Virus record (IMG/VR): IMGVR_UViG_3300032675_000001
Span: 1-64,000 of that record
Reading direction: 5' to 3' (one strand)
Length of the DNA stretch: 64,000 nt
Part shown: positions 1 through 64,000 of the stretch, piece by piece
Position numbering within the stretch: position 1 is the stretch's first letter
Layout: each line of letters opens with the position of its first letter
The notes under the pieces: generated by a model
Told to the model about the DNA's origin: nothing
Database searches by the model: none
Seen by the model: the letters and a program-made list of their open reading frames with translations, nothing else
Position numbers and translations under genes: made by a program

Positions 1-1060
1 CATTTCCAGTGACGTTTGCGCCTGTAATAGAGCTAAGTGCTGCACCATTACCGAAGTGATTTGCAGTGACATTAGCACCAGAAATGTTACCTGTTACTGC
101 AAGTGAAGTCAAAGTGCCAACTGATGTGATGTTTGGTTGAGCAGCAGTTGTTAGATTTCCCGATACTGACGTAAATACTGCATTGTTTCCACCAATGTTA
201 CCTACATTGGCATTACCTGTTGCATTTAAAGTTCCAGATACATTTGCACCAGTAGCCGTGACTATTAATACGTTTGCTGTGCCACTTACTGAAACTCCAA
301 CATTTCCATTCGCAGTATTGATGTTAACATTGGAAGTGCCATTAGCAATTGTTGGTCCTGTTACTGCAAGAACTCCAGTTAACTGTGAACCATTACCGAT
401 GAAATAATTTGCTTTGATATTTCCTGCATTGGCATAGATGTTTCCAGAATTGGTTATCGTGTTACTCACGACATTGTTTGCACCAACTGTTCCTGAGTTT
501 GCATATATGTTTCCAGCAGTATTAAAATTGCTTCCAGATACATTACCTGTTGCGGCTATTACATAAGTGCCTAAATTGCCTACATTAGCATTACCCGTAA
601 CAGCCAATGATCCTGTTGTGGTTAAGTTTCCACCAGAAATATTTCCAGTTACAGATGCAATATTACCAATGAGACCGTTGGCTGTCACGTTTCCGGTAGT
701 GGCATTCACGTTGCCAGAAACGGTGATATTAGTTACTCCGGTGATATTTGCAGGAAGGTCAATATATAAAACTTGAGTTGCCTGTGTAATGGCAGCATAT
801 GATGCACCATTGGAACCGGCACCTATACTCAATGTGCTTGTTTGAAACTGCACTTCCGAAATGTTGGCATTGATTATTACATTGCCAGTAGGATTGTTTA
901 CAGTAATTCCCGACCCAGCATTAACGGTGAGAACAGCCTGAGACTGTAATCCAGAAAACAGTTCTGTAAAGTTCGTCTGAACTTTTTGGAATGCTGTTCT
1001 GATTGCATCTGCGCTCGAATCGTTAGGAAATGAACCGAAGTCAATATTCTGTTGTGCCAT
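1..1060 (-). CDS. Partial tail fibre/baseplate-like structural protein (runs off the window start)
   Basis: Read by eye: ATG at 1060 gives MAQQNIDFGSFPNDSSADAIRTAFQKVQTNFTELF, a T4 gp9/gp10-type N-terminal motif, followed by G/N/T-rich beta repeats (GNANVGNL); late promoter ATAAATA upstream. Confidence 0.75.
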   Translation of the reverse strand, partial: MAQQNIDFGSFPNDSSADAIRTAFQKVQTNFTELFSGLQSQAVLTVNAGSGITVNNPTGNVIINANISEVQFQTSTLSIGAGSNGASYAAITQATQVLYIDLPANITGVTNITVSGNVNATTGNVTANGLIGNIASVTGNISGGNLTTTGSLAVTGNANVGNLGTYVIAATGNVSGSNFNTAGNIYANSGTVGANNVVSNTITNSGNIYANAGNIKANYFIGNGSQLTGVLAVTGPTIANGTSNVNINTANGNVGVSVSGTANVLIVTATGANVSGTLNATGNANVGNIGGNNAVFTSVSGNLTTAAQPNITSVGTLTSLAVTGNISGANVTANHFGNGAALSSITGANVTGN

Positions 1061-1115
1061 GTTTCTAAATCACCTTATGTTGTATTTATCATTATTGGCA
1101 AGAACGCTAGCCTCC

Positions 1116-1149
1116 AAAAAAATAGCCGGGAACTAGCCCGGCTATTTTT
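1116..1149. terminator. Intrinsic terminator (A tract / T tract, possibly bidirectional)
   Basis: AAAAAAATAGCCGGG-aactag-CCCGGCTATTTTT. Confidence 0.85.
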
Positions 1150-1170
1150 ATTACTAGTATTATGTGGTAG

Positions 1171-3504
1171 TTACTTTCTAATACCAGCTAACTTTGCCCA
1201 ATCACTAGCTGACTCATTGATATCTTTAGTGTTTAGGTGTGAGTGCATACGATCATCTTGACCAGCAACCACTGGAATAGTAGTTTGACCAGTTGACTTA
1301 GGTTTGTTCAATCCGCCTGAGATTACCTTAGTCATGAACTCAATGTCTGCTTCCCAATCTTCATCATTGTTTCTGCGAGCATTATTGGCCCATTCGTCTA
1401 GCTTGTTATCTGGCTTATTATCAAACGGATTGCCATTGTTCTTCATCTTGTCTTTGATTTCTTGTTGATGATAACCATTTACACCTTCTTCTAGATCATC
1501 TTCTTCATCTAGTTCTTTGCTGGTGTCATACCATTGTTTACCATAGTCTGGCTCATCTTCTTCATCTTCGCCATCTTCGTCGTAGTATGGGCCGCTCTTT
1601 TTGCGCTTGAAATGCTCGTCCCAAGCTTTTTGAGTATCTGGATGAACTGCTTCATCTACCTCTTCATTTTCTTGTGGACCGTTTTCTTCTTTCTGTGAAG
1701 CGTCATAACCGGCTGCTGCATTATTTGCTGCACTGTTGCCCTTTGTAGCATTCTGTGAGTTTGCTGCACCATTGTCTGAAGGGTTCTGTGGCTGTGCAGG
1801 AGATTGTCCTTGCTGTGGTTCTCCCTCATCTTCTGCCATTTCATATGACATCTGATCTTCTGACTCAACTTCGTCAAGCTTGCCTTCATCACATTCACAT
1901 TCAGATTCTGGCATACCGCAGTTTTCACATTCTGCTTCTTCACCTTCGCCAGCATCATCACCATCATGTTGAATACCAGATAGCTTCTTCATCAAACCAA
2001 GCATACCGTCATTGTCATCTACAACTTCAATATCGCCCGGTGTGTTTACTTCACTTGAAGGAGCTTGAATGCTGAAACCTCTTGGTTCATCACTAAGTTC
2101 TTCGTGACCACCTTCTCCACCGAAAATGCCCAAACCAGCTTGACGAACTAGAGCAAGAACTTGGTCTGCTTCTGCGTCAGTGGCGCTGATGTTTACAGAA
2201 TCGGGTGCGCCCTGCTGTCCCTTGGAAACAGAAACAGTTAATCCCTCAGTAAGTGACTTCTTTGAAGACTTTTTACTTTCGTTAATTTGCTTACCTTCAT
2301 TGATGAGGTTTTCAAGTTCACGATCCCATGCTTCAAACGCGAAATCCTCTTCGCCAAGATGTGAATCATAATGAGAAGTATCAGTAAATGATTTTCCGCC
2401 CACTGTGAACTTGCCACCGTGTGGTGTTCTTGCGAGGCCAGCAGTGAAAGCATTACCTTCATCCATCTCACCAGTATAAGGATCACGTGCAGCTTGATCT
2501 GCCATGCCGTGTGTAGTTGCTGGCATGTGAGGAGTTGCCATACCATAGCATTCGTCCATCATACCATAGCATTCATCAAGACCTTCTTTATAACCTTCAT
2601 GATATGCTCTGCATTCTTCCATGTCTTCATAGTTCTTACCGGCATAAGAGTGGCCTTTAAGTCCATGTGATTTACCCTCAAGACGGGCTGCTCTGATACG
2701 GTTACTCATATTTTCCTTCACTGCCTTTTTCTTATCTGCTGCGGCCTTTTTCATTGATTCTTTCTTGTCGCCGTCTTTGTCTAAATCTAGGAAGTCTGGC
2801 TTAGCTTTTTTAGCTTCAAGAGTAGTTCTACTTCTACCTGCTCCTAATGCTGCACCATAAGTATCAACTCCTGATGCTGATGGAATATCGCCTTCTTTGA
2901 CACCCTTCTTCCAGGCGCCCTTTGCACGAATAGCAAAGTTAAGTTCCTGCTGCTTAGTATATTCAGGTGAACCCTTTTTGTGAGGACCTGACTTGTGAAG
3001 TGCTGCAAGTTGCTTTTCCAACTCAGCCTTGGTTTTACCTTTGAACATTCCCTTCTTAGAAGGATTCAATTCAGTGTCTCCGCCCCACTTTTCGTCAAGC
3101 TCTTCTTCTTGGACAGCCTGAGTTGAACTTGTCTGCATAGTTGCACCGCCCTGCTGTGCTTGGTTGCCCTGTTGCTTTTGTTGTCCCTGCATTGGCTGCT
3201 GTTGAGTCATGACAACCTGAACATCTTGTGGATCAAGATTTGAAAGCATTTTTGAAACTGCTGGATTTTGACTAGTTACAACACCCATTCCTGCTTTTTT
3301 ATTTGTTGGGTCTAGAACTGGAAGTGGTTTTTGTCCCGGAGCCATTGCTTCATCCAACTGTCTGAACATATCTTTCAAAGACATATTCTTTGGTTCAACC
3401 TTTACTGGCTGAGCAGGAGCAGATTCCTTGAGAATCTTTTTCTTAGGTGGGGCTTTTGGAGCAGAAGCTTCTAACTGGCTCATCTTTTTCAACAAGTCTT
3501 TCAT
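1171..3504 (-). CDS. Large acidic low-complexity protein, probable prohead core/internal head protein
   Basis: 777 aa, E/D-rich, many LxE sites, PDFLDLDKDGDKKE motif, ends WAKLAGIRK. Confidence 0.55.
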   Translation of the reverse strand: MKDLLKKMSQLEASAPKAPPKKKILKESAPAQPVKVEPKNMSLKDMFRQLDEAMAPGQKPLPVLDPTNKKAGMGVVTSQNPAVSKMLSNLDPQDVQVVMTQQQPMQGQQKQQGNQAQQGGATMQTSSTQAVQEEELDEKWGGDTELNPSKKGMFKGKTKAELEKQLAALHKSGPHKKGSPEYTKQQELNFAIRAKGAWKKGVKEGDIPSASGVDTYGAALGAGRSRTTLEAKKAKPDFLDLDKDGDKKESMKKAAADKKKAVKENMSNRIRAARLEGKSHGLKGHSYAGKNYEDMEECRAYHEGYKEGLDECYGMMDECYGMATPHMPATTHGMADQAARDPYTGEMDEGNAFTAGLARTPHGGKFTVGGKSFTDTSHYDSHLGEEDFAFEAWDRELENLINEGKQINESKKSSKKSLTEGLTVSVSKGQQGAPDSVNISATDAEADQVLALVRQAGLGIFGGEGGHEELSDEPRGFSIQAPSSEVNTPGDIEVVDDNDGMLGLMKKLSGIQHDGDDAGEGEEAECENCGMPESECECDEGKLDEVESEDQMSYEMAEDEGEPQQGQSPAQPQNPSDNGAANSQNATKGNSAANNAAAGYDASQKEENGPQENEEVDEAVHPDTQKAWDEHFKRKKSGPYYDEDGEDEEDEPDYGKQWYDTSKELDEEDDLEEGVNGYHQQEIKDKMKNNGNPFDNKPDNKLDEWANNARRNNDEDWEADIEFMTKVISGGLNKPKSTGQTTIPVVAGQDDRMHSHLNTKDINESASDWAKLAGIRK

Positions 3505-3507
3505 GTC

Positions 3508-4134
3508 TTATCCTTTACTTGCGCCAGTTTGTGGCTTTGCTGGTCTGGTGATGGTTGACATCGGGCTGTGAATGCCACGTGGGTCATTATCTAAATATGG
3601 CTTGAATGGATCAAACGCATCCGGAGTTCTCTTGCCATCAAATGTGTATTGAATTCTATCATCTTTGGATTGATCTTTGATGCTTTCAAGATATGAATCG
3701 CCATATGCTTTAGATGCAGCTTTCGCACCCTTTTCTTCTTCCATTTCTTCATGTGTAAGAACAGGGTTATGTCTCATCTGATTGGCATATTCATCCATTT
3801 CATCATTGATACTGTCATCATATGATGTTTTGACAACACGAACAAGATTCACGTTATACCCAAGTAACTGTGCAATCTGTTGGATCATTGGTTCAGTAGC
3901 AGGATACCTAAAGACAGCCTTGATGATAGTTACTGACTCGTTTTCCAAATTAGGAAAACCGTATGGGTCTTTCTGAATTGGAGTTGATTTTGGTTCAGAG
4001 ATTTCAACAGGATCAAACTTCTTCAAGTTGAAACGAAACATGTCAAGAAAGTTCTTATCAACGTTCCCTGCGATCTTGATAGTGTATGCATAGGTGCGGA
4101 CACTTTCTGCGATGAAATGTTTTAGGCTTTTCAT
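3508..4134 (-). CDS. Hypothetical virion protein
   Basis: 208 aa ORF; N-terminus MKSLKHFIAE resembles the T4 capsid-targeting sequence; late promoter upstream. Confidence 0.55.
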   Translation of the reverse strand: MKSLKHFIAESVRTYAYTIKIAGNVDKNFLDMFRFNLKKFDPVEISEPKSTPIQKDPYGFPNLENESVTIIKAVFRYPATEPMIQQIAQLLGYNVNLVRVVKTSYDDSINDEMDEYANQMRHNPVLTHEEMEEEKGAKAASKAYGDSYLESIKDQSKDDRIQYTFDGKRTPDAFDPFKPYLDNDPRGIHSPMSTITRPAKPQTGASKG

Positions 4135-4167
4135 AGTAATCCTTGCAATAGCTTTATATTATATTTA

Positions 4168-4650
4168 TCATTGATCTGTATTTTTGTTGTTCAACATTTT
4201 GAGCAACTCATTGCGATCAAACGATTGTCCTTCACCGATGGGCTTAGTCTGTATCTCTTCGCTTTTAGCTTGCATTTTTTGATCAAGTTGAGCCTTTTTC
4301 AGTTGCATATCAAGCATTTTGAGTTTTTTGTTGATCTTTGCCGTTTTGGCAGTAATAGCATGACCAAGGAACCCGCTTGCTGCACTGAATATGTCTGCGC
4401 TGAATCTGGAATCAACTTGCATACCTAAATCTACTAGGTCTTTGTAGCTGGCAGTAGCTAGATCAGCCAATTCGTCCATCTCTTCGTCGGCTGCTTCCAG
4501 CCCTTTTACTTGAGGTAGCGCATTGTCAATCTTTTCCAGATTGCTTACTGCTTCTTGTGTTATTTCTCTTGCGTGTTCAAAGATTGGCTGAGTAAGATCA
4601 TCATCTTCGCTCGTTGCCAACTCAAACAGTTCTTCTAGCTTTTTATTCAT
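4168..4650 (-). CDS. Coiled-coil protein, possible terminase small subunit
   Basis: 160 aa, helical, late promoter CTAAATA upstream, next to the head-completion gene. Confidence 0.4.
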   Translation of the reverse strand: MNKKLEELFELATSEDDDLTQPIFEHAREITQEAVSNLEKIDNALPQVKGLEAADEEMDELADLATASYKDLVDLGMQVDSRFSADIFSAASGFLGHAITAKTAKINKKLKMLDMQLKKAQLDQKMQAKSEEIQTKPIGEGQSFDRNELLKMLNNKNTDQ

Positions 4651-4662
4651 GTAAGTATTTAG

Positions 4663-5097
4663 TTACTTGCGTCCATTATAGAACAAATCATCTTCAGTAA
4701 TGACACGAAAAGTCAATCCCTGAGCCTTACAATAAGCATTTGCTGCCGCCCACTTGGCATGGTTTATAGCAACAGTCATTCTGTCCTTTGCGCTTGCGGT
4801 CTTACTCTCAATGATGCTTTGTTTCTTCGGCTTGATTTCAACAACTTCAGCAAGGGTTTTGCCGTGTTTGTTCTTATACACAACGAAGAAATCAGGAATG
4901 TAGTTTGTTGGTTTGCCAGTAAACGGATGGCGATATTTAATAGCCATTGATTCACTTGCCCAATGTAACACGTTATCATTGTTGTCACAAAAGGTCATGA
5001 ATGTGAGTTCCCAGCCAGAACGATATCTAGGCTGGTGCTTTCCTATATACTTTTGTGGATTTTTTGGGGTATAAAGACCTTGTGCCCACTTAGCCAT
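4663..5097 (-). CDS. Head completion nuclease (T4 gp4-like, TnsA-N fold)
   Basis: PKNPQKYIG...YRSGWE...WASE...YIPDF...EIKP...KWAAA...ITE motifs. Confidence 0.9.
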   Translation of the reverse strand: MAKWAQGLYTPKNPQKYIGKHQPRYRSGWELTFMTFCDNNDNVLHWASESMAIKYRHPFTGKPTNYIPDFFVVYKNKHGKTLAEVVEIKPKKQSIIESKTASAKDRMTVAINHAKWAAANAYCKAQGLTFRVITEDDLFYNGRK

Positions 5098-5098
5098 A

Positions 5099-5452
5099 TT
5101 ACTGCACTACGTTACGCTGCACGGCCTGATTTGGAGTAGGAATACTTCCAGTCCCATATAGTGCTACTTTAGACTTAAATGTGTTTAAATAATAGCATAT
5201 TACACTATTCATCTGTAATGTGTTGTTTGATCCTTTTATGATTTGAAGAAGTTCAATAACACTAGTGCCACTTTGCTGAGCAATATTAAACAGTATTGCA
5301 GTAAAGTTATTTGCTATAGTTCTATTATTTGATGTTCCATAGAAGTATGAGTAGACGAGATCATAATCAACAGCATTTACAACACTAGAGTTATTGTAAA
5401 AACTATCATATATTAATACGGTTTGATCGGGGTTTACAGTAATAGTTGCCAT
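5099..5452 (-). CDS. Hypothetical structural protein
   Basis: ORF track 5099..5509; start more likely MATITVNP at 5452, after a GATAAATA promoter. Confidence 0.55.
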   Translation of the reverse strand: MATITVNPDQTVLIYDSFYNNSSVVNAVDYDLVYSYFYGTSNNRTIANNFTAILFNIAQQSGTSVIELLQIIKGSNNTLQMNSVICYYLNTFKSKVALYGTGSIPTPNQAVQRNVVQ

Positions 5453-5480
5453 ATTCTTATTTATCTCATGGAAATGTGAG

Positions 5481-7103
5481 TTATCCCATTGATCCATCAT
5501 TGAAATCATTCAATGCGGTGACAGGAGATGGAGGATTTGCTGCCAAATCACTTGCATTATACTGTGATCCAGCATCAGTAGTGATTGGGAATGGAGGCAC
5601 TGATGCTGATATTCCAGCTAGCTGATCTGCTGTAGTAGCATTAATAGCTATAGGTGTATTTTGAGTGGAGGCAAGCGGAGGAACCTCTGTACTAGAAATC
5701 GGTGGAATAATTGGTGTATTAAGAGAAGATAAATCCACATTTGCAACCAGCGGCGCATTATTAGCATAGATAGATGCTAGCGTGGCATTGTTTTCTGCTA
5801 ATAAGGTAGCAGTTTGATCCGTTGCAGAATAGGCATTACCGCTTTGTGTATACACTGCATCATATGCAACGGATGGTGGAGCTATATCACCATCAATGAC
5901 AGGTGCACCTGCCGTACCTGCTGGTCCAGGAGTAGATTGCGCAACAGGTGTACTAAATGGTGTATTTCTGTTGGTAGGAGCATTTCCTAGTACAGTTGAC
6001 AACATGGCCCCAATGGCATTAGGTATTGAATTATTAGATGGTGATTGGAATGCGTTGTATGCAACATTCTGCGCTTGAATGGCAGCACTAAGTTGACTTG
6101 AGCCACCGACAATAGCTTCAATCGCTCCGCCAGCAGCATTAACCAATCCACCTTGTCCAAGGGCTGCACTGTTTGATCCTTCAAGTGCAATAGGACTCAA
6201 CGTGTTATCATAGTTGGCTGGATCACCAAAACCAGTGACGATTTGGCCTGGGTCTTGCCCATCCATTGTTCCATAATTGTAGACCACAGTTTCGTAATCT
6301 ATAGTCATTTTGTTTGACATGGTGCCACCACCCTCAGCGTATGCATAGGTATCATGACTAAAGGATGTGATGATAGGATTTATTAAAGTATAAGCAGTAA
6401 ACTGGTGCTGATTAAATCCGAATACTGTAATGTTTTTGAAGAATGCTTGTCTAACACCAGTTGATGTTGTAGTTTGGCCAGTTACGAATCCCCAATCATC
6501 TTGCCCAGAAATACTAGTATTATAAATGTTTCTTGAGTTGTAATCGGCACCGCCACTTCCAGACCCTATTCCTGACAGGTTTCCAGCAGTGTTCAACAAG
6601 TTACTTATGCCGCCGCCCTGTAAAACTGAACCGGGCTTATTTGAATCATTATAGTAATATGTATAATACGCCTGCCAAAGTTTGTTTATCTGATTCGCAT
6701 TATCATCATGAAAAGTGATGTCAATAGGCTCGTACTTTATCTTTGTTTGTATGATTCTTTTTCTATTGTACTGATTAAGCTGTGTAGTATTAAAAGTGAA
6801 TGTTGGAAGTTTCACATCTTTTACCATTAACCCGTAATTCGGATTGCCTCCGCCACCCAAACTGATACCAATAGAATTTAATGATCCCTGTATCAAAGTT
6901 TGTAATGCAGATGATGATGAGGTGGCTATTGATGCATTAATGGTAAAATACGTATGAAAGAGAAATTTTAGTTTTGGTGCATTTTGATAAGAGTTTGTTC
7001 TAAAAACTCTAGAAGCATGTTGGTAGTCTCTAACATTAACACCTCCGGAAGAGGATGCTCCTCCGGAGGGGTCTTGTAGAAGATTTATGTTAAATCCCGA
7101 CAT
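5481..7103 (-). CDS. Tail-tube-like/baseplate tube-initiator protein with low-complexity C-terminus
   Basis: PKLKFLFH...VKLP...YNRKRIIQTKIKYEPIDITFHDD tube-fold motifs; directly after the tube gene. Confidence 0.7.
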   Translation of the reverse strand: MSGFNINLLQDPSGGASSSGGVNVRDYQHASRVFRTNSYQNAPKLKFLFHTYFTINASIATSSSSALQTLIQGSLNSIGISLGGGGNPNYGLMVKDVKLPTFTFNTTQLNQYNRKRIIQTKIKYEPIDITFHDDNANQINKLWQAYYTYYYNDSNKPGSVLQGGGISNLLNTAGNLSGIGSGSGGADYNSRNIYNTSISGQDDWGFVTGQTTTSTGVRQAFFKNITVFGFNQHQFTAYTLINPIITSFSHDTYAYAEGGGTMSNKMTIDYETVVYNYGTMDGQDPGQIVTGFGDPANYDNTLSPIALEGSNSAALGQGGLVNAAGGAIEAIVGGSSQLSAAIQAQNVAYNAFQSPSNNSIPNAIGAMLSTVLGNAPTNRNTPFSTPVAQSTPGPAGTAGAPVIDGDIAPPSVAYDAVYTQSGNAYSATDQTATLLAENNATLASIYANNAPLVANVDLSSLNTPIIPPISSTEVPPLASTQNTPIAINATTADQLAGISASVPPFPITTDAGSQYNASDLAANPPSPVTALNDFNDGSMG

Positions 7104-7121
7104 TCAAACTTATCTTATCTA

Positions 7122-7775
7122 TTAAGAAGTTGCAGTAGTTCCGCCGATGCCTGTTACAGAACCAGTAGAGCTATCAGAAACGCGAGTGATTGGAGTACCA
7201 ACACCGGAACCAAGTGGTGCCTGAATTGCGTTGTCAAAGCGAATAGTCAATGCGATAGTTACTACTTCGTTTGTGCCATAGTTCAATGTATTGTAGTTTG
7301 CCGTCTGCAAGAAGCAGCCATAAACTTCCCAAGTTTCAAGAACTACCGGTGCGGCAGTACCATTACCACCATCTAGAATTTCAATGTTAGTTTGGAACTT
7401 ATAGTCCTGACCAGTTGCAGCAGATGCCTGTTCAACGAAGTCAAGTTGCTTCTGTAACTGTTCACCAACAGCTTTTGAAACGCTACCGGATGCATCATCA
7501 CGAATGTTTACAGTCATTGTCTGCCATTGGTGCTTACCGGCAAGATACAGAGTTGAGTTGTAAACTGGAAGTGTGATTTCTTGGAACTGAACGTTTGGTC
7601 GTGAGCAATCAACGACTTGTTTAGTCAAATTTAAACCGCTTGATGAGCTTACGCCAAAGTTCAGGAAGTTAACTCTAAATCTGAACTGTAGTTTTGGCAT
7701 CAACAAGCCTTGGTTGCCACCAGCGTTGTCTGATGCTACCGTCATGTTGAACAATGATTGTGAGGCTGTTGCCAT
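7122..7775 (-). CDS. Tail tube protein (gp19-like)
   Basis: PKLQFRFRV, LAGKHQWQTMTVNIRDD, ETWEVYGCF, LTIRFDNA; follows the sheath gene. Confidence 0.85.
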   Translation of the reverse strand: MATASQSLFNMTVASDNAGGNQGLLMPKLQFRFRVNFLNFGVSSSSGLNLTKQVVDCSRPNVQFQEITLPVYNSTLYLAGKHQWQTMTVNIRDDASGSVSKAVGEQLQKQLDFVEQASAATGQDYKFQTNIEILDGGNGTAAPVVLETWEVYGCFLQTANYNTLNYGTNEVVTIALTIRFDNAIQAPLGSGVGTPITRVSDSSTGSVTGIGGTTATS

Positions 7776-7805
7776 TTGTATTCTCCTGTTATATGTATTT
7801 ATCTT

Positions 7806-7836
7806 AATGTGAGGGTCTTGCGACCCTCACATTTTT
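7806..7836. terminator. Hairpin between sheath and tube genes (terminator or stabiliser)
   Basis: AATGTGAGGGTC-ttgc-GACCCTCACATT perfect 12-bp stem. Confidence 0.7.
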
Positions 7837-7842
7837 ATTTCA

Positions 7843-10800
7843 TTACCCGTTGTTGTTACCGAGTGTGCCGGTAGCAAGAAGACGAACTGGGATATAGATG
7901 AATTCAACAGCCTTAACTGGTTCAATAGCAACGTCTACCCAAAGTTCATTTTGATCAATTGTTGTTGGTGTATTGTTTGAGAGATCGCATACTACCAAGT
8001 AGTCATAGATACCTCTTGTTGCAACAAGATTTACCAACAGCGATTGTACCACGCCAGTGATCTGACTTCTTGTGATGGCGTCATTAGGTTCAAAGACAAA
8101 TGGTCTTGCGGCAATTGTCAACTGACGGCGCAAGTATGCAACAAGTCTTGCAACGTTGATTCTATCAAGTGATGAGTTTGATTCATAACTTGAAATGTTA
8201 CCATAGCACAACAGACCTTGACCAGTGAAGAACACGAGTGGGTTGATGTTGTTTTCATACAATGTATCACGAATACCCAAGCTAGTCTTGATAGACACAA
8301 AGTTTCCTGTTGTCTGATCAATATAACCAATGCTTGTTGCGTTATCAATGACACCACGGCGAGTACCTGCTGCCGCAAACCAAGGATAAGCAATATTATC
8401 ATTACGCAAGAATGTTCTGATCATCATGTGTGATGGTGGAACCGCAACAATATTACCGCTTAGATCGGTTGTAGTGCCTGATGGATAGAACAGACCCATG
8501 TATGTGTCACGAGTTACGCAACCCTGTAGACCTGTTGTGTCTGCACCAGCAGCATTAGTTGCCCAGTTGACAAGACTTGTTGCATCAGCAGGAAGTGTCA
8601 TTGGAGTATCACCAACGATGAAACCAGTCTGACCTCTATTATCGTTCAGTGTAACCATGTCTGGTTGCAATTCTGGATAGTTAGGGCAGGCGATCAAGTT
8701 GAAGAATGTATCTTCATCAAGGATTGCGGTGTTGGTGTTGATAGTAGCAGCCAATGCCTTGACAACCATCGCTCTCTGAGCTTGGCTACCCATATAAGGA
8801 GCACCATTTGACATATTACCCGATGCAGTTACCCAAGCAGCAGTTTGTGCAGGATATGAAGACTGTCCTGGGAAATTAGTAGTGTTGAAGTAGCTTGAAT
8901 TATACTGCTTCACATTGTAACCAGAACGTCTTGTATTGAACAGAAGCATACCAACTGGATAAAGCGAACTGCTTGGAGCATCCAAATCAAGATAGTTACT
9001 AGTCAACAATGATTGGATTGTTGGAATAGCATCGGTTGCTGGATTTGTAGTTCCATTTGTTGCCCAACGTGCATCTTGGAAGATAATACCAGATGAACTT
9101 ATGTCGTCAGTATTGTTAATCAATACCCATTGTGCAGTTTGGTTTCCGATTGGACCGGAAAGCTCCCAACGATAGATGATTGGATAATTAACAAGATCGC
9201 TAGTATCAATCCAAAGATCACCATATTGAAGTGGAGTGCCAGCATACTGAGTAGTTGGCATTGTTGCACTTACGATTGGACCATTTGGATCAGTAGCTGG
9301 TGTTCCGCTTGGAAGTGGGAAACCACTTGAATTATAAGTTACATTTCTGTATCCCTTCCAGCCAGTTGTCGTATTGACCATGATGTCAACTTGATCAACT
9401 ACTGAGTAGAACCAGTTAGTACCATTAGCAGGGGCAAGATATGGAGCACCAGTATCGGCTTCCATAGTGAATTCCTGCCAGTTTGACAACTGAACTGAAT
9501 ATGCGATAGCGCCAGTACCAGAGTAATAGCTAATTGCCGTTACAGCGCCAGCATTTACAGATTCAACTGTAACAACCAAGTCGTTTGTTGTGTTTACACC
9601 ACCAAGGCTTGCACCATGGAAAGTGACCTTATCTCCAACTGCATAACCAGAACCAGCATTGCCGAAGCTGGTTGGGTTCACGTAGTATGTTTGATAATAG
9701 TTAGTTACATTAATCTGTAGACCAGAACCAACACCAGTAGTTGATGTCTGTGTTGGAGTATAGCTTACGACTGCGAAAGGCCCTTCTTTAACGCCCTGAG
9801 TAGTTGCGATAATGAAACCAGCATCATACATTAAACCATTACTTAAACCAGTTGATGAACTTACGTCATTGACGATAATAACACCACCTTGAGTGTGTGT
9901 AAGCTGAATTGCTCCTGTTGCTGTTACTGATGCGGAAGTATAAGGAATACCTGCCGCTGCCCATGCTGTTACAAAGTCAGTTGCAGTGGTCAAAGTGCCA
10001 CTGAAAGTATACGCACTTGACAATGAGCTTGAACCAGGAATTGATACAAATACGCTTGCAGTGTAAGAAGTTCCACCAAAAGATGGAGCATTATTACTTC
10101 CAGTAATGACAGTAGGACCAGTTGCAATTCTTTCCCAATAATAAAGAGGTGCATTTGTCCATCCATTTCTTACATCTTTGTCATACCAATATTGTGTATA
10201 GATGCTTCCTGCTGGAATTACTTGACCACCGGTTGAATCAAGTGCGGCAATTGCACTCCAATCGTCAGTTGCATAACTTACCGATTGTGGAACCCATGAT
10301 GCTGTTGCAGTATTATATTGATTGATTACTGAATTCAACCCATTACCAGCAGAACCGACTTTGAACCATACTGAACCGGTTGGCATTGGTGTTGCCTGTC
10401 CTGCCTGCCATAATGGCTGCTGAGCAGAAGTTCCATATGTTGCTGATGGCTGGTAATATGTTACGCTTGGAAGGATTTGCACAGCAGTTCCAGTTCCAGT
10501 TCCAGTTCCAGTAGCAGTGAATACCGTTCCGACCGTGTTTGAACCTGCACCAATTGATGTCCAACTAGTAGTACCAACGGAAACGATCTGATAAGTGTTT
10601 CCACTAGTTACAGATGTAGCTGCTACAGTTGTGGTTTCATTGAGACCCAATGCAGCAAGCAATGTATTAGTTCCAGTAACGGTAATGTAGAATGGGTTGC
10701 TTACGTTACTAAATGCTCCACCTGTCTGGTGTGAGAAAAGTTGGAACTTGCCTCCTACTGATCCTGCATTCAAATAAGTTAAATTCAATGCATTAATAGC

Positions 10801-11610
10801 GCCTACCAGACCATTAATGTTGTTATTAGGTGAAGACGGTACTGCTACCGTGCTTGATCCCCCACCACTTAAATTGATAGTGATTGTATCACCAGCATTG
10901 AGTGTTGGATTTGAGTTTGTACCAATAACAGTTGGAATAGAAGCTAACCATTGCTGACTTCCGATAGGCTGCCAAGTGTTGTTTGCAACTTTTTGGAAGA
11001 ACATAGGAGCATTTGATGCACTTGGGTAGTTATAATTTGGAATAGCTACTACCGCATATTGTCCGATGCTACCAATGCTGCTCAAAGGAACATTTCCTGA
11101 AACCTGAGTTGGATCAGTTATTACGATTGGTGTCTGAAGAGTGAACTGACCAGTTGTTGCGTTGAACTGATAAATGCCCCAAGTAGTATTAGTAGCGTCT
11201 AGCCAGTAAGTTCCACTTGCTGGGTTTCCAACTGGACGGCCAGTTGATCCAACTAGGCTTGCCAAGTCAATATCTGCTCTCAAGCAGTATACCTGATTGG
11301 TAATACCAAGTGCGGAATAAGCAGCAAGCAAACCATACTCATTCAATTCATATCCCTGAATTGGAGTTCCGTTAGTTGTAGTATAGAAGAATGGATTACC
11401 ATAAGTGTTAACCAAGTCCTGCTGACTAGTGATCAAATAAAGCTGACCAGCATTAGCAGCAGTAGTACCAGGTGCCACAGATGTTGAATTAGGTTGTGCT
11501 TTATTCTGTGCAGTAGCAAACAGAATAAATGGGACAGAGTTTGTTGGTGCTGGCAGATATTGAGACTGGTCAATAACTGTAACTGATACACCTGGAGATA
11601 CTAGTGTCAT
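7843..11610 (-). CDS. Contractile tail sheath protein (gp18-like), unusually long
   Basis: LVSPGVSVTVIDQS N-terminus; PWFAAAGTRRG, LYENNINP, RINVARL, FVFEPND, IEPVKAVEFIYI C-terminal sheath motifs. Confidence 0.95.
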   Translation of the reverse strand: MTLVSPGVSVTVIDQSQYLPAPTNSVPFILFATAQNKAQPNSTSVAPGTTAANAGQLYLITSQQDLVNTYGNPFFYTTTNGTPIQGYELNEYGLLAAYSALGITNQVYCLRADIDLASLVGSTGRPVGNPASGTYWLDATNTTWGIYQFNATTGQFTLQTPIVITDPTQVSGNVPLSSIGSIGQYAVVAIPNYNYPSASNAPMFFQKVANNTWQPIGSQQWLASIPTVIGTNSNPTLNAGDTITINLSGGGSSTVAVPSSPNNNINGLVGAINALNLTYLNAGSVGGKFQLFSHQTGGAFSNVSNPFYITVTGTNTLLAALGLNETTTVAATSVTSGNTYQIVSVGTTSWTSIGAGSNTVGTVFTATGTGTGTGTAVQILPSVTYYQPSATYGTSAQQPLWQAGQATPMPTGSVWFKVGSAGNGLNSVINQYNTATASWVPQSVSYATDDWSAIAALDSTGGQVIPAGSIYTQYWYDKDVRNGWTNAPLYYWERIATGPTVITGSNNAPSFGGTSYTASVFVSIPGSSSLSSAYTFSGTLTTATDFVTAWAAAGIPYTSASVTATGAIQLTHTQGGVIIVNDVSSSTGLSNGLMYDAGFIIATTQGVKEGPFAVVSYTPTQTSTTGVGSGLQINVTNYYQTYYVNPTSFGNAGSGYAVGDKVTFHGASLGGVNTTNDLVVTVESVNAGAVTAISYYSGTGAIAYSVQLSNWQEFTMEADTGAPYLAPANGTNWFYSVVDQVDIMVNTTTGWKGYRNVTYNSSGFPLPSGTPATDPNGPIVSATMPTTQYAGTPLQYGDLWIDTSDLVNYPIIYRWELSGPIGNQTAQWVLINNTDDISSSGIIFQDARWATNGTTNPATDAIPTIQSLLTSNYLDLDAPSSSLYPVGMLLFNTRRSGYNVKQYNSSYFNTTNFPGQSSYPAQTAAWVTASGNMSNGAPYMGSQAQRAMVVKALAATINTNTAILDEDTFFNLIACPNYPELQPDMVTLNDNRGQTGFIVGDTPMTLPADATSLVNWATNAAGADTTGLQGCVTRDTYMGLFYPSGTTTDLSGNIVAVPPSHMMIRTFLRNDNIAYPWFAAAGTRRGVIDNATSIGYIDQTTGNFVSIKTSLGIRDTLYENNINPLVFFTGQGLLCYGNISSYESNSSLDRINVARLVAYLRRQLTIAARPFVFEPNDAITRSQITGVVQSLLVNLVATRGIYDYLVVCDLSNNTPTTIDQNELWVDVAIEPVKAVEFIYIPVRLLATGTLGNNNG

Positions 11611-11749
11611 ATTCTTTTTTCCTTTTGTATGATTATAAGGTCTACCACCTGACCTAAAGTGTTAATCTAGGTTTCTAAATGTATTTACCAATATTTATGA
11701 TTTTTTGCTTATTAAGGTGGCCTCCGAAGGGTTTTTTGATAAGTAAAAG

Positions 11750-12094
11750 ATGAAACGACCAATATGCACTATTTGTAACAAGAATCATTGTGCTGTAAAC
11801 TATAGGCGTGACAACATCACTCACTATAGGAGTATCTGTGACGGTTGCAGAAAATCAAAATCCAAATCCAGACTTCGATTTTATTTGTGGGAGAAAGCTG
11901 GATACACAAAAAAACCCACATGTGACCTATGTGGGTTTAAGAGTGCCTATCCTAGTCAGATGACCGTGTTTCATATTGATGGTGATTTAAATAATGTATC
12001 TTTCACCAATCTCAGAAGCATATGTTTAAATTGTGTGGAGGTAGTCAAACGAAAAGCCGTCAATTGGAAAAGAGGGGATTTGATCCCAGATTGA
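11750..12094 (+). CDS. Small Cys-rich zinc-binding protein with HNH-like motif
   Basis: Several CxxC pairs plus FHIDGDLNN...NLRSICLNC. Confidence 0.7.
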   Translation: MKRPICTICNKNHCAVNYRRDNITHYRSICDGCRKSKSKSRLRFYLWEKAGYTKKPTCDLCGFKSAYPSQMTVFHIDGDLNNVSFTNLRSICLNCVEVVKRKAVNWKRGDLIPD

Positions 12095-12245
12095 TAAATA
12101 AAAAAGAAGAAATTCACAATTGGGTGAAAAGAGTGTTAGGTACGGTAAAAAGGACCCTGTATTTGAATGCCCACATTGTCATAAGAATGTAGCGGGCATG
12201 GGCAACTTCAAACGTTGGCATAATTCAAATTGTAGATTGGCGTAA
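12093..12245 (+). pseudogene. Relic of a homing-endonuclease cassette (late promoter plus C-terminal NUMOD3-like and zinc-finger segment)
   Basis: GATAAATAAAAAAG, then an open frame ...LGEKSVRYGKKDPVFECPHCHKNVAGMGNFKRWHNSNCRLA* that matches the C-termini of the intact cassettes; no nuclease domain. Confidence 0.7.
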
Positions 12246-12869
12246 AATACTCTCAATTTGTTCGTGCAACTCTGTTACCGTCTTATTGTTATCTAAGTGA
12301 TAATCGTAGTCAAGACCAACGCTTGAATATTCACTAGCATGGATACCTAAATCCTGCTCAAGTTGATTCTTGTAGATGTCTTTTAGATTGAGATTGGTAG
12401 TTTGATTGTATTGGGTAGCCATATGAATCCACTCTGGTTGTTCCCCACGATGAGTTCGCATAGTGATGCCACCCGCGTTTTTAATAGCATTGAGTTCGTT
12501 AGGGAAACGACAGTCAGTGATTACTATATCTTCCTTAGTATTACGAAGCTTGTTCTGTACTGATGCAATCCAGATATCATCATGGAATGACCTGCGGGCA
12601 ACTTCTGTTCCCCACTGCTGTAGAACCCAACGAGGAGTTAGATTGGGAAGGTTGAGTCTTGCCGCCCACCATTCATCAACTTGTTCTCGCCATTCCCGGC
12701 TTGCCTTTGTTGATCCTTCAAGTAGTTCTCTATCCCAACTGAATATCGCAGCAACAGCATCCTTAAGAGATGCTGCAAAGCTCATACGCTTGAAACCGTG
12801 AAATGTGCAGAGATAGTCTGCGGCAGTATCTTTGCCGCTTCCGATAAGTCCAGTAATGCCAATAATCAT
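12225..12869 (-). CDS. Deoxynucleoside monophosphate kinase (T4 gp1-like)
   Basis: IIGITGLIGSGKDT P-loop, SFAASLKD, PRWVLQQWGTE, ITDCRFPNE. Confidence 0.92.
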   Translation of the reverse strand: MIIGITGLIGSGKDTAADYLCTFHGFKRMSFAASLKDAVAAIFSWDRELLEGSTKASREWREQVDEWWAARLNLPNLTPRWVLQQWGTEVARRSFHDDIWIASVQNKLRNTKEDIVITDCRFPNELNAIKNAGGITMRTHRGEQPEWIHMATQYNQTTNLNLKDIYKNQLEQDLGIHASEYSSVGLDYDYHLDNNKTVTELHEQIESILRQSTI

Positions 12870-12875
12870 TTTTGT

Positions 12876-12904
12876 AATATACTATAAAGTTAGAGGAATG
12901 TCAA
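12876..12904 (-). promoter_or_regulatory. Sigma70-type promoter for the dNMP kinase
   Basis: TTGACA-N17-TATATT on the minus strand. Confidence 0.75.
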
Positions 12905-12911
12905 GAATTAA

Positions 12912-13697
12912 TTAGCCCTGAATCCAAGTTAGTGGCTGGCTGTAGTCCACATAGTTCTTGAGGTCATTGATCAAACGCTCTTGCTCAGCTTTGGCTTCAT
13001 TCTTCATAGCAGTACCGTTAAGAGTAGTGCCTCCACCGGGACCAACAACACTTCCATACTTTTCACGTGCTTCACCAATGATCATCTTGCACTGAGCAAG
13101 CATGAAGTCACCAATCCAGATGCCAGCACCGGGGTCTTGAAGAAGTTCCCATTCTGAGCGTTGAATGTCAGCCCAAATAAGAATGCGTTCACCAGTGCCC
13201 TTGAAGTCACGAGTGATCTTCAATGCCTTTGTTACAGGATTGAAAGTATAAGTGAGATAGCCACCAAACATACGAGCGGCAAGTTCAACATAACCTGCGT
13301 AGAAGTCATATGTTGCCATACCACCGGTATAGTTATAGTTCAACAGGTAAGTGTTGAGAATGGCACTTGAAAAAGGGTCAAATGAAGATGATGATGGACC
13401 GGTTTCAAGACCTACTGTTCGTCTGAATAGTGAACGAACGTTGATAAACTCTGATGGCAAAGTGTATGTGTCAACGTTCTTTACAACCGTCATAAGAGTG
13501 TATGACTCTACGGTGGCATTCTGCGCTCGTTGACGATAAACCTTGATCGTATAGTTGTAAGCAGCCTCATAGTGCTGTGGATCAAGTTCAAGGTCAATGA
13601 TATCACCGCCTAAACGAAGACGGATGTTTTCAAAAAATGCGTCTTTTATTTGGTCAAGATCAAGACCAGTTGGTGTTGATAGAATGCTTGCAGTCAT
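12912..13697 (-). CDS. Neck protein (gp13-like)
   Basis: IRLRLGGDIIDLELDPQH, GEAREKY, GPGGGTTLNG. Confidence 0.85.
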   Translation of the reverse strand: MTASILSTPTGLDLDQIKDAFFENIRLRLGGDIIDLELDPQHYEAAYNYTIKVYRQRAQNATVESYTLMTVVKNVDTYTLPSEFINVRSLFRRTVGLETGPSSSSFDPFSSAILNTYLLNYNYTGGMATYDFYAGYVELAARMFGGYLTYTFNPVTKALKITRDFKGTGERILIWADIQRSEWELLQDPGAGIWIGDFMLAQCKMIIGEAREKYGSVVGPGGGTTLNGTAMKNEAKAEQERLINDLKNYVDYSQPLTWIQG

Positions 13698-13735
13698 AGT
13701 CGTTTCCTCATAATGTTATTTATCAGGAAACGACT
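13698..13735 (-). promoter_or_regulatory. Late promoter inside an SD-sequestering hairpin
   Basis: Minus strand AGTCGTTTCCT-GATAAATA-acattatg-AGGAAACGACT-ATG. Confidence 0.75.
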
Positions 13736-13934
13736 GACCTTTGTTCTCTTTATAAATGGTAGTGGCTAGAGAGATCATTTCTTGATCTTCTTTCGGGTAC
13801 ATCCATAGGTGGTGACTGCACCAAAAGCCACATTTGGGGCAGAGCCAATCTCCCTGACATCCGGGTTTCTCTTTGTTAGGGTGGTATTCTGCAATCAATT
13901 CGCAGTTTTCGCATACAGGAGGTCCTAGTCCCAA
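13716..13934 (-). CDS. Small zinc-ribbon protein
   Basis: CENC...CPKCG; overlaps the upstream ORF. Confidence 0.55.
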   Translation of the reverse strand: MGLGPPVCENCELIAEYHPNKEKPGCQGDWLCPKCGFWCSHHLWMYPKEDQEMISLATTIYKENKGQSFPDK

Positions 13935-14155
13935 AGAAACGAATCCTCAGGCTTATGACGTTCCATCTTGCGAATGAGTGCTTCCAGACGATCCATGACT
14001 TCATCCGTCAATCCTTCACGTTCAATGGTTGCAACTTCTTTATCAATCGCAATAAGTTCGTTTCTGATGTCAGCACGACCGATATCATATCGGTTGTCAT
14101 GAAACCACTTCATCCTCTTAGAGAGTGACGCTATCCTGCTGACACGATCAGTCAT
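13925..14155 (-). CDS. Hypothetical protein
   Basis: 76 aa, TAATG-coupled within the operon. Confidence 0.55.
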   Translation of the reverse strand: MTDRVSRIASLSKRMKWFHDNRYDIGRADIRNELIAIDKEVATIEREGLTDEVMDRLEALIRKMERHKPEDSFLWD

Positions 14156-14334
14156 TACAAATCGCCGTCTTCTTTAAGGTAATGATCAATATATGCTACA
14201 AGGAATGCCCGTTGCATAGACATGATAACATCAATTGCGCCTTCCTTACCGAAAGTTTCAATAAATCCCGGAAGGCTGCTCTTTTCAAGAACAAACGTTT
14301 CAAACACGCTTTCTGTCTGCGGTTGGCCTGCCAT
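14155..14334 (-). CDS. Small hypothetical protein (59 aa, below the ORF-track cutoff)
   Basis: MAGQPQTESVFETF...KEDGDL*; TAATG-coupled at both ends. Confidence 0.55.
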   Translation of the reverse strand: MAGQPQTESVFETFVLEKSSLPGFIETFGKEGAIDVIMSMQRAFLVAYIDHYLKEDGDL

Positions 14335-14747
14335 TACAGGTCGCCTTCTTTGCGGTTTTCAGAATAGTGAGCATCAAACTTGCCACCAGGATAGCGAGCT
14401 TCCAGCTTATTCACGTTCTCTGCGATCACTTCGTTGGGATCAAGCCCAAGTGCATTACATGCATTGGTCCAATACCAAATGATATCTCCGAGTTCACGCT
14501 TCATGTGAAAAATGGTATCCTCGTTCAGTGGCTTGCCCTGAAAGAAAACCTTCTTCACGATTTCTTCAAATTCGCCACCTTCGCTACCAAGACCGATGCC
14601 AGCCGTAAGAAGCAATGGGATATTAACATTGCTGTTATTGTGCAGTCTGCGAATGTGCTCCACGAAAGTCACTACATCCTTGCTCGTGTCACTGCACACT
14701 GCGAGGACAAATTCACCGTACTTGTTTAGATCAATCTGATTAGACAT
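14334..14747 (-). CDS. mazG: MazG-like nucleotide pyrophosphohydrolase
   Basis: GLGSEGGEFEEIVKK...RELGDIIWY...NVNKLEARYP. Confidence 0.9.
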   Translation of the reverse strand: MSNQIDLNKYGEFVLAVCSDTSKDVVTFVEHIRRLHNNSNVNIPLLLTAGIGLGSEGGEFEEIVKKVFFQGKPLNEDTIFHMKRELGDIIWYWTNACNALGLDPNEVIAENVNKLEARYPGGKFDAHYSENRKEGDL

Positions 14748-14759
14748 TATTTTTCCTTA

Positions 14760-15995
14760 TTAAAATGCTTTGAGAATAACCATTGACTCGTTGAAACGAC
14801 CGTTTGGAATCGTTGCAACAGCCTTGATGTCATTAAAAAACTTGCGGGCAGCAGGTTTACTACCCATGACTTCTTTTATCTGTTCTGCCGGTTTGCGAAG
14901 TGTTTTTACGCCACTTTCTTTTTTGTCAAACCCAAGCAATGTGTTGCCTTTGATAGTCAAGCACTGGCTATAGCTATCAGCAACGTAGTGATGCAGCTTG
15001 CGCTTTGCAGTGTCATACACCCAAGCTTCCTGACAGTTATGAAGTTTTGTTGGAGAAACGCTTGTCAAGTTAAGTTTAAGCGTAGGATCGTTGAAGACTT
15101 TGAGATACTTCAACTTGGATACAATCTTCTCAACAGGAACAGCCTTTTTTGGGCGAGCAACGCGAGTTGCCTGCTTGATTGCAATATATGCATTCAGGTC
15201 ATCAATGATCTGAGTAGCAAACTTGATCTTATTGTTGATCTGAGTGCGGGTATATCGTGAATAGGACTCTTTCAAGTCGGTATCTTTACCCAGCTTTGCG
15301 CCTTCATATTCAGCCTTGACGTTTTCCCAATACTTAATATACCCACCAAGGTGTTGTGGAAGAACCTTCTGCTCATTGAGAAATCCCAAGACTTTATCCC
15401 GAGTTGGAAAATCCTTGGGGCACCCAGCATTAATAAACTCATCAGTGAGACCTTCAATCTCACCGCAAGCTTCGCTGGCGCGCTCCCTCATCAGTTCTTG
15501 AATATTCACACGGCTAACAGGTTTTGGAGTTTCTTCTTTTTCCTGAATGACTTGTACTGAAGAATTTATGGCGCGGTCAATCATTTCCCTAAGATAAACA
15601 TCCAAGGGTTTAAGTTCTCCGACCGTTCCGGGAAGAGTCTTCCAATGTTCTGCCTCAGCTTTATTGAAGATCGGACAGCCAGTGTGAATCATCTTGCAGA
15701 TGATGGCTGGCCAAACACTAATGCTATTCCAACCAGAAGCCGCCTTAGCCTTCTTGATGTCAGCAGCAGAATACTTGTTTTCCTTCATCCACAACCAAAC
15801 CTCAGGAAGCAAATCTGCTTCCTGATAGTTTTCATAGTAGAAGTACTTTGCATCGTGCTTAAATTTACTAAACTGTGCACCAGTCCACTTTTCCCAACCG
15901 GTAAAGTCTGGACCAGTCATCTTTTTTCCACGACGAACCGTAGGTGCGGCTCGTGTAGTCTTTTTTGTCTTAATAAGTGAGGGGCGTTTAGCCAT
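14760..15995 (-). CDS. Basic hypothetical protein (411 aa)
   Basis: Long ORF with SD GGAGA and an upstream promoter. Confidence 0.7.
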   Translation of the reverse strand: MAKRPSLIKTKKTTRAAPTVRRGKKMTGPDFTGWEKWTGAQFSKFKHDAKYFYYENYQEADLLPEVWLWMKENKYSAADIKKAKAASGWNSISVWPAIICKMIHTGCPIFNKAEAEHWKTLPGTVGELKPLDVYLREMIDRAINSSVQVIQEKEETPKPVSRVNIQELMRERASEACGEIEGLTDEFINAGCPKDFPTRDKVLGFLNEQKVLPQHLGGYIKYWENVKAEYEGAKLGKDTDLKESYSRYTRTQINNKIKFATQIIDDLNAYIAIKQATRVARPKKAVPVEKIVSKLKYLKVFNDPTLKLNLTSVSPTKLHNCQEAWVYDTAKRKLHHYVADSYSQCLTIKGNTLLGFDKKESGVKTLRKPAEQIKEVMGSKPAARKFFNDIKAVATIPNGRFNESMVILKAF

Positions 15996-16016
15996 TAGTA
16001 TCTCCGTTTGAAGTTA

Positions 16017-16045
16017 CTTATACTCGCAAGTCGGAATAATGTCAA
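16017..16045 (-). promoter_or_regulatory. Sigma70-type promoter
   Basis: TTGACA-N17-TATAAG. Confidence 0.75.
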
Positions 16046-16062
16046 TAACTTTCGTGAAGACG

Positions 16063-16431
16063 CTAAACGATCTTGATTTTACGATTCTTGTTTTGGTTGG
16101 TGAACAAGCAGACACCCTTCTTGCGAGTTATGTCAGCAGCAGCTTGAGGACTGTTATCCCACCAATCCCATAGATTGTGTTCCGTCATGCTTTCATCACA
16201 ATCCATAGCGTAAATCTCGTAGCTACGCTCTGTATTGAAGCGGGCACGGATTGTAATGGCACTAAGAAGGTCATCGAGCGGGTTCTTACCTGTAGGTTCT
16301 CCTTTAAGGATATTCCACATGTCCTGCTTGCTTTGATCTTCATATTTTGTGATCGGCACGATAGCTTCGATGCCGTGACAACTCCACATAAAGAGGTAAG
16401 CGTTAGTAGTCATCTTTATCAAAACTCCCAA
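16063..16431 (-). CDS. Hypothetical protein
   Basis: 122 aa ORF in an early-gene cluster. Confidence 0.55.
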   Translation of the reverse strand: MGVLIKMTTNAYLFMWSCHGIEAIVPITKYEDQSKQDMWNILKGEPTGKNPLDDLLSAITIRARFNTERSYEIYAMDCDESMTEHNLWDWWDNSPQAAADITRKKGVCLFTNQNKNRKIKIV

Positions 16432-16637
16432 ATCTTGACGCCACGACGAAGAAGTTCTTTGGCGATCAGTTTTTCCGTTTGTTCAACTTGCTTAACGAGT
16501 CTTTCACTCAGCTTCTCACGATTACATTCGGAGAGAAAAAAGAGTGTCGCTTCAAGGTCATCGGTTGCCTGAAAACGAATCGTGATAGGGGCAAACAGTT
16601 GACGGATATTCATATTCAAACTCCAATGCAGAGACAA
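16419..16637 (-). CDS. Hypothetical protein
   Basis: Short ORF; real start is probably MNIRQ after SD GGAG. Confidence 0.45.
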   Translation of the reverse strand: MSLHWSLNMNIRQLFAPITIRFQATDDLEATLFFLSECNREKLSERLVKQVEQTEKLIAKELLRRGVKIWEF

Positions 16638-16664
16638 TCTATATACATGAACCGCAACACAGTG

Positions 16665-16853
16665 TCAATCTATTTTTTTGCAAAAATACTGAACCTCAAT
16701 GAACTCATTGTTTTCAACGAGATATTTGTATCTGTCACCTTGCGCTTTGCATTCTTCCATAGATTCTTGTTCTATGGCTTCGCTCCATGCGAGTTTAACT
16801 TTATGGGTACTCGGGTCCATATAGTACACAAGTATAAACAGCAAAACCTTCAT
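16665..16853 (-). CDS. Small hypothetical protein with hydrophobic N-terminus
   Basis: 62 aa, SD GAAGG. Confidence 0.45.
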   Translation of the reverse strand: MKVLLFILVYYMDPSTHKVKLAWSEAIEQESMEECKAQGDRYKYLVENNEFIEVQYFCKKID

Positions 16854-16975
16854 ACCAAACTACCTTCGTCATAACCATAACATATCCATAAGGAAAATGG
16901 TTAATTTTCATTAAACATTGCTCCCCGTATCAGAAACACCGGCCCATGTCAATCTATTTTTTGATAAATAAGTGT

Positions 16976-18697
16976 ATGCCACGTTTATCACTCTGGAAAC
17001 CCAATAAGCAAAATGATTATCGTTTCTTTGACAGAACGATATCAGAACAATTAACTGTGGGAGGCACAGACCTGTATATCCACAAGTATGCTGGTGTCTC
17101 CAATCAGGGACCATCTATTGACGCCACCCAGCCTCAGTATCTGGAACCAAGTCCAACACAGATTCAAGATTTGCTGTTTTTAGAAAACCGTGATAGAATC
17201 TACGATCCAAACATCTATCGTCTTCGTGGTCACTACTCTGTTCAGAACCTTGACTTTGATCTCAGTCAGTTCGGTTTGTTCCTAAACAACGACATCATTT
17301 TTATCACTGTTCATTACAATGACATGATTGATATCATTGGGAGAAAGTTGATGGTAGGGGACGTTCTTGAACTCCCACATCTTATTGACTACAACCCATT
17401 AGACGAAACCATTCCAGTTGCACTGAAGCGTTTTATGCAAATCACTGATGCCAACTTCGCAAGTGAGGGATTTTCACAGACTTGGTTCCCGCATTTATGG
17501 CGCATTAAATGTGAACCTCTCGTCAATTCCGAAGAGTTTGCTGATATTCTTAATCAACCTATTCAACAAGACAACTATTTGGGTGATTTTGATCCATCTA
17601 AAACTTATCCTCAAGGATACACTGTGACGTATGCCGGAACCATTTACCAATCAACAGGTCCTGTTCCTGCAGGCATTACGCCACCAAATGCAGCATATTG
17701 GTCTGTTGTGCCTAATGGTAGCCTTTCTGATATTCTGTCCACCTATAACAAAAACATTGCAATCAATGACGCTAATCTTCAAGAAGCAGAACGCTTGTTA
17801 CCTAAATCAGGCTATGATAACAGCAATCTTTATGTAGTTCCAACTTACGGTGCATATCAATCGGATGGTACATTATCGGATCATCCCAATGAACCGGCAC
17901 CACCTATTGATATTATCATTAATACTACTAACACTCAGCCCATTGTAACAGGAAACGTTGTTATGATTCGCGATCCTAGATATCGTGTCCCGAGTGCTGG
18001 CATCAAGATTTCCAAAGAAGCATTACAGAGTATTTGGGACATGACGGTGGATGCTGAAGGATTATCTGACAAGATTGACAAGTTTGTTGCGGCAAATTTA
18101 TCGGTTATTGAAGTTGCACCTGAAAAAACCGCTGGTGGCTCCGGATCAGTGGAAACAACTAAACTGTTGGCTGTACAGTCATTAGGAATGGCCACAGGCC
18201 CATATGGTACTGCCGATAATACATATGCAACTGCCGATCAAGACCCTACTGCGGCTGGATTTACGGGTGACATAACCCAGCAAATGGACTATCGTGCAGA
18301 CTGTGATCCTGCTTACCAATACATTGCTCGTGCTACCCCACGATCATTTGGATATGCTGCTGGTTATCTTACCGGAGATGGTCAAGCACCAGATGGATTC
18401 CCAGTTGCTGCTGGAATTGCATTTCCTCAAAACCCACAAGTTGGTGATTATTTCTTGCGTATTGATTATCTACCACAATTGCTATTTCGTTGGGACGGAA
18501 CATTATGGGTAAGAATATCTGAAAACGTAAGAACTCAGACAGGCTTTGCCGATACGTCCAATCAGTCACAACTTTCATCATTTATTAATAACGACAATCA
18601 AATTTATGTAAATAACGATAATGCATTTGTACCTGAAAAGCAAGGTCTATCAACGATATTAAGAATTGCTCCAGATACACTTCCACCAGAAGATTGA
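16976..18697 (+). CDS. Neck/head-tail protein (gp14-like) with extra domains
   Basis: Start MPRLSLW after GATAAATA; FDLSQFGLFL, GDVLELPHL; next to the gp15-like gene; internal CBM5/12-like segment. Confidence 0.75.
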   Translation: MPRLSLWKPNKQNDYRFFDRTISEQLTVGGTDLYIHKYAGVSNQGPSIDATQPQYLEPSPTQIQDLLFLENRDRIYDPNIYRLRGHYSVQNLDFDLSQFGLFLNNDIIFITVHYNDMIDIIGRKLMVGDVLELPHLIDYNPLDETIPVALKRFMQITDANFASEGFSQTWFPHLWRIKCEPLVNSEEFADILNQPIQQDNYLGDFDPSKTYPQGYTVTYAGTIYQSTGPVPAGITPPNAAYWSVVPNGSLSDILSTYNKNIAINDANLQEAERLLPKSGYDNSNLYVVPTYGAYQSDGTLSDHPNEPAPPIDIIINTTNTQPIVTGNVVMIRDPRYRVPSAGIKISKEALQSIWDMTVDAEGLSDKIDKFVAANLSVIEVAPEKTAGGSGSVETTKLLAVQSLGMATGPYGTADNTYATADQDPTAAGFTGDITQQMDYRADCDPAYQYIARATPRSFGYAAGYLTGDGQAPDGFPVAAGIAFPQNPQVGDYFLRIDYLPQLLFRWDGTLWVRISENVRTQTGFADTSNQSQLSSFINNDNQIYVNNDNAFVPEKQGLSTILRIAPDTLPPED

Positions 18698-18707
18698 GAG
18701 ATAATAC

Positions 18708-20084
18708 GTGGCTGAATTTTTTTATGACGAACAGATTAGACGTTACCTTATACAGTTCGGTAAGATTTTTAGTTCTTGGAATGTAACAAAGGGAAACGAT
18801 CCTCAGGGTAATCCTATTATTGTTCGTGTTCCTATTATGTATGGGGATCAAAGTAGACAAGCAGCGACTATTATTGCCAATAACTCTGCTAGCAATCTCC
18901 CGAGTGCACCGATGATTACATATTATATCAGCGGTGTTGAGTATAACCAAAAATGGGCTACCGATCCTACTTTTATTGATAAACTCAACGTAAGACAGCG
19001 TACATATAATAGTGAAACTCAGTCCTACGAGACTACACAAGCTCAAGCATTTACTATTGAGCGACAAATGCCTGTTCCATATACTCTTCGTATCACTGTT
19101 GATTTTTGGACCACAAACTATAACCAAAAGTTGCAACTATTGGAACAGCTTGGAACACTGTTTAATCCTGCTCTTGAAATTCAAAGCACTGATAACTTTG
19201 TTGACTGGACTTCTTTGTCATCTGTATTCCAAGACGGATTGAATTTTAGTAGTAAAACTATTCCTGTTGGTGGTAACAACCCAATTGATATTATGACTTG
19301 GAAGTTTTATATGCCTATTTGGCTATCAACTCCTGCTAAGTTAAAGAAACTTGGGGTTGTAGAAAAAATCATTGCCTCAATATATCAGGGAACCGCGTTA
19401 CAAGATGTGCAAAACGAAGATTTACTGCTAGGGACGAGACAAAAGATTACCCCATATGGCTACCAAGTGTTGCTTCTTGGAAATCAACTACAGTTGCTTC
19501 CACAAAATGCAGCCCCGTATCCACCAAATGATCAGTTTGCATTACCAAGCAATCCAAATACCGATCTATATTGGACATCATTCTTGAACGTATATGGAGC
19601 AATCAGACCGGGGATTTCTCAGATTTGGCTACAGAATCCATATATGACAACTGATATAGTTGGAACTATAGTTCTTAATCCAACTGATGATAGATTTTTA
19701 ATCTATAATATTGATCCAAATACTTTGCCACAAAACACTCTTGATCCTGTGGACAGTATCATTAATCCATTAGTAACTGGACCTAACGCTGGATTGCCCG
19801 GTCCTACACCAAATAAAAGATATCTGATAGTAGAGGATATCGGGAGCGATGGTGATACTACAGTTGCTTGGGGTGGACTAGTTGCCAATGCTAATGATAT
19901 TATTCAGTATAACGCGACAACAAATAAATGGTTTGTTGCATTTAATGCTGAAGGTTCAAGCGAGGTTGAATTTGTTACCAATATGACAACAGGAGTTCAA
20001 TACCGATATGATACTGATCAAAACATATGGGTAAAATCATACGAAGGCTTTTATGAAGCTGGGAATTTCAGTATCGTTATATGA
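18708..20084 (+). CDS. Tail sheath stabiliser/terminator (gp15-like)
   Basis: FFYDEQIRRYLIQFGKIFS, RVPIMYG, MPVPY, LLEQLGTLFNP. Confidence 0.88.
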   Translation: MAEFFYDEQIRRYLIQFGKIFSSWNVTKGNDPQGNPIIVRVPIMYGDQSRQAATIIANNSASNLPSAPMITYYISGVEYNQKWATDPTFIDKLNVRQRTYNSETQSYETTQAQAFTIERQMPVPYTLRITVDFWTTNYNQKLQLLEQLGTLFNPALEIQSTDNFVDWTSLSSVFQDGLNFSSKTIPVGGNNPIDIMTWKFYMPIWLSTPAKLKKLGVVEKIIASIYQGTALQDVQNEDLLLGTRQKITPYGYQVLLLGNQLQLLPQNAAPYPPNDQFALPSNPNTDLYWTSFLNVYGAIRPGISQIWLQNPYMTTDIVGTIVLNPTDDRFLIYNIDPNTLPQNTLDPVDSIINPLVTGPNAGLPGPTPNKRYLIVEDIGSDGDTTVAWGGLVANANDIIQYNATTNKWFVAFNAEGSSEVEFVTNMTTGVQYRYDTDQNIWVKSYEGFYEAGNFSIVI

Positions 20085-20485
20085 CAAATACTGCTGCTGG
20101 TGTTTTTTTCTATAGTTCTTCCACCAATCGTTATCTATACCTACTACGTGCAGATTCACGAAGTCCTACTTGGAGTATGCCGGGAGGAGGAATAAACGCA
20201 GATGAAACTCTTTTAGAGGGGATTGCTCGTGAATGTAGGGAAGAAATGGATTTTGACATTTCTGATTTAAAACTGATACCAATTCAAAAGTTTGTTAATA
20301 ACACATTCACTTATCATACTTTTTTCTGTGCAGTCAGAGAAGAATTTATTCCAAAATTAAATGAAGAACATGTCGGGTATGCTTGGGTTGGAGAAGGACA
20401 GTATCCAAAACCACTTCATCCAGGCCTGTTTTCTACTGTCAATATTGATATTGTTACTGAGAAGTTAAATTCACTGGCAAAATAA
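20081..20485 (+). CDS. NUDIX hydrolase
   Basis: PGGGINADETLLEGIARECREE Nudix box. Confidence 0.9.
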   Translation: MTNTAAGVFFYSSSTNRYLYLLRADSRSPTWSMPGGGINADETLLEGIARECREEMDFDISDLKLIPIQKFVNNTFTYHTFFCAVREEFIPKLNEEHVGYAWVGEGQYPKPLHPGLFSTVNIDIVTEKLNSLAK

Positions 20486-20506
20486 TAGGGACCGAAGCCC
20501 CTATTA
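20483..20506. terminator. Bidirectional terminator between convergent genes
   Basis: TAATAGGG-accgaagc-CCCTATTA. Confidence 0.7.
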
Positions 20507-20827
20507 TCATAGTCCGAAAACTTTGCCTACAACATGAAATCCTAAAGCGCCAGCAAGTGCTGCACCTCCCATTACCATCCATCTCCACTTTTCTAAAGCA
20601 GTGATCTTTTCTTCAAGTTTGGTATGTGCAGTCTTGCTACTATCTTCCATTGATTTAATGGCTGTCATTGTAGCAGTCGTGCTTGCTTTAACGCTTTCAC
20701 TAACTTCCTTCAAGCCAGTTTTCAAATCGTCAACTTTTTCATTGAGATTTGAATACTGGACTCGAAGGACCGCGATTTCAGTCTCGGTCTGCTGGTTAAC
20801 CTGTTGTGCTGTTGAACGAGAGACCAT
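20507..20827 (-). CDS. Coiled-coil protein with C-terminal transmembrane helix (holin/XhlA-like)
   Basis: Heptad repeats, then WRWMVMGGAALAGALG. Confidence 0.55.
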   Translation of the reverse strand: MVSRSTAQQVNQQTETEIAVLRVQYSNLNEKVDDLKTGLKEVSESVKASTTATMTAIKSMEDSSKTAHTKLEEKITALEKWRWMVMGGAALAGALGFHVVGKVFGL

Positions 20828-20839
20828 GACTTATTTTCC

Positions 20840-22252
20840 TTATGCGTTGTTGATAGTGATGATAGGCATTGGCTGACCAGATACTCTTGATGTTTGACTA
20901 TCAATTGGATTGGTACCAGGATATGTATTTGCAGCATAGGCAGTACCGAATGTCGCAATGACAGTTGGGTAAGCGTTTGCAGCAATTGCAAATCCAGTTC
21001 CAGCAACGTTACCTGTTGCAGTGAAAGTAATGCCAGTCATATTGTCGCGTGCGCCAACTGATGTCCAGAGAGTATTGCCTGCGTTTGCAATAGTATACTG
21101 AGTACCGGCTACGAGTGCATTGGAATAAGTCCATGCAGTATATGCTTCTGATTGATAATCATCAAGATTGAACAAGTTCACAGTTGATGAGTTTGCGTAA
21201 GTACCTGTGATAATCATGGTGTTTGGCAACATTGCAGTATTTGCAACATTTGCAGTATAGCACTGTGATGTGAGACCAGAAGTTAATCCGATTACAAGAT
21301 ACTTGGTCTTGCCTTTTTGGCGCTGAATGAATCCAGTTTCAGGTGTTGCCTGAATGAATGCACTGTTTGAAACCGCAACTGCTGCATTTGCAGTGAATGT
21401 TATGGTATCTTGTAGAGCATTTGCAGTTACGCTTGCGTTAGATGACAATTGTACTGGTGCTCCACCAACTGATGTTGAAACAGTGAATGCAGCAGCGTTT
21501 GGAGTGGTCTTGACATAATAAACGTTGCCAGCAGTTAGCCCACCGAAGGTAGTGTCGAAAATGACAGGCGCATTTGCGATCAATGTCAATGCATTTCCTG
21601 AGGTACCGATTACGTTGCCAGTTGCGGTCGTGTTTGCAACTACAACTGCGTTATTACCTGGAGTACCAGTTACATAACCTACTGTAGTGTAGTCAGTTTG
21701 AATACCATTGATGTTTGCTACTGGGATTTGAATTACAGCACCGTTTGCTACGTTAGTAGCAAAGTTAGTATTCAATCCTGCTGCTCTTGGGCTAGTAGTT
21801 GAAGTGAAGAGAGTACCTGTACCGTTTGCACCGATTGCGACAGTTACGGAAACTTGTGAACCATATTGTGCAGTATTACCACCGACAACACCGTATGATG
21901 TTGCGTTAGTTGCAGTGTTTGATCCATTTGGATTACTGAATCCAGAATCAACCATACCAACAGTTGCTGCAATTGATTGACCAGTTGTAGTAGTTAGAGT
22001 TGGAACAGTCTGTGGCTGAACGCTAAGCTGAGTGCTTGATACCGAAAAGGTAGTTGAAGAAGCAACACTATTTACGTAGTAAGTAGTGCCAGCGACCAAC
22101 CCACCGATGTTTGCAGATACCACGAATGGCATACCTTTGGTTACGTTGGTTGCAGTTAGGTTACCAGAAGTAGTTACTAACTGAGTGGATGCAGTTGTTG
22201 CTGTAAGAGTTAGGACAGCCTGCGATTGTGCAATTTTTAGTGGACGACCCAT
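20840..22252 (-). CDS. Virion structural protein (T/A/N/G-rich)
   Basis: 470 aa; MGRPLK start, FIQRQKGKTKYLV, repeated GGLxAGxxYYV modules. Confidence 0.65.
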   Translation of the reverse strand: MGRPLKIAQSQAVLTLTATTASTQLVTTSGNLTATNVTKGMPFVVSANIGGLVAGTTYYVNSVASSTTFSVSSTQLSVQPQTVPTLTTTTGQSIAATVGMVDSGFSNPNGSNTATNATSYGVVGGNTAQYGSQVSVTVAIGANGTGTLFTSTTSPRAAGLNTNFATNVANGAVIQIPVANINGIQTDYTTVGYVTGTPGNNAVVVANTTATGNVIGTSGNALTLIANAPVIFDTTFGGLTAGNVYYVKTTPNAAAFTVSTSVGGAPVQLSSNASVTANALQDTITFTANAAVAVSNSAFIQATPETGFIQRQKGKTKYLVIGLTSGLTSQCYTANVANTAMLPNTMIITGTYANSSTVNLFNLDDYQSEAYTAWTYSNALVAGTQYTIANAGNTLWTSVGARDNMTGITFTATGNVAGTGFAIAANAYPTVIATFGTAYAANTYPGTNPIDSQTSRVSGQPMPIITINNA

Positions 22253-22366
22253 TTGTTTTTCCTTTTGTTATGCCGGGTTCTAGCCGGTACGCAGTGGGTG
22301 CTGCATAAACTCTCCGCATGAGAGTGTATGAAAGTATTTATACTTTTTGCGTAAAAATGAGGATGG

Positions 22367-22924
22367 TTACTGGCTGATGCCGCCGTTTGCTGGGTCAATA
22401 TTTACACCAGATGTTCCAGTATAAGCATAAGGCATACCCAACTCAGTGACTGAGAAAGGTGCGGCTGTTGCACCTGATACATTCAAGAATGAAATAATGT
22501 TACCTTGCCCCACATAGAAGCTACGTTCAACTGTGTTTGCTGGAATGATTTCGCTATTTGCAGTTGCAACAGCATAAGGAACACCGTATGGATTAAAAGT
22601 TGCTCCTGCCCCAGAGATTGCCACATTGGCATTTGCAGTGAGAGTTAAACTTGTGTTATTGGCTATTGATTTTACGATACCTACAGTTACTCCTGTAGCG
22701 TTTCCAATCCATGCACCAACATTTAACTGTGTAAAAAATGAAGAGCTTGATCCAGTTACAATATTGCTTGAGGTATTGGCAGTTACCGTGCCAGTTACAG
22801 CAACGTTAGGATAACTCGCTACAACTTGAATAGGCGAAGATGTAGTTGCAATTCTGACCTTATCAGTCTGAATGTTTGCAGTTGCCTGTGCCGTTGAGTT
22901 TGCTGTGTATACGTAAGATGCCAT
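22367..22924 (-). CDS. Virion structural protein
   Basis: 185 aa, beta-rich, late promoter upstream. Confidence 0.6.
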   Translation of the reverse strand: MASYVYTANSTAQATANIQTDKVRIATTSSPIQVVASYPNVAVTGTVTANTSSNIVTGSSSSFFTQLNVGAWIGNATGVTVGIVKSIANNTSLTLTANANVAISGAGATFNPYGVPYAVATANSEIIPANTVERSFYVGQGNIISFLNVSGATAAPFSVTELGMPYAYTGTSGVNIDPANGGISQ

Positions 22925-22957
22925 TTTTGTTTATTCCTCTAAACTTATTTATTCTTA

Positions 22958-25027
22958 TTAGTCATAAGTTGCGTTGAGTGTGTACCACTGTCCGCCCGGA
23001 GCAGTTGCATTTGTTGTGCAAATAAAATCAAGTCTTGATCCTGCTGGCTGAGCATATGCTACGTTTGCGGATTGCGAGTTAATAATACCATTACCTAATG
23101 GATACACGTTCAGTATGTTTGCTGAAGTGTTTAAGATTGTAATACGATATCCTGCAACTGCTGTAGGGAGCGACACACCATTTGCTCCAGATGATACCGT
23201 AGATACTACGTTAAAATCATTTGTCAGAGCAGTTGCTGTTCCCTGAGTTGACCCCGCTGCTGAAACCGCTCCCGCCACACTGAATATATGATGCGAAGTT
23301 GCAGATACGTTACCAACAGAAACGTTGCCAGTTACACTCAATGTAGTCAATATGCCAATAGATGTCAAATTAGTGGCAGTGGTCAAGTTCGGTTGTGAGG
23401 AAGTAGTGATTGTTCCAGCAGTTGTAGCTGATCCGGCTGTAGTTGCTGTAGTAGCACTTCCCGCACTTGTTGCATATGTTGCATTTGCCACAGGACCGCT
23501 TACATTAGAACCGGCTACTGAGTTTGCAATTGTTGCATATGCCACAGGACCACTTACATTAGAACCAGCTACTGAGTTTGCAGTTGTTGCATATGTTACT
23601 GGACCACTGACATTAGCGCCCGTAATAGAGCTAAGTGCTGCACCATTACCAAAATGATTACCCGTTATATTAGCACCAGATATATTGCCAGTTGCTATTA
23701 ATATATTGGTGCCTAGATTTCCAACATTTGCATTTCCGGAAATAGTCAACGTGGTTCCGGAATGCAAGTTTCCGTAAATATTACCGTTGGTATCTCTTAC
23801 GACGATGGTATTTGCTGCAATGGTGATTGTTGGGTTATAGCCATCCACCAAGTCAGCATTTAAATTGGCTACCTTTGTAGACGAGTTGACTGTCAATGGA
23901 GCAGTGCCATTTGCAATGTTTGAAGCAAACGAAACGGCAGAAACAACGGCAGTAGAATTTAGATTACCTACGTTTGCGTTCCCATTAACAGTTAGGATAT
24001 TATTAGCAAAATCAAATGTGAAGGTTGACGCTGATCCAAGGATACCGGCATCATTGAACTGCACTTGAGTGTTTGTTCCAGCGGCAACAGTTCCTCCCGA
24101 TCCACCACCAACCAAAGATGTTATTTGTCCACCAGTTTCATAAACACTTGCGGAAAGTCCATTTGCTGTTTGAAGGGCAAGAACTGGACCAGCCGTGCCA
24201 TTAGGATATACATTACTGGAAATCGTAATGGTTGTGCCGGTTGGTATGGAATTAATATAATATGTGGTATTATTGAGAATGCCACTAGTTGACATATTAC
24301 CAACAAACTGAACCGGTTTGTTTACTGAAAGTACGGCACTGTTTCCTACTGTTACAGTATTAACACTAGTTGTAGTATTTGATACAGTAGTATAAGCATA
24401 TGCATTATAAGAAGAAGTGTTTAATGTACTGGAAGATGCCGCAGCGTCAGTATATAGAGCAAAAGTTGTCGGAGTCAATACGTTTGCATAGTATGAATTT
24501 CCATTCAACTGAGTCATTCCTTGAGACCCAGTAATGGTTACCGCTGCACCTTTTGTTAAATTATGATTGGAAGTTGTTGTTACGACACCCGGATTTGCCT
24601 GTGTAACGTTTTCTATGAATGCAAGTAATGTTCCCTTTGGGGTCCATGAAAGATTTCCCAATCCATCAGTTTGCAAAATATAACCAATTGCACCACCACT
24701 GATGCTAACATTTGAAATATTACCAAGATTAATATTTCCACCAGCATTTCCGCCACTATTTACCCAGTTAGTCCCGTCATATGCCAATATTTCTCCTGCC
24801 GCTATAGTGACAGGATTCATGTTTAGATTTCCTATACTTCCATCAATTTGACTGAAGGCAATATTGGAATATGCGGTCAAAACTTCTACGTTTTGGTTTG
24901 GTGATGTCTTACCGATGAACAGACGGTTGTTGTCGGAAGCCCAACCGAACTCACCTTCGTCAAGTTGTGGCAGGTCTACTAGGTTGCCTGATCGTTGCTG
25001 GAGTTTCGAAATCTGTAAAATTGACAT
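22958..25027 (-). CDS. Tail fibre-like protein
   Basis: ISKLQQRSG...LPQLDEGEFGWASDNNRLFIG N-terminal module, GNANVGNL repeats, VANLNADLVDG. Confidence 0.75.
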   Translation of the reverse strand: MSILQISKLQQRSGNLVDLPQLDEGEFGWASDNNRLFIGKTSPNQNVEVLTAYSNIAFSQIDGSIGNLNMNPVTIAAGEILAYDGTNWVNSGGNAGGNINLGNISNVSISGGAIGYILQTDGLGNLSWTPKGTLLAFIENVTQANPGVVTTTSNHNLTKGAAVTITGSQGMTQLNGNSYYANVLTPTTFALYTDAAASSSTLNTSSYNAYAYTTVSNTTTSVNTVTVGNSAVLSVNKPVQFVGNMSTSGILNNTTYYINSIPTGTTITISSNVYPNGTAGPVLALQTANGLSASVYETGGQITSLVGGGSGGTVAAGTNTQVQFNDAGILGSASTFTFDFANNILTVNGNANVGNLNSTAVVSAVSFASNIANGTAPLTVNSSTKVANLNADLVDGYNPTITIAANTIVVRDTNGNIYGNLHSGTTLTISGNANVGNLGTNILIATGNISGANITGNHFGNGAALSSITGANVSGPVTYATTANSVAGSNVSGPVAYATIANSVAGSNVSGPVANATYATSAGSATTATTAGSATTAGTITTSSQPNLTTATNLTSIGILTTLSVTGNVSVGNVSATSHHIFSVAGAVSAAGSTQGTATALTNDFNVVSTVSSGANGVSLPTAVAGYRITILNTSANILNVYPLGNGIINSQSANVAYAQPAGSRLDFICTTNATAPGGQWYTLNATYD
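23488..23617 (-). repeat. 54-nt (18-aa) tandem repeat, about 2.5 copies, GPVxYATxANSVAGSNVS
   Basis: Visible in both the protein and the DNA. Confidence 0.8.
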
Positions 25028-25086
25028 AAGAGTATGTTTCACCCATTTGAATATACTCTTATTTATGCTTTACAGAACGGAAACCT

Positions 25087-25800
25087 TTAAACAAACTGAG
25101 AGTAGTATTTCTCTAGTCTGGAATACCACATATCGGTATATTTGTCAAATTCATTACCTTCAATAATGAATTCCATATACTGTGGCTTAGTCCACACGTT
25201 ATCCAGAAGTTCTGGCTTGATGCACATAAATATTACCCCTTTGCGAATCTTTGTTCCATATACTTCATTGTGTGCTAATGCGTATGCTGAGGTCTGAACA
25301 AAGTAATCATCAATCCACTCGCGTTTCTTTATCTTGTTGGATTGTTTGTGGTCCATGATAGCTTCTGCTCCTTCATGGACGCCACATAGGTCAGTCGTTC
25401 CTGCATATACCTCTGGGAAATGTAGGGATACTTCTGTACCCCAAAACTCATCACACTTACTTAATCCATTTGTGATGATTTCGTTCGCCATTAAATGACT
25501 TTGCTGACTATATGGATTGCTTCCGGGTTCTCCGATGATATCCAATTTGATAAAGTCTTCAATCCATTTGTGCATACGAGTACCTCTACTGGCAGCTTCA
25601 TTTGTGATAGCCTGTGCCTGTTTGTGACCGACACGATTTCGCCAGTTATTTAATGCTCGTTTAGTTTCTTCTGATTTGGTTGCATCCAAGATCGTAGTTA
25701 CACTAGGAACTTTGGAACCATCTGGAGTTAGATACCGACGCGATCCGTCAACATTAACCCTCTTCATTTCTGCGTAGGGGAATTTTTGAGTTATAGCCAT
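25087..25800 (-). CDS. PD-(D/E)XK exonuclease
   Basis: PSVTTIL, RGTRMH, YAGTTD, IMDHKQS, QTSAYA. Confidence 0.88.
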   Translation of the reverse strand: MAITQKFPYAEMKRVNVDGSRRYLTPDGSKVPSVTTILDATKSEETKRALNNWRNRVGHKQAQAITNEAASRGTRMHKWIEDFIKLDIIGEPGSNPYSQQSHLMANEIITNGLSKCDEFWGTEVSLHFPEVYAGTTDLCGVHEGAEAIMDHKQSNKIKKREWIDDYFVQTSAYALAHNEVYGTKIRKGVIFMCIKPELLDNVWTKPQYMEFIIEGNEFDKYTDMWYSRLEKYYSQFV

Positions 25801-25806
25801 TTGTTG

Positions 25807-25835
25807 ATTATACTATCAATATACTGAAATGTCAA
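25807..25835 (-). promoter_or_regulatory. Consensus sigma70 promoter for the exonuclease (near-leaderless mRNA)
   Basis: TTGACA-N17-TATAAT, with the ATG 6 nt downstream of the -10. Confidence 0.85.
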
Positions 25836-25839
25836 TATA

Positions 25840-26172
25840 TTATTTTTTCATTGCCGATTTTGCCATATTGGCGACTGTTTTTTGGTTATCGTCCTGAGGC
25901 GCTTCGGCTGGGGCAGGCTCATGACCCTTGAAAACTACCCTATCACCTTCAATGTTACTGATAAGGGATTTCAATGGATTTACCTTAATCATGTTGTATA
26001 GATCGTTTTTGTCAAGAATAACATCATACATTTGAAAGTATTCAAGAAGATCATCAACCGAAAAGTTATCAGGATCGCCCTCACCATTATCAATATCATG
26101 CTTCAACTGGTTAGTCAAAGCAATGATTTTTGATACCTGAGCACTATCCTGATTGAACTCAAAAAGAAACAT
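25840..26172 (-). CDS. Hypothetical protein (probable head-associated)
   Basis: 110 aa, MFLFEF start. Confidence 0.55.
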   Translation of the reverse strand: MFLFEFNQDSAQVSKIIALTNQLKHDIDNGEGDPDNFSVDDLLEYFQMYDVILDKNDLYNMIKVNPLKSLISNIEGDRVVFKGHEPAPAEAPQDDNQKTVANMAKSAMKK

Positions 26173-26175
26173 CCG

Positions 26176-26934
26176 TTATCTCTTTGGGCGACCTGCGCCA
26201 CCCATTCTTGGATTTGGTTCTCTTTCTTCTGGCTTCTTTGAAGGGATATTTGGGATTGGAGGAAGTTCAGTATCAGCGTCGGAATCCATGTCCATATCCA
26301 TGTCAGCACCAAGAGCATCTTCGTCACCGGCAAGATCGGCACCCATTTCAGCACCCATATCTCCGCCGAAACCACCCATATCACCTTGACCAGTGATGCT
26401 ATTCAATGCACTCTTGAGTGTTGCCTGAGTTTCTTGAAGTGAGGCATTGAGGGATGCAAGAGCCTCAGATACTTGTGAGTTAAACTGTTCGCTTTCGTTG
26501 GCACCGATTTCAGACTGAATTGAATCTGAAAGTGCTGGGAGTTCCTTAACGAGCATGTCGCTAACTTCTTCAACCATCTTCTGTACTGAGTCAACCATAT
26601 CCTGTGCAGCAAGAATGACCTGTGATTTTTCAACTTCTTCGTTTTCAACCACAATGCGTGGCTTAGGCATAGAGTTTAAATAATCAAGACGGCTTGTGAG
26701 CGCCTGTTCCATGAACACAAGCTTCATGTGAGTTGGATTTGAGTGATTTCTGTGGAAATCATGTGACTGTCTTGATTCTTTAATCAAGCCACGCACCTTG
26801 GAAAGCATAGTGCGCGTAGTTGACTTATCCATCTTTGATGTATTGAAGTTATGCGCAAAGTTTTCCTTCAAGGCTCTGCTTGCAACGTTCTTTTTATCTA
26901 GGTCATTAAGGTTCATAGTGGTTAACTCTTCCAT
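26176..26934 (-). CDS. Coiled-coil protein, possible prohead scaffold
   Basis: 252 aa helical protein with acidic G/D/M tail; late promoter. Confidence 0.55.
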   Translation of the reverse strand: MEELTTMNLNDLDKKNVASRALKENFAHNFNTSKMDKSTTRTMLSKVRGLIKESRQSHDFHRNHSNPTHMKLVFMEQALTSRLDYLNSMPKPRIVVENEEVEKSQVILAAQDMVDSVQKMVEEVSDMLVKELPALSDSIQSEIGANESEQFNSQVSEALASLNASLQETQATLKSALNSITGQGDMGGFGGDMGAEMGADLAGDEDALGADMDMDMDSDADTELPPIPNIPSKKPEEREPNPRMGGAGRPKR

Positions 26935-26949
26935 GTTGTTATCTATTTA

Positions 26950-27438
26950 TCATAGATATCTAAAATTTTGGTGCTCCGATTTATGGAACTTCTGTTCCTG
27001 TATCCTCTTAGAAGTATTTATATGATAACTTATTTCTTCTAACATTAAGTTCTGTTTTAAGAGGTCTTCTTCTATCTTTACCACATAAAGAAATCGTGTG
27101 GACGGTGTAGTTGAGTTCTTGAGAAGCCTTGCGTGATTTTCTATATCCATTTTGATACTACTCAGCTTCAAGTCCAGCATTACCATTCGTCTTGCTTCCT
27201 TGAATCTTCCTGCATTATGTAGAGTGCACCAAGAAGCAGCGTGTATTAAAGATGAAAACTCGTATTCCTCCACATGCTTTGGTGTAAATGCTTTGAACCC
27301 TTTAGATAATGCTGGCATGATAGTATATTTCCCAAAAAGAGAATACTTTCCCTGCTTGTCACATGTTATCAGTATGTCCTTAATATCAGATTTAAGTCCA
27401 TGCTCAAATATCTCATCAAGTTTTGCTACGTTTTTCAT
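26950..27438 (-). CDS. Hypothetical protein
   Basis: 162 aa ORF overlapping the upstream stop. Confidence 0.6.
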   Translation of the reverse strand: MKNVAKLDEIFEHGLKSDIKDILITCDKQGKYSLFGKYTIMPALSKGFKAFTPKHVEEYEFSSLIHAASWCTLHNAGRFKEARRMVMLDLKLSSIKMDIENHARLLKNSTTPSTRFLYVVKIEEDLLKQNLMLEEISYHINTSKRIQEQKFHKSEHQNFRYL

Positions 27439-27881
27439 ATCACCTCAAAGTAAACGTTTTTCAACTCGTCTGATACGTCAAGGAAAGAAGGCATTTTTTC
27501 TATTTGATCCTTGCATTGTATCATTGGAACACCTTCACAATCTCTATAAAGTGATCCCAATGGAGTGATTCCATTTTCAAATACACTGCTGTGATGAATC
27601 TCAAACTCAAATCTCCAACAGTAGCTTGGTTTATCTTCTGAGTATTCGTATAAAAACCCAAATCGTGCAAAATCATCTTCTTTTATTTCCAGTCTTATGG
27701 GAAGTTTAATGACTTCCGGCTGTGAACGTAAAGAGATAACTTGTAAAAGTGTATCAAAGTTACATTGCGTATTGCGACGATGAATCCATTCTTCAATGTC
27801 ATCAACATTGGGCTTTGAACGATTCATTACACCAGTTTGAGTAATATCAAAAAGTGTATAGGCGGCGATGCGATGTGACAT
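27435..27881 (-). CDS. Hypothetical protein
   Basis: 148 aa; YTLFDITQTG, NFDTLLQVISLRSQP. Confidence 0.65.
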   Translation of the reverse strand: MSHRIAAYTLFDITQTGVMNRSKPNVDDIEEWIHRRNTQCNFDTLLQVISLRSQPEVIKLPIRLEIKEDDFARFGFLYEYSEDKPSYCWRFEFEIHHSSVFENGITPLGSLYRDCEGVPMIQCKDQIEKMPSFLDVSDELKNVYFEVI

Positions 27882-27899
27882 ATATGTATTTAGAGCAAC

Positions 27900-27930
27900 A
27901 AAAAACCCGAGGAAAAATCCTCGGGTTTCT
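27900..27930 (-). terminator. Intrinsic terminator
   Basis: AAAAAACCCGAGGA-aaaa-TCCTCGGGTTT. Confidence 0.85.
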
Positions 27931-27953
27931 TATTCTTGCGATAGGTTTTAAAC

Positions 27954-28340
27954 TTAGTTGTCTGAACCTGCAATGAAAGTTGCACCTGCAGTAACAGTTG
28001 CGCCTGCTGCCCAACCTGCATTAGTTACAAGTGAAGTTGCAAGAGCAGTGTTGTTTACGGCACCTACTGGGTATGAAGCGAAAGCAAAAGTTGCGTTAGC
28101 TGTGTTACCATACTGATAGATGTAGATAGTTGAAAGCTGCTGAATAGTCTGAACACCAGCAAGAATCTGAGTGCCAGTCAAAGCGCCATTTGCAGTTGCA
28201 GTGAAGAACTCAAGCTTTGGACCCTGTGGCTGAACTGCTACGTTTGGAGTTACAGCATTGATACCTGAGTTGGTATATGCTGGGGAGTCCAAGTGCATTA
28301 CTGGAAGAAAGTCACCATTGACCTTTGTAAACTGTGCCAT
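27954..28340 (-). CDS. Small structural protein (possible capsid decoration)
   Basis: 128 aa with its own late promoter, strong SD and terminator. Confidence 0.55.
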   Translation of the reverse strand: MAQFTKVNGDFLPVMHLDSPAYTNSGINAVTPNVAVQPQGPKLEFFTATANGALTGTQILAGVQTIQQLSTIYIYQYGNTANATFAFASYPVGAVNNTALATSLVTNAGWAAGATVTAGATFIAGSDN

Positions 28341-28417
28341 TTTATTTTTCCTTTAAATATGTGAGCATCATGCTCATACATTTATTTATCTTTTTGCACA
28401 AAAAAGGGTGTTTTAGG

Positions 28418-29563
28418 TTATTTTCCAGCAAGATTTTGTCGTGAGAATCCAAGACGATCAACAAACTTGAGTCCTTGAGCCACAAATCCTTCTTGGGATG
28501 ATCTTCCGTCCGCCAAATGACCACGAACAGGGCTTGATTCTGCTGCTTTGTTAAGCTGATTTACCACGTCCATCTTGAGATTATATAGCGCGGCCCAAAT
28601 CTTGAATGCGCCAATGATACCTTGTTTATGTTGGTTCAGGTGTTGAGCAATCTTAGCTTTCATCGCTGGTGACATTTTTCTGGCTTCCACAAAATCCATG
28701 AAATCACGTGCAAGATTTGTAAGGCTACCAGACACAATCTTTTTGTTAACAAAAACAGTAAACAACTGATTGAATGTTTTGCGTGACTGGGGCGCGGTTG
28801 TCATCAGTTCACGAACAGCCTCACCATATTGTGCCAATGCGTTTTCAGCAGCTTTCTTTAAGGTATTGTTAATCTTTAACTTTGGAGTCATTGGCATTTT
28901 GCTCGGAACAATAGCAACATTTGAAGCATTTTGTAGATTGCCAATAGAACCATCCAATGATACCGCTTGATCAGTTGTTATAGCATCAGCAGGAATGAAC
29001 TGGTGAACGGCAATTGCTGCTTCTTTACCTGCAAGAAGCTTGCCAACTTCGCTATCAGCATCAACTTCGTATGCAATACCATTTGGGTTTGCTTTGAACT
29101 TGTATACTCCACCATGATCTTCTAGTGGGTGGGCAAACAGTAAATCTCCCCAATAATACCCATTTCCAGCACGATCATCTTTTTCAAGCCCTTGCCATAA
29201 GCGGGCGATCACTTCGTGCAAATCACTGCGATCTACCCCACGCTTTGCATCATATTGCGCAAAAGCTTGTGGACTGAATACTTCGCGACCGGTGCCGTCT
29301 TTTTTATTGAACATGTGCTTATCCATGATAGAAAACTTCCCATCAGGTCCGCGTCCAAAAATCAAAGCTGGATATCCATCCCATTTGATGGTGATTGATT
29401 GTGGATTTTCTACCGTAGCAGAAATCGCATCAATAGCCCGTCTTGCACCCTGTTCATCCCCGATGAATACCAAATCCTCTGGATGCTCAAGGTGTCCTTT
29501 ACCTTCAGCAATCACAGTATTGATTGTTTCCATCTTAGTGATTAGGTCACGAATATCGGTCAT
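28418..29563 (-). CDS. Conserved T4-like-phage protein (HLEHPED...KWDG family)
   Basis: HLEHPED, TIKWDGYPALIFG, EGFV...KFVDRLGFSRQN. Confidence 0.65.
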   Translation of the reverse strand: MTDIRDLITKMETINTVIAEGKGHLEHPEDLVFIGDEQGARRAIDAISATVENPQSITIKWDGYPALIFGRGPDGKFSIMDKHMFNKKDGTGREVFSPQAFAQYDAKRGVDRSDLHEVIARLWQGLEKDDRAGNGYYWGDLLFAHPLEDHGGVYKFKANPNGIAYEVDADSEVGKLLAGKEAAIAVHQFIPADAITTDQAVSLDGSIGNLQNASNVAIVPSKMPMTPKLKINNTLKKAAENALAQYGEAVRELMTTAPQSRKTFNQLFTVFVNKKIVSGSLTNLARDFMDFVEARKMSPAMKAKIAQHLNQHKQGIIGAFKIWAALYNLKMDVVNQLNKAAESSPVRGHLADGRSSQEGFVAQGLKFVDRLGFSRQNLAGK

Positions 29564-30813
29564 TTTTTACCTTGAGCTTGAGCTTGAGCCATATATTTTG
29601 CGAATAACTCTGGATTGTTCTTTTTTATTGCATCAAGTTGAGCAAATGTTTCTTTATCCGCAGATGCGTTTGGTGTGGATTGATATCCACCGGCACCAAA
29701 GTTATTGATACCAGATAAGCCTGTCTGGCTTGATCCGCCACTTTGCTTTGAAGATTTAGAAGTTGCTGGACCAGAAATAGCATATGCTGCCTTGGCAAGC
29801 TGCTTTATAGCCGCTTTACCTTTGTCTCTTCCCCAAGAATATTCTATGTTTTGGAGCAATGGAATGACTCTCTGTTTATATTTTTCCCAGTTAGTACCTT
29901 GCATATAACCCTCAAACCAGTCAAGCATATATTGTCCTATAGACATCATTTCTGCTCCATCTTCTTCTCCGGCTTCCATGATGCTTTCAAAGATTGCATT
30001 AAGACGGCGATATTCACTTTCTGATAGCCCTGCTGCCTTCATTGCAAGCTTGTCTGCTGCTGTTCTTTGAAAGCCTGGCTTTGCCGCTGCTGCTTTTCCT
30101 GCTGCCTGAACATTCTGTGCGTTAGCAATGCCCTGTCTATGTTGCTGTGCTGCTGCTACAGTCTGTTGTGCAGATGTTGGTGCTGCCTGTTTTGGAGCCT
30201 GTGCCGGGGCCGCTGGTTGTGCTGCTGGTTGTGCTGCTGGTTGTGCTGCTGGTTGTGCTGCTGGTTGTGCTGCTGGTTTTGCTTGATATCCCAATCCACC
30301 AGAAGTGATTCCCCCAGTTGCAGGGGCTGCTGTAGCTGGCTTAACCGTAGTAGTAACATTGTTAGACTTAAGGGCAGGTGCAGTTAATGGATTAGCCTGC
30401 GGCGCTGGTGGTGTCGCTTTTCTGACATTTGCTGATGTCGGGCTTCCATAGAAGTTTGCTGGCTTCTCATCAGTCGGCTCTGCTTGTGTGGGATTTTCTT
30501 CTGGTTCACCCGATGATGAATTTCCTTCTCCGCCACCTTGTGGCTGCTTGGAATGTGGCGTACCTATTTCAGCATGATAGTCCGGATTAACTATACCACT
30601 TTTCACCGCATTTCTTAAAGAGTTGGATGCATCGTTAATAAAGTCTTTGAAAAACAAATCTTGGGTAAGCTGTTCTTTAGTGCCTTTCCCAGTAAGTGCC
30701 CCTTTAATAGCTGACACTGCATGATCACCAACAAGTGCTCTTGCTGCACCGCCAATAGCATCACCTAGACCTTCGTCTAGTTGTTCTGTTTTCTTGAACT
30801 CATTGATCTTCAT
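29560..30813 (-). CDS. Probable internal head protein with A/P/Q linker
   Basis: MKINEF start, LDEG site, QPAA repeats. Confidence 0.55.
   Translation of the reverse strand: MKINEFKKTEQLDEGLGDAIGGAARALVGDHAVSAIKGALTGKGTKEQLTQDLFFKDFINDASNSLRNAVKSGIVNPDYHAEIGTPHSKQPQGGGEGNSSSGEPEENPTQAEPTDEKPANFYGSPTSANVRKATPPAPQANPLTAPALKSNNVTTTVKPATAAPATGGITSGGLGYQAKPAAQPAAQPAAQPAAQPAAQPAAPAQAPKQAAPTSAQQTVAAAQQHRQGIANAQNVQAAGKAAAAKPGFQRTAADKLAMKAAGLSESEYRRLNAIFESIMEAGEEDGAEMMSIGQYMLDWFEGYMQGTNWEKYKQRVIPLLQNIEYSWGRDKGKAAIKQLAKAAYAISGPATSKSSKQSGGSSQTGLSGINNFGAGGYQSTPNASADKETFAQLDAIKKNNPELFAKYMAQAQAQGKK
30212..30278. repeat. 12-nt tandem repeat GCTGGTTGTGCT, 5 copies plus partial (encodes AQPA)
   Basis: Perfect in-frame copies. 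Confidence 0.9.
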
Positions 30814-31048
30814 TTTTCTTCCTTATAGACTTTGAGAATCTTGATTGGTCCCTACCCTTGATTGCACTAAGCAGCTTTTTTTCAAGTAACTCTGCCTTTT
30901 CAGGAGAATAGTTTTTCTGCATCAACTCAATGAGATTTATTGCACTAGTTATGATGTTAGAAGCACGTGACTCAATGATATTGTTAATATCACGAGAATC
31001 GCCATACGATTGTAGTTCTTCCAATAGGCTTTTAGTTTTCTTTTGCAT
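30800..31048 (-). CDS. Hypothetical protein
   Basis: 82 aa, late promoter CTAAATA. Confidence 0.6.
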   Translation of the reverse strand: MQKKTKSLLEELQSYGDSRDINNIIESRASNIITSAINLIELMQKNYSPEKAELLEKKLLSAIKGRDQSRFSKSIRKKNEDQ

Positions 31049-31091
31049 TAGTGTAGGGGTCCTATAAGAGTATTTAGTCTAAAGGTATATT

Positions 31092-32498
31092 TTATTTCTT
31101 AAGTGAGTTAAGCATTGCTTTGAGTTTCGCACCCTGTGTGTCGCCATGGACACGTTTTGACGGGTCTTCTAAAGTCTCTTGGACCAAATCATTAGTGGAA
31201 AACACTTTACTGGATTGTTTTATCTGACTCATAATCTGATTTGCACTTTGCTGTGGTTTATCACCAGAATCTGGGTCTTCGTCTGTAATACGCATCGTTT
31301 CAATGTTGTATTCTAAGTCAATCTTCTGACCAACACCAGTAGAACTACGAGATTTCATGCATTGAATCTGATACTTACCACGTTCACGCATACTTCTACT
31401 CGTGAAGATACCAAACACATAGTCGGCAGTATTGATCTTTGAAATACCACCTGCGATGTGACTATGATCAAACTCAATCTCTTCAACTGCACTACGATTT
31501 AACTGTGATGCAGTTACCATCAGAATACCCAACTCTTTCGCGAGATTGCGTAGTTCTTCCGATACATACTTGTCTTTGATAAACTGGTCATTGGGATTAA
31601 CCTTTACCGACACTGGCATAACCAAGTCAAGATAGTCAATCATCACAAAGTCAACTTTAATGCCTGTCTGAATCTGAACTTCTTTCAGGTATGCGCGGAT
31701 ATCATTGACATTGCTCTGTGCTGGTAGACCCTTGACGCGATACTGACCAGACTTCTTTGCCACCATCTTAACCTTGAGTTCCGCAGTATCCATGTCTCTG
31801 CGAATCTCTTTGGTGCTCATGCTTGTGAGCATTGCGTCGGTGCGAAGTGAAGTGAGTTCTTCTGAAAGTTCAAGGGTGATATACACGCCACTCAATCCAG
31901 CCTGTAGCCAGTTAAGTGCAATGTTCATCATAACGAGTGACTTACCCGAACCGGAACCACCCGCAAAGATATTCAACTCACCACGAGACATACCACCATA
32001 CATAACGCGGTCAAGCTGCGGCCAGCCCGTACTTACCTGACCACCAGCATTGAAGTATTTGTTGAGACGTTCTTTCGGATCGGCAAAGTAGTCTGTTCCC
32101 ATATCTCTCTGTAGAGAGATTTGAACAGCATCTTTCACCAACTTTTCTACTGGATTAAAGTCTCCCTTCTCCAATAAATCTGCCGCTTTAAGGATTGCGC
32201 GTTCAAGTTCTTTGCGTTTGGTGAATGATTCAAACTCTTCCAGAAACCAATCATAATGGCCGGAATCAAGACCTTCAATAGTTTCAATCTCAACTCCAGT
32301 TGTAGCTTTGATCTGAATAGGATCAGGCATAACACTATACTTGTTAGTGTGTTCCGCCAAAAAAGTAGCAACTGGCCTTAACGTGCGATCAAAGTTTTCT
32401 GCGTTCATGATGTTCATAACACGGGTATAAAGTTCCGCATTGGTGACCATCATTCTAAGAAACAAGGTTTGTATTTCTAAGTTATGCTCTGTTATCAA
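31092..32498 (-). CDS. Replicative DnaB-family helicase (gp41-like)
   Basis: GGSGSGKS Walker A, ITLELSE, IDYLDL, TASQLNR, MKSR; real start is probably TTG at 32498 rather than 32597. Confidence 0.92.
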   Translation of the reverse strand: MITEHNLEIQTLFLRMMVTNAELYTRVMNIMNAENFDRTLRPVATFLAEHTNKYSVMPDPIQIKATTGVEIETIEGLDSGHYDWFLEEFESFTKRKELERAILKAADLLEKGDFNPVEKLVKDAVQISLQRDMGTDYFADPKERLNKYFNAGGQVSTGWPQLDRVMYGGMSRGELNIFAGGSGSGKSLVMMNIALNWLQAGLSGVYITLELSEELTSLRTDAMLTSMSTKEIRRDMDTAELKVKMVAKKSGQYRVKGLPAQSNVNDIRAYLKEVQIQTGIKVDFVMIDYLDLVMPVSVKVNPNDQFIKDKYVSEELRNLAKELGILMVTASQLNRSAVEEIEFDHSHIAGGISKINTADYVFGIFTSRSMRERGKYQIQCMKSRSSTGVGQKIDLEYNIETMRITDEDPDSGDKPQQSANQIMSQIKQSSKVFSTNDLVQETLEDPSKRVHGDTQGAKLKAMLNSLKK

Positions 32499-32562
32499 GT
32501 TTTCTTCTCGCCATCTGAATCTTAATCTTACACTATGTTTGTAGTAAATGCAATAGTATTGG
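32482..32562 (-). pseudogene. Decayed duplicate of the primase 3' end
   Basis: Translates PILLHLLQT*CKIKIQMARRKLDNRA*, versus primase PTLLSILQNATTSKIKIELAKKRILRH. Confidence 0.75.
32525..32553 (-). promoter_or_regulatory. Candidate sigma70 promoter for the helicase, inside the primase remnant
   Basis: TTGCAT-N17-TAAGAT. Confidence 0.55.
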
Positions 32563-32646
32563 GATAAATAAAAGCGTAGTTCACGGTGGTGGAACACCTA
32601 ACTACTCTAATGTCATAGAAGGAAACATCAGCAATGACTATTTATT
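32563..32646 (+). ncRNA. Conserved structured endonuclease leader, copy 1
   Basis: GATAAATA..GTAGTT CAC GGTG gtggaa CACC T AACTAC TCTAA TGTC atagaagg AAACA TCAGCA ATG ACTATTTAT. Confidence 0.8.
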
Positions 32647-33284
32647 CACCTACTGGTCACCGAAAGATATATGAACATCATTTCGGTTCCATCCCCAAAG
32701 ATACAACCGGGCGCTCGTATGAGATACATCACATAGATGGTGATCATTCAAATAATGACCCAACTAACCTAAAATGTGTTACCATTCAAGAACATTATGA
32801 TATCCATTATTCGCAAGGTGATTGGGCCGCATGTCTGTTGATTGCGAACCGAATGAAAGTAACAACGAAGGAAAAATCCGAGTTGAGCACTCAGGCAAAT
32901 ACTAAACGAGTAGCAGACGGTTCACATAACTTCTTAGGAAAAAATAACCCATCACACGATAGAGTAGCAAAAGGTATACATAACTTTCAAGGTGAATCTA
33001 ATCCTGCCAAGCAAAAAGTTAAATCCGGCACATATCACATGCAAGAAAAAAATAATCCATCGAAACTTCGCGTAGATGATGGTACACACAACTTCTTAGG
33101 TGAAAGCAACCCATCACATAAAAGAGTGGCAAACGGCACGCACAACTGGCAACAACCAGTTAATGAAAATCATCCAACTCAGTTTAAATGGAAGTGTCCA
33201 CATTGTGATAAAGAGGGCAAAGGCAAAAGTATGTTTAAACGGTGGCATGGTAACAAATGCGGTTCACTGCTCCAAATGTCGTAA
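32634..33284 (+). CDS. Free-standing HNH homing endonuclease with GxHNF repeats and C-terminal zinc finger
   Basis: YEIHHIDGDHSNNDPTNL...EHYDIH; five 18-aa repeats; CPHC...RWHGNKC. Confidence 0.9.
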   Translation: MTIYSPTGHRKIYEHHFGSIPKDTTGRSYEIHHIDGDHSNNDPTNLKCVTIQEHYDIHYSQGDWAACLLIANRMKVTTKEKSELSTQANTKRVADGSHNFLGKNNPSHDRVAKGIHNFQGESNPAKQKVKSGTYHMQEKNNPSKLRVDDGTHNFLGESNPSHKRVANGTHNWQQPVNENHPTQFKWKCPHCDKEGKGKSMFKRWHGNKCGSLLQMS

Positions 33285-34250
33285 TATTCGTTTTTTAGCG
33301 AGTTCTATTTTAATCTTACTGGTAGTTGCGTTTTGTAAGATTGACAAAAGCGTCGGTAGCTTACCATAGGTGCGACTCGCATCATTTACGTCTTTAACAT
33401 CAGTGTCCCAGTTTGGAATACTGACCTGAAAACCCAACTCAAGTGCTTGGTCACAGATAGTCAGTCCCGTTTTATCCTGATCGGGGACTACGATGATAGT
33501 TCTGTTTAGATTTCGCAGAATATCAATCTGTGTTTCATGTATGGTGTTAGAAGTTAATGCACACCCACCAATACTTAAAGCATCAAATATACCTTCTACT
33601 ACAATACAGCAATGTGAATCTGGCTTTTGGAGGTCATATCCAAACAAATATCCCACCTGCTGATCTTTGATATATTTCGGGGTGCGATCATCAAGATAAC
33701 GGCTTACATGACCAACAATCTTGTTTTTAAAAGTATATGGAATGATGATGCGATTGGAATTGCGACCCTCATCATTTGGCGTAACCATATATGGATAATC
33801 TTTGTAGTTCATCCCACGCTTTGTTAGATAATCAATGAACACTTGATGGGCAGGATTGTTTTCGTCAATCAGTTCTGCATTAGGAAGCAAAACTTCCTTA
33901 AACTTGATTGCCTTTTTCTTCTTGACAACTTTAGCAAGATCAAGTAAGTCTCGGTGTTTTAAACTTTCCAAGTTCCATTTAGTGACTTGAGAATCGTCAA
34001 TACCCAACCAACGCATCATTAGCTTGGTATTACCACTGAGTTGCTTCCCTAACGTGAAACCACATTTAAATCCACAGTTGAAGCAATGATATGACCAGTT
34101 AACACCTTCACTGAGTTTGACTCCACCTCTCATACGTTTGTCGGGCTTATGGCCACGATGATGGCAACAGAACGCATTAACGCTTATCCAGCCACTAACC
34201 GTGTGTTTTTTCTTTCCCGGTATTAGAGATAGGACATCAAACATAAACAC
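33264..34250 (-). CDS. DNA primase (gp61-like)
   Basis: N-terminal zinc motif (HCFNCG), RIIIPY, VVEGIFDAL TOPRIM, PDQD, KDVND. Confidence 0.9.
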   Translation of the reverse strand: MFMFDVLSLIPGKKKHTVSGWISVNAFCCHHRGHKPDKRMRGGVKLSEGVNWSYHCFNCGFKCGFTLGKQLSGNTKLMMRWLGIDDSQVTKWNLESLKHRDLLDLAKVVKKKKAIKFKEVLLPNAELIDENNPAHQVFIDYLTKRGMNYKDYPYMVTPNDEGRNSNRIIIPYTFKNKIVGHVSRYLDDRTPKYIKDQQVGYLFGYDLQKPDSHCCIVVEGIFDALSIGGCALTSNTIHETQIDILRNLNRTIIVVPDQDKTGLTICDQALELGFQVSIPNWDTDVKDVNDASRTYGKLPTLLSILQNATTSKIKIELAKKRILRHLEQ

Positions 34251-34291
34251 ATTGTAACATACTTGACGTAAAAATCAAGTGTTATGGTAAC

Positions 34292-35080
34292 TTATCGTGA
34301 TAGAACGTTTGTGACGGCACCAGCATTACTGGTGAACATTACGCGGACATAAGGATGGTATCCTTTAATCACATATCCAAAAGTATCAGTTACATTTGAA
34401 TATACTGTGTTTGTGATTGGATACCAGTCAGCATCTACTTGACATGAACCTTGAATAGTTACGTTTCCAACATATTCATACAATGAGGTTTGAATAGTGA
34501 GGACTGGATTTTCATTTGTATTGATAACGCTAGTATAATAAATGTTGGCATTTGCGTTGCTGATTGGTTGACCATTTGAATATGTCTGATTTGTATTTGG
34601 GAATGGTTGACCGGTAGGAATGGTGACAACATTTGATGGAACAAAGTATGGGTAAACAGAGTTAACGATATTCATATCCCCACGTGCTCCAGCATTCTGG
34701 TCAACGAACACAGGATAGTTTAAGTCCCCTGATGGGAAAATGAGAGAATAGTATGCCTTCTGTGCATCAATGTCTACGAGGTCTGCTGACGTAAGATCAA
34801 GTGTTGCAATACCGTTTGCAGGAAGTTGTAGATTAAGAGTGGAGGATAATAAAATCTGACTCCCATCATAGCTAATGATGTTACATGTGATTGCCAAACC
34901 AGTGATGTCAACAGGCTTCTGTTCTTGATTCAGAAACTGGAACTGAATCTGGTTGTCAACTCCTTTGTTTAATGTTAGTGGTTTTGCATACTGTGGCATA
35001 TAGACCCTCGGTGAAAATCCTGTTTGTATGATAACATATTGCCTCTGAGTATATACAAAGACTGAAGTTGCATAAGACAT
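34292..35080 (-). CDS. Structural protein (baseplate-upper/BppU-like)
   Basis: KGVDNQIQFQFLNQEQKPVDITG; late promoter. Confidence 0.55.
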   Translation of the reverse strand: MSYATSVFVYTQRQYVIIQTGFSPRVYMPQYAKPLTLNKGVDNQIQFQFLNQEQKPVDITGLAITCNIISYDGSQILLSSTLNLQLPANGIATLDLTSADLVDIDAQKAYYSLIFPSGDLNYPVFVDQNAGARGDMNIVNSVYPYFVPSNVVTIPTGQPFPNTNQTYSNGQPISNANANIYYTSVINTNENPVLTIQTSLYEYVGNVTIQGSCQVDADWYPITNTVYSNVTDTFGYVIKGYHPYVRVMFTSNAGAVTNVLSR

Positions 35081-35169
35081 ATTATACTGTTACCCTTTTC
35101 ATCCAGTATTTAGTCTTTGAAATATGAAAATATTAAGTTTTGGATCACCAAACTAAATATACAAAGTAT

Positions 35170-35550
35170 ATGGATAGCAACGACTTTTTCAGTAAATTGA
35201 GCGAAAATCACCCGTTTATAACGGTCTGTTCTTACGCGGGACAAGACTATGTGGGGATTATTCAAAACAGAGATGATATGGTAACGACCATATACGACTA
35301 TGGATCAATTGTAGAACCAGAGTTGAAGTCAAGATTTTTGGAGTTGGGTGATATATGGTGGTGGGAATCAAATAGAACGATTCCCATCAATCTTTTTTTG
35401 AAGCAAGATTGGAACATCTTCAAACCATATATCAAGACGTTCAATAATAAAAGTTTAGTTATACTTCATGGACCAGTGGTGAGCATTAATGATTTCTTGA
35501 AAAAGAGAACCAAAAGACGCTCAATCACCATGGTCAAACGCCTGCCCTAG
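35170..35550 (+). CDS. Hypothetical protein
   Basis: Start MDSNDF after CTAAATA; FLELGDIWWWESNR.IPINLFL. Confidence 0.65.
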   Translation: MDSNDFFSKLSENHPFITVCSYAGQDYVGIIQNRDDMVTTIYDYGSIVEPELKSRFLELGDIWWWESNRTIPINLFLKQDWNIFKPYIKTFNNKSLVILHGPVVSINDFLKKRTKRRSITMVKRLP

Positions 35551-36037
35551 CTTTCTTCTTTTGATCTTTTGTTCTGCGTTCTTTGGCCAACTTAAAAGTT
35601 AAATCGCCAACACGCTGATCAAAGGTGATTCCGATCAAATGGTCATATTCATGTAAGAATACACGGGCTTCCATTCCAGTTATTTCTCTTTCAATGCCTT
35701 CGCCTGCTATATTTTGATACTGCACAATGCATGATACAGGACGCTTTACTTTCATGAATAAGTCAGGGAATGACAGACAACCTTCCATTCCAGACACACG
35801 ATCTTCTGACAGAGAAACAACCTTAGGATTGATGCAAGCAACCATCTTAGTAAAGTTGCCCATGATAAAGATGCGCTTGCTGATTCCGACTTGCGGTGCA
35901 GCGAGACCAACTCCACCATTGTTGATCATGAACTTCATCATTTCCTTGATGAGTTCTTCCGGTGAACCGTCAACCTCAAAGTCCCATTCTGCTGAGACTT
36001 CTGATAGTTCGGGGCTGTTTTCTTTAAGTAGTTCCAT
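35534..36037 (-). CDS. def: Peptide deformylase
   Basis: GVGLAAPQVG, EGCLS, HEYDHL. Confidence 0.95.
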   Translation of the reverse strand: MELLKENSPELSEVSAEWDFEVDGSPEELIKEMMKFMINNGGVGLAAPQVGISKRIFIMGNFTKMVACINPKVVSLSEDRVSGMEGCLSFPDLFMKVKRPVSCIVQYQNIAGEGIEREITGMEARVFLHEYDHLIGITFDQRVGDLTFKLAKERRTKDQKKKARAGV

Positions 36038-36050
36038 TGTTAATCCTTAG

Positions 36051-36242
36051 TCATTTTGCAAGCGTATGCCATAGTATATCACCTTCATTTACCCAAACGA
36101 GAATGGCATCACCTTGACGGTAAAGGTCTTCACTCAGTCCCTCACGCATTTCATCAAACGTGGTTTTTCCACCGTTAGGTATTTTTGCATGTTCCCATCT
36201 TACGGGAGGAAGCTGAAAATCAGGTGGATACTGAGAACTCAT
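36051..36242 (-). CDS. Hypothetical protein
   Basis: 63 aa, ATGA-coupled. Confidence 0.45.
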   Translation of the reverse strand: MSSQYPPDFQLPPVRWEHAKIPNGGKTTFDEMREGLSEDLYRQGDAILVWVNEGDILWHTLAK

Positions 36243-36514
36243 CGTGTCAAAACTTCCATCATCTTTTTCTTGGATTCCTGATCCAATCTAGTATGATGTT
36301 CGTAACGAGAGACGATGCCCATCCCAAGAAAAAACAAACAACAAATGATTGGGAAAACTATAAATCCAAATTTGCTTGAAAGGTATATAAGCAGACCACC
36401 AAATGTGATCCCTGCCAAAGCGGCTCCAACTCCAATTGCAGCATACCCGGCAACATCTTTAATAGCCTTGCCAAGAATATACCATTTAATCACTGGTGTG
36501 TTCCTTTTCCACAT
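36239..36514 (-). CDS. Small membrane protein
   Basis: Two hydrophobic segments. Confidence 0.55.
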   Translation of the reverse strand: MWKRNTPVIKWYILGKAIKDVAGYAAIGVGAALAGITFGGLLIYLSSKFGFIVFPIICCLFFLGMGIVSRYEHHTRLDQESKKKMMEVLTR

Positions 36515-36649
36515 TGTGTTTCAACCATTCTCTGCAAATCATGATAAACTCATCGCGTTGCCAAGCAATCTTTTCGTGACTCAGTTCAACATAATCATTT
36601 GCAATGAAACGAATCAACTGTTCAGCGGTCAGTTGTCTAGTATATTTGC

Positions 36650-36982
36650 TCATTCGTCACGTTCCTTCAACTTCTTCTTTAAAGCTTCGTTTTCTCGCTT
36701 GATCTTGGAAATCTTGTATTGAGACCAGCTAAGTTCATCATACTTTTTCATGATAGCTGAAATCTCGTCTACATTGATTTCGCGCAATTCGTCACCATCT
36801 GGAGTGATGAATAAGGTGTTGGCATCCCAATCAAACCCAAGATAAATGTTCTTGACCGGAACGGTGCTGCGAGGACCTATTTGACCAACACGGAATACAG
36901 GAATAGCCACCTGTACTTCTTCTGGATATCGGTGCCTAGACACGATATTATCAATCACTGTTTTGAGTTCAACTAGGTTCAC
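36650..36982 (-). CDS. Hypothetical protein
   Basis: 110 aa; GFDWD motif. Confidence 0.55.
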   Translation of the reverse strand: MNLVELKTVIDNIVSRHRYPEEVQVAIPVFRVGQIGPRSTVPVKNIYLGFDWDANTLFITPDGDELREINVDEISAIMKKYDELSWSQYKISKIKRENEALKKKLKERDE

Positions 36983-36987
36983 TTGTT

Positions 36988-37563
36988 CTAATATCCCTGT
37001 TCAGACAATATATTGGCGTGTATAACAACTAATTGTGCATAAGATATCGCATGACTACGTTTATATGCGTATCCAGTATCGTCTTTGTCCCAAACTGTTT
37101 TACTAACCTCTTTCCAAGTCTTGCCCAATAGATGTCGCTTTGCGGGGCGAATCGCTGCAAGAAACATGGCAAGACGAGGAATAGAGTCAATCGGCTCAGG
37201 CATCCTCTGAATGAAGTCGTAACTGTTGTTTAGGTGAATCAACTGTTCCACGAAAGAACGATCTTTCAGTTTAGTCCAGTCTGGATCACGCATCAACTCA
37301 ACAAGATGCTCTTCACTCTTCACATAGTTATACACATGAACGTTAAGTAAGTCAAGCTTAAAGTAGCCGCGTTTCTCAGCTTCCTTGTAATCAAGTGCAG
37401 CCATGTCATACACAGGATCATAGGGAATCTCGGTAATGTGGACTCCAGTATTATGATTACGAATCGGATTTACCTTTCGCATTGACGCAGGAATATGGTT
37501 GATCAGTGCTAGAATTTGGTCACGATCACCCAAATCAATGTCTACGTCAGAATCAATAATCAT
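36988..37563 (-). CDS. Minimal DnaE/Pol III alpha-like (family C) polymerase core fragment
   Basis: SDVDID, HNTGV, GYFKLDLL, AAIRP, YAYKRSHAISYA. Confidence 0.85.
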   Translation of the reverse strand: MIIDSDVDIDLGDRDQILALINHIPASMRKVNPIRNHNTGVHITEIPYDPVYDMAALDYKEAEKRGYFKLDLLNVHVYNYVKSEEHLVELMRDPDWTKLKDRSFVEQLIHLNNSYDFIQRMPEPIDSIPRLAMFLAAIRPAKRHLLGKTWKEVSKTVWDKDDTGYAYKRSHAISYAQLVVIHANILSEQGY

Positions 37564-37564
37564 A

Positions 37565-37852
37565 TTATTCCCATTTCAATAGAAAGTAAGTATACAACTT
37601 TTCGTCTACTACTTCAAACTTATCGGTGATTCTTCCATCAATCATATTCATTTTGATGCCATAGTTCTTTTCTACGTATTCTTCAAACTCGTAAGCATCA
37701 AACTGACCTTGAAGCTGGTCCAAAGTTGCCATATACTCAACCCGAATCTTCTTTAATGTTCCCCAGTAGTCCCAACGCTTCTTTCGAAACTCAATGTCGG
37801 GATCATCCGGGTCATAGTCTTCAAGGCCGTTACCTAGTGGAACTTTAACCAT
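37565..37852 (-). CDS. Small protein, F-x-L-x-W C-terminal family
   Basis: Ends YTYFLLKWE. Confidence 0.6.
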   Translation of the reverse strand: MVKVPLGNGLEDYDPDDPDIEFRKKRWDYWGTLKKIRVEYMATLDQLQGQFDAYEFEEYVEKNYGIKMNMIDGRITDKFEVVDEKLYTYFLLKWE

Positions 37853-38148
37853 TATTCACACAACTTCCAATGAGTGTATGTCTGTTCTTTCATGACAATA
37901 TATCCTGCAACTTTGTACCATGGACCCTGATGTTTCGGTGGACCATATTGTTCCCCGCACCATTTTTCCAGATTAGGTGTAGAATAGATACGATAAAACA
38001 ACACATCTTCCCATTCGTTTATAGTATAGTTCCATACCTTTTTATTGGAAGGCGCAAATGGTGATAAGTTGCGGTCGCCATGATGAACGATATAGCTTTG
38101 ATCTTCGTTGACGAATGGGACTCTTATCCCCATGTTAGATTGAACCAT
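37852..38148 (-). CDS. Small protein of the same cluster
   Basis: WCGEQYG...YTHWKLCE. Confidence 0.55.
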   Translation of the reverse strand: MVQSNMGIRVPFVNEDQSYIVHHGDRNLSPFAPSNKKVWNYTINEWEDVLFYRIYSTPNLEKWCGEQYGPPKHQGPWYKVAGYIVMKEQTYTHWKLCE

Positions 38149-38357
38149 ACGTAATCTTTCTGATATCTAAACTTGACATCCATCGTGTCACCCTGATATA
38201 TCCAGCGACAGTGACGTTCATGCATATCAATGTGTTCTTTGAGCCAACGTAGAACATCGGCATATTTCTTGATAGTACCATTAATATTCACTGATACTTC
38301 ATACCATCCCGGGTTGGTGTTTTCCCACCCACGTTCTCGGTCATAATGATCTAACAT
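38124..38357 (-). CDS. Small protein, F-x-L-x-W C-terminal family
   Basis: Ends FRYQKDYVWFNLTWG. Confidence 0.6.
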   Translation of the reverse strand: MLDHYDRERGWENTNPGWYEVSVNINGTIKKYADVLRWLKEHIDMHERHCRWIYQGDTMDVKFRYQKDYVWFNLTWG

Positions 38358-38358
38358 A

Positions 38359-38577
38359 TCATAACCATCTCAGAGAAAACAGCATTGCAGATTTTTCGTT
38401 GTCAAAATAAAATGTTTTAATCGCAACATGCTCACTTCTAACCGGATACATTTCTTGAAAGTTGCAATATGTACCAAGAAAACCATCACAGTTGCGAAGT
38501 GCCCATTGTTCTAAATCCCCATCATCAACAAATCTATTTTGATAATCCATGTTGACTAGGACGATTCTGTTATCCAT
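38359..38577 (-). CDS. Small protein, F-x-L-x-W C-terminal family
   Basis: Ends FDNEKSAMLFSLRWL. Confidence 0.6.
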   Translation of the reverse strand: MDNRIVLVNMDYQNRFVDDGDLEQWALRNCDGFLGTYCNFQEMYPVRSEHVAIKTFYFDNEKSAMLFSLRWL

Positions 38578-39305
38578 CAGTAGCCTCCTGCTGCCAAGAG
38601 TTGCTTGACTTGAGATACCATTTCTGGATCACGCTTGAACTTTACTGCCCATTGCTCAGGATTGATATACTCCAGAATATATTTCTGTTGCACTTCATCC
38701 AATCCTTCCAGAAAGGCTATGCCACTCTCACTATGGAACAGCATCCACGGGCTAATCTTACCGTTTGTGACTGCTTGTGCGAGGCGATTGCGGTTTACGT
38801 AACGCAAGCAATCTTTGGTTTGTACACCTGCTTCTTTAGCAAGATCAATCGTAGTTTCAATGCTACGTGCCACTGCATCAAGAGGGTCTTCATCTTTGAG
38901 ATATTGAACTAAGAACATATTGTAGTTCACGTCACTACACCAGTTGTCAATCTTGATCTTATTATCAAGAAGCCAATCAGCATATCTATTTACGTTCAAT
39001 GCCTTGATATTAACACAATAATGACCAAACTTTACAAAAGCAATATAGTATGCAGACTTTGCAAAGTCCAAATATGTGAGACTTTTCTTAGCGGTATTCT
39101 TTTTATAGAAACGAATCCAAGACTGGAAACCGATACGATTTCCAGCCAAATCACGGTCTTGCCACCTACGCTTACTTTCGCACAGGTGTTTTACCATCGT
39201 GGTTTCCTTTTGAAAACTACGATTGCAAAACTCACACTGAAACTCTGGCTTAGTTTCCGAGAGCTTCTTCGTAGTTTTTGATATCTTGATCCGTGATAAG
39301 TTCAC
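38577..39305 (-). CDS. Zinc-finger protein in the replication cluster
   Basis: CEFC...HLC N-terminal motif; GKISPW. Confidence 0.65.
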   Translation of the reverse strand: MNLSRIKISKTTKKLSETKPEFQCEFCNRSFQKETTMVKHLCESKRRWQDRDLAGNRIGFQSWIRFYKKNTAKKSLTYLDFAKSAYYIAFVKFGHYCVNIKALNVNRYADWLLDNKIKIDNWCSDVNYNMFLVQYLKDEDPLDAVARSIETTIDLAKEAGVQTKDCLRYVNRNRLAQAVTNGKISPWMLFHSESGIAFLEGLDEVQQKYILEYINPEQWAVKFKRDPEMVSQVKQLLAAGGY

Positions 39306-39837
39306 TTAATAACTCTATTTCATCATATTTAATGGTTGGAAACTTATCTGAAAGATACATCTTTATCTTGTGATTGTCAACATAAACATTACTCAAAAGT
39401 TCAATGTCGCTATCACTATAAGATGGGTATATTTTTTTAAAATACTCCTTAATATCTTTGGATTTTGGAGACTCGTGCAGTTTACTCACTCGGTCTTTGA
39501 TGTGCGGAATCCACTGGTGGAATTGTTTGCCTATGCCCGGTGCAGCAGCACAAAGCATCAGCCATACCAAATCCGGATGTTTCTGTATATTCTCATTAAA
39601 TAGATACATATTAGCATGATATTCAGTGCTTTGTAAGTAATATGACTGGATATCTTTATTGCCTTTGATGGCGCTCATCCATTGTACCAGCATATAGAAA
39701 CTAATACTTTTTTTCTGGGATTCATTGAGGTTTTTATAATAATTATAATCTTTGCGATCTAGTGCAGCCAATACATCAAACAAGTTGACTGTTTGGTTTT
39801 CTAGTTGGTGTTCTACTGGTAAATTTTTCTTTGACAT
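39250..39837 (-). CDS. Possible clamp-loader small subunit (gp62-like)
   Basis: Size, replication context and weak motif similarity (LVQWMS...N...HPDLVW...FHQWI). Confidence 0.45.
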   Translation of the reverse strand: MSKKNLPVEHQLENQTVNLFDVLAALDRKDYNYYKNLNESQKKSISFYMLVQWMSAIKGNKDIQSYYLQSTEYHANMYLFNENIQKHPDLVWLMLCAAAPGIGKQFHQWIPHIKDRVSKLHESPKSKDIKEYFKKIYPSYSDSDIELLSNVYVDNHKIKMYLSDKFPTIKYDEIELLSELITDQDIKNYEEALGN

Positions 39838-39843
39838 TTTTAT

Positions 39844-39872
39844 ATAATATCACACTGATTGGGTTCTGTCAA
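39844..39872 (-). promoter_or_regulatory. Sigma70 promoter immediately after the GIY-YIG stop codon
   Basis: TTGACA-N17-TATTAT. Confidence 0.75.
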
Positions 39873-40571
39873 CTATTTTGGTTTCTGTTTGCACTTATCA
39901 CCATGATACTTACTGAAGTTTGGCTTGCCTACCATTTTATCACAGTAAATACAAGTTACTCGGATTGTATTTGGGTTCGGGATATTACGAGCAATGCGGG
40001 TAGCTTTTTGTTTTTGTATACTCTCGTCTGTGCGTTTATCGGTCCCGTTCTGTCTTCTAGTATCCCATCGTTTTGCGTTGCTTTCAGGCGTGTTTGGATT
40101 CATAGTTCCGTTACGTTTTCTAGATTCAAGCTGTTTGACAACCCGTTCTGGTGTTTGGGTATTAATGGTTCCATTCTTCCGGCGAGATTTTATTAAACTG
40201 GCAGTATGTTCCGGTGTCCTATCGTATGATCCGTTTTCTTTTCTAATAGTCACTGCCTTTTTGATTGTCTCTTCCGTGTGTTCTATGCCTTCGCCTGATT
40301 CTGGAATTAGATTAGCCCATGTCTTGTGTCCGAATTCGTCCCGTTCATACACTACATTCCATAACTCACTGTAGTATAATCCCCAGTGACGAAGTTCATC
40401 ATTAGTCTGACATTCCTTGAGTATTTCCGTAGTAACATCATATCCGTGTTTTCTAAGGTGCGGTTTCCATAGGTCACCTGACCCTTTGTATTTGTAGGGG
40501 TCTTGCGAGGTTTTTCCAAGGTATTTAAACCCTGTTTTGTTATGGGTCTTCTTATACAAATAAATAGTCAT
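39873..40571 (-). CDS. Free-standing GIY-YIG-like (Seg-like) homing endonuclease with RxxNGT repeats and zinc finger
   Basis: IYLYKKTH..TG.KYLGKT..DPYKYKGSG..W..HL...WANLIPESG; CIYC...YHGDKC. Confidence 0.85.
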   Translation of the reverse strand: MTIYLYKKTHNKTGFKYLGKTSQDPYKYKGSGDLWKPHLRKHGYDVTTEILKECQTNDELRHWGLYYSELWNVVYERDEFGHKTWANLIPESGEGIEHTEETIKKAVTIRKENGSYDRTPEHTASLIKSRRKNGTINTQTPERVVKQLESRKRNGTMNPNTPESNAKRWDTRRQNGTDKRTDESIQKQKATRIARNIPNPNTIRVTCIYCDKMVGKPNFSKYHGDKCKQKPK

Positions 40572-40647
40572 AGCTGATGCTCCTTCTAAGCGTTAGTGTA
40601 GTTGGGAATTGGCGTTCCGTGAGCTACATCAGATATGACTATTTATC
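40560..40647 (-). ncRNA. Conserved structured endonuclease leader, copy 2
   Basis: GATAAATAGTCATATCTGAT GTAGCT CAC GGAA cgccaa TTCC C AACTAC ACTAA CGCT tagaagg AGCA TCAGCT ATG ACTATTTAT. Confidence 0.8.
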
Positions 40648-40689
40648 CCAAACCACATCTTTATTCTATTAAAGGGGTCTCTTTAGCCA

Positions 40690-40971
40690 TTAGATTGCCT
40701 GTGGGTTTTGATAAATCATATTCTTGCCATCATAAGAAATAACAAAGACAGACACATCCATATCACTATTGTACCATTTATTCAAGCATTCATTGTATGC
40801 TTTCTTAATCGCAGCATCAAGATCACAATTTGGAATCGTTAAATCTTCCAGCTTGAATGGCTGTTTGAGGATTTCTGTACCCCCTGCTGTACGTCGAAGA
40901 ACGTGAAAGTAGAAGTTTGGCTTATACCCTACTGGTTCTACATTGATACGAGCGACTTTGATATCACTCAT
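40690..40971 (-). CDS. Hypothetical protein
   Basis: 93 aa, ATGA-coupled. Confidence 0.5.
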   Translation of the reverse strand: MSDIKVARINVEPVGYKPNFYFHVLRRTAGGTEILKQPFKLEDLTIPNCDLDAAIKKAYNECLNKWYNSDMDVSVFVISYDGKNMIYQNPQAI

Positions 40972-41267
40972 CGCTTAAGCGCCTCATAGGTGATGATATG
41001 TGCTAATGCCTGCCCCAAATCTTCATCCTTCGGAATAACATGCAGGGAAGTGGATGAACGATCATTCGCAACATCATAGTAAGTTACTTCCACAACTGTT
41101 CCACCATTAGCATTGTATGTACGAAATGAAGTACTTGGTGAGTTTAAATCGCGTGATATGGAATTCCTGCGAGAATAGTTAACATCCGGCATCAAAACTG
41201 GTTCATTTTGCACCTTTTCCCATGCTTTGCGAGATTGCTTTAGAAACCAATTGTCAAACCACTTCAC
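40968..41267 (-). CDS. Hypothetical protein
   Basis: 99 aa; ANGGTVVE...LHVIP. Confidence 0.6.
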   Translation of the reverse strand: MKWFDNWFLKQSRKAWEKVQNEPVLMPDVNYSRRNSISRDLNSPSTSFRTYNANGGTVVEVTYYDVANDRSSTSLHVIPKDEDLGQALAHIITYEALKR

Positions 41268-41401
41268 TTCTTTTTCCCTCTCTTAGTTGGAATAGAGATT
41301 TCAATATTTGGATACAAAGTGCGAATAACACCCATAATATCAGAATCCTGATTACGCTTCTGAAACTCTTTGATTGACGATTCCTTAATCATATTTTCTC
41401 C

Positions 41402-41905
41402 TTAAAAAGCCAACGAATAATCTACTACTTCACAGTTACGGCTGATTTCTTTGACGAAATAAACGCATCTTGGTTTTTCTCCGTCATCAATAGGCACACA
41501 TAAAAACTGCCCATTACGAAGTCTTGGTGCGAACCAAGTTACATCTGGATATATGTCTAATATTTCAATAGGTAAGAATGAAGGCGAGAACGATGTTAAT
41601 GGATTAAACTCAAATGCATGAAACCCTCTATCGTTTAAGCTAGAAAGGGGCAGAGTCTCCAAATCGCCATGTTCCTGTTCTCCGATTAGCACTTGCCAAT
41701 CAACAGGCATCTTGATCGTTTTATCAGCAATCTTTAGTACGAGTGCTGGAGAGTTAAATGATTCCAGAAAGATCAATGGTATGAAATGATAATCAACGTT
41801 AGATGGTGTTGAGTTGTCAAGTATTGCGAAACGCATATCATCTATTTCTTCTGGAAGCTGCTCAAGATTGAAGAATGTGTTTTCTTCTAATGTTAATATT
41901 CTCAT
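41402..41905 (-). CDS. Hypothetical protein
   Basis: 167 aa; TTGACA-N17-TACAAT promoter at 41912-41940. Confidence 0.65.
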   Translation of the reverse strand: MRILTLEENTFFNLEQLPEEIDDMRFAILDNSTPSNVDYHFIPLIFLESFNSPALVLKIADKTIKMPVDWQVLIGEQEHGDLETLPLSSLNDRGFHAFEFNPLTSFSPSFLPIEILDIYPDVTWFAPRLRNGQFLCVPIDDGEKPRCVYFVKEISRNCEVVDYSLAF

Positions 41906-41944
41906 GATGTTATTGTATCAAATATTGTGTTGTATGTCAACATG

Positions 41945-42781
41945 TTAGTAGTCCAACTTCTTTATTGTAAATGGATACTGTGCTTCCTTATAAAAAGCCT
42001 TACGTTGCGTTAGGTGTCTCTTTGCAAACTTGCAGGTACTTGTTAGGTCCCAAATCTGCACAAAATCCTTGTCTTCCGCTTTTCTTACACCACGCCCAAT
42101 GCTCTGAATAACACGAACAAACGACTTACCAGGTTCAATAAGTACCAAGTTAAAGATACGAGGAATATTGATACCGACAGCCGCAACGCCATACGTGGCG
42201 ACAATAATCTTGTCATCACTCGTGGCCACTTCATCGTATTCTTCCTTTCTTTCTGTTAGTTTAGTGTTTCCGTTGACAAACACCGCGTTGTCCAATCGGC
42301 TCACTAACTCTTTTCCTGCATTCACACGGTCTACTAGGACCAACGTGTTGCCAGTTTTATTGATTTCTTTGATTAGAGAAGCCATCTTATCTAATCGCTT
42401 TTCATCTTCTAAGAGATGTTTGAGTTCAGCCTGATAGTTGGAAAACTCCTTGTTATCTTTCATCTGAATGATGTTTACGTGGCAGTTAGCCAGAACTCCC
42501 TTATCCTGTAGTTCTTTTGCGCCAAGCTTTCCGACAACTGGACCAAGAGATACTAACAGTGATACTTGATCCATCAAATCCTTTGGAATCGTCCCTGTCA
42601 ATCCCCAACGAATAGGTATGTCAGAAAACACTCCTGTTAGCATAGTCTTAAGTACATCGGCCTTTGCCATGTGGCAGTTGGAAACTACTGCTCCATCAAC
42701 TATGTAATTATGATCATTTTCAATATGGAGATTGAACACTTCGTCGGGTTTATCAATTTCAGTTTTTCTTATTAGCTTCAT
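41945..42781 (-). CDS. uvsW: Split intein C-part (35 aa) fused to the C-terminal half of a UvsW-like SF2 helicase
   Basis: VFNLHIENDHNYIVDGAVVSN|CH; GLTGT, GINIP, QSIGRGVR helicase motifs III, V and VI. Confidence 0.92.
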   Translation of the reverse strand: MKLIRKTEIDKPDEVFNLHIENDHNYIVDGAVVSNCHMAKADVLKTMLTGVFSDIPIRWGLTGTIPKDLMDQVSLLVSLGPVVGKLGAKELQDKGVLANCHVNIIQMKDNKEFSNYQAELKHLLEDEKRLDKMASLIKEINKTGNTLVLVDRVNAGKELVSRLDNAVFVNGNTKLTERKEEYDEVATSDDKIIVATYGVAAVGINIPRIFNLVLIEPGKSFVRVIQSIGRGVRKAEDKDFVQIWDLTSTCKFAKRHLTQRKAFYKEAQYPFTIKKLDY

Positions 42782-43673
42782 ATAACTTCCTTATTTTTGT
42801 TGCGGTTTTTTCATCGAATCCGGAGAGGTCAGTGGGACAGCCATTAGTCAATAGCCATTCCTGTGTCACGATAATGACTCTAAAACCATTTTGGTTAGCC
42901 CACTCGTTGAGTGCAACTATTTTTGCGTCAAATATCTCACCTTTACATAACTCCGCCGGTTTCACTTCCGCTACCTGTTTGGTTTCATAGTCAACAAAAT
43001 CAGCTATGTATATTTTTCGATTACCGTTGATAGTGTATTCCAATCTCAACGTTTCATATTCTGCATCCGGATACATATACTGAAACAACGCTTCCCAGCT
43101 TGATCTATATTTCTTTCCGTTAAATTCTGCTGCCCAATGCGTATTTCGATTGTTAGAATTTGGGGTAAAGTCTCCGGCTAATATTTTAGCTTTCATCACA
43201 TCTGACCGGTGTTGTTTATCTTGGTCAGACATTTTTACACCATGCATTCCGTTTGCTTCCCCGCTATTTGCTCGGGAGGCGATGCGGCTATCGGTGTGTT
43301 TAGTCAACCCCTTTGCCCATGAAGTTTGGAGTCCGGTCTTTCCTTTATTCCATGGCACTCCTGTATTTAAATTGCGGCTACTAAGTTCAGGATGTAGTTT
43401 ATGGACTGCTTCACCACCAATTGCGGCAAGCTTGGCCTTTATTTCCCGATCGGTTATCAATCCAGCGAGAAGCAAATCCATGTTCTTCACCCAAAGATCA
43501 GTCTTGATATTCATCACTCTCTTTTTGAACTTGCCAAACTCGGGCTGTATTAATATCTCGCCAGTTGATAATTCTAATGTTGCTTTTCCAAAATCAACTA
43601 CCCTTACCCGTTGGTCATATGTTTCTAGTCGTCCATTTAATCGGACTTTCCATTGTTCATATGTAATTTTCAT
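42759..43673 (-). CDS. Free-standing endonuclease (TnsA-N/PD-(D/E)XK-like with NUMOD3-like motifs) between the split-intein halves
   Basis: PWNKG, GEANGMHG, YRSSWE...YE...YIADF...EVKP; start is likely MKITY at 43673 after SD AGGAG. Confidence 0.8.
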   Translation of the reverse strand: MKITYEQWKVRLNGRLETYDQRVRVVDFGKATLELSTGEILIQPEFGKFKKRVMNIKTDLWVKNMDLLLAGLITDREIKAKLAAIGGEAVHKLHPELSSRNLNTGVPWNKGKTGLQTSWAKGLTKHTDSRIASRANSGEANGMHGVKMSDQDKQHRSDVMKAKILAGDFTPNSNNRNTHWAAEFNGKKYRSSWEALFQYMYPDAEYETLRLEYTINGNRKIYIADFVDYETKQVAEVKPAELCKGEIFDAKIVALNEWANQNGFRVIIVTQEWLLTNGCPTDLSGFDEKTATKIRKLYEANKKN

Positions 43674-43700
43674 AAATACTCCTGCCTTAGCCATATGTAT

Positions 43701-44717
43701 TTATGTTTTGTTTACGATTTCGTGATTTTCAGTAAGTTCGTCTGCCCGACACCATCCTAGGTTTGTTAGAAACTTATGATTTCCGGTAACCCTAATTACA
43801 CTTCCATTATCAAATTCCATTTCATACATTTTTTCAGTGGAAGATATTGTAAGATTCCGGTGTTGTTTTACTACTGTATCTTCCTTAAAGATTCCGGACT
43901 GTTCGCAATAATTGATTATTTTATCTCCAACTTTAACGTCCTTGATTGGTAGATGCCCATTCGGGGTTAGCACTCTGGCTTCTCCATCAAAACATTCGTC
44001 AACCATCACACATACAACGTCTTCAAAAAAGAATTCGTCCATTTCTGGATCAGCATCTTCATCCTTAACCGATTTGAATAGGTTATTTAGAGATTGCCAT
44101 GTGCAAATGGTATGTGTCTTACCGTATTCTTTACGATCACCAAAGTAGACACCCACATCTAGTCCAAGATTGATGTAGTCTGCCTCTGTTTGCACCACCA
44201 GAGACTTGTTAGGGACGATTACAAGCGATCTACCATATCTTTCTATACATTGTGATAGTCCAGCAGTGATAAGCGTCTTACCGGCTCCTGTGGCAACTTC
44301 TTGCAATGCCTGTGGATTAGATAAAAAGGTGTTAATAATCTCAACCTGATAGTCTCGCAATAAGATTGGTTTTCCTTCTGCTGGATGACCCTTTGGCCAT
44401 AGTGTTTCAGCGAAGGTATCTTCTTTGATCAAATCAAATTCTAGGTCTTGACGGCTGCGATGATCTTCCAACTCAATATCATAATCATGATCTATCAAAT
44501 ATGGAATGATCTGATCTAACAGGTTGAGATATGTGCTTCCGGCTAGAGAGAAGTAACTTACTTTTCCGTTCCACCTACCAAGTCTTACGGCAGGTAAAAA
44601 TCTTGCACCTGGTTTTTCGTACTCAAACTTTTTTGTTAATGCTCTTCGGACATCTAGTTCAAGTCCTTCTATTTTTACATTAACTTCATCTTTGATTATT
44701 ATTTTTGCTTCTCTCAT
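43701..44717 (-). CDS. uvsW: N-terminal half of a UvsW-like helicase fused to a split intein N-part (97 aa, 43704-43994)
   Basis: LRDYQ, ATGAGKT, VMVDE|CFDGEARVLTPNG (block A), VTGNHKF (block B). Confidence 0.92.
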   Translation of the reverse strand: MREAKIIIKDEVNVKIEGLELDVRRALTKKFEYEKPGARFLPAVRLGRWNGKVSYFSLAGSTYLNLLDQIIPYLIDHDYDIELEDHRSRQDLEFDLIKEDTFAETLWPKGHPAEGKPILLRDYQVEIINTFLSNPQALQEVATGAGKTLITAGLSQCIERYGRSLVIVPNKSLVVQTEADYINLGLDVGVYFGDRKEYGKTHTICTWQSLNNLFKSVKDEDADPEMDEFFFEDVVCVMVDECFDGEARVLTPNGHLPIKDVKVGDKIINYCEQSGIFKEDTVVKQHRNLTISSTEKMYEMEFDNGSVIRVTGNHKFLTNLGWCRADELTENHEIVNKT

Positions 44718-45700
44718 TTTACCTCTATTGGACGTGAATCTTTGACGATGATCATCTTATCAATGCGCGTAACAGAAGGAGGATTATCATAAACGGATAC
44801 GCACATTTGCTGTTCATCATCACTTGTTGCTGTTCGGAAACCGTTGGAAATAGTTATATCGGCTTTAGTCATTGATTCCCTGATTTGTTTACCAAGCATA
44901 CCATGTGCAAGGCCCCTGCCAAACACTATTTTGCTGCAACCAAGCCCCGTGATCATAGATGCCAGTGTTTCTGCCTCAGCAGCCTCAACGTATGTCGTTT
45001 GCTCTGCAGCAAACTTTAGAAATGGATCATGGTCAACCAACACGGGATCAACCCTGATTCCAAGCTGACTAAGTTTATACAGCGTCATTGGCTCAAGATT
45101 TAGCTCCATGTCACCTATCACATCTGCAAGTACAGATGACATTGCGGCAATCATTAGTTTGCCATTGACCGATGTAAGTGTCGGATTCCAGACCTGAGCA
45201 TCATACTGCTTCAAGTCTTCCAGAATCTGGTTAATGTTTTCACAGAACTGGACCGTTGAAAAATGTTTGTACAGTTCGGTTACAGCAATTTTGAGTGCAG
45301 TTGTTCTAAACGGAGACGTATAAAGTTTACGTTCCTTGTTCCACTGAAAAGTGTTGCTGGGAATTTCCCTAAATTTGGTAATGAAAGTCTTGTTAAACGG
45401 AACACGAATAGTGATGTCATCATCTACGATGCTCACTACTGCTCCGGTATATTCTGGTGTGCTTTGAACAACCATAGACTTCCACGGAAGAGCAATGACT
45501 GTCTTCCCATCAATACCCTGCTTGGTCATCTGCTTATTATATTTAGTTACCAGACGATCAAACAAATCTGCCTGATTGGATGTAACTCTATTATCATTGT
45601 GAATCATCGTCTGCAAGTTTGCAAGAAACTTGTAGTCATATTGGCTTAGACTAATCTTCCCCTGCAGGAAAAAGTAGAGCAGTTGTTCTTTCGTTTCCAT
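44714..45700 (-). CDS. Hypothetical protein
   Basis: 328 aa ORF coupled to uvsW. Confidence 0.65.
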   Translation of the reverse strand: METKEQLLYFFLQGKISLSQYDYKFLANLQTMIHNDNRVTSNQADLFDRLVTKYNKQMTKQGIDGKTVIALPWKSMVVQSTPEYTGAVVSIVDDDITIRVPFNKTFITKFREIPSNTFQWNKERKLYTSPFRTTALKIAVTELYKHFSTVQFCENINQILEDLKQYDAQVWNPTLTSVNGKLMIAAMSSVLADVIGDMELNLEPMTLYKLSQLGIRVDPVLVDHDPFLKFAAEQTTYVEAAEAETLASMITGLGCSKIVFGRGLAHGMLGKQIRESMTKADITISNGFRTATSDDEQQMCVSVYDNPPSVTRIDKMIIVKDSRPIEVK

Positions 45701-45734
45701 TGTATCACTATATCATAATCTGTAGCAAAAGCAA

Positions 45735-45765
45735 GAAAAAAGGGGAAGACCTAAGCCTCCCCCTG
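45735..45765 (-). terminator. Intrinsic terminator
   Basis: Minus strand AGGGGGAGGC-ttag-GTCTTCCCCT-TTTTT. Confidence 0.7.
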
Positions 45766-45799
45766 AGTTTACCACCGAAATGGTCTGGTGGAGAGAAAT

Positions 45800-45973
45800 T
45801 TAGAGTTTTTGGCGAATACGTACTGTCTCAAAGAGTGCAATAAGGGCGATGCAAAACGCTATGTGATCCATGCTTCCCCATTGACCACTGAAAATCCTGA
45901 TGACTGCTTCCAGTACAAAAACTTGCCATATGGTCCAGAGCCACGCAATAACAAACTTAATCTCGTCTTTCAT
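45800..45973 (-). CDS. Small hydrophobic protein (57 aa, not in the track)
   Basis: MKDEIKFVIAWLWTIWQVFVLEAV..., SD AGGGG. Confidence 0.45.
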   Translation of the reverse strand: MKDEIKFVIAWLWTIWQVFVLEAVIRIFSGQWGSMDHIAFCIALIALFETVRIRQKL

Positions 45974-45984
45974 TTCATTTCCCC

Positions 45985-47016
45985 TTAGCGCCGACGCATG
46001 ACAGTGGTTTCTGCCAGTGCGCGCCAGTTCTTGGGCGACACCTTCACGAGATCAGCGATCTTGAGAGCAGTACGAATAGACAGTTCACGCAACTTCGTGG
46101 AGTTCTCTTGCATGAAGTCAAGAACTTCCTGCCCTTCGTTTTCCATAAAGTTGTAGTCTCCAAACAGGCCACCATCACTATCACGGTGAACCTGCTTGAT
46201 ACGCAGCATCTTATCGCGTTCCGAGTCAATCGTCAGGTCAATAAAGTGACAACGCGATTCGAGTGCTTCAAGGTGATCTTGAAGCTTCTTGGAGCGAACA
46301 TTTTCAAACTTGAGGTTCGTAATGAAGATAGCCGAACCATTGAAGTTGAAGCTATTGGGAATACCTTCATCACGCAGCAGGCGCGAATCCGAATTCCAGC
46401 AAATACGCCGCCGCTTGCCGCTATCCAGTGCTGCCTTGAGGATGTTCAGTGACAGTTCATCAGCGAAGACGCTATCACAGTCATCAAACACCAGAACATT
46501 CTTCTTATCGCTATACTTGTAAAGCTGTGCATACAGACCCAGAGCGGTCATTGCACCCTTGACAACGTTGTGACGCAGCTTGTTTCCGGCAATCTGATCA
46601 AACATTGCAGACTTTTCAAGCTGCTGTTCAACCCCGAACGACTTGCCAACGCCCGGAGGACCCGAAACGATCATCGCACGAACATCGCCACGAATACACG
46701 CAGCGGCCATATCATCAAGAATTTGAAAACGAGAAGAGATGCGATCCATCGCTTCTTCGTCAGTCTCAGTCACCACAGGCTTTTTGCCTGCCTTCGCGAC
46801 CGGAGTATCATCAACAGGACCGTCAATGATTTCATAATGAGAAGTACTATCCACTTTAATCCTTACTTTGTTACAATCCACGGGAAACTTGTTGTCATTC
46901 AGAACGGTAATGAAAGAACCATGAACACCGTCTTGAATACCTTTGAGCATCACGAACTCCCGATTGATAACCGGCTTGCCGCGAAACTCACCATACTTTA
47001 CGATAATGTTGGTCAT
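45985..47016 (-). CDS. AAA+/P-loop ATPase
   Basis: GPPGVGKS, VLVFDDCD, FITN, ALESR. Confidence 0.85.
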   Translation of the reverse strand: MTNIIVKYGEFRGKPVINREFVMLKGIQDGVHGSFITVLNDNKFPVDCNKVRIKVDSTSHYEIIDGPVDDTPVAKAGKKPVVTETDEEAMDRISSRFQILDDMAAACIRGDVRAMIVSGPPGVGKSFGVEQQLEKSAMFDQIAGNKLRHNVVKGAMTALGLYAQLYKYSDKKNVLVFDDCDSVFADELSLNILKAALDSGKRRRICWNSDSRLLRDEGIPNSFNFNGSAIFITNLKFENVRSKKLQDHLEALESRCHFIDLTIDSERDKMLRIKQVHRDSDGGLFGDYNFMENEGQEVLDFMQENSTKLRELSIRTALKIADLVKVSPKNWRALAETTVMRRR

Positions 47017-47048
47017 AACAATCTCCTGTGTGTTTGGTGAGGCAATCT

Positions 47049-47561
47049 CTACACACAGGAGATTATGTTGTCAAGCAGAAAAACAGTAATCTTTGAAAAA
47101 CCTTCCTCTTCGGTTGGAAGGGTCAAAGACTTAACCATAGTCCCCAGTACATGCTGAGGAATAGTCTTGCCTTTACGAGAGTTTAGCCTGCGTTCCCACT
47201 CATCCTGTTCAGGAGTCGGAAACACCACTGCTTCAAACGTGTATCCATGATTCTTAAAGAAATCAATAAACCTCTTACGAGACTTTACCGACAGATTAGT
47301 GCGATCAATGATCACGCTTTCACCATTTTCTGCACACTCAGTAGCATAGTCCCACATGACCTTTTCAGCAAACCCAACGAGTTCCTTGAATCCCTGATCA
47401 TACGTGTAGCCATACTGGTGTGCTACTTCCTCAATGATCTTGTCAGTGGAAAGCACCACATCATGGCCACGCTTGAACACGTTTTCCACCCTACGCTGAG
47501 CAGTCCACGTGGACTTCCCAGAGCCAGGCACACCGACAAGAATAGTACAGGTCTTAGTCAT
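47049..47561 (-). CDS. Polynucleotide-kinase-like P-loop kinase (kinase domain only)
   Basis: GVPGSGKST, IIDRTNL...R; downstream of the RNA ligase. Confidence 0.75.
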   Translation of the reverse strand: MTKTCTILVGVPGSGKSTWTAQRRVENVFKRGHDVVLSTDKIIEEVAHQYGYTYDQGFKELVGFAEKVMWDYATECAENGESVIIDRTNLSVKSRKRFIDFFKNHGYTFEAVVFPTPEQDEWERRLNSRKGKTIPQHVLGTMVKSLTLPTEEEGFSKITVFLLDNIISCV

Positions 47562-47721
47562 CTTCTTTTTCCTTCAATAGATTGCGAGTTCGTTCCACAA
47601 TACAGTTGCCTTTGTCTTCCAAAAAATGTGCCTGACAATAGCCGTGATGATCATGATGACATGGTTCATCGTGAATGTCAAGCCATTCTTGTAGCAGTTT
47701 GGTTAATTCGTTAGTCATCAT
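47554..47721 (-). CDS. Small His/Cys-rich protein (55 aa)
   Basis: MMTNELTKLLQEWLDIHDEPCHHDHHGYCQAH...C; promoter TTGACA-N17-TATAAA at 47739-47767. Confidence 0.5.
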   Translation of the reverse strand: MMTNELTKLLQEWLDIHDEPCHHDHHGYCQAHFLEDKGNCIVERTRNLLKEKEDD

Positions 47722-47774
47722 AACTACCCTTCATTGTTTTTATATACAAAAATAATTCATATGTCAAGAAGAGA

Positions 47775-47854
47775 GATAAATAGTCGTGAGTCGCGGAAGC
47801 CCAATTCCCACTCACTCTAATGCTATGAAGGAGCAATCAGCATGACTACTTATT
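47775..47854 (+). ncRNA. Conserved structured endonuclease leader, copy 3
   Basis: GATAAATAGTC GTGAGT CGC GGAA gcccaa TTCC C ACTCAC TCTAA TGCT atgaagg AGCA ATCAGC ATG ACTACTTAT. Confidence 0.8.
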
Positions 47855-48540
47855 CAAAAAACAGAACACCCAGCAAAATTTATCGTAAAATTTACGAAGA
47901 TTACTATGGTCCAATCCCAATAGATGCTGATGGAAAATCCTATGAAATTCATCATATAGACGGCAATCATAAAAATAACGACCCATCTAATTTAATCGCA
48001 GTATCTGCACAAGAACATTATGATATTCATTATTCCCAAGGCGATTGGGGAGCTTGCTGGTTAATGGCAGAAAGACTGAAGTTGTCATCAAAAGAAATAT
48101 CAGAATTGGCACGATTGGCGGCGAATAGAAGAGTAGAAAATGGAACTCACAACTTCCAAGATTCGGAGTCCCAGAGAGAAAAAGCACTGAGAATGGTCCG
48201 TGAAGGGACAAATGTTTTTGTTGGCGGCGAAATTCAACGCCAACACAATAGACGCAGAGTAAATGATGGTTCACACCATTTACTCAAACGTCCCGATGGA
48301 ACAAGTCACTCATCAGATAGAGTTAATGCAGGAACCCATAATTTTCAAGACAGCAAGTCTCAGCAGGAAAGAGCATTGAAAAGGGTTAAAAATAAAACTC
48401 ACAATTTTCAAAAAAGAGAAGGATATGAACATCCTTCAACGTCCGAAAAATGGTATTGCCATACTTGCAAAAAAGAAGGAAAGAATGCGGGAAGTAGAGG
48501 TAGATACCACAAAGGACATGAGGTTACTATAATTAAATAG
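47842..48540 (+). CDS. Free-standing HNH homing endonuclease with GTHNF repeats and zinc finger
   Basis: YEIHHIDGNHKNNDPSNL...EHYDIH; CHTC...RYH. Confidence 0.9.
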   Translation: MTTYSKNRTPSKIYRKIYEDYYGPIPIDADGKSYEIHHIDGNHKNNDPSNLIAVSAQEHYDIHYSQGDWGACWLMAERLKLSSKEISELARLAANRRVENGTHNFQDSESQREKALRMVREGTNVFVGGEIQRQHNRRRVNDGSHHLLKRPDGTSHSSDRVNAGTHNFQDSKSQQERALKRVKNKTHNFQKREGYEHPSTSEKWYCHTCKKEGKNAGSRGRYHKGHEVTIIK

Positions 48541-49768
48541 CATTAAACTTTACGTTGTGGAACCATTTGTCTCGCAGTGCTTCATACTTAGTATTGCGAG
48601 ACAAATTGTTAATAATAACACTATATATTGCATCTTTAACTTGCTCTTTAGTGCCTTCTTTATCCCACAAAGAGAACATAATAGGGCGCGTGAAGCTATC
48701 AAAGTTGGTTGCGTGATTAATTGCAAATTCTTTACGATCACCGATATACTTATCAGATTTATAAAATTGAACATCAGACCAAATTTTATTAACCCTCTGA
48801 TTGATTGCTTTGTTAAAGTCATTTTCAAACACAGTAATTGCATCGCGATCCTCTACGGGTAGATGTGCCTTAACATCATCGATGGTGTTTTCCAATATCA
48901 TTTGCACTACATTGCGATCTTGCAGGATTGCTTCCTTCGCCTTATGAATCTGGAGATACCAATGGCACTTCAACTTCAACATATGCCCATCATCAAAACG
49001 AACCACGAATCCTTCAAGGTCTTCCAGATCACGAACGTATTCAAGGAAAGCCTTCATATCAGTCTGCGGCTCGAATGCACGAACTACAGGAAGATATCCG
49101 CCCTTAAATGTAAATGCATTAACATTACCGACCATAGCATCATGTGTAAGATATCGGCCCGTGTCCATCTGGCGAATAGCAGTCAGAACAAGCTGATCTT
49201 CTTTATAATCAAGAACGATACGTTGCTTACGCGAACACCATTCAAAGATAGGCGTTAGGCCAGCCAGAAGCATTTCAACTGCAAACTCTTCATAAAGAGG
49301 ATTGTTCTTGACGAACTCCTCAACAGGCTTTGCCACATCGGTAGCACCCATCTTCGTGCCCCAGATCATCTGACCATCCACAATGAACGGTGCAATCATG
49401 GAACCATCCAGCTTCTCAAGGATCACATGAGGACGCGACAGATCAATGACATGATCCTGAGTCTCTTCACGCTCGTTCACGTTGAAGAACTTATGGAACG
49501 GACGACGAATGATGTCACCAGTCTTCGAGTCGAAGATGATACCACGACATTCACGGCGAATACGAGCATGAAGATTTTCTATTTCATAATGATCATGATT
49601 ACCACGCAAATCATTAGAAGCAATCACATCAGGAAACGTATCAGCCATCATCACATTGTAAGAAATACAAGTATAAGGACCTTTATCCGCAATAATGAAC
49701 TCGTCCCTGCCTTCGATAGCAGGGAGCACATCAGAAATATTTTTAATAATCGGGAAGGTATAATTCAT
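48533..49768 (-). CDS. rnlA: RNA ligase 1 (T4 Rnl1-like)
   Basis: RECRGIIF, PFHKFFN, EKLDGS motif I, FEW, EGFVV, LKLK. Confidence 0.92.
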   Translation of the reverse strand: MNYTFPIIKNISDVLPAIEGRDEFIIADKGPYTCISYNVMMADTFPDVIASNDLRGNHDHYEIENLHARIRRECRGIIFDSKTGDIIRRPFHKFFNVNEREETQDHVIDLSRPHVILEKLDGSMIAPFIVDGQMIWGTKMGATDVAKPVEEFVKNNPLYEEFAVEMLLAGLTPIFEWCSRKQRIVLDYKEDQLVLTAIRQMDTGRYLTHDAMVGNVNAFTFKGGYLPVVRAFEPQTDMKAFLEYVRDLEDLEGFVVRFDDGHMLKLKCHWYLQIHKAKEAILQDRNVVQMILENTIDDVKAHLPVEDRDAITVFENDFNKAINQRVNKIWSDVQFYKSDKYIGDRKEFAINHATNFDSFTRPIMFSLWDKEGTKEQVKDAIYSVIINNLSRNTKYEALRDKWFHNVKFNAI

Positions 49769-49829
49769 GATGTATCTCCCATTTCACTGTCACTGTTATA
49801 GCACATATAATGATGATGTCAAGCAGAAA

Positions 49830-49911
49830 GATAAATAAAGTTGTAGTTCGCGGAATGGGGATTCCCAACTACTCTAACGCTTAAGAGGAGCAATCAGCAT
49901 GAATATTTATC
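49830..49911 (+). ncRNA. Conserved structured endonuclease leader, copy 4
   Basis: GATAAATAAAGTT GTAGTT CGC GGAAT gggg ATTCC C AACTAC TCTAA CGCT taagagg AGCA ATCAGC ATG AATATTTATC. Confidence 0.8.
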
Positions 49912-50627
49912 ACGCGACAAATGACCGTTCACCTTACACATATTTGATCGGATGGACAAAACATAATATATGGTATTATGGAGTAAGATATGCTAAAGGG
50001 TGTCACCCATCCGAATTCTGGATAAAATACAAAACTTCATCGAATTATGTAGCAGACTTCGTGGCGGTGCATGGTGATCCAGATATTATACAAATAAGAA
50101 AAACATTTACTAATGTTGAATCCGCCAGGCAGTGGGAAACCAAAGTACTCAAAAGATTAAAAGTAATCAAATTAGAGAAATGGCTGAATAAACATGATGG
50201 TAAGGCAGTAGACCCTGCAATCCTATCTATCACAACAGCCCGCATGAATGCGAACATGACTTCGGAAGAAAAAACTCAACGCGGAAAGAAAGGTATGGAT
50301 TCAAGATGGTCTACGGATTCTTCCCTTCGTCCAATAATAGAAATAGTTTGTCCTGTTTGCGGAACACGCATTATCACAAGGGACCCGCATATATCCACGT
50401 GCAGTAAAAAATGTGGATATATTAATAGACCATCACAAAAAAACATACCAAAACTGAAAAACAGTAAAACATATATCATTCAATATCCAGATAATACTGA
50501 ACACATTATTACAGGACTTCGTAAATTCTGCATAGAACATTGTCTCACAGAAAGAATACTATCCAGTACTCTTTCCGGTAAAAGAAACAAACAACATAAG
50601 GGATACAAAATTGTAAAGGCATTATAA
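49899..50627 (+). CDS. Free-standing GIY-YIG-like homing endonuclease with zinc ribbon and NUMOD1-like C-terminus
   Basis: PYTYLIGW...WYYGVRY...YKTSS...WETKVL...WLN; CPVCG...CSKKC; FCIEH...HKGY. Confidence 0.8.
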   Translation: MNIYHATNDRSPYTYLIGWTKHNIWYYGVRYAKGCHPSEFWIKYKTSSNYVADFVAVHGDPDIIQIRKTFTNVESARQWETKVLKRLKVIKLEKWLNKHDGKAVDPAILSITTARMNANMTSEEKTQRGKKGMDSRWSTDSSLRPIIEIVCPVCGTRIITRDPHISTCSKKCGYINRPSQKNIPKLKNSKTYIIQYPDNTEHIITGLRKFCIEHCLTERILSSTLSGKRNKQHKGYKIVKAL

Positions 50628-50642
50628 TTCTATTTGATCGTC

Positions 50643-51053
50643 TTACCCCTTAATTGATCCAAAGAACCGAATGATGTTTTCCATCACGGTGTCCGTGCGT
50701 TTACTGTTGCAGGAGCTACACACGAACTCACAGTTATGACAAAGAGTTGATCCATAACGATACGGAATAACGTGGTCTGCCGTTGCCTCAGGACAAAATC
50801 CATATTCGTTAATATGGAACTGAACGCCACAATCTTTACATTTGAAATCCTGCAAAGACAAAAGGTAAATTTTTCTTTGCCTATCTTTTTCGCTTTTGCT
50901 AAAAGACCTGCTACTTCTCCGAATCCTCTTAGGCGGCAGCCGACTATTGAGGAAGTTCTGCAAAGCAATATAGTTGCGGTGCATTCCTTGGGTTAGAACC
51001 AATTCGGATTTCACGGTAAACAATCTCTCTTTTGCTACATTCTCACCATACAC
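50643..51053 (-). CDS. HNH nuclease (McrA-like zinc-binding type, no conserved leader)
   Basis: CKDCG...ADHVIP...G...NCEFVCSSCNSKR. Confidence 0.8.
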   Translation of the reverse strand: MYGENVAKERLFTVKSELVLTQGMHRNYIALQNFLNSRLPPKRIRRSSRSFSKSEKDRQRKIYLLSLQDFKCKDCGVQFHINEYGFCPEATADHVIPYRYGSTLCHNCEFVCSSCNSKRTDTVMENIIRFFGSIKG

Positions 51054-51068
51054 GATTCTGGAATAGTG

Positions 51069-51269
51069 TCAAGAGTGGATTTGGATATCTTTGAGATGCG
51101 GAGCGATCTGCTTGGCAGAATATTGCACCTCGTTGATTTCAAAGAACCAACGACCAGACTCTTCTCGTTTCAGTTTCAGTGCTTCACCTTCACGAAATGG
51201 CGAGATGCCCCAAGTCCAAGGCCGACCCGTTTGAAGCTCAAATACTCCACCTGAAATCTTCGTGATCAT
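51069..51269 (-). CDS. Hypothetical protein
   Basis: 66 aa, SD GGGAG. Confidence 0.55.
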   Translation of the reverse strand: MITKISGGVFELQTGRPWTWGISPFREGEALKLKREESGRWFFEINEVQYSAKQIAPHLKDIQIHS

Positions 51270-51281
51270 AGCAAATCTCCC

Positions 51282-51566
51282 TCAACCAACCACGCTATCA
51301 ATGATATGAACCAAATCTTCGGCATACACGCCTTCATACTGTTTGGTCATGTTGATATCATAGTTACGAATCTTGAAGAAGTCAAGATCATAAAGGTCAG
51401 CGCCTTCATTATACTTGACATACACATAGCCCTTCCACTTGACCATGCCAGAAGTCTTGAACTTGAGACCGTTGCCCATATTCACATATTCTTTTGCGCC
51501 CCAAGCCCAAGTGGCACGAGGGTCAATCGTCTTAATCTGCGAAAGAATGGTTTGTGCAATGCTCAT
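51282..51566 (-). CDS. Early hypothetical protein
   Basis: 94 aa, SD GGAG, TTGACA-N17-TATATC promoter. Confidence 0.65.
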   Translation of the reverse strand: MSIAQTILSQIKTIDPRATWAWGAKEYVNMGNGLKFKTSGMVKWKGYVYVKYNEGADLYDLDFFKIRNYDINMTKQYEGVYAEDLVHIIDSVVG

Positions 51567-51637
51567 GTCAATCTCCGTCTTCTCAGTGTGTGTTTGATAT
51601 ACACACCGGAAGAACGGATGTCAACATGTTTTTCATA

Positions 51638-52402
51638 TTATTTTATTTCCCATTTGTGCTGGGAAGAATAATACTGCAAATGGTCCTTGTAGGATTTGAT
51701 GAACTTTGCTTCTACTGAGATTGGCGTAGATGCAATGTGGGTTTCCCATAACGGAATCAATGGGTTGGCCTTCTCAACTTCAAGAACAACCTTATTCTCA
51801 TTTTCATCGCGGAACCAATATTCAAATCGTGGCTTACTCTTTTTGTTAGCATCAAGCTTCTTGATGTAAGTAAGAGTTTTCTTACCTTGTTCTTCTGTAT
51901 TGCCACCAACAATTGAATACTCAGTTCCAAAAATGTCAATCAACCCAAGATCATACTCGTAGAAATATGGGAGTTTGTATGCAATCTTGCACTGAGTATC
52001 GGTATACTGATTAGTGGTGTTAGAAAACAATGCACAAAGGCGTTCTCTGAAATCTGATAGTTTTTCACCACGCAGTTTCAGAACAATAATCTTCTGTTCG
52101 TAGTGCTTCTTGATATCAGAGGCGAGAATACGATCTTCATCAGTAATGAATGGTGCGATGATTTTTTGATCTTCACCAATGATGAGAACCTGAACCGGTT
52201 TACGTAAAGTATTCAGTTCATGATTATTTGGATCATCCTTGTACATCTGCTTGAGACGCTTGACAGTACAAGAAAGAACAATGGGGTCCTCAGTTATATC
52301 ATATGTCGCTTCATATGTTTTGATAGAAGTGCCAAAACTGCCAAAAGCAGCATCAGCAGTTATTGAGGGTAGTTGTGCTATATTGAATACATTGTTTTTC
52401 AT
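51638..52402 (-). CDS. Hypothetical protein
   Basis: 254 aa; AYKLPYFYEYD. Confidence 0.65.
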   Translation of the reverse strand: MKNNVFNIAQLPSITADAAFGSFGTSIKTYEATYDITEDPIVLSCTVKRLKQMYKDDPNNHELNTLRKPVQVLIIGEDQKIIAPFITDEDRILASDIKKHYEQKIIVLKLRGEKLSDFRERLCALFSNTTNQYTDTQCKIAYKLPYFYEYDLGLIDIFGTEYSIVGGNTEEQGKKTLTYIKKLDANKKSKPRFEYWFRDENENKVVLEVEKANPLIPLWETHIASTPISVEAKFIKSYKDHLQYYSSQHKWEIK

Positions 52403-52445
52403 GTTTTCACTTTACATTAGTTTGAGTTAAAATACAAGGATAAAG

Positions 52446-52904
52446 TTATCCAATCGTGATATCTTCCATACCAGCAGTTCTGAGACGAACAATGTGTCCC
52501 AATTGCCACTGCTTAGTATCAATACCTTTCATTATGCCTAACCATTTGTTACGCAACAGAGCGACTTCGTTTATAAGAACTTCCATATCAATAACTTCAT
52601 CTTCGCCATCCGCGTATTTTTCAGCATCTCTACTGGTCAATGCTCTAGCATATCCTTCAAGATATTTCTTGAAGTGTTTTTTATGTATCTTTTTTAGTTG
52701 AATGTTTAGAAAGTTGAGAACCGCTTCAATCTCTTGAAGTTGGTTGAAGCGGAACTCTGTTATACCTGGTAGTTTAGAAATGTTCTTTTCAACATTCCCA
52801 TATACTTTTACGTCATTCTTGGCTGATAATAACTCATTTTCATAATGAGTAATAAAGTCGGGAAGGACGCTTAAATCTTGTGTGATTTGGCTATACCAAG
52901 ACAT
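52446..52904 (-). CDS. uvsY: Recombination mediator (UvsY-like)
   Basis: Helical; YLEGY...DAEKYADG...GIMKGIDTKQWQL; downstream of uvsX. Confidence 0.75.
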   Translation of the reverse strand: MSWYSQITQDLSVLPDFITHYENELLSAKNDVKVYGNVEKNISKLPGITEFRFNQLQEIEAVLNFLNIQLKKIHKKHFKKYLEGYARALTSRDAEKYADGEDEVIDMEVLINEVALLRNKWLGIMKGIDTKQWQLGHIVRLRTAGMEDITIG

Positions 52905-53173
52905 TACCAATCTTCATCTTCATCTTCGTGATAATCATCAAATAGATCATCAACTTGTTCATGATATAGTCCATCTTCCGGTGATTCCATGAAAAATTCA
53001 AGTGCATCCTTAATTTCTTTGTCACCACGGAAAGTATATTTGATTTCTGCAGGAGAATAGTCTTCTTCAATGAGATAGTTGACTAGCGTTTCTGCTGCTT
53101 CATCGGCAACATTACCAGAATCAAGACTTGGCTTGAGTGTCTTCCAGATTTCATTGATAAGTGCTAAACTCAT
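52904..53173 (-). CDS. Acidic hypothetical protein
   Basis: 89 aa, coupled between uvsX and uvsY. Confidence 0.6.
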   Translation of the reverse strand: MSLALINEIWKTLKPSLDSGNVADEAAETLVNYLIEEDYSPAEIKYTFRGDKEIKDALEFFMESPEDGLYHEQVDDLFDDYHEDEDEDW

Positions 53174-54231
53174 TCCATCACCTCATCTTCAATGTGTTTG
53201 ATTGTCAATGGCTGCTTATTGAACTCTTCCATAATCGTATCCAAGCAACCGTCTGCATTTGCTTCCCATGCTTTGCGGAACTTTTTGATAAGGGTTCCAT
53301 CAATCTTGGTATAGACAAGTGAGTTGCCTTCCTTTTTTAGGAGTTCCATACCCTCAAACATATCAGTAAGACCAGAATATGGATTCATGCCGGTATCATA
53401 TGGAATTTTGACTTGAACGGATTCAAATGGCTTGGCATAACGGGTCTTCATGATCTTGCAGGCGGCGCGAATACCATTAACCTGACTTGTTTTGTTGCCG
53501 TCTTCGTCTTCCTTGAGCTTAAGCTTACGCATAGCTACAACGATAGATGAGGCGTAAATAAAGCCCTGACCACCTGAAATCTTGTCATCTGGATCAAACA
53601 TGTCCTGTGAAGCATAAGTATGATTTGTTGCAACAAGACCAACATTATGGCTACCGAACATGTTTACACAGTTGCGAACAAGTGCAGTTAATGCCTTTGG
53701 CTTACGACCCATATCACCCTTCAAATCACCACCTTCAAACTGATTAACATCAGTTGGAGTTAGCAACATGCCTAGTGAGTCAATGATGAATAAAACCTTA
53801 GGCTTGTCAGCATCTGATATTGCCTTGTATCCCTTCATGAACTCGCTGATAGTCTTAGCAACGTCATCAATCATTGCCATATTCAACTTGAGTAACTTAT
53901 TTTCATCAGTGCTCACACCAAGAGCATGAAGCCATGCTTCATCAAGTGCGTTTTCACTATCAATCAGAACAACAAAGATGCCTTGTTCTTGTGCATGTTT
54001 AATCAGATTGCCCGAGCAAATGTAAGACTTTCCTGCACCCGATTCGCCCGCGAATACAGTAACTTTACCAAGAGGAACACCCTTATTGAAGTCGCTGCTG
54101 ATGCGAAAATTTAATGCGTAGTTGCCTGTGCTAACCCAATCTGTTGGGTCATTAAACCCGATACTAAGACCGTCAATAGCCTTAGTGATATCTTTACGGA
54201 ACTTTGAAACGTCAAAGGGTTTCGTTGTCAA
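53170..54231 (-). CDS. uvsX: RecA-family recombinase (UvsX)
   Basis: GESGAGKS, IDSENA, IDSLG, TNHTY, SGGQG. Confidence 0.95.
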   Translation of the reverse strand: MTTKPFDVSKFRKDITKAIDGLSIGFNDPTDWVSTGNYALNFRISSDFNKGVPLGKVTVFAGESGAGKSYICSGNLIKHAQEQGIFVVLIDSENALDEAWLHALGVSTDENKLLKLNMAMIDDVAKTISEFMKGYKAISDADKPKVLFIIDSLGMLLTPTDVNQFEGGDLKGDMGRKPKALTALVRNCVNMFGSHNVGLVATNHTYASQDMFDPDDKISGGQGFIYASSIVVAMRKLKLKEDEDGNKTSQVNGIRAACKIMKTRYAKPFESVQVKIPYDTGMNPYSGLTDMFEGMELLKKEGNSLVYTKIDGTLIKKFRKAWEANADGCLDTIMEEFNKQPLTIKHIEDEVME

Positions 54232-54244
54232 GTATAATCTCCTA

Positions 54245-54475
54245 TTATCGTGCGATTTGTTTTAATTTATCATTATGTGAATATTTTTCAAGCATTTCTG
54301 GATTGTTCAGTGCAAGTTGATCAATCTCGTAATCACTTGGAAAGTGTCGTAGAATGCCACGTGCGCGGTCACGAATAATGCTTGGGACTCTTGGAGTCTT
54401 ACCGGGATCACAAAGTTCTTCTAAAAGTTTCTTGCCCTGCTTTAATGATCGGTATCTATCCTCTGCGGTTGTCAT
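54245..54475 (-). CDS. Small protein (RVP..IR..AR..LRHFP family)
   Basis: 76 aa, SD GGAG. Confidence 0.6.
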   Translation of the reverse strand: MTTAEDRYRSLKQGKKLLEELCDPGKTPRVPSIIRDRARGILRHFPSDYEIDQLALNNPEMLEKYSHNDKLKQIAR

Positions 54476-54495
54476 AAGACATCTCCTTAAAGAAT

Positions 54496-54517
54496 GGGGA
54501 GGGCATGACCCCTCCCC
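54496..54517 (-). terminator. Hairpin after the SSB gene
   Basis: GGGGAGGG-catgac-CCCTCCCC. Confidence 0.6.
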
Positions 54518-54524
54518 TGTCTAA

Positions 54525-55505
54525 TCACTTAGACTGACGTGCACGGATCATCTGCAAAATGTCCTGTGCCTTGTCGCTTGAAGTTGACTTCTGTGGAACC
54601 ACGATAGGATCAACATCAAACGGAGGTGTGTCATCTTCCGCAGGGGTAGATGCTACCGAATCCGTTTCGTTTGTGTTGGCAGGTGCCGATTGCTGTGCTG
54701 GAGTTGTACCAGCAGGAGCTTCCAATCCATAAGGACGGTAATAAGCACCCCACTTATCATTGTCGTAAGGGCGACCATCAACAGATGCTTCAAACATTTC
54801 CTTAATGATGCGAAGTTCAGCTTCGCTTGGCTTCTTAGGAAGGAAACTCTTAAGGTCAAAAAGACCATGTGCATCAATAGCTGCCAACTCTGCTTCAGTC
54901 AACGGGGTTTCCTTACGTGCATAGTTGGAAGTTGAGTAGTCTGCATAACCACCCTTGCTGGTCTTACGGATAATGAAATCCAAACCTGCATTGTAGTCAG
55001 TTGGCAGTTCGCTCATTTCAGGGTCCATCAAACCAGTCTTAATGATAGGAATGATCTGTGGGCTGATAACGAGACGGCGAATCGGATTAGGTGGGGTTAC
55101 ATCATCACCAAGAGGATTCTGACGAACGAAGCCCTGAAACAGGTAAGTACGCTTCTTCCAGTACTTGTTAGCAAGTTCCTTAAGAGAGTCATCCTTGTAC
55201 CAAGGGCGAACTTCGGCAAGAACTGGGCAGTTATCGCCATACATTTCTACGCAAGGAACCTGAACGATAATCTGCTTGCTGTCGCCACCTTTTACACCAT
55301 TGAAAGGCAGCTTGAGCATTGCTCTTTCTACCCAGAAAAATGAGTTGGTAGGATCGTTGTCAGGAAGAAAACGAACGGTTGCCGAAGAACCTTCGCTGAT
55401 GTTCCAGAACGGATAGATTGCGTTATCGGATTGAGTGTTGGGACCCTTGTTCTGTCCCTTGTCTTGTGCTGCTAAGCGAGCACGTATTTCTGCTAAACTT
55501 GCCAT
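54525..55505 (-). CDS. Single-stranded DNA-binding protein (gp32-like)
   Basis: VRFLP, PCVEMYGDNCPV, GLDFIIRK, GYADYSTS, acidic tail. Confidence 0.9.
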   Translation of the reverse strand: MASLAEIRARLAAQDKGQNKGPNTQSDNAIYPFWNISEGSSATVRFLPDNDPTNSFFWVERAMLKLPFNGVKGGDSKQIIVQVPCVEMYGDNCPVLAEVRPWYKDDSLKELANKYWKKRTYLFQGFVRQNPLGDDVTPPNPIRRLVISPQIIPIIKTGLMDPEMSELPTDYNAGLDFIIRKTSKGGYADYSTSNYARKETPLTEAELAAIDAHGLFDLKSFLPKKPSEAELRIIKEMFEASVDGRPYDNDKWGAYYRPYGLEAPAGTTPAQQSAPANTNETDSVASTPAEDDTPPFDVDPIVVPQKSTSSDKAQDILQMIRARQSK

Positions 55506-55589
55506 TGTGTATTCTCCTTTAAAATGTGCTAAATGTTGAGCTAGGTTTGAGTTTCATGTTTTGCTGTCGGAGACAACTAACACTTTATG

Positions 55590-55618
55590 GTTATATAACA
55601 ATAACCACTTAGTGTCAA
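55590..55618 (-). promoter_or_regulatory. Sigma70 promoter of the SSB gene
   Basis: TTGACA-N17-TATAAC. Confidence 0.75.
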
Positions 55619-55663
55619 GATATTTAGTAATGTTTGTGGACCAAAATATGTTATTATATTGCG

Positions 55664-57571
55664 TCAGGGCCTGAAACGAACAATGTCCATCAAGCGACGA
55701 AGATCATCATATTCTTTGCTTTCGCAAGAACCGACTAGCTTTCCAACTGTCCCTTTTTTGCCGATCTTTTCGGTCGGACCAAGCTGACCTACACGCTTTT
55801 GTTCTGGTCCTAGGTCTTCGTCAAGTTCTTCGCCATCAAAGTTATCGTGAACAGAATCAACTTTATCTGATGCCAATGCGATAAGCTGTTGCTGCCAAGG
55901 CTCCAGACTTTCCTTATTGCCCATCTTTTTAACTGCTTTGGCTAAACGAACTGAATCCTTTGCCATGGTCTTGAGATTTGCAAGAGCCATACCGTTTTCT
56001 TCTTCGGTGTGACCTTCATCGTTTTCGTCAGTACGTCTTCCTATCCCAAACTTTGTTGGTCTAACAGGGTTGTTAATGATATCATCAGTGGTTTTCTTAT
56101 CGTCAAAGTTTTCTCTGCGCCACTTTTTATACTCTTCGCCTTGTTTATCTTCGCCTTCTGGAATGCCAACAGGATTGTTTGAAGTCAGACTTTCGCCATC
56201 TGCTTCTTCAATCTTATCCTTGTCTTTTCTGAACTTCTTTTTCCAAGGCTTTTCACCCTTCCAAACAACTTCTTCTTCCTCTGCAAGACCAAATGCCTTT
56301 AGATTCTTTTCTTCTGTTGATTGATTATGCTTTAGGGTTTGGGCACCCGGTGCTTCATCCAAGCCAATCGGTCTATCAAGAGTAGAAATATGATGACGTG
56401 TTACCTTGCCGTCCTTATCCTTGATGGAATATGATTCACCATTATCATGCTTTTTTACAACGGTTCCACGAAGACCTTTGTGATCTCCACTGATGACCTT
56501 TGTGCGATCACCGGGTTCCATTTCAAACTCCCAGTTCTTAAAATCTTCATCAAGTTCAAGGGTTTCATTTACAAGATTGTCTGCCCATGCAGCCAGTTCA
56601 TCAACTTCCTTGGCTTCCAATACGTTCTTATGTAAACGTGAAAGAATAGGCATTACTGATTCAATGCGTGGATCAAGGCTTGAACTCATGAACATTTCAC
56701 TGATGTCAGTTGAGCCTTCATCTTCCATTAGGGTTGGGGTCCATGATTCAAAATACATGTTGTAACCGCGATGACTGGTTAATCTATTGAGACTTTCACG
56801 TAGGTTATTATAATGACTTACGCCTTCTGCAACAAGTGCTTGGACTGACTCATTAAACTGTCCATTGCGAGTTGCGCGAACAAATCCACCCATCTTGTTA
56901 TATTCTTCGCATAGACTTTTGATATGGTTCCAACGATCATCATTAGGAACGCCACCTTCTGCGATATGGCGAGCATACACACGTGCAATACCGGGACGAG
57001 TAGTAGGAGCCAGAAAGCGTTCTCCATCTACGTTTTCAAGATAAATCTTGGCGATGTTACGATAACGCTGCTCACCTTCTTCTAGAGCACGATTGTGCTG
57101 CAACACAATCTTTACGTTTGGAACAGCATCGTTGTATGATGCTTTCTTACCCATTGGATGATAACTTTCACCAATCTTTTCTTTCATTTTTTGATGCTCT
57201 CTTTGCTTCATATCATCGCCCAAGCGATCTTTGTTTGCTAACTCAAAACTCATCTGTCTACGCTGTGCCCACTGTTTCAACATCTTTAGGAAACCAAGCC
57301 AAGTGTCATCATAATCAAGCCCCGGTGTTTCAACATCTGGGCTATCTTCCTGCTCAGAATCATAGTATACTGTGAGGTCTTGAGCGTCATCAATGCTTAT
57401 CCAGACTTTACCGTAGTCTTTGTTATCCTTCATGAAAGTAAACTCAATGACATCGGCGTCCTGTGATGCCTGAACTCGTTGATTCTTGGCACTCAGTGGC
57501 GTGGGTTTATACCCTCTCACTTTGAGAAGATCATAAAGCTTTTTGTTAAAGGATTCGTTGTCTATAGCCAT
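55664..57571 (-). CDS. Large virion/prohead-associated protein with an internal KOW-like motif
   Basis: 635 aa next to the terminase; GDRTKVISGDHKGLRGTV; many LxE sites; late promoter. Confidence 0.55.
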   Translation of the reverse strand: MAIDNESFNKKLYDLLKVRGYKPTPLSAKNQRVQASQDADVIEFTFMKDNKDYGKVWISIDDAQDLTVYYDSEQEDSPDVETPGLDYDDTWLGFLKMLKQWAQRRQMSFELANKDRLGDDMKQREHQKMKEKIGESYHPMGKKASYNDAVPNVKIVLQHNRALEEGEQRYRNIAKIYLENVDGERFLAPTTRPGIARVYARHIAEGGVPNDDRWNHIKSLCEEYNKMGGFVRATRNGQFNESVQALVAEGVSHYNNLRESLNRLTSHRGYNMYFESWTPTLMEDEGSTDISEMFMSSSLDPRIESVMPILSRLHKNVLEAKEVDELAAWADNLVNETLELDEDFKNWEFEMEPGDRTKVISGDHKGLRGTVVKKHDNGESYSIKDKDGKVTRHHISTLDRPIGLDEAPGAQTLKHNQSTEEKNLKAFGLAEEEEVVWKGEKPWKKKFRKDKDKIEEADGESLTSNNPVGIPEGEDKQGEEYKKWRRENFDDKKTTDDIINNPVRPTKFGIGRRTDENDEGHTEEENGMALANLKTMAKDSVRLAKAVKKMGNKESLEPWQQQLIALASDKVDSVHDNFDGEELDEDLGPEQKRVGQLGPTEKIGKKGTVGKLVGSCESKEYDDLRRLMDIVRFRP

Positions 57572-57588
57572 AGATGTATTTATACTTT

Positions 57589-59136
57589 TTAGCCTAGGAT
57601 GGCATAGAATGGTAATGGCATAATAATCTCATCATGGTCACGAATATGAGATTCAAGATCACCATGATAATCAGCAAGTTGTGTCATTATGCGAACAGCA
57701 AGTAACGATGCCATAACTAAGTCATCATGATCACCTATCTTTGCTGCATAACTGCCAGCATGTGCCACAAAGGCTTTTAGTTCTGAAATCAATGGGCGAC
57801 TATTAACAGTTAGCTTTTTTGATTCAAGAAGCGTCTTGAACTTAGCACAAGCAGCCAGTTTCGGTTTCTGACTAGTGTTGAAACCTCTGCGCTTTTTTCC
57901 CGGTTCACTGAGGAATACACCTTGAATGTTTGATTCACCATATTCATTTAGTGAAATAAGAGCGGCTTCACCTATGCTGTTGTTTTCAAGTGAATAATAG
58001 ATATTATTTGGCTCACCTGTGCATTCTGCTATGTATTTGTTGATTTCCGCCAACAGCTTGATCTGATTAGGAATATCAGTCTTGTTATGCTTCCATTCAC
58101 CAATCTGAGTGGTGGTAGATGCTTCAAATATCTGAATGGCGGCAGGATCGCCACCTGTTCCCAATGATGGGTCAAGAGCAACGACATAAAGATGTCCCTT
58201 TTCTGGCTTTTTATACCAACGAACTTGTCCCATGCGTGAGATTGGCTCAATGCCTTCAAGTTGGATAAGCGTATTTGGATTAATAAGTGTTTCGTCAGCG
58301 ATGATGAATTCACAACCGATTTCACGATTGAAACGATCTTCACCTAGCTGTGCTTGCATTTCCTGTGCCCATTTATCGTCTCTTCCTGGCTGCTCTTTCC
58401 AGTGTGCACGATAGGCTCTAAATCCGTTTACGCCTACTTCTGTGGTATTTCCAAACTCATCTTCTGTCTTGTTAGCACCTTTCCAAATGAGAGCAAACTG
58501 ATCTTCGTCAGAGTTTGGTGTTGATGTGATGATTGCTTTACCACCGGTTGCCAATGTAGGAGTAATGGCAGTCCAGAACTCTGTTGCGATTGATGGTCTA
58601 ACGAACGCAAACTCGTCCAGATATAACAATGAGATAGACATACCACGACCTGTATTTTCAGTTGTGGTGGCAGAAACGATACGTGAACCATTCTCAAAGT
58701 CAATAGAACCTTTGTTATAGGTTGTTACTCCTGCTTTAATATGATCTGGGCAGTTTTCATAAGCATAACGAATACGCTGCATGATTTCTTGAGCACCTTG
58801 ATATTTGTGTGCTGCAATCAGAATAGTAGAATCCTGCACAAACATCGCATACCAAAGTAGATATCCAGCGGCTGATGTTGATTTACCAGACTGACGAGGC
58901 ATCAATGAGATTGAGTAGCGATACTTATGATAAGTTTCAATCAGTCTCTCTTGATAAGGCCAAGGGTGATAATGCATTGCACCTCTTGTTGGGTGCTGAA
59001 TCATAAAGAAGTTATCCATAAAATACAGATAACCGGTAGCTGGATCACAACACTTTAGGAAATCATCCAGTTCTTTTTGAGTTTTATATACCGTCTTTTG
59101 GTATGGTGGTTTAATTAATGTTGGTGTATTTGCCAT
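57589..59136 (-). CDS. Terminase large subunit (gp17-like)
   Basis: PRQSGKST, LYLDEFAF, ITSTPN, ALDPSLG, HDDLVMA. Confidence 0.95.
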   Translation of the reverse strand: MANTPTLIKPPYQKTVYKTQKELDDFLKCCDPATGYLYFMDNFFMIQHPTRGAMHYHPWPYQERLIETYHKYRYSISLMPRQSGKSTSAAGYLLWYAMFVQDSTILIAAHKYQGAQEIMQRIRYAYENCPDHIKAGVTTYNKGSIDFENGSRIVSATTTENTGRGMSISLLYLDEFAFVRPSIATEFWTAITPTLATGGKAIITSTPNSDEDQFALIWKGANKTEDEFGNTTEVGVNGFRAYRAHWKEQPGRDDKWAQEMQAQLGEDRFNREIGCEFIIADETLINPNTLIQLEGIEPISRMGQVRWYKKPEKGHLYVVALDPSLGTGGDPAAIQIFEASTTTQIGEWKHNKTDIPNQIKLLAEINKYIAECTGEPNNIYYSLENNSIGEAALISLNEYGESNIQGVFLSEPGKKRRGFNTSQKPKLAACAKFKTLLESKKLTVNSRPLISELKAFVAHAGSYAAKIGDHDDLVMASLLAVRIMTQLADYHGDLESHIRDHDEIIMPLPFYAILG

Positions 59137-59160
59137 AGTATAATTATTTAGCTTAATATG

Positions 59161-59451
59161 CTACTTTTTTGAGAAGGGATGTTCCCCCGTAAGATGCGGT
59201 TTAGCAAACATTACTTTGAACCATTCAGGATCGCCCGGTCTGATGTTATTGTCTCGCATGTATTGAGCTTTTTGAGCGCCTGTTATTTCGTGGTTGTTGT
59301 CTAGTCTATCACCGTTTAGATCATAGTACTTGGGAATGCCAGCTAACCGCTTTAGTTCGTCTACTGACATATCTTTTTCTTCAGGAGGAGTAAACTCAGT
59401 GAACCCTTGGTAAGCGTTCATTAGCTTAGCTTGTTTGAATGGATCAAACAT
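59161..59451 (-). CDS. Hypothetical protein
   Basis: ELKRLAGI, NIRPGDPEWF. Confidence 0.6.
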   Translation of the reverse strand: MFDPFKQAKLMNAYQGFTEFTPPEEKDMSVDELKRLAGIPKYYDLNGDRLDNNHEITGAQKAQYMRDNNIRPGDPEWFKVMFAKPHLTGEHPFSKK

Positions 59452-60395
59452 TAATATCCGCCTGTTAATGGACTACGCTTCCAAGTATTTGTAGCAGTAC
59501 ATACATAGATATAGTTTGCATCCCAACATATTTGTCCGGGTGTTCCGGTGGCGTTAGATGCTTTAGTTGTTTGCGGTGCTTTCAATAAGCCTGTGATAGT
59601 GATGTTGTTGGCACCGATATTACCTGCGTAATCTTTTAACTGAGGGCCATATTTAAACTGACTGCCATCGTAAGTTACGATGTTGCCTTGACCATCAGTT
59701 GATCCTACTGAGCTTACATAGAATCCACCATTTACTGATAGTGTAGCACTGCCATTAAATGCGATATTACCATCAGTTCTTAATTCAATGATATCATTCT
59801 GATTGCTGTCCTGTACTAGTACATTGCCGGGTGTAGTTAATGTATTAGAGTCATCAAATGTCCAACTGTTGTCTGAACCAGCTACAGTTATAGTAACATT
59901 AGCATTTGTATCTAATGTTAATGTAGTGTTGCCATTAATTAAGTTTGATTGTAATCCTGTAGCACCGTTGACTTCTAAAACTCCGTCATGAACTGTTAGT
60001 CCCGCAATGTTTGCTGTATTTGCTGAGTCCGTGATATAGATAGTACCAGGCCCTAACCACAAGTTAGCCCAACGATGTGTTTCGTCACCTAAGAAATAAA
60101 TATTATCTGCGGCGGGTGATACATTAGCAGTGATTAATGTATTATCAATAAATGTCAGATTTGCTGAAGCACCAAATAAGTTGCCGCCTGCGTTGAATTG
60201 TACTGCGCCGACCGATCCGGCTGGCGCGCCATTGCCCGCAAGCCCAATTGGAAGCCCGCCCGGAGTGCTACCATCGCTGTAGTATAACGCATTAGTATCT
60301 GGATTCCACCAAATGCGACCCGTTTCACCTACATAGTTGGCCGAGTTAGCGTTATTGTCTCTACTCGTAAATACTTTTTGAATAAAACCACTCAA
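59451..60395 (-). CDS. Fibre-like structural protein
   Basis: SDGSTPGG, VQFN, LGDETHRWANLW, C-terminal GQICWDANYIYVCTATNTWKR. Confidence 0.7.
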   Translation of the reverse strand: MSGFIQKVFTSRDNNANSANYVGETGRIWWNPDTNALYYSDGSTPGGLPIGLAGNGAPAGSVGAVQFNAGGNLFGASANLTFIDNTLITANVSPAADNIYFLGDETHRWANLWLGPGTIYITDSANTANIAGLTVHDGVLEVNGATGLQSNLINGNTTLTLDTNANVTITVAGSDNSWTFDDSNTLTTPGNVLVQDSNQNDIIELRTDGNIAFNGSATLSVNGGFYVSSVGSTDGQGNIVTYDGSQFKYGPQLKDYAGNIGANNITITGLLKAPQTTKASNATGTPGQICWDANYIYVCTATNTWKRSPLTGGY

Positions 60396-60405
60396 GGTAA
60401 TCTCC

Positions 60406-60753
60406 TTAAACGTCTAGTGGTTCGTCATCACCCAATGCGTCTAGTACGACTGGATTGATACCTGCGTTACGTTTAATTGCAGCAAGTTCATTGTAGTGAT
60501 GAACTTCATCTTCTGATTCTTCTTCGGTGTCATAGATATTATCGACGCCAGTTGCTTTTTTGAGAAGTTCAAGTTTCATCTGCAACGGCGGAACAAAGAT
60601 ATCATCAGGTGCATGTGCAAGACCATTGTCATCACCGCATCCACAATCTTCACCGCCTTCAGATTCATAATCTGCGCCAGTTGCTGGGTGCATTCCGCCC
60701 TCTTTGGCATCAAGCATGTCTGCTAATCCACGTAATATTTCACTTGGTCTCAT
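60406..60753 (-). CDS. Acidic probable internal head protein
   Basis: MRPSEIL start, PPLQMKLELLKK, IKRNAGI. Confidence 0.55.
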   Translation of the reverse strand: MRPSEILRGLADMLDAKEGGMHPATGADYESEGGEDCGCGDDNGLAHAPDDIFVPPLQMKLELLKKATGVDNIYDTEEESEDEVHHYNELAAIKRNAGINPVVLDALGDDEPLDV

Positions 60754-60792
60754 AGTAAACTCCGTATGTTGTATTTATGCTTTACATAACAA

Positions 60793-60815
60793 ATCACCCG
60801 CAAAACGCGGGTGAC
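60793..60815 (-). terminator. Intrinsic terminator
   Basis: TCACCCGC-aaaac-GCGGGTGA. Confidence 0.7.
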
Positions 60816-60839
60816 TGTTCAATCAAATTTAAAAGGTGC

Positions 60840-61529
60840 TCACTTGATATCTAGTGGACGAGCCTTAGTTGCGACGATGCAGAAATATTTCTCTTTGACT
60901 GTCTTCTGTCCTTCTTCTCCATGTGACAGATTAACATCAAACTCAAGATTGTTAAACTTATCAATGTTGAAGCCGGTACGAATAAGAAGGGCGGCCAACT
61001 GATTAGCGCCGAAAACGCTATAATGATTTGGATTGTATTCGTGACCGCGTTCACAATCTGGTGCTGGAACTTCAATATAAATCTTTGAGCCTTGTTTCAA
61101 TACGCGATTGTATTCCATTAATGTGAAAATAGGATATGGTGAATGTTCAAGTGATTGGCGAGCAAAGATGAAATCTACAGATTCGTCATAATATCCCTCT
61201 TTCTGAGGCAAGAATGACATATCATACTTTTTAATAGTATGACCATTTGCTTCACAAATCTTGATATCTTCTGGACTCAAAGAAATTCCAACAAGATCGG
61301 TATAGCCACGGTCTTTCATTTCATCTAAGAAGTATCCTACGCCACATCCTATATCAAGAATCTTGGAATCCTTTGGGAGTTCCATAGGGTCAATATAAGT
61401 TTCTACTACCTGAGTGGTCAACTTCTTGTGGAAGTCGCTTTCCCCCTCATCATAGATGTGGCAATTAACTAGCCACTCATAGTAAAATTTAAGTTTAACA
61501 GCGTCAAAAACTTGGTTTATATCAATCAT
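60840..61529 (-). CDS. Class I SAM-dependent methyltransferase
   Basis: ILDIGCGVG, DFIFARQSLEH, RVLKQG..YIEVP; real start MIDINQ at 61529. Confidence 0.85.
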   Translation of the reverse strand: MIDINQVFDAVKLKFYYEWLVNCHIYDEGESDFHKKLTTQVVETYIDPMELPKDSKILDIGCGVGYFLDEMKDRGYTDLVGISLSPEDIKICEANGHTIKKYDMSFLPQKEGYYDESVDFIFARQSLEHSPYPIFTLMEYNRVLKQGSKIYIEVPAPDCERGHEYNPNHYSVFGANQLAALLIRTGFNIDKFNNLEFDVNLSHGEEGQKTVKEKYFCIVATKARPLDIK

Positions 61530-61593
61530 TTGTAATCCTGTATAAGTTATAAAATTACTTATGCTATGTTCAATCGTTAAATTTTTATTTGAT

Positions 61594-61675
61594 GATAAAT
61601 AAAAGTGTAGTTCGCGGGCGTCCACTCCCCAACTACTCTAATGCTATAAAGGAGCGATCAGCATGTCTATTTATC
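61594..61675 (+). ncRNA. Conserved structured endonuclease leader, copy 5
   Basis: GATAAATAAAAGT GTAGTT CGC GGG cgtccact CCC C AACTAC TCTAA TGCT ataaagg AGCG ATCAGC ATG TCTATTTATC. Confidence 0.8.
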
Positions 61676-62262
61676 GTAAAATATACGAACAGAATTTTGG
61701 ACCTATTCCAAAAGAGCCAAACGGAAGAACTTATGAAATTCACCATATTGATGGCAATCATGATAACAATGACCCTATAAATCTCAAGGCTGTAACAATC
61801 CAAGAACACTATGATATTCATTATTCACAGCAAGATTGGGGAGCTTGTCTATTAATAGGTAAGCGTCTCAATCTTTCTCCTGAAGAAATTTCTAGCATAT
61901 CAAGTAGAAATGCAAAAAAACAAATTGAGAACGGAACGCATCCTTTTCTTAATCCTGAAGTTGGTCGTAAAAGCATTATTAATGGAACGCACAATTTTTT
62001 CGGTGGTAGTATACAAAGTAAAAGCAATCAACGTAGACTAGCAAATGGTTCGCATCATTTATTAAGAGAAAATAGCCCACAAATACAAAATAAAACGCAT
62101 CATTTTTTCGGAGGTGATGTTCAGCGAAATAACAATTTTACGAGATTGGCAAATGGGACTCATCCATCGCAGACTGTTTGGAAATGTGAACATTGCGGCA
62201 AAACTGGACGAGGCAAAACTAATTATAATAGATATCACGGCGATTCGTGTAAAAATATTTAA
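61663..62262 (+). CDS. Free-standing HNH homing endonuclease with GTHxF repeats and zinc finger
   Basis: YEIHHIDGNHDNNDPINL...EHYDIH; CEHC...RYHGDSC. Confidence 0.9.
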   Translation: MSIYRKIYEQNFGPIPKEPNGRTYEIHHIDGNHDNNDPINLKAVTIQEHYDIHYSQQDWGACLLIGKRLNLSPEEISSISSRNAKKQIENGTHPFLNPEVGRKSIINGTHNFFGGSIQSKSNQRRLANGSHHLLRENSPQIQNKTHHFFGGDVQRNNNFTRLANGTHPSQTVWKCEHCGKTGRGKTNYNRYHGDSCKNI

Positions 62263-62627
62263 TTATTTTTTCTGTAATCGCCAACTTTTCTTGTTGGACT
62301 TACCTTGTTGGTATCTTCGCGTTCGGTGCTTTTAGATTTTGCCCATTTGCGACCACTTTTGTCCCCTACTTGTTTTGCAGCAAAGTCAAGCATCTTTTGT
62401 TCCGCATCAGTATAGGCATGGAACATCGGATTGCCTCCGATAAAGTTTTCAGATGGAGTCGGAAACTCAGGAGCACCCGCCAAAGCAATACCCATTCTCC
62501 AATGCATATATGAGTTACCATTACTGATATTCTGGTCATCATATGTGTTCACAGCACCCATTTCATTACCGAAGGATTCTGCATCCAACTTATGACTAGA
62601 TTCAGTAATGAACTCGTGTGCTCGCAT
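62259..62627 (-). CDS. Probable internal head protein, paralog of 62627..63007
   Basis: MRAHEFITE; YMHWRMGIALAGAPEFPTP; NKVSP. Confidence 0.65.
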   Translation of the reverse strand: MRAHEFITESSHKLDAESFGNEMGAVNTYDDQNISNGNSYMHWRMGIALAGAPEFPTPSENFIGGNPMFHAYTDAEQKMLDFAAKQVGDKSGRKWAKSKSTEREDTNKVSPTRKVGDYRKNN

Positions 62628-63007
62628 TATTTTTTGTAGCCTTTGACTTTTCTAACTGGACTTACTGTATTAGTATTTGACATTTCTGTGCTGCGATTAT
62701 CGCTTACCTTTTTCACTTTTCCGGCACCAACAGTCTTTGCAGCAATATTGATAATTTCAAGTTCTTCATCTGTATAAGTGGAAAGAAGCGGATCACCTGC
62801 CATTGGTCCTACTGGTGGCGTGGGATAATCTGGAGCACCAGCCATCGCAATACCAAATCTCCATGCGAGATAAGGAGAACCATTTGATTTGTTGATACTC
62901 AAATCGGGCATACTGATTGCGCCCTTTATAGCATCAAGTTGCCCTGCTGCAAAATCTTTAGGTTGAACCGGGGAATCAGCCTCTGTAATGAATTCTCTTG
63001 CTCTCAT
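62627..63007 (-). CDS. Probable internal head protein
   Basis: MRAREFITE; YLAWRFGIAMAGAPDYPTP; NTVSP. Confidence 0.65.
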   Translation of the reverse strand: MRAREFITEADSPVQPKDFAAGQLDAIKGAISMPDLSINKSNGSPYLAWRFGIAMAGAPDYPTPPVGPMAGDPLLSTYTDEELEIINIAAKTVGAGKVKKVSDNRSTEMSNTNTVSPVRKVKGYKK

Positions 63008-63032
63008 ATTAATATTCTTTCAGTTGCAATAC

Positions 63033-63911
63033 TTATTTATCAGAAGTGTGCTTCATTCCGTTGGAACTGAATGGTGGTTCACCATTGGTATCCTGCCACA
63101 ATGCTCTGTTACTAAGGATTTCCACCCAACAGTTTGTTTTTGGATGGTTAAGTGCCCAGAAATCAAACGATATATGACTTGAGATTGGGCGACAATAAAA
63201 CGTCTTTTCACTTGGAATGATCATTTCCTGTGCAGTGGTTCGCATCTTTTTACGTTCTGTGCTTGTTCTCATTACATTAAGCTGCGGACTATCAACATAG
63301 ATTCGGCACATTCCATTTACCATATCATCTTCATTTTCTGAAGTCATTACTATGCCCTGTGCCTGTAACATTCTGGATTCGCTGCTTATTCGGCTGAGAG
63401 TTTGTGATTCGTCATCTGGTGTTCTCTGATAACCGGCCCACGGCAACCATACACCGTGGTTAGTTCTTGCCACAACCTCATCATGCGGAATCTTTTTGCA
63501 AACGTAATGGTATTCATCATCTCTTTTGCAAGCTTCAAGTAAAAACAGAGTATCTTGATCATAGATAATCGTGTTCCCGGTCAACTCGTTTTCTATAGCA
63601 CGTTTTGCTGCACTGGTTGCATCTTTTTGAAGCAATGCGTCTGAAATCTTTTTACCATCTGGACTATGTTTAGTGGAAGTTTTGGTAACTTCCTTTTCAT
63701 CATCCTGAACCATCAAGCTTGCACTGAGGATTGCAACCCCACTGCTATTAAATCCTTCTTTATATCCAGTAACTTTGTCACAGAACATAAGTCTTTCAAG
63801 ACCATCTTTTTGAGAAACTTCAAATCCAATTTCTGGCACATAGTTTCTATCTCGGTTTTTTACTCCGACCCAGCCTTTATCTTCAAAGTATTTGGCAATG
63901 ATAACACACAT
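63033..63911 (-). CDS. Ntn-hydrolase-fold protein with N-terminal Cys nucleophile
   Basis: M-C-V-I start, KNRDR, EGFNSSGV, RTNH, SSESR. Confidence 0.7.
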   Translation of the reverse strand: MCVIIAKYFEDKGWVGVKNRDRNYVPEIGFEVSQKDGLERLMFCDKVTGYKEGFNSSGVAILSASLMVQDDEKEVTKTSTKHSPDGKKISDALLQKDATSAAKRAIENELTGNTIIYDQDTLFLLEACKRDDEYHYVCKKIPHDEVVARTNHGVWLPWAGYQRTPDDESQTLSRISSESRMLQAQGIVMTSENEDDMVNGMCRIYVDSPQLNVMRTSTERKKMRTTAQEMIIPSEKTFYCRPISSHISFDFWALNHPKTNCWVEILSNRALWQDTNGEPPFSSNGMKHTSDK

Positions 63912-63917
63912 TAAGTA

Positions 63918-64000
63918 TTAACTTCCTGACTGGTTAGTAGTAATGTCTCTTGAATCTTCGGTTTCCATTGCCGAGTTTGCATAACCATCAAGTGCTATAT
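63918..64000 (-). CDS. 3' end of an upstream gene (truncated by the window)
   Basis: Open frame ...IALDGYANSAMETEDSRDITTNQSGS*. Confidence 0.4.
   Translation of the reverse strand, partial: IALDGYANSAMETEDSRDITTNQSGS

What the first reader, a model, noticed from the sequence alone, without database searches (positions are those of the whole stretch)
32482..33357. HNH cassette inserted inside the primase gene and supplied a recoded replacement C-terminus
Seen: right at the leader boundary (32562), the minus strand reads CCA ATA CTA TTG CAT TTA CTA CAA ACA TAG TGT AAG ATT AAG ATT CAG ATG GCG AGA AGA AAA CTT GAT AAC AGA GCA TAA, i.e. PILLHLLQT*CKIKIQMARRKLDNRA*. This aligns with the current primase end PTLLSILQNATTSKIKIELAKKRILRHLEQ on the far side of the HNH gene. 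The old end still overlaps the probable helicase TTG start (ancestral coupling), and the new end overlaps the HNH stop by 21 nt. Inference: a non-splicing element invaded an essential gene by carrying a diverged copy of its 3' end. That restores the protein and probably removes the cut site, and it predicts the nuclease target near the YGKLP codons.
Basis: partly seen in the sequence, partly recalled or inferred. Interest (0 to 1): 0.8.

Follow-up and report, generated by a model that had tools for sequence, protein, structure and literature searches.

The report
Nuclease cassette that replaces primase's tail
In a freshwater jumbo phage, a selfish homing-nuclease gene sits inside the end of the DNA primase gene and supplies a substitute copy of the primase's last 30 codons. 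The original end is left behind as a dead remnant that still carries the start of the helicase gene, and a second phage shows the same design, so this is a splicing-free way for such elements to live inside essential genes.

Summary
Minus strand: primase (34250-33264) ends in a 30-codon tail (33356-33264). An HNH_3 endonuclease gene lies on the plus strand (32634-33284), overlapping the primase stop by 21 nt, with a conserved 71-nt leader (32563-32633). Next comes a dead second primase tail (32562/32544-32482), whose last 17 nt overlap the helicase TTG start (32498, not 32507).

In about 140 cassette-free relatives the primase end overlaps the helicase start directly. The nearest clade ends like the remnant (38-40 of 45 nt identical), not like the current tail (20-23 of 45). 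A profile of 151 native tails finds only two significant hits in the window: the current tail and the remnant (E 1.9e-5).

An independent phage (L401, primase 57% identical) has the same layout. It has a related replacement tail, an intact remnant starting at the same Leu|Pro codon boundary, and the same DNA-binding module fused to a GIY-YIG-like rather than an HNH nuclease.

Both cassette-bearing alleles are altered in the most conserved DNA block of the gene, just upstream of the junction, which is the likely target.

This is a phage counterpart of the fungal mitochondrial "gene hybrids". Nuclease activity and the cut site are untested, and remnant positions 32562-32531 are ambiguous.

The parts
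33264..34250 (-). DNA primase gene (Toprim). The ORF lists a GTG at 34250; relatives align from the ATG at 34244.
   Evidence: Toprim_2 E 2.5e-6; phrog_47 DNA primase, E 3.3e-37; more than 300 relatives.
33264..33356 (-). Replacement C-terminus (tail'): 30 codons plus stop, PTLLSILQNATTSKIKIELAKKRILRHLEQ*. It is of a foreign type.
   Evidence: It is 20-23/45 nt identical to the nearest clade in its last 15 codons. It has a TCA/ATC codon signature. The AKKRIL motif is shared only with the tail' of L401.
33357..33380 (-). Altered left flank: codons ASRTYGKL replace the near-universal AVVKYG(K/R)L. This is the likely recognition site in native alleles and the likely co-converted or immunising changes here.
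   Evidence: SRT is unique among 160 distinct primases. The block KDVNDAVVKY is the most conserved 30-nt DNA window of the whole gene (rank 1 of 949). L401 also has Ser at the first of these positions.
32634..33284 (+). HNH_3 endonuclease gene, 216 aa. The nuclease domain is aa 9-54. Repeated GTHNF modules and a CxxC zinc-finger-like end occupy aa 82-213. It is convergent with the primase.
   Evidence: HNH_3 E 2.3e-13; phrog_12324 intron-like DNA endonuclease, E 9.4e-33; catalytic columns invariant among six paralogues.
33264..33284 (.). 21-nt convergent overlap of the primase and HNH 3' ends.
   Evidence: Similar 4-12-nt overlaps occur at HNH2, HNH3, L184, L401 and L409.
32563..32633 (+). Conserved cassette leader: GATAAATA box, a hairpin (GTAGTT..AACTAC), then AAGGA and ATG.
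   Evidence: alignment and folds. The same leader precedes HNH and GIY-YIG-like genes in L002, L085, L008, L401 and L409.
32531..32562 (-). Ambiguous 32 nt. Either the decayed first codons of the old tail (PILLHLLQT*C, with a 6-nt deletion and a stop), or a cassette-borne outward promoter-like element (TTGCAT, 17 nt, TAAGAT), or both.
   Evidence: Comparable TTGnnn-17-TAnAAT layouts lie at the same offset from the leader in L008 and L409, which have no remnant.
32482..32530 (-). Secure remnant of the ancestral primase end (KIKIQMARRKLDNRA*). It also carries the helicase translation-initiation region.
   Evidence: nhmmer E 1.9e-5; 38-40/45 nt identical to the nearest clade. Third-codon positions of this segment are unusually conserved in relatives (0.73 against 0.545 gene-wide).
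31092..32498 (-). DnaB-like replicative helicase gene with a TTG start at 32498.
   Evidence: DnaB_C E 1.1e-21. The homologous codon is TTG in 69 and ATG in 8 of 144 distinct relatives.
33307..33319 (-). 13-nt direct repeat (GTAAGATTAAAAT). Its partner is at 32531-32519 (GTAAGATTAAGAT). The two copies bracket the divergent part of the insertion.
   Evidence: local alignment (12 of 13 identical).

Best explanation
A free-standing homing-endonuclease cassette lies inside the 3' end of the primase gene. In this phage family the primase end overlaps the helicase start, so there is no neutral intergenic site. The cassette has three parts: a diverged substitute for the last 30 or so primase codons, the endonuclease gene on the opposite strand, and a conserved leader. 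It is inserted at or next to the Leu|Pro codon boundary of YGKL|PTLL. The substitute tail closes the primase reading frame without any splicing. The original tail stays downstream and is no longer translated as primase. Its last 50 nt or so are kept because they hold the helicase start and initiation region.

Inferred mechanism: the shared DNA-binding module recognises the highly conserved native sequence around DAVVKYGKL|P in cassette-free phages, and the nuclease cuts there. Repair then copies the cassette from a cassette-bearing co-infecting genome, using the primase body as the left homology arm and the native tail plus helicase as the right arm. On this view the remnant plays the role of 'exon 2' in intron homing. 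The recoded flank and tail protect the carrier from being cut again.
For: Shown:
- The ancestral layout is primase overlapping helicase: 139 of 144 distinct junctions.
- The remnant is significant and of the native type. The current tail is of a foreign type.
- L401-403 is an independent replicate. On the primase-body tree it falls in a different clade from the window, and supported branches force at least 2 changes. It has tail' ..AKKRILWRLK*, a convergent endonuclease, the same leader, and an intact remnant (nhmmer E 3.5e-15). That remnant scores higher than the active tail and starts at profile position 11, the Leu|Pro boundary.
- The C-terminal 132 aa of the L401 endonuclease are 68% identical to the window HNH. 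Its N-terminal domain is GIY-YIG-like instead. So one targeting module is paired with two different nucleases at the same site.
- Related endonucleases occupy the same primase-helicase junction in L184 and L409, and a decayed copy does so in L008.
- Both alleles with intact endonucleases are altered (ASRTYG, ASVRFG) in the most conserved DNA block of the gene, 7-37 nt upstream of the junction.
- The family is currently mobile. Paralogue HNH2 is 100% identical in a phage whose flanking genes are 91% identical, and DNA identity decays with distance from the cassette.
- There is no intron. Rfam finds nothing, and the gene lies antisense to the primase.
Against: - No donor with a near-identical cassette was found. 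HNH1 has no homologue above 68% partial identity.
- DNA identity between the window and L401 tails (63-67%) is only slightly above that of the primase body (59%). The claim that the tail travels with the cassette therefore rests on motifs (AKKRIL, the Ser codon type, DAS), not on a clear identity step.
- The left end of the foreign tract is not resolved. QNATTS is identical to native L239 at the DNA level.
- The first third of the window remnant is ambiguous.
- No cassette-free allele was seen in lake metagenome contigs that hold this phage.
- Nuclease activity, cut site and immunity are untested.
Confidence: 0.8

Rival explanations
1. The duplication arose in place. The primase 3' end was duplicated locally, for example by slippage, and the endonuclease gene later landed between the copies. 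The upstream copy then diverged in place. No foreign tail was imported.
For: The two copies are in the same orientation and share a 13-nt near-identical core. QNATTS of the current tail is identical at the DNA level to native L239. The original event deep in the past cannot be reconstructed.
Against: The current tail carries codon and motif states that are rare or absent in the whole family but shared with the cassette-linked tail of the unrelated L401 lineage: a TCN Ser codon, DAS and AKKRIL. The last 15 codons are only 44-51% identical to the native clade, while the untranslated remnant is 84-89% identical. That is the reverse of what divergence in place of a functional copy would give.
Confidence: 0.08
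2. Ordinary mosaic recombination rather than homing. The primase 3' part plus an intergenic endonuclease gene came in by general or illegitimate recombination from a phage whose primase and helicase do not overlap (the L184 or L409 type). The nuclease does not target this site or is no longer active.
For: L184 and L409 have the endonuclease cleanly between primase and helicase with no remnant. HNH1 has no close relatives, so recent mobility of this copy is not shown. No polymorphism was seen in the metagenomes.
Against: The same junction (Leu|Pro) recurs in two separate primase clades. The same DNA-binding module is found with two different nuclease domains at this one site. Alterations lie precisely in the most conserved DNA block next to the junction. 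There is a clear homing signature for paralogue HNH2.
Confidence: 0.12
3. The similarity of 32482-32562 to a primase tail is chance, and the segment is simply the helicase 5' untranslated region.
For: The segment is short and AT-rich, and its first third is not significant on its own.
Against: nhmmer gives E 1.9e-5 against the whole window on both strands, with the next hit at E 0.85. Identity to the nearest clade is 38-40/45 nt, with the same frame, stop position and 17-nt overlap geometry. L401 has an intact counterpart.
Confidence: 0.01
4. The insert is a self-splicing intron or an intein that is removed from the primase transcript or protein.
For: Many phage endonuclease genes of these families are intron-encoded.
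Against: No Rfam family matches 32000-33800 on either strand apart from one sub-threshold chance hit. The endonuclease is on the opposite strand. The primase ORF is closed by its own stop at 33264. The remnant has an in-frame stop and a 6-nt deletion.
Confidence: 0.01

Closest known systems
Fungal mitochondrial 'gene hybrids' made by mobile endonuclease ORFs (Allomyces macrogynus atp6; Glomus atp6, atp9, cox2, nad3; Rhizopus atp9; Mortierella cox2), as described in PMC3630166
   Same: An endonuclease ORF enters the 3' part of an essential gene together with a foreign, in-frame copy of the C-terminus. The native C-terminus stays downstream as an untranslated duplicate. The native copy is closer to relatives than the inserted one (there 91-98% against 64-81%; here 84-89% against 44-51%).
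   Different: Here the host is a phage, not an organelle. The endonuclease gene is antisense and overlaps the new stop convergently instead of being fused in frame or placed downstream in the sense direction. The native remnant is partly retained by selection, because it contains the start of the next, overlapping gene. The nuclease families differ (HNH_3 or Seg-like with GTHNF repeats).
Free-standing Mob and Seg homing endonucleases of T4-like phages and 'intronless homing' (MobE, SegF, SegG; review PMC2988022)
   Same: An N-terminal HNH_3 domain with a C-terminal zinc-finger-like DNA-binding region. Presence/absence polymorphism between related phages. Location next to essential replication genes. 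Co-conversion of flanks (seen here for HNH2). A late-promoter-like box plus hairpin before the start codon.
   Different: T4 elements sit between genes or split genes into pieces. The review does not mention any duplicated or replaced gene end (0 matches for 'duplicat'). Here the element lies within a coding region and restores it with its own copy.
Intron- or intein-encoded homing endonucleases
   Same: The element sits inside an essential gene, apparently at its own target site. The gene stays functional, and the downstream 'exon' serves as a homology arm.
   Different: There is no splicing of RNA or protein. Function is restored at the DNA level by carrying a substitute exon. No ribozyme was detected.
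Genes-in-pieces created by endonuclease insertion (Aeh1 nrdA/mobE; T4 genes 39/60 with mobA)
   Same: A free-standing endonuclease gene is inserted within a conserved coding region of a phage replication or nucleotide-metabolism gene.
   Different: In those cases the host protein is split into two polypeptides that reassemble. Here the protein stays in one piece, and the displaced fragment is discarded.

Membership tests
Free-standing HNH (Mob-like) homing endonuclease | HNH_3 nuclease domain with intact catalytic residues | tested here: met
   Pfam HNH_3 E 2.3e-13. H32, H33, D35, N40, N41, N45 and H54 are invariant among six paralogues.
Free-standing HNH (Mob-like) homing endonuclease | Separate DNA-binding region, modular with respect to the nuclease domain | tested here: met
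   aa 82-213 (GTHNF repeats plus CxxC) are 68% identical to the C-terminus of P0082, whose N-terminus is GIY-YIG-like. The same module is found with PF01541 and PF13392 partners. DNA binding itself was not tested.
Free-standing HNH (Mob-like) homing endonuclease | Present in some and absent from other closely related genomes at the same locus | tested here: met
   Absent from the three nearest relatives (L239, L001, L002) and from about 140 others. Present in the window, with related copies in L401, L409 and L184.
Free-standing HNH (Mob-like) homing endonuclease | Co-conversion: flanking identity highest at the element and decaying with distance | tested here: inconclusive
   No close second copy of HNH1 exists for comparison. 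The gradient is clearly met for paralogue HNH2: 99-100% over the cassette, falling to 61-93% and 77-88% in the flanks.
Free-standing HNH (Mob-like) homing endonuclease | Site-specific cleavage of the element-free allele and resistance of the carrier allele | not testable with these tools
   Indirect only: unique substitutions in the most conserved DNA block next to the junction in both carrier lineages.
Endonuclease-mediated gene hybrid (foreign C-terminus + endonuclease ORF + native C-terminus remnant) | Inserted C-terminus in frame with the gene core, keeping the conserved residues | tested here: met
   The ORF is continuous to 33264. PTLLSILQ.AT.SKIKI and the basic stretch are retained.
Endonuclease-mediated gene hybrid (foreign C-terminus + endonuclease ORF + native C-terminus remnant) | Native C-terminus retained downstream and closer to relatives than the inserted one | tested here: met
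   The remnant is 38-40/45 nt and the current tail 20-23/45 nt identical to the nearest clade. In L401 the remnant scores 52.0 against 42.4 bits for the active tail.
Endonuclease-mediated gene hybrid (foreign C-terminus + endonuclease ORF + native C-terminus remnant) | Endonuclease ORF lies between the two C-termini | tested here: met
   32634-33284 lies between 33356-33264 and 32562-32482, but on the opposite strand.
Group I or II intron, or intein | Ribozyme core or intein splicing blocks spanning the insert | tested here: not met
   No Rfam match at E up to 1 apart from one chance snoRNA hit. The primase ORF ends with a stop before the insert.

The most novel reading that the evidence does not exclude
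Phage homing endonucleases have a third, so far undescribed way to live inside essential genes, besides introns/inteins and intergenic sites. It is an 'exon-carrying' cassette inserted exactly at its own cut site. It brings a recoded copy of the gene's end and uses the displaced native end as its homology arm and as the expression signal for the overlapping downstream gene. Mirror-image versions replace 5' ends (L002 and L085 in the helicase). The targeting module is exchanged between HNH and GIY-YIG nucleases. In freshwater jumbo phages this makes overlapping gene junctions hot spots of invasion.
Probability: 0.5. Interest if true: 0.72.

Novelty: new variant of a known kind. Interest (0 to 1): 0.62.

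Why it matters
It shows how a selfish nuclease gene can occupy a coding region of an essential phage replication gene with no splicing machinery, by repairing the gene at the DNA level.

It extends a phenomenon known from fungal mitochondria to bacteriophages. It also links that phenomenon to overlapping, translationally coupled genes, where there is no neutral insertion site.

It gives a concrete, testable target prediction (the DAVVKYGKL|P codons of native primases) for two nucleases that share one DNA-binding module but have different catalytic domains.

For annotation and phylogeny, primase C-termini and helicase N-termini in these phages can be foreign, and short 'intergenic' segments can be displaced gene ends.

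Tried and rejected
- **GenBank phages.** A megablast of the locus against GenBank phages found nothing. Only about 30% identical primases of jumbo phages were found by protein search.
- **Donor search.** A degenerate DNA pattern for KIKIELAKKRI in IMG/VR matched only the window's own genome. A protein search for HNH1 found nothing closer than 46-57% full-length, or 68% partial.
- **Sliding-window DNA identity.** The scan along the primase, meant to map a conversion tract, failed. Synonymous sites are saturated at about 70-78% against all relatives.
- **Cassette-free allele in the population.** Contigs of four lake metagenome runs gave no credible joint. One 'skips 1472' joint has only 28 nt on one side, and one opposite-strand joint comes from a 241-nt low-coverage contig.
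- **PDB sequence search.** A search with the HNH found no solved relative.
- **Consensus promoter and terminator scan.** It did not flag the TTGCAT-17-TAAGAT element, which has 3 of 6 matches in the first hexamer. The promoter idea therefore stays speculative.
- **Remnants at HNH2 and HNH3.** Remnants of neighbouring genes were looked for by eye next to HNH2 and HNH3 and none was seen. For HNH2, relatives show RNA ligase directly abutting the kinase, so that cassette occupies a true intergenic site.
- **Other related proteins.** The contexts of P0016, P0022, P0053 and P0123 are not at a primase; no DNA could be read for P0122.
Full report
**What is there**

Three genes lie on window 31092-34250.
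- A Toprim primase on the minus strand, 34250-33264. Relatives align from the ATG at 34244.
- A 216-aa HNH_3 endonuclease on the plus strand, 32634-33284.
- A DnaB-like helicase on the minus strand.

The primase and HNH genes converge and overlap by 21 nt.

One coordinate needs correcting. The helicase TTG is at 32498-32496, so the remnant's reading frame overlaps the helicase by 17 nt. I used 32507 in early calls, which begins three codons upstream of the start.

The window is the first 64 kb of a 360,683-bp viral contig from lake water. It has no close relative among deposited phages. Its primase is about 30% identical to those of Rak2-, PA5oct- and Atu_ph07-like jumbo phages.

**Is the remnant real?**

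I collected more than 300 related loci from IMG/VR and JGI metagenomes. A DNA profile of the last 32 or so codons of 151 cassette-free primases was run over both strands of the whole window. The results were:
- the active tail at E 9.7e-12;
- the remnant (32544-32488, envelope 32564-32485) at E 1.9e-5;
- nothing else below E 0.85.

The last 45 nt of the remnant are 38-40/45 identical to L001, L002 and L082-84, and 33/45 to L239. The active tail is only 20-23/45 identical.

The first 18-32 nt (32562-32531) are weaker evidence. They align in frame with PTLLSILQ only with a 6-nt gap and about 60% identity. A clade-specific matrix puts them in the top 3.4e-4 of window positions. The family-wide matrix gives no positive score.

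In 139 of 144 distinct cassette-free junctions the primase stop lies downstream of the helicase start. In 57 of them the overlap is exactly 17 nt. The homologous start codon is TTG in 69 and ATG in 8. No relative has an intergenic segment like the one in the window.

On a tree of primase bodies the window sits in a supported four-member clade (96) with L239, L001 and L002. Their tails end ..KIKIQMARRRIDNRI*..KIKIQIARRRIDNRT* and ..PIKIQLAIRRNDNRT*. That is the remnant type.

The active tail..KIKIELAKKRILRHLEQ*, belongs to a type seen only in distant clades. The Ser of LLSIL is encoded by AGY in 149 of 160 distinct primases. It is TCN only in the window, in L007/L008/L246 (which carry a decayed cassette) and in L086. 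L401, described next, also has TCT.

**An independent replicate**

The nearest relative of the HNH's C-terminal half is P0082, on three ENA lake contigs (L401-403). That phage's primase is 57% identical to the window's and falls in a different clade. Supported branches force at least two changes for the 'cassette plus remnant' state.

Its layout is the same:
- a primase ending ..ASVRFGRLPTLLSILQSATNSKIKLQMAKKRILWRLK*;
- a convergent endonuclease overlapping the stop by 9 nt;
- the same leader, followed by a 51-nt spacer;
- a complete, uninterrupted second tail, (I)PTLLSILRNATNSKIKLQMVRTRIAKQL*, running into the helicase start.

The profile scores this remnant higher (52.0 bits, E 3.5e-15) than the active tail (42.4 bits). 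The remnant match begins at profile position 11, inside the Leu codon before Pro. The remnant resembles the tails of L401's own nearest relatives (KIKLQMMRNRLDKRL*).

The endonuclease shares 68% identity with the window HNH over 132 C-terminal residues, the GTHNF repeats and the CxxC end. Its N-terminal 95 or so residues are instead GIY-YIG-like (phrog_314, E 6.6e-5). A search with the C-terminal module alone finds it attached to both PF01541 (GIY-YIG) and PF13392 (HNH_3) partners.

So one targeting module, joined to two different nucleases, sits at the same codon boundary in two primase lineages. Each lineage has a substitute tail containing AKKRIL and a native remnant.

**More occupants of the junction**
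- L184-187 (HNH 48% identical) and L409-411 (52%) have the endonuclease, leader and convergent overlap between primase and helicase, but no remnant. Their helicases have their own ATG.
- L007/L008/L246 keep only a 76-aa fragment of the binding module plus the leader.
- L002, in the window's own clade, shows the mirror image. A GIY-YIG-like cassette with the same leader is inserted at about codon 20 of the helicase. The old 19-codon 5' end stays behind the primase, and a new, diverged 5' end is supplied.
- L085 has such a cassette right after the helicase start. The last primase codons come from the leader, and a new helicase ATG overlaps the endonuclease stop.

**Where is the target?**

Across the cassette-free relatives, the most conserved 30-nt DNA window of the whole primase gene (rank 1 of 949) covers KDVNDAVVKY, 7-37 nt upstream of the Leu|Pro junction. 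The window reads ASRTYG there. SRT is unique among 160 sequences, and 8 of 12 nt are changed. L401 reads ASVRFG. No other sequence has Ser at that position.

In the next seven codons (PTLLSIL), the window differs from L239 at 10 of 21 nt with no amino-acid change.

This pattern is what a recognition site altered in carriers would look like. It is inference, not a cleavage assay.

**Is the family mobile?**

Paralogue HNH2 (47842-48540) and an adjacent small ORF are 100% identical at protein level in L321/L322, whose RNA ligase and kinase are 91% identical to the window's. DNA identity is 99-100% over the cassette. It falls to 61-93% within the ligase and to 77-88% in the kinase. That is a typical homing and co-conversion gradient.

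In many relatives the ligase abuts the kinase directly, so HNH2 occupies a true intergenic site, and by eye there is no remnant next to it. This contrast suggests that gene-end duplication is tied to overlapping genes.

**Why the remnant persists (inferred)**

Its conserved part contains the helicase start. Within the nearest clade, third-codon positions of this segment are 0.73 identical, against 0.545 gene-wide. That points to a constraint beyond primase coding.

The ambiguous 32 nt read TTGCAT, 17 nt, TAAGAT. L008 (TTGAAG-17-TATAAT) and L409 (TTGTAT-17-TACAAT) have comparable layouts at the same offset from the leader. The consensus scan did not flag the window's element.

On the minus strand, the leader hairpin followed by a T-run looks like a terminator. 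The cassette may therefore stop primase transcription and restart helicase transcription. This is speculation.

**Limits**
- No donor or near-identical second copy of HNH1 was found.
- The window and L401 tails are only 63-67% identical at the DNA level, against 59% for the primase body.
- The left boundary of the foreign tract is unresolved.
- No cassette-free allele was seen in contigs of four lake runs. One run holds the stretch with no differences and may be the source sample.

**Comparison with known systems**

The closest known phenomenon is the endonuclease-mediated 'gene hybrid' of fungal mitochondria. There, a foreign C-terminus plus a mobile endonuclease ORF is inserted into atp6, atp9, cox2 or nad3, and the native C-terminus is left downstream and is closer to relatives (PMC3630166).

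The enzyme itself resembles the T4 Mob class: an HNH_3 domain plus a zinc-finger-like region (PMC10448857). The leader recalls the late-promoter and hairpin arrangement of T4 endonuclease genes (PMC2988022).

That review lists intergenic, intron-borne and gene-splitting insertions and never mentions duplication. My searches of the held library found no phage report of a replaced gene end. I therefore rate the finding a new variant of a known kind.

Noticed in passing
window 47842-48540 (HNH2) with flanks 47049-49768; L321, L322: A second HNH_3 cassette lies between the T4-type RNA ligase 1 gene and a P-loop kinase gene. It is 100% identical at protein level in a phage whose flanking genes are 91% identical, and DNA identity decays with distance from it. 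This is a signature of recent homing with co-conversion.
   Followed up: partly
window 32563-32633, 47776-47841, 61593-61662; also L002 5726-5797, L085 2756-2824, L401 2935-3000, L008 and L409: A conserved leader of about 70 nt stands before both HNH and GIY-YIG-like endonuclease genes. It has an (A/C)TAAATA box resembling a T4 late promoter, a hairpin with compensatory changes (GTAGTT/AACTAC against GTGAGT/ACTCAC), then AAGGAG and ATCAGC before the ATG. On the opposite strand the hairpin is followed by a T-run, like a terminator.
   Followed up: partly
L002 4960-5960: This is the mirror image of the finding. A GIY-YIG-like cassette is inserted at about codon 20 of the helicase. The old 19-codon helicase 5' end is retained behind the primase, and a new, diverged 5' end with a promoter-like TTGATG-17-TATAGT is supplied.
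   Followed up: partly
L085 2735-3500: A GIY-YIG-like cassette in the sense orientation is inserted right after the helicase start codon. The last primase codons (YAK*) come from the leader. A new helicase ATG overlaps the endonuclease stop. The conserved helicase motif RMMVTNAE reads RVLCTNAG, which may be an altered target.
   Followed up: no
L086 3928-4026: A cassette-free primase has the cassette-type TCT/ATC codons in LLSIL. Its tail is the closest of all to the window's replacement tail in its first part, yet it has a native-type end overlapping a helicase ATG. It could be a footprint of cassette loss by recombination between the two tails, or it could represent the donor type.
   Followed up: no
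L401 1-2812: In the second cassette-bearing phage the helicase appears to be interrupted. A 203-aa N-terminal ORF is followed by a 588-aa ORF (DUF7487, with weak Mom, sigma-70 region 4 and DUF559 hits) and then the DnaB_C part.
   Followed up: no
window 61663-62262 (HNH3) and 49899-50627: A third HNH_3 paralogue is convergent with, and overlaps by 4 nt, the 3' end of a small duplicated gene (62259-62627; paralogue at 62627-63007). A 242-aa plus-strand ORF beside the RNA ligase start begins with a GIY-YIG-like motif (NIYHAT..YTYLIGWT) but has no Pfam hit. All these plus-strand ORFs sit among minus-strand genes.
   Followed up: no
primase-helicase junction in L153, L279, L282, L284, L300, L302, L309, L314, L301, L316: Distant relatives carry unrelated inserted genes (191-1679 nt) at the same junction. 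None of these inserted ORFs was searched against protein families, and none resembles an endonuclease by eye. The junction is therefore a general hot spot for insertions.
   Followed up: no
window 32470 / 32902, run X18: One 241-nt low-coverage metagenome contig joins 32335-32470 to sequence near 32902 on the opposite strand. It is probably an assembly artefact, but this was not resolved.
   Followed up: no
window 35534-36037: A phage-encoded peptide deformylase-like ORF (GCLSFP and HEYDH motifs) lies close to the replication genes.
   Followed up: no

Follow-up and report, generated by a model that had tools for sequence, protein, structure and literature searches.

Control of homing endonuclease synthesis in T4-family phages is documented for I-TevI, I-TevII, I-TevIII, segB and Aeh1 mobE, where a late promoter lies directly upstream of the nuclease gene and its sequence can pair with the start region, thereby limiting nuclease synthesis (PMC2988022). 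These are single, gene-specific hairpins on the mRNA strand. In IS10/Tn10 the transposase gene is controlled by two face-to-face promoters (pIN/pOUT), and RNA-OUT, a stably folded antisense RNA of 69 nt, is complementary to the translation initiation region of RNA-IN, overlaps the sense promoter by its 3' part and acts in trans, so it could give copy-number-dependent inhibition (PMC5006887). The CfrI antisense RNA of cyanophage S-PM2 lies opposite a homing endonuclease gene in a T4-like phage that uses NATAAATA late promoters (PMC2984593); it is about 225 nt long, links the nuclease gene to psbA, is a single case and has no known function. Conserved 5' hairpins with TATAAATA, carrying a late-promoter box, were described upstream of free-standing GIY-YIG and Vsr-like endonuclease ORFs in marine metagenomic "fractured gene" loci, including next to gp41-type helicase genes, and were read as sense translational attenuators (Dassa et al. 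2009, PMC2677866); no covariance model, strand test or inverted box was reported there, and the identity of those hairpins with the element described below was not examined. Phage P22 sar RNA and the antisense RNAs of type I toxin-antitoxin systems are small cis-antisense RNAs of about 60–70 nt covering the ribosome binding site of a harmful or tightly limited gene.

Here we analyse a cassette of roughly 85 bases found in front of five selfish nuclease genes of a giant freshwater phage (IMG/VR record IMGVR_UViG_3300032675_000001, positions 1 to 64,000; this 64,000-nt stretch is referred to as the window) and in over 100 uncultured relatives. In contrast to the T4 hairpins, this is one conserved multi-helix module shared by unrelated nuclease families, with its helices selected on the other strand and with a second inverted box. 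As in IS10, a folded antisense RNA of about 70 nt is proposed, but both promoters would be T4-type late boxes and not sigma-70 promoters, the overlap is the whole leader of about 70 nt, the AUG itself lies upstream of the predicted antisense start, and the RNA has two hairpins; there is no sequence similarity to IS10, no Rfam match and no experimental evidence. Unlike CfrI, the module is short and lies over the 5' leader. It shares neither sequence nor fold with P22 sar RNA and the type I antitoxin RNAs, which use other promoters.

Distribution and architecture of the module

The initial annotation described five copies of a conserved structured leader ahead of five endonuclease genes, and this observation is confirmed: all five copies lie where they were placed, and each range runs exactly from box to box (Table 1). 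The core pattern CTAAYGCTNNNRRGGAGC(N)ATCAGC matches 4 times in the window against 0.00 expected in 100 shuffles, copy 1 being a variant in which P3 has changed. Building a covariance model from the copies had been proposed as a check; model R1 scores the five copies at 76–96 bits and the next hit in the window at 18 bits, so that there is no copy before core genes or before the HNH gene at 50643, as had been claimed. A match to an existing Rfam family was the outcome specified in advance as removing novelty, and none was found in Rfam 15. Nothing matched in cultured phages either, whereas an exact pattern found at least 120 loci in IMG/VR. Copies are usually multiple per genome.

Table 1. Positions of the module copies and their parts in the window. 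Boxes are late-promoter-like; no antisense transcript has been observed.
Copy	Feature	Position (strand)	Details
1	Module, box to box	32563..32646 (+)	Heads HNH_3 gene 32634-33284(+), start codon 32634(+); 77.8 bits; P1 32576-81/32600-05; R:Y 32583/32599 (A:T); P2 32585-88/32595-98; P3 32607-13/32625-31, inner stem changed to GT/AC
1	Sense box	32563..32570 (+)	GATAAATA, 5 nt before P1
1	Predicted antisense RNA	32563..32632 (-)	About 70 nt: G, P3 hairpin, A, P1/P2 hairpin, U-rich tail; inferred
1	Antisense box	32639..32646 (-)	AATAAATA on the - strand, inside codons 2-5 of the nuclease gene
2	Module	40559..40647 (-)	Heads seg-like (phrog_314) gene 39873-40571(-), start codon 40571(-); 75.6 bits; only copy oriented the same way as its neighbours; P1 40622-27/40598-603; P2 40615-18/40605-08; P3 40589-96/40574-81
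2	Sense box	40640..40647 (-)	GATAAATA, unusual 12-nt spacer to P1
2	Predicted antisense RNA	40573..40647 (+)	75 nt if it runs to the sense box; no U run directly after the hairpin; MFE -20.0 antisense against -9.6 sense
2	Antisense box	40559..40566 (+)	AATAAATA on the + strand
2	Extended closing helix P0	40560..40646 (-)	About 20 bp; ATAAATAGTCATATCTGAT (40646-40628) pairs with ATCAGCTATGACTATTTAT (40578-40560); duplex -21.8 kcal/mol; would bury the AUG in read-through transcripts
3	Module	47775..47854 (+)	Heads HNH_3 gene 47842-48540(+), start codon 47842(+); 84.5 bits; P1 GTGAGT/ACTCAC at 47786-91/47810-15, three compensatory pairs; P2 47795-98/47805-08; P3 47817-24/47832-40
3	Sense box	47775..47782 (+)	GATAAATA
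3	Predicted antisense RNA	47775..47841 (-)	67 nt
3	Antisense box	47847..47854 (-)	Imperfect, AATAAGTA on the - strand
4	Module	49830..49911 (+)	Heads gene 49899-50627(+), start codon 49899(+), of the YTYLI..YYG family, which looks GIY-YIG-like but has no Pfam hit; 95.7 bits; P1 49843-48/49867-72; R:Y 49850/49866; P2 49852-55/49862-65; P3 49874-81/49889-97
4	Sense box	49830..49837 (+)	GATAAATA, 5 nt before P1
4	Predicted antisense RNA	49830..49898 (-)	About 69 nt
4	Antisense box	49904..49911 (-)	GATAAATA on the - strand
5	Module	61594..61675 (+)	Heads HNH_3 gene 61663-62262(+), start codon 61663(+); 94.6 bits; P1 61607-12/61631-36; P2 61616-19/61626-29; P3 61638-45/61653-61
5	Sense box	61594..61601 (+)	GATAAATA
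5	Predicted antisense RNA	61594..61662 (-)	About 69 nt; inferred as for copy 4
5	Antisense box	61668..61675 (-)	GATAAATA on the - strand

Three of the five nuclease genes are HNH_3. The two genes that had been called GIY-YIG-like match homing-endonuclease PHROGs, but they have no Pfam hit within the reporting limit of E 0.01. Across the loci found, the downstream genes include members of the HNH_3, HNH, GIY-YIG/SegE and TnsA-like nuclease families.

The stems covary as had been claimed, and much more strongly once the relatives are added. Absence of covariation in a larger alignment had been set beforehand as grounds for rejecting a functional RNA structure; in 104 sequences, however, 96.6% of cells pair and 234 cells changed on both sides against 62 in shuffles, with 0 of 500 shuffles reaching that value. 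Some details of the initial description have to be corrected. What was taken for a 3x1 CRC/Y internal loop is a real R:Y pair (G:C 79, A:T 10, A.C 22, G.T 0) flanked by two invariant single-base bulges. The CTAA and TCAG elements are not single-stranded but form the outer part of P3, which extends to 8 bp. P3 itself covaries in variant copies (ACT/AGT, TCT/AGA, GTC/GAC, AGTT/AACT, CTATGATT/AATCACAG).

Strand on which the helices are selected

The interpretation given in the initial annotation is only partly supported. A conserved, structured and portable module that is shared by unrelated nuclease families, starts at a late-promoter-like box and is absent from Rfam 15 is confirmed, but the idea that the structure works in the nuclease mRNA is not supported. 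Over 19 pairs in 111 distinct sequences, the coding strand shows 1846 Watson-Crick cells, 241 A.C/C.A, 12 G.T/T.G (all 12 in the last P2 pair) and 10 others. In P1 plus R:Y there are 42 A.C-type and 0 G.T-type cells. This pattern of tolerated non-Watson-Crick pairs shows selection on the opposite strand. So 88.1% of cells pair on the coding strand and 99.0% on the opposite strand, the antisense alignment having 306 double-change cells against 78 in shuffles (0 of 500). RNAalifold finds the two-hairpin fold de novo on the antisense alignment at -19.6 kcal/mol; the script values are -20.5 antisense against -13.6 sense. Single-sequence MFE is -19.6 antisense against -16.8 sense (p = 2e-12).

These data make the sense-strand reading unlikely. 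In this reading the hairpins fold in the late nuclease mRNA and act as a 5' stabiliser, a Shine-Dalgarno hairpin or an operator for a shared repressor protein. In its favour, the sense promoter geometry places P1 at the very 5' end of the mRNA, P1/P2 also fold on the sense strand, the Shine-Dalgarno sequence lies in P3, and the two invariant bulged bases could be a protein contact; the protein-operator (C-loop) idea was not tested here, and the bulges leave room for it. However, G.U pairs, which are normal in mRNA helices, are absent from P1 plus R:Y, while A.C mismatches are tolerated there, and P3 would carry one invariant A.C and a second C.A in 68% of copies. This reading also does not explain the frame-independent TATTTAT box described below.

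The antisense-type wobble pattern is the same whether the nuclease gene runs with its neighbours (19 against 0) or against them (60 against 0). The antisense RNA therefore cannot depend on neighbouring transcription. This bears on another possibility, which we consider doubtful, namely that the element acts within long transcripts of the opposite strand without a dedicated small RNA, as a terminator, insulator or processing site separating antisense transcription through the nuclease gene from the next phage gene. It agrees with the strand on which the helices are selected, with the U-rich tract following the hairpin, and with the sigma-70-like promoter (TTGACA, 16–18 nt, TATAAT-like) that follows immediately on that strand in 21 of 70 loci with a divergent neighbour. 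On the other hand, in co-oriented nuclease genes, which show the same structural selection, no phage gene is transcribed on that strand, and a plain terminator explains neither P3, the invariant bulges, nor the conserved inverted box at a fixed 5-nt distance.

Since G.T is also tolerated in DNA hairpins, the strand bias alone does not exclude single-stranded DNA. A DNA-level element (a hairpin in single-stranded DNA of one strand, or a cruciform, used in recombination, priming or cassette exchange between nuclease genes) would be in line with the sharp box-to-box boundary with 7-bp inverted ends and with the bulges being invariant, as they are in folded attC sites. We regard it as very unlikely: the element is built from expression signals at working distances (promoter boxes, Shine-Dalgarno sequence and start codon), homing by double-strand-break repair needs no such site, and no recombinase gene is associated with it.

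The inverted box and the proposed antisense RNA

The conserved "M-x-I/T-Y" start of the nucleases, previously taken as four codons belonging to the module, is a nucleotide box (TATTTAT) and not a protein motif. It occurs in all three reading frames, and Ile is ATT in 74 of 75 cases against a 41% background (p = 1e-27). It is about as conserved as the sense box, with which it does not covary at the flanking position, and is better read as a second NATAAATA box on the opposite strand. The motif NATAAATA lies 15–45 nt upstream of many structural genes in the window; NATAAATA and (a/g)CTAAATA are documented late-promoter variants (PMC2984593, PMC2988020). A 5-nt spacer from box to helix occurs in 75 of 108 sense and 76 of 108 antisense cases, matching a T4 late promoter, whose TATA box spans -13 to -6 (PMC2988020).

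The two boxes are complementary to each other, and their pairing (P0) appears in the MFE of 73–82% of box-to-box RNAs. It is possible, therefore, that the second box is conserved as a helix arm rather than as a promoter. Classical T4-type control as the main function, in which P0 buries the start region in read-through transcripts while late transcripts lack the 5' arm and are translated, seems doubtful nevertheless. The window has such a hairpin at 43672-43712, on an endonuclease-like gene. P0 is 15–20 bp in copy 2 and in the loci L070 and L081, the top-ranked copies whose upstream neighbour could be called are co-oriented with it, and true box pairs give -6.68 kcal/mol against -6.12 +/- 0.16 for shuffled partners. 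But in most copies P0 is only 6–7 A-U pairs closing a large junction, 10 of 13 CTAAATA boxes face a U without compensation at the flanking position, and RNAalifold does not predict P0 on either strand. About two thirds of these genes lie opposite to their neighbours, where read-through on their own strand is unlikely, and the antisense bias of P1, P2 and P3 is not explained.

We consider it about as likely as not, and more likely than any alternative above, that the module is a self-contained expression-and-restraint cassette for free-standing homing endonuclease genes in phages that use T4-type late promoters. The sequences themselves show that it runs from one NATAAATA box to a second, inverted one inside codons 2–5 of the nuclease gene, that between the boxes lie two adjacent helices, P3 (8 bp with a 7-nt loop that carries the Shine-Dalgarno sequence or its complement) and P1-R:Y-P2 with its bulges, and that compensatory changes and wobble pairs fit the transcript of the strand opposite to the nuclease gene. 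The rest is inference, beginning with the promoter activity of either box, which is inferred from sequence only; no transcript has been observed. In this view the boxes are late promoters facing each other. The sense promoter would start the nuclease mRNA at the first base of P1. The antisense promoter would start an RNA of about 70 nt at the G just before P3, which folds as hairpin P3, one linker A and hairpin P1/P2, and ends in the U-rich tail ACUUUUAUUUAU, the complement of the sense promoter. Some observations do not fit this scheme well. The hairpin with its U-rich tail was not called by a simple terminator scan; the U run starts 2–3 nt after the stem and is interrupted. About 10% of antisense boxes, that of copy 3 among them, are imperfect (TACTTAT), and these T-to-C variants would be G.U pairs only in a long antisense transcript spanning both boxes, which agrees with the long-transcript reading and not with a short RNA starting downstream of the box. 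The two invariant bulges are not explained by simple antisense pairing. In nuclease genes oriented the same way as their neighbours, P0, lengthened in copy 2, would add a T4-style block on read-through transcripts.

The proposed RNA is fully complementary to the 5' leader of the mRNA, including the Shine-Dalgarno sequence. It would therefore lower nuclease synthesis, by blocking ribosome binding, by creating an RNase III substrate, or by promoter collision. The invariant A.C mismatches would keep the same region weakly folded, and so translatable, in the mRNA, while the antisense RNA stays stable. The base-pairing pattern thus suggests that the module encodes a small antisense RNA that restrains the selfish nucleases of these phages rather than a folded mRNA leader.

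The module family and the genes it precedes

The five copies of the module lie where the initial annotation placed them, each running exactly from a GATAAATA box to a TA(T/C)TTAT box just after the start codon, and the observation itself is confirmed. The core string CTAAYGCTNNNRRGGAGC(N)ATCAGC occurs four times in the window against 0.00 expected, copy 1 being a variant with a changed inner part of helix P3. A covariance model (R1), the kind of search that had been suggested in advance for this element, scores the five copies at 76–96 bits and nothing else in the window above 18 bits. The module is therefore absent from core genes and from the HNH gene at 50643, as was claimed. A match to an existing Rfam family had been named beforehand as the result that would deprive the element of novelty. 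However, no hit to Rfam 15 was obtained for any copy on either strand at the gathering threshold or at E up to 10 in scans of the whole window, and in a scan of a 111-nt slice with copy 4 the only hit was a chance 11.6-bit Lysine fragment. A passing resemblance of the antisense GCUGAUG to the hammerhead core was dropped for this reason.

The window is part of the 360,683-bp contig IMGVR_UViG_3300032675_000001. Megablast and blastn searches of 50,697 cultured-phage records returned no match at the DNA level. The DnaB-like helicase next to copy 1 is 46–48% identical to those of the jumbo phages PA5oct, Phosso and Atu_ph07, and the window also encodes a UvsX-like recombinase, large terminase, primase and RNA ligase. 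The NATAAATA motif lies 15–45 nt upstream of many structural-region genes on the minus strand, which fits a T4-type late promoter: NATAAATA is the consensus in T4-like cyanophages (PMC2984593), while TATAAATA at −13 to −6 and an (a/g)CTAAATA variant are described for the T4 family (PMC2988020). The requirement of a late promoter box directly upstream of the nuclease gene, as in T4-type control of homing endonucleases, is fulfilled, since a TAAATA core lies upstream in 104 of 109 distinct leaders.

An exact-pattern scan of IMG/VR returned at least 120 loci (designated L001–L120; L023 is identical to the window). After removal of duplicates about 110 distinct leaders remain, all of which have the box, the helices P1, P2 and P3 and the second box. 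R1 found 17 further copies in the same loci that fail the strict pattern. Many loci carry two or three modules within 10 kb, and the contig of the window has at least six, five in the window and one in locus L036. All six have different P2 stem and loop sequences but near-identical P3. Among contigs of metagenome-assembled genomes only eight carry the pattern, and these come from unrelated phyla, so they give no indication of the host.

Downstream genes were tabulated, as had been proposed for the element, for 98 ORFs of at least 120 aa. With Pfam, 13 hit HNH_3, 11 HNH, 7 GIY-YIG or SegE_GIY-YIG, 21 NUMOD3, 2 TnsA-like and 2 the I-TevI DNA-binding domain. With PHROGs, 49 fall in phrog_314, 27 in phrog_655 and 16 in phrog_12324, all annotated as homing or intron-like endonucleases. 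The module is thus shared by at least three nuclease folds. Single-linkage clustering of the 98 proteins merged HNH and GIY-YIG genes through shared DNA-binding modules and was useless for counting families. Three downstream proteins (those of L029, L035 and L057), which have an N-terminal zinc-finger-like CxxC motif, hit a PHROG labelled “head closure”. L029 and L035, presumably the two TnsA-like Pfam hits, match it strongly and L057 weakly (E 1.2e-06). All three also hit endonuclease PHROG families. The “head closure” label was set aside as a probable mislabelling, and the genes may correspond to the “Vsr-like” homing endonucleases of Dassa et al. 2009. Some copies precede decayed ORFs of 4–87 aa.

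Of the five genes in the window three are HNH_3, in agreement with the initial annotation. The other two, described there as GIY-YIG-like, match homing-endonuclease PHROGs, but their membership in GIY-YIG nucleases is only suggested by motif spacing and weak profile matches. Neither has a Pfam hit at E of 0.01 or better, SegE_GIY-YIG scores E 0.32 for the gene at 40571(−), and phrog_314 (“homing endonuclease”) scores 6.9e-06. Profile searches of the PDB for the two families were empty, and hhalign between them gives E 0.003 but only 10.8% probability, so that the assignment is left undecided by these data. Other module-headed genes do hit GIY-YIG or SegE (7 of 98).

Coordinates of genes, modules and neighboring elements (window positions unless a locus is named)
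Feature	Position	Strand	Remarks
470-aa ORF	20840–22252		No PHROG match
Freshwater-2 RNA (RF02980)	22250–22341	−	Full-length; 61 bits against a threshold of 49.9; starts about 8 nt after a GTATAAATAC late-promoter box and ends at the ATG of the 470-aa ORF; here the motif looks like a late-mRNA 5' leader
Start region of DnaB-like helicase	32513–32597	−	Longest ORF starts at a GTG inside module copy 1; a start at the ATG at 32513 is more likely, leaving a 49-nt gap with no recognizable promoter
Module-headed gene, GIY-YIG-like	40571 (start)	−	
Endonuclease-like ORF (311 aa, phrog_15427)	42759–43694		
Inverted repeat CATAAATAC/GTATTTATG	43672–43712	−	Encloses the Shine-Dalgarno sequence and touches the ATG of the 311-aa ORF; classical T4-style late-promoter/RBS hairpin; weak R1 hit (18 bits)
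Sigma-70-like promoter	47739–47767	−	Opposite the nuclease gene, directly beside the sense box, pointing at the neighboring phage gene
Sigma-70-like promoter	49795–49822	−	Opposite the nuclease gene, directly beside the sense box, pointing at the neighboring phage gene
Module-headed gene, GIY-YIG-like	49899 (start)	+	
HNH gene without module	50643–51053		
Sixth module of the contig, outside the window	L036:4386–4486	−	Followed by a truncated 30-aa seg-like ORF
Modules without a box next to P1	L012:2642–2741; L086:2836–2935; L086:4347–4446		A TATAAATA box lies about 35–40 nt further upstream, followed by an extra small hairpin and a TGACAAC/TGTCAAC motif

Helices of the module and the strand of selection

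Lack of significant covariation in a larger alignment had been specified at the outset as evidence against a functional RNA structure, and the enlarged alignment shows strong covariation instead. In 104 MAFFT-aligned leaders the pairs of P1 (6 bp), a single R:Y pair, P2 (4 bp) and inner P3 (3 bp) are formed in 96.6% of cells, with 234 double changes against 62 in shuffles (0 of 500). The element described initially as a 3x1 internal loop is really a base pair (G:C 79, A:T 10, A.C 22, G.T 0) between two invariant single-base bulges. The variant copies show that P3 covaries: GCT/AGC becomes ACT/AGT, TCT/AGA, GTC/GAC, AGTT/AACT, ATCT/AGAT or GATC/GATC. They also show that the “constant single-stranded” CTAAY and ATCAG are the outer five pairs of an 8-bp P3, the compensatory examples being CTATGATT/AATCACAG and CTATAACT/AGTTACAG. 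P1 and P3 are separated by one nucleotide, and the P3 loop is 7 nt in 106 of 111 copies. YUNR U-turn motifs occur in 90 of 111 antisense P3 loops, but they were not used as evidence since no valid null was available for them.

The main change to the first reading concerns the strand. Over the 19 pairs in 111 distinct sequences the cells on the coding strand of the nuclease are 1846 Watson-Crick, 241 A.C or C.A, 12 G.T or T.G (all in the terminal P2 pair) and 10 other. In P1 plus R:Y the count is 42 A.C-type against 0 G.T-type, and an A.C on one strand is a G.U on the other. Pairing is 88.1% on the sense alignment (A7) and 99.0% on the independently aligned antisense set (A8), with 0 of 500 shuffles reaching it. 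RNAalifold run de novo on A8 returns the same 19-pair two-hairpin structure, apart from the register of one P3 pair at the optional bulge, at −19.6 kcal/mol. In a separate calculation the consensus energy is −20.5 antisense against −13.6 sense, and single-sequence folds also favor the antisense strand (−19.6 against −16.8, p = 2e-12). The expectation of T4-type control that regulatory helices are selected on the mRNA strand is thus not fulfilled, whereas the expectation of cis-antisense control with convergent promoters (IS10 RNA-OUT type) that the antisense RNA has a conserved stable fold of its own is.

One P3 pair is an invariant A.C in the mRNA sense and G.U in the antisense, and a second one is C.A in 68% of copies. 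The same DNA therefore gives a solid 8-bp hairpin in the antisense RNA and a weak one around the Shine-Dalgarno sequence in the mRNA. The bias is not an arm-specific sequence constraint, because C.A also appears at pairs whose usual form is C:G. It does not depend on neighboring transcription either, as co-oriented nuclease genes show 19 antisense-type and 0 sense-type wobbles and opposite-oriented ones show 60 and 0.

The nuclease gene lies opposite to both neighbors in 56 loci, with them in 22, and the arrangement is mixed in 19. This bias differs from T4, where free-standing endonuclease genes mostly share the direction of their neighbors. A divergent neighbor often has a sigma-70-like promoter (TTGACA, 16–18 nt, TATAAT-like) directly beside the sense box, on the strand opposite the nuclease gene: 21 of 70 loci with a divergent neighbor against 2 of 34 co-oriented loci, with a background of 0.068 per 45 nt. 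Examples are TTGACA-17-TATAAA next to copy 3 and TTGACA-16-TATAAC next to copy 4, as well as those of L050, L054, L068, L075, L103 and L115. When the upstream gene is co-oriented, it ends at the box. The conserved unit is sharply box to box.

The inverted box and box-to-box pairing

The TATTTAT after the start codon occupies all three reading frames (84, 14 and 10 cases), giving M-x-I-Y, M-I-F-I or M-Y-L. Where it is read as Ile-Tyr, Ile is ATT in 74 of 75 cases against 41% elsewhere in the same genes (p = 1e-27), and Tyr is TAT in 65 of 75 against 68%. It is a nucleotide element and not, as was suggested initially, a set of conserved codons. On the opposite strand it reads NATAAATA and is about as well conserved as the upstream box. 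Both boxes lie 5 nt from a helix, in 75 of 108 copies for the box to P1 and in 76 of 108 for the box to the G before P3. The sequence requirement for a promoter on the opposite strand inside the 5' end of the target gene is thereby satisfied, but promoter activity was not assayed and the question of such a promoter is not settled by the motif alone. With the T4 geometry of a box at −13 to −6, the sense transcript would start at the first base of P1 and the antisense transcript at the base before P3.

The antisense transcript would read G, P3 hairpin, A, P1/P2 hairpin and then ACUUUUAUUUAU, with a total of 67–75 nt in the window copies. The tail is the complement of the sense promoter. The P3 loop and 5' strand are the complement of AAGGAG, and the predicted RNA covers the whole leader up to 1–3 nt before the AUG, so that complementarity to the ribosome binding site of the target is present. 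As to a defined 3' end, the hairpin is followed by ACTTTTATTTAT, with a mean of 6.8 U in 12 nt. A simple terminator scan does not call the hairpins, however, and copy 2 lacks the adjacent U run, so an intrinsic terminator is neither established nor excluded by these observations. It is the sequence of the predicted RNA alone that is described here, as its existence and any repression of the target were not measured.

Since the two boxes are complementary over 6–7 A-U pairs, longer transcripts can close the element by a further helix (P0), as in the T4-type hairpins where the promoter forms the 5' arm of a helix burying the SD/AUG in read-through transcripts. P0 appears in the MFE of 73–82% of box-to-box RNAs. 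Nevertheless, flank covariation is weak (64 paired against 54 expected at one position and none elsewhere), the RNAalifold consensus fold omits P0, and true box pairs are only slightly better than shuffled partners (−6.68 against −6.12 ± 0.16 kcal/mol). P0 as the organizing helix was rejected on the basis of the flank covariation and the consensus fold. Whether it buries the start region in the family as a whole is not decided by these data, as P0 is clearly lengthened only in a few co-oriented copies. Copy 2, the only one in the window transcribed with its neighbors, has about 20 bp that bury the AUG, and L070 and L081 have 15 bp. A plain T4-style promoter/start hairpin also exists in the window on another, endonuclease-like gene (ORF 42759–43694). 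P0 is read here as an extra layer used where read-through occurs.

Possible mechanism and its meaning

The analysis itself establishes the conserved element, its helices, the strand of selection, the nucleotide-level inverted box and the symmetric geometry. It is only an inference that both boxes fire late and that the antisense RNA pairs with the mRNA leader and lowers nuclease synthesis, or that the two polymerases interfere with each other. The alternatives are a leader folded in the sense mRNA, P0 as the main function, an element of long opposite-strand transcripts, and a DNA-level hairpin, but none of them explains the strand bias, P3 and the second box together. The interpretation given in the initial annotation is only partly supported: its specific claim of an mRNA leader or operator is probably wrong about the strand. 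That the helices act on the opposite strand is held with high confidence, while a dedicated small antisense RNA restraining the nuclease is about as likely as not.

The closest working analogue is pIN/pOUT of IS10, with a 69-nt antisense RNA against the transposase initiation region, an overlap with the sense promoter and copy-number-dependent inhibition (PMC5006887). The closest relatives by context are the T4-family nuclease hairpins (PMC2988022), the conserved hairpins with TATAAATA seen upstream of GIY-YIG and Vsr-like ORFs in marine metagenomes (PMC2677866), whose sequences were not compared with the module, and CfrI (PMC2984593). The kind of mechanism is known, whereas the RNA family, having no counterpart in Rfam, is apparently new, and it is much larger than could be seen from the window alone.

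A further possibility, rather unlikely but not excluded, is that the modules encode a family of structured antisense RNAs of about 70 nt, made from a late promoter hidden in the first codons of the nuclease gene and shared by HNH, GIY-YIG and TnsA-like homing endonucleases across uncultured giant freshwater phages. Because P3 and the linkers are nearly identical between copies while the P2 stem and loop differ in every copy of one genome, these RNAs could form a trans-acting network. Such a network would cap total nuclease output as copy number or co-infection rises (multicopy inhibition), with the P2 loop tuning copy specificity. This would be a shared “governor” that selfish nucleases exchange by recombination.

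The case also shows that strand assignment by wobble asymmetry can overturn a “leader” annotation. The model R1 and the alignments A7 and A8 could seed an Rfam family and serve as a marker for annotating free-standing nuclease genes in metagenomic phages. Homing endonucleases must be expressed enough to spread but not enough to harm their phage, and the known controls are gene-specific hairpins and autorepression. The present finding points to one exchangeable regulatory cassette, with strong covariation, used by at least three unrelated nuclease folds in more than a hundred uncultured phage contigs. If the antisense reading holds, it would be the first conserved antisense-RNA family dedicated to homing endonucleases and an example of convergent T4-type late promoters, and it would show a clear design rule, in which A.C in the mRNA and G.U in the antisense RNA keep one strand open and the other folded.

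What the first reader, a model, noticed from the sequence alone, without database searches (positions are those of the whole stretch)
32906..33180. Tandem GxHNF repeat arrays between the HNH domain and zinc finger: candidate modular nucleic-acid-reading units
Seen: the 32634 protein has five units with an 18-aa period (RVADGSHNFLGKNNPSHD, RVAKGIHNFQGESNPAKQ, KVKSGTYHMQEKNNPSKL, RVDDGTHNFLGESNPSHK, RVANGTHNWQ...). The 47842 and 61663 proteins each also have five (R/K)xxxG(T/S)H(N/H/P)(F/L)-type units with different linkers. Their HNH domains are very similar (YEIHHIDG.H.NNDP.NL..V..QEHYDIHYSQ.DW.AC). Inference: a constant nuclease plus a variable repeat array at three different loci suggests specificity is set by the repeats, which could be reprogrammable. 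The repeats might instead bind the leader RNA.
Basis: partly seen in the sequence, partly recalled or inferred. Interest (0 to 1): 0.65.

Follow-up and report, generated by a model that had tools for sequence, protein, structure and literature searches.

The report
Unnamed DNA-binding repeats in phage homing endonucleases
Three selfish "homing" nuclease genes in a giant freshwater phage carry a real but never-named string of short repeats, also present unnoticed in the classic T-even enzyme I-TevIII, that most likely lies along the DNA and helps choose the cutting site; there is no sign that it is a simple reprogrammable code.

Summary
Three ORFs (32634, 47842 and 61663, all + strand) each have an N-terminal HNH_3 nuclease, five units with the core R-V-x-N-G-T-H-N-F-L-G, and a C-terminal zinc finger.

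They are free-standing relatives of I-TevIII, at 35% identity over the whole length. I-TevIII has the same five units, which its own biochemical paper did not notice.

No Pfam or NCBIfam family (NUMOD1, 3 and 4 included), PDB sequence or PDB fold matches the array. AlphaFold2 models each unit confidently as one short helix plus a loop.

Across more than 1,500 relatives, units come in lengths of 17, 18 or 21 residues and arrays hold mostly 4-7 units. The same arrays also follow GIY-YIG nucleases.

A natural chimera, P0082, joins a different nuclease to an array and zinc finger 68% identical to those of HEG A. It sits at exactly A's insertion site, the primase/helicase junction. So array plus finger behave as the targeting module.

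Published I-TevIII truncations and footprints place the units on DNA, probably in the minor groove.

A TALE-like code is not supported, and leader-RNA binding is unlikely because the leader also precedes repeat-less endonuclease genes.

Verdict: a new, unnamed NUMOD-like repeat class within a known enzyme family. Interest is moderate.

The parts
32634..33284 (+). HEG A: free-standing I-TevIII-like HNH homing endonuclease gene (216 aa)
   Evidence: ORF. Pfam HNH_3 E 2.3e-13. PHROG 12324 E 9e-33. 35% identity to I-TevIII over aa 9-209. AlphaFold2 pLDDT 91.3.
32667..32807 (+). HNH catalytic core of A (aa 12-58; HH at aa 32-33, N45, H54)
   Evidence: Pfam match at aa 9-54. These residues are invariant in a 105-sequence alignment. 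They correspond to I-TevIII H26, H27, N39 and H48, which were shown to be catalytic (PMC1865063).
32907..33176 (+). Five 18-residue GxHNF units of A, starting at nt 32907, 32961, 33015, 33069 and 33123
   Evidence: Each unit is modelled as an 8-residue helix plus a loop of about 10 residues, pLDDT 83-93.
33195..33260 (+). C-terminal CCHC zinc finger of A (aa 188-209)
   Evidence: C188 is invariant and C191, H205 and C209 are at least 90% conserved. It is homologous to the second zinc finger of I-TevIII. Both I-TevIII fingers are needed for DNA binding (PMC1865063).
32565..32633 (+). Conserved leader of cassette A: TAAATAAA box, covarying hairpin, Shine-Dalgarno sequence
32482..32531 (-). Leftover copy of the original primase 3' end. 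It still overlaps the helicase start (TTG at 32498) and marks the insertion site of cassette A.
   Evidence: Endonuclease-less relatives have the primase stop overlapping the helicase start.
47842..48540 (+). HEG B (232 aa). Five 21-residue units start at nt 48130, 48193, 48256, 48319 and 48382. CCHH finger at 48457-48519.
   Evidence: It is inserted between the RNA ligase and kinase genes.
61663..62262 (+). HEG C (199 aa). Five units start at nt 61921, 61972, 62035, 62080 and 62143. CCHC finger at 62185-62250.
   Evidence: It is inserted upstream of the methyltransferase gene, and 73 of 74 relatives lack it.
39873..40571 (-). Co-resident SegE-like GIY-YIG endonuclease gene with four related 'RxxNG[ST]...TPE' units of 20-21 residues and the same CCHC finger. 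Its nuclease type is the one found in the chimera P0082.

Best explanation
The three genes are free-standing homing endonuclease genes of the I-TevIII family. Each sits in its own small cassette (promoter-like box, 5' hairpin, ORF) inserted antisense between conserved phage genes.

The GxHNF units form an extended chain of helix-plus-loop beads. The chain links the N-terminal HNH nuclease to the C-terminal zinc finger.

The most likely mechanism has three steps:
- The zinc finger anchors the protein on one end of a long asymmetric site in the endonuclease-less allele.
- The basic repeat chain lies along the DNA, probably in the minor groove as in I-TevIII. It adds contacts and sets how far the nuclease reaches.
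- The nuclease then cuts at a distance.

The near-invariant G-T-H-N-F-L-G turn is the structural constant. The short helix between turns, which varies in sequence and comes in three lengths, is the part that differs between enzymes aimed at different sites.

Array plus finger act together as the targeting module, and nature recombines this module with different nuclease domains.

Shown here: the repeats, the homology to I-TevIII, the modular distribution, and the insertion and mobility.
Inferred here: DNA contact (from I-TevIII biochemistry) and the role of the helices (from conservation patterns).
For: 1. Whole-length homology to I-TevIII, which has the same five units at aa 107, 128, 152, 173 and 197.

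2. I-TevIII biochemistry, mapped here onto the units (PMC1865063):
- The region aa 96-194 is protease-sensitive.
- 166C (units 4-5 plus fingers) binds DNA, but 194C (unit 5 plus fingers) does not.
- 145C (units 3-5) gives a footprint that stops short of the cleavage-site side reached by the full-length protein.
- The footprints have a 3' stagger, which suggests minor-groove binding.

3. Modularity. The same arrays follow GIY-YIG domains: seven region-search hits carry Pfam PF01541; P0121 scans at Pfam E 7e-6 and TIGR01453 67.9 bits, above its cut-off.

4. The chimera P0082. Residues 1-95 are about 70% identical to the SegE-like nuclease of window ORF 39873-40571. Residues 96-226 are 68% identical to the array and finger of A. 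It occupies the same antisense slot at the primase 3' end and helicase start, with the same leftover primase end.

5. Paralogues at different sites share 62-64% of the nuclease but only 34-40% of array plus finger. Orthologues at the same site keep unit-specific helix sequences: C against L096 and L098, and B against L186 for units 1-3.

6. The arrays are net basic: K+R against D+E is 13/8, 22/13 and 12/4.

7. AlphaFold2 is confident locally (pLDDT 83-93) but the pTM of the array-only model is 0.49 and no globular fold matches (best Z 2.2). This fits an extended chain.

8. Homing behaviour:
- 78 of 80 relatives have the primase directly followed by the helicase.
- Many relatives have the ligase directly followed by the kinase.
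- 73 of 74 lack cassette C.
- HEG B is 100% identical in a phage whose flanking genes are only 91% identical.
Against: - No DNA complex was modelled or measured for these proteins. DNA contact rests on I-TevIII, which is only 35% identical.
- The P0082 argument cannot separate the array from the zinc finger. P0082 and A could also share a site simply by common descent of the whole cassette.
- L106 has an HNH endonuclease gene at the same primase/helicase junction, yet its array is only 49% identical to A's against a background of 41%.
- Unit 4's helix differs completely between B and its same-site orthologue in L186. At least some units therefore tolerate replacement.
Confidence: 0.68

Rival explanations
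1. Passive ruler. The array is only a flexible spacer that sets the distance between the zinc-finger anchor and the nuclease, as the I-TevI linker does. It reads no bases, and specificity lies in the finger and in the nuclease's own cleavage-site preference.
For: - Unit lengths are quantised (17, 18 or 21 residues) and array length varies widely, 71-140 residues.
- The core is highly conserved.
- The I-TevIII array region is protease-sensitive.
- Unit 4's helix was replaced in the L186 orthologue of B with no change of site.
Against: - I-TevIII 194C keeps both fingers yet fails to bind, while 166C, which adds unit 4, binds.
- Removing units 1-2 shortens the footprint. The units therefore touch DNA and add affinity.
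- Unit-specific helix residues are conserved between same-site orthologues.
Confidence: 0.2
2. TALE-like code. Each unit reads a fixed number of base pairs through a few variable residues, so the arrays could be rebuilt to order.
For: - The arrays are tandem and modular, with recent perfect unit duplications in P0122 and P0123.
- There is a constant turn plus a variable helix.
- Arrays differ between enzymes at different sites.
Against: - There is no hypervariable residue pair. Variation is moderate and spread over about 8 positions.
- Units have three or more lengths.
- A's five helices are much alike, yet its target region shows no matching five-fold DNA periodicity.
- A unit swap was tolerated at the same site.
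- A zinc finger or another C-terminal domain is present in the arrays examined.
Confidence: 0.07
3. The repeats bind the conserved leader RNA or hairpin of their own cassette (autoregulation), or they mediate protein-protein contacts or dimerisation.
For: - A covarying hairpin precedes all three genes.
- I-TevI is known to autoregulate (my own recollection, not checked here).
- I-TevIII dimerises through aa 194-241, a stretch that includes unit 5.
Against: - The same leader precedes endonuclease genes without these repeats: window 49899-50627 and the L006 GIY-YIG/NUMOD3 gene.
- The leader is near-constant while the arrays diverge.
- The I-TevIII dimer interface lies almost entirely outside units 1-4.
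Confidence: 0.05

Closest known systems
I-TevIII (nrdB-intron HNH homing endonuclease of phage RB3 and T-even relatives; PHROG 12324)
   Same: - N-terminal HNH_3 nuclease with the same catalytic residues.
- A helical connector, then five GxH(N/H/P)(F/L) units.
- A C-terminal CxxC...H...C zinc finger.
- 35% identity over aa 9-209.
   Different: - The window's genes are free-standing and antisense to their neighbours, not intron-encoded.
- They have one zinc finger instead of two.
- Their units are shorter (17-21 residues against 21-24).
- They carry their own conserved promoter and hairpin leader.
NUMOD3 (PF07460), the tandem DNA-binding motif of I-TevI, SegB and I-HmuI-type endonucleases
   Same: - The same place in the architecture, between the nuclease and a C-terminal DNA-binding element.
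- Found with both HNH and GIY-YIG nucleases.
- Short units of about 17-20 residues, each a Gly/His-containing loop plus one helix.
- A shared G-x-x-N-P element.
   Different: - No HMM match, even at E <= 10.
- Profile-profile comparison aligns only the GxxNP piece, and both inputs had been chosen by that pattern.
- The protein-language-model similarity is 0.77, below the level that counts as evidence.
- The conserved core G-T-H-N-F-L-G is absent from NUMOD3.
I-TevI linker and zinc-finger 'molecular ruler'
   Same: A nuclease tethered by an extended, DNA-tracking segment to a distal anchor, cutting at a distance from the insertion site (PMC1865063).
   Different: In I-TevI the zinc finger organises the linker and does not bind DNA. 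In I-TevIII the fingers do bind DNA. The I-TevI linker is not a repeat array of this kind.
TAL effector repeats
   Same: Tandem helical repeats placed next to a nuclease-compatible position.
   Different: - TALE repeats are 33-35 residues, nearly identical, with one hypervariable di-residue and a rule of one repeat per base pair.
- None of these features is seen here.

Membership tests
I-TevIII-like HNH homing endonucleases | HNH_3 (beta-beta-alpha-metal) nuclease at the N-terminus, with the catalytic H-H...N...H residues | tested here: met
   Pfam PF13392 at E 2e-13, 6e-11 and 4e-10, all above the cut-off. H32, H33, N45 and H54 are invariant or nearly so and align with I-TevIII H26, H27, N39 and H48.
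I-TevIII-like HNH homing endonucleases | Homology beyond the nuclease: repeat region plus C-terminal zinc finger | tested here: met
   tblastn gives 35% identity over aa 9-209, E 8e-36. PHROG 12324 matches at E 1e-33 to 3e-39. I-TevIII also has five units.
I-TevIII-like HNH homing endonucleases | Encoded inside a group I intron | tested here: not met
   All three lie between genes, antisense to their neighbours. Rfam reports no intron in the window.
I-TevIII-like HNH homing endonucleases | Two C-terminal zinc fingers and dimeric double-strand cleavage leaving 2-nt 3' overhangs | tested here: inconclusive
   Only one finger is present. Cleavage chemistry and oligomeric state cannot be tested with these tools.
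Free-standing homing endonuclease genes (mobile) | Presence/absence polymorphism at a fixed site between conserved genes, and a gene more conserved than its flanks | tested here: met
   A is absent at the primase/helicase junction in 78 of 80 relatives. B is absent in many relatives, and 100% identical where the flanks are only 91%. C is absent in 73 of 74.
NUMOD3 (PF07460) | Match to the family HMM at or above the gathering score | tested here: not met
   No hit at E <= 1 for the whole proteins or at E <= 10 for the array alone. As a positive control, genuine NUMOD3 hits were found in the same phage genome.
NUMOD3 (PF07460) | Tandem short motif between the nuclease and a distal DNA-binding element, shared by the HNH and GIY-YIG families | tested here: met
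   The L006 GIY-YIG gene has NUMOD3-like units plus the same type of zinc finger at the same junction.
NUMOD3 (PF07460) | Binds the DNA minor groove | not testable with these tools
   Only indirect evidence: the 3' stagger of the I-TevIII footprints.
TALE-like programmable repeats | Near-identical units with a hypervariable specificity di-residue and a fixed unit length | tested here: not met
   Per-position frequencies from 375 units show variation spread over many positions and unit lengths of 17, 18, 21 and 24 residues.

The most novel reading that the evidence does not exclude
The GTHNF units are a fourth kind of natural, tandem, unit-wise DNA-reading module, after zinc fingers, TALEs and pentatricopeptide-like repeats. 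Each variable helix would contact a defined short DNA step, and the 17, 18 and 21-residue classes would set the step length. Arrays could then be rebuilt to retarget small HNH or GIY-YIG nucleases.
Probability: 0.1. Interest if true: 0.85.

Novelty: new variant of a known kind. Interest (0 to 1): 0.5.

Why it matters
The DNA-binding half of I-TevIII has been described since 2007 only as a protease-sensitive region followed by two zinc fingers, with "no additional sequence conservation". This work shows that the region is an ordered repeat array with a sharp consensus, and that the array defines a large family:
- more than 1,500 clusters at 90% identity in metagenomes;
- exchange between HNH and GIY-YIG nucleases;
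- no Pfam, NCBIfam or PDB counterpart.

Naming and modelling the array would improve the annotation of phage homing endonucleases. It would also explain the published I-TevIII truncation results unit by unit.

It also gives a concrete system for asking how small monomeric or dimeric nucleases reach and recognise sites of 30-40 bp. That system consists of three paralogues at three known insertion sites, plus a natural nuclease-swap chimera.

The prospect of engineering the arrays is speculative.

Tried and rejected
No match for the whole proteins at E <= 1, nor for the arrays alone at E <= 10. NCBIfam gave nothing relevant. Sub-threshold 'Suprabasin GxHH repeat' hits on P0121, P0082 and P0124 are compositional.
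- **PDB by sequence profile.** No hit at E <= 1.
- **Fold searches.** The whole model matches only HNH domains: I-HmuI 1u3e by Foldseek at E 0.58, and at Z 4.8 by VIA-align, plus generic helical repeats at Z <= 6.1. The array-only model gives a best Z of 2.2 and a best Foldseek E of 4.9. In the ESM Atlas, only the protein's own family reaches TM > 0.5.
- **Protein-language-model neighbours of the array.** A NUMOD3 cluster appears at 0.77, below the level that counts as evidence.
- **hhalign of 18-residue units against 8 NUMOD3 segments.** Only GxxNP aligns, and both sets had been picked with that pattern, so the test is circular and inconclusive.
- **Literature.** A full-text search for the motif strings found nothing relevant. 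The I-TevIII paper and the His-Me finger classification do not describe the repeats. The library holds open-access papers only, so an earlier description elsewhere cannot be excluded.
- **Near-identical DNA in named phages.** None found.
- **Does array similarity predict a shared insertion site better than nuclease similarity?** Tested on 56 distinct HEGs. Both are higher for same-site pairs (nuclease part 0.70 against 0.57; array part 0.62 against 0.41). Most same-site pairs are simply orthologues, so this does not separate the two domains.
- **Not run.** The large representative-protein search, the reads tools and the complex predictor (which takes no DNA). No sequence was taken for human.

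Full report
**What is there**

The window is part of a jumbo phage genome. It equals positions 9726-73725 of a 117-kb IMG/VR record. Its coordinates nearly coincide with those of a complete 360,683-bp record with terminal repeats, G002.

- A: 32634-33284, 216 aa.
- B: 47842-48540, 232 aa.
- C: 61663-62262, 199 aa.

Each begins with a Pfam HNH_3 domain (E 2e-13, 6e-11 and 4e-10). Each matches PHROG 12324, 'intron-like DNA endonuclease' (E 9e-33 to 3e-39).

**The repeats are real**

- B has five 21-residue units at aa 97, 118, 139, 160 and 181.
- C has five units at aa 87, 104, 125, 140 and 161, with mixed spacing.

Self-similarity at the best lag is far above shuffled sequence for A (z = 13.6) and B (z = 8.9). 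For C it is weaker (z = 2.8), because C's spacing is irregular.

At DNA level, A's units are only 46-76% identical and Tandem Repeats Finder sees nothing. These are old repeats kept by selection on the protein, not recent slippage.

After the array comes one zinc finger. It is CCHC in A and C and CCHH in B.

**What the proteins are**

The best named relatives are I-TevIII proteins, the nrdB-intron endonucleases of T-even phages. Identity is 35% over aa 9-209 of A, E 8e-36.

I read the 269-aa I-TevIII ORF from one such phage (L001:2495-3304). It has the same five units, at aa 107, 128, 152, 173 and 197, followed by two zinc fingers. Its numbering agrees with the published catalytic residues H26, H27, N39 and H48.

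The array is therefore a family trait of I-TevIII-type enzymes, not a peculiarity of this phage.

[quoted passage not shown] It does not mention repeats.

**Is the repeat a known family?**

The evidence says no:
- No Pfam family, NUMOD1, 3 and 4 included, matches the proteins at E <= 1 or the arrays alone at E <= 10.
- NCBIfam has nothing relevant.
- A profile of 105 family members finds no PDB sequence at E <= 1.
- A full-text search for the motif strings found nothing relevant.

Genuine NUMOD3 motifs do occur elsewhere in the same phage genome, so the negative result is not a failure of the method.

NUMOD3 and the new unit share a G-x-x-N-P element and a loop-plus-helix plan of similar length. 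Profile-profile alignment covers only that element and was circular. The language-model similarity of 0.77 is below the level that counts.

I therefore treat the array as working like NUMOD3 without being a demonstrated member of it.

**Structure**

AlphaFold2 with a 105-sequence alignment gives mean pLDDT 91.3. Every unit is modelled as an 8-residue helix followed by a loop of about 10 residues. The helix starts at the N-P-S cap and runs through R-V-x-x. The loop holds G-T-H-N-F-L-G.

The array and finger modelled alone give pLDDT 90.5 but pTM only 0.49. Local structure is therefore confident while the overall shape is not. No PDB chain resembles this model: best Z 2.2 over 48,161 representative chains and best Foldseek E 4.9. 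The whole model matches only HNH domains such as I-HmuI.

This is what an extended, non-globular chain that orders on DNA would look like. It also agrees with the protease sensitivity of I-TevIII residues 96-194.

**Family-wide pattern**

A word-based search found at least 1,551 clusters at E <= 1e-5. Nearly all are viral or metagenomic, and they carry only the HNH_3 annotation.

In the best 120:
- Unit spacing is quantised at 17, 18 or 21 residues (98, 101 and 166 cases), rarely 24.
- Arrays hold mostly 4-7 units.
- The distance from the first unit to the zinc finger ranges from 71 to 140 residues (5th to 95th percentile).

The core is R-[VI]-x-[ND]-G-T-H-[NHP]-F-L-G, with G, T and H at or above 88-97%. 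Variation lies at positions 3, 4 and 8 and in the helix-forming linker, and it is spread over about eight positions. There is no hypervariable pair of the TALE kind.

**Modularity**

Restricting the search to the array (aa 88-182) recovered proteins in which the same units follow a GIY-YIG nuclease. These are P0121, P0123, P0125, P0128, P0129, P0134 and P0137.
- P0121 matches Pfam PF01541 at E 7e-6 and TIGR01453 'group I intron endonuclease' at 67.9 bits against a cut-off of 56.
- These proteins have 6-8 units and a different C-terminal domain in place of the zinc finger.
- Some show perfect recent unit duplications.

The most telling case is P0082 (226 aa), which is a chimera:
- Its first 95 residues are about 70% identical to the SegE-like GIY-YIG nuclease of window ORF 39873-40571.
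- Its residues 96-226 are 68% identical to the array and finger of A, and unit-specific oddities are kept (NFQG in unit 2, a degenerate unit 3, GTHNWQQPV...ENHPTQFKW in unit 5).
- In five metagenomic contigs it lies antisense, overlapping the 3' end of the primase gene, with a leftover copy of the original primase end and the helicase start on its other side. That is exactly the anatomy of cassette A.

A different nuclease joined to the same array and finger therefore sits at the same site.

Window ORF 39873-40571 itself has four related units of 20-21 residues ('RxxNG[ST]...TPE') and the same finger. The unit class is therefore broader than GxHNF.

**The cassettes are mobile insertions**

*Cassette A.* In 78 of 80 related viral contigs, the primase gene is followed directly by the helicase gene, with a gap of 30-65 nt between the matched stretches. 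In the six relatives inspected at sequence level, the primase stop overlaps the helicase start. In the window, about 800 nt are inserted there. A new primase end is supplied under the 3' end of the endonuclease gene, and the old primase end survives at 32482-32531 next to the helicase TTG start at 32498.

One relative, L006, has a GIY-YIG/NUMOD3-like gene with the same type of finger in that junction. Another, L106, has a divergent HNH gene of this family there.

*Cassette B.* Many relatives have the RNA ligase gene directly followed by the kinase gene. Two contigs (L180, L181) carry HEG B at 100% amino-acid identity although their ligase and kinase are only 91% identical. That is a signature of recent horizontal spread.

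*Cassette C.* 73 of 74 relatives lack an endonuclease gene upstream of the methyltransferase gene.

**Does the array set specificity?**

Evidence in favour:
- Among A, B and C, the nuclease is 62-64% identical but array plus finger only 34-40%.
- Same-site orthologues keep unit-specific helix sequences: C against L096 and L098 throughout, and B against L186 in units 1-3.
- The P0082 chimera sits at A's site.
- I-TevIII 166C (units 4-5 plus fingers) binds DNA but 194C (unit 5 plus fingers) does not.
- 145C, which lacks units 1-2, protects less DNA toward the cleavage site.
- The footprints have a 3' stagger, which suggests the minor groove.
- The arrays are net basic.

Evidence calling for caution:
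- The array was never separated from the finger.
- Same-site similarity is confounded with common descent.
- L106's array at A's site is barely above background similarity.
- Unit 4's helix was replaced in the L186 orthologue of B without a change of site.

I conclude that array plus finger is the targeting module and that the units contact DNA (confidence about 0.7). Whether the helices read bases or mainly add affinity and reach is open. A simple rebuildable code is unlikely (about 0.1).

**The leader**

A conserved stretch of about 70 nt precedes A, B and C. It consists of:
- a TAAATAAA box resembling a T4 late promoter;
- a hairpin whose two helices covary (10 pairs, 97.5% paired, 5 pairs changed on both sides, 0 of 500 shuffles as good);
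- a Shine-Dalgarno sequence;
- ATG-NNN-ATTTAT.

The same leader precedes endonuclease genes without GxHNF units: window 49899-50627, the L006 GIY-YIG gene, and others. It is therefore a shared expression signal of free-standing endonuclease genes in this phage group, not a partner of the repeats.

Control of T4 endonuclease genes by hairpins and by late or middle promoters is documented (PMC2330249).

**Verdict**

- The genes are new members of the I-TevIII family.
- The repeat array is an unnamed NUMOD-like module, which I rate as a new variant of a known kind.
- Interest is moderate (0.5).

Noticed in passing
window 32565-32633, ~47770-47841, 61596-61662, 49832-49898 (+); also L082:3936-4000, L006:2757-2820, L023 and L074: A conserved leader of about 70 nt lies upstream of several different endonuclease genes. 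It has a TAAATAAA promoter-like box, a two-helix hairpin with covariation (5 of 10 pairs changed on both sides, 0 of 500 shuffles as good), a Shine-Dalgarno sequence, and ATG-NNN-ATTTAT. That last stretch is conserved across HNH and GIY-YIG ORFs, and ATTTAT is complementary to ATAAAT in the box. No Rfam family matches.
   Followed up: partly
window 39873-40571 (-): SegE-like GIY-YIG endonuclease gene (232 aa) with four 'RxxNG[ST]...TPE' units of 20-21 residues and a CCHC finger. The units are a sister type of the GxHNF repeat. Its nuclease domain is about 70% identical to that of the chimera P0082.
   Followed up: partly
window 49899-50627 (+) and 50643-51053 (-): Two more nuclease-type genes sit beside the RNA ligase gene. 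One is a 242-aa ORF driven by the same leader, with no Pfam match and no GxHNF units. The other is a 136-aa HNH protein (Pfam PF01844, E 1e-6).
   Followed up: partly
window 12120-12245 (+) and 11750-12094 (+): A 41-aa ORF that is only a CCHC finger of the endonuclease type, either a remnant or a mini-protein. Next to it is a 114-aa ORF with weak HNH-like and zinc-ribbon matches.
   Followed up: no
window 32482-32531 (-) and 31092-32498 (-): A leftover duplicate of the primase 3' end lies beside the helicase. The helicase most likely starts at the TTG at 32498, not at the GTG at 32597 of the longest ORF. The extra N-terminal residues of that ORF are the reverse translation of the leader. The same applies to the methyltransferase ORF 60840-61625.
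   Followed up: partly
L180 and L181 (IMG/VR contigs) against window 47049-49768: HEG B is 100% identical at protein level in phages whose flanking ligase and kinase are only 91% identical, which suggests recent transfer of the cassette between phages.
   Followed up: partly
L082-L086: 142-3812: In the P0082 contigs, the helicase N-terminal coding part lies in a separate ORF of about 200 aa. It is separated from the DnaB_C-matching ORF by a DUF7487 ORF of about 590 aa, possibly an intein or another mobile insertion.
   Followed up: no
window 22250-22325 (-): Rfam 'freshwater-2 RNA' (RF02980) at 61 bits, above its gathering score. This fits a freshwater origin for the phage.
   Followed up: no
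G002 (complete 360,683-bp genome; coordinates close to the window's): The genome has 13 places matching the array-plus-finger profile and 6 NUMOD3 matches. It is unusually rich in homing endonuclease genes.
   Followed up: partly
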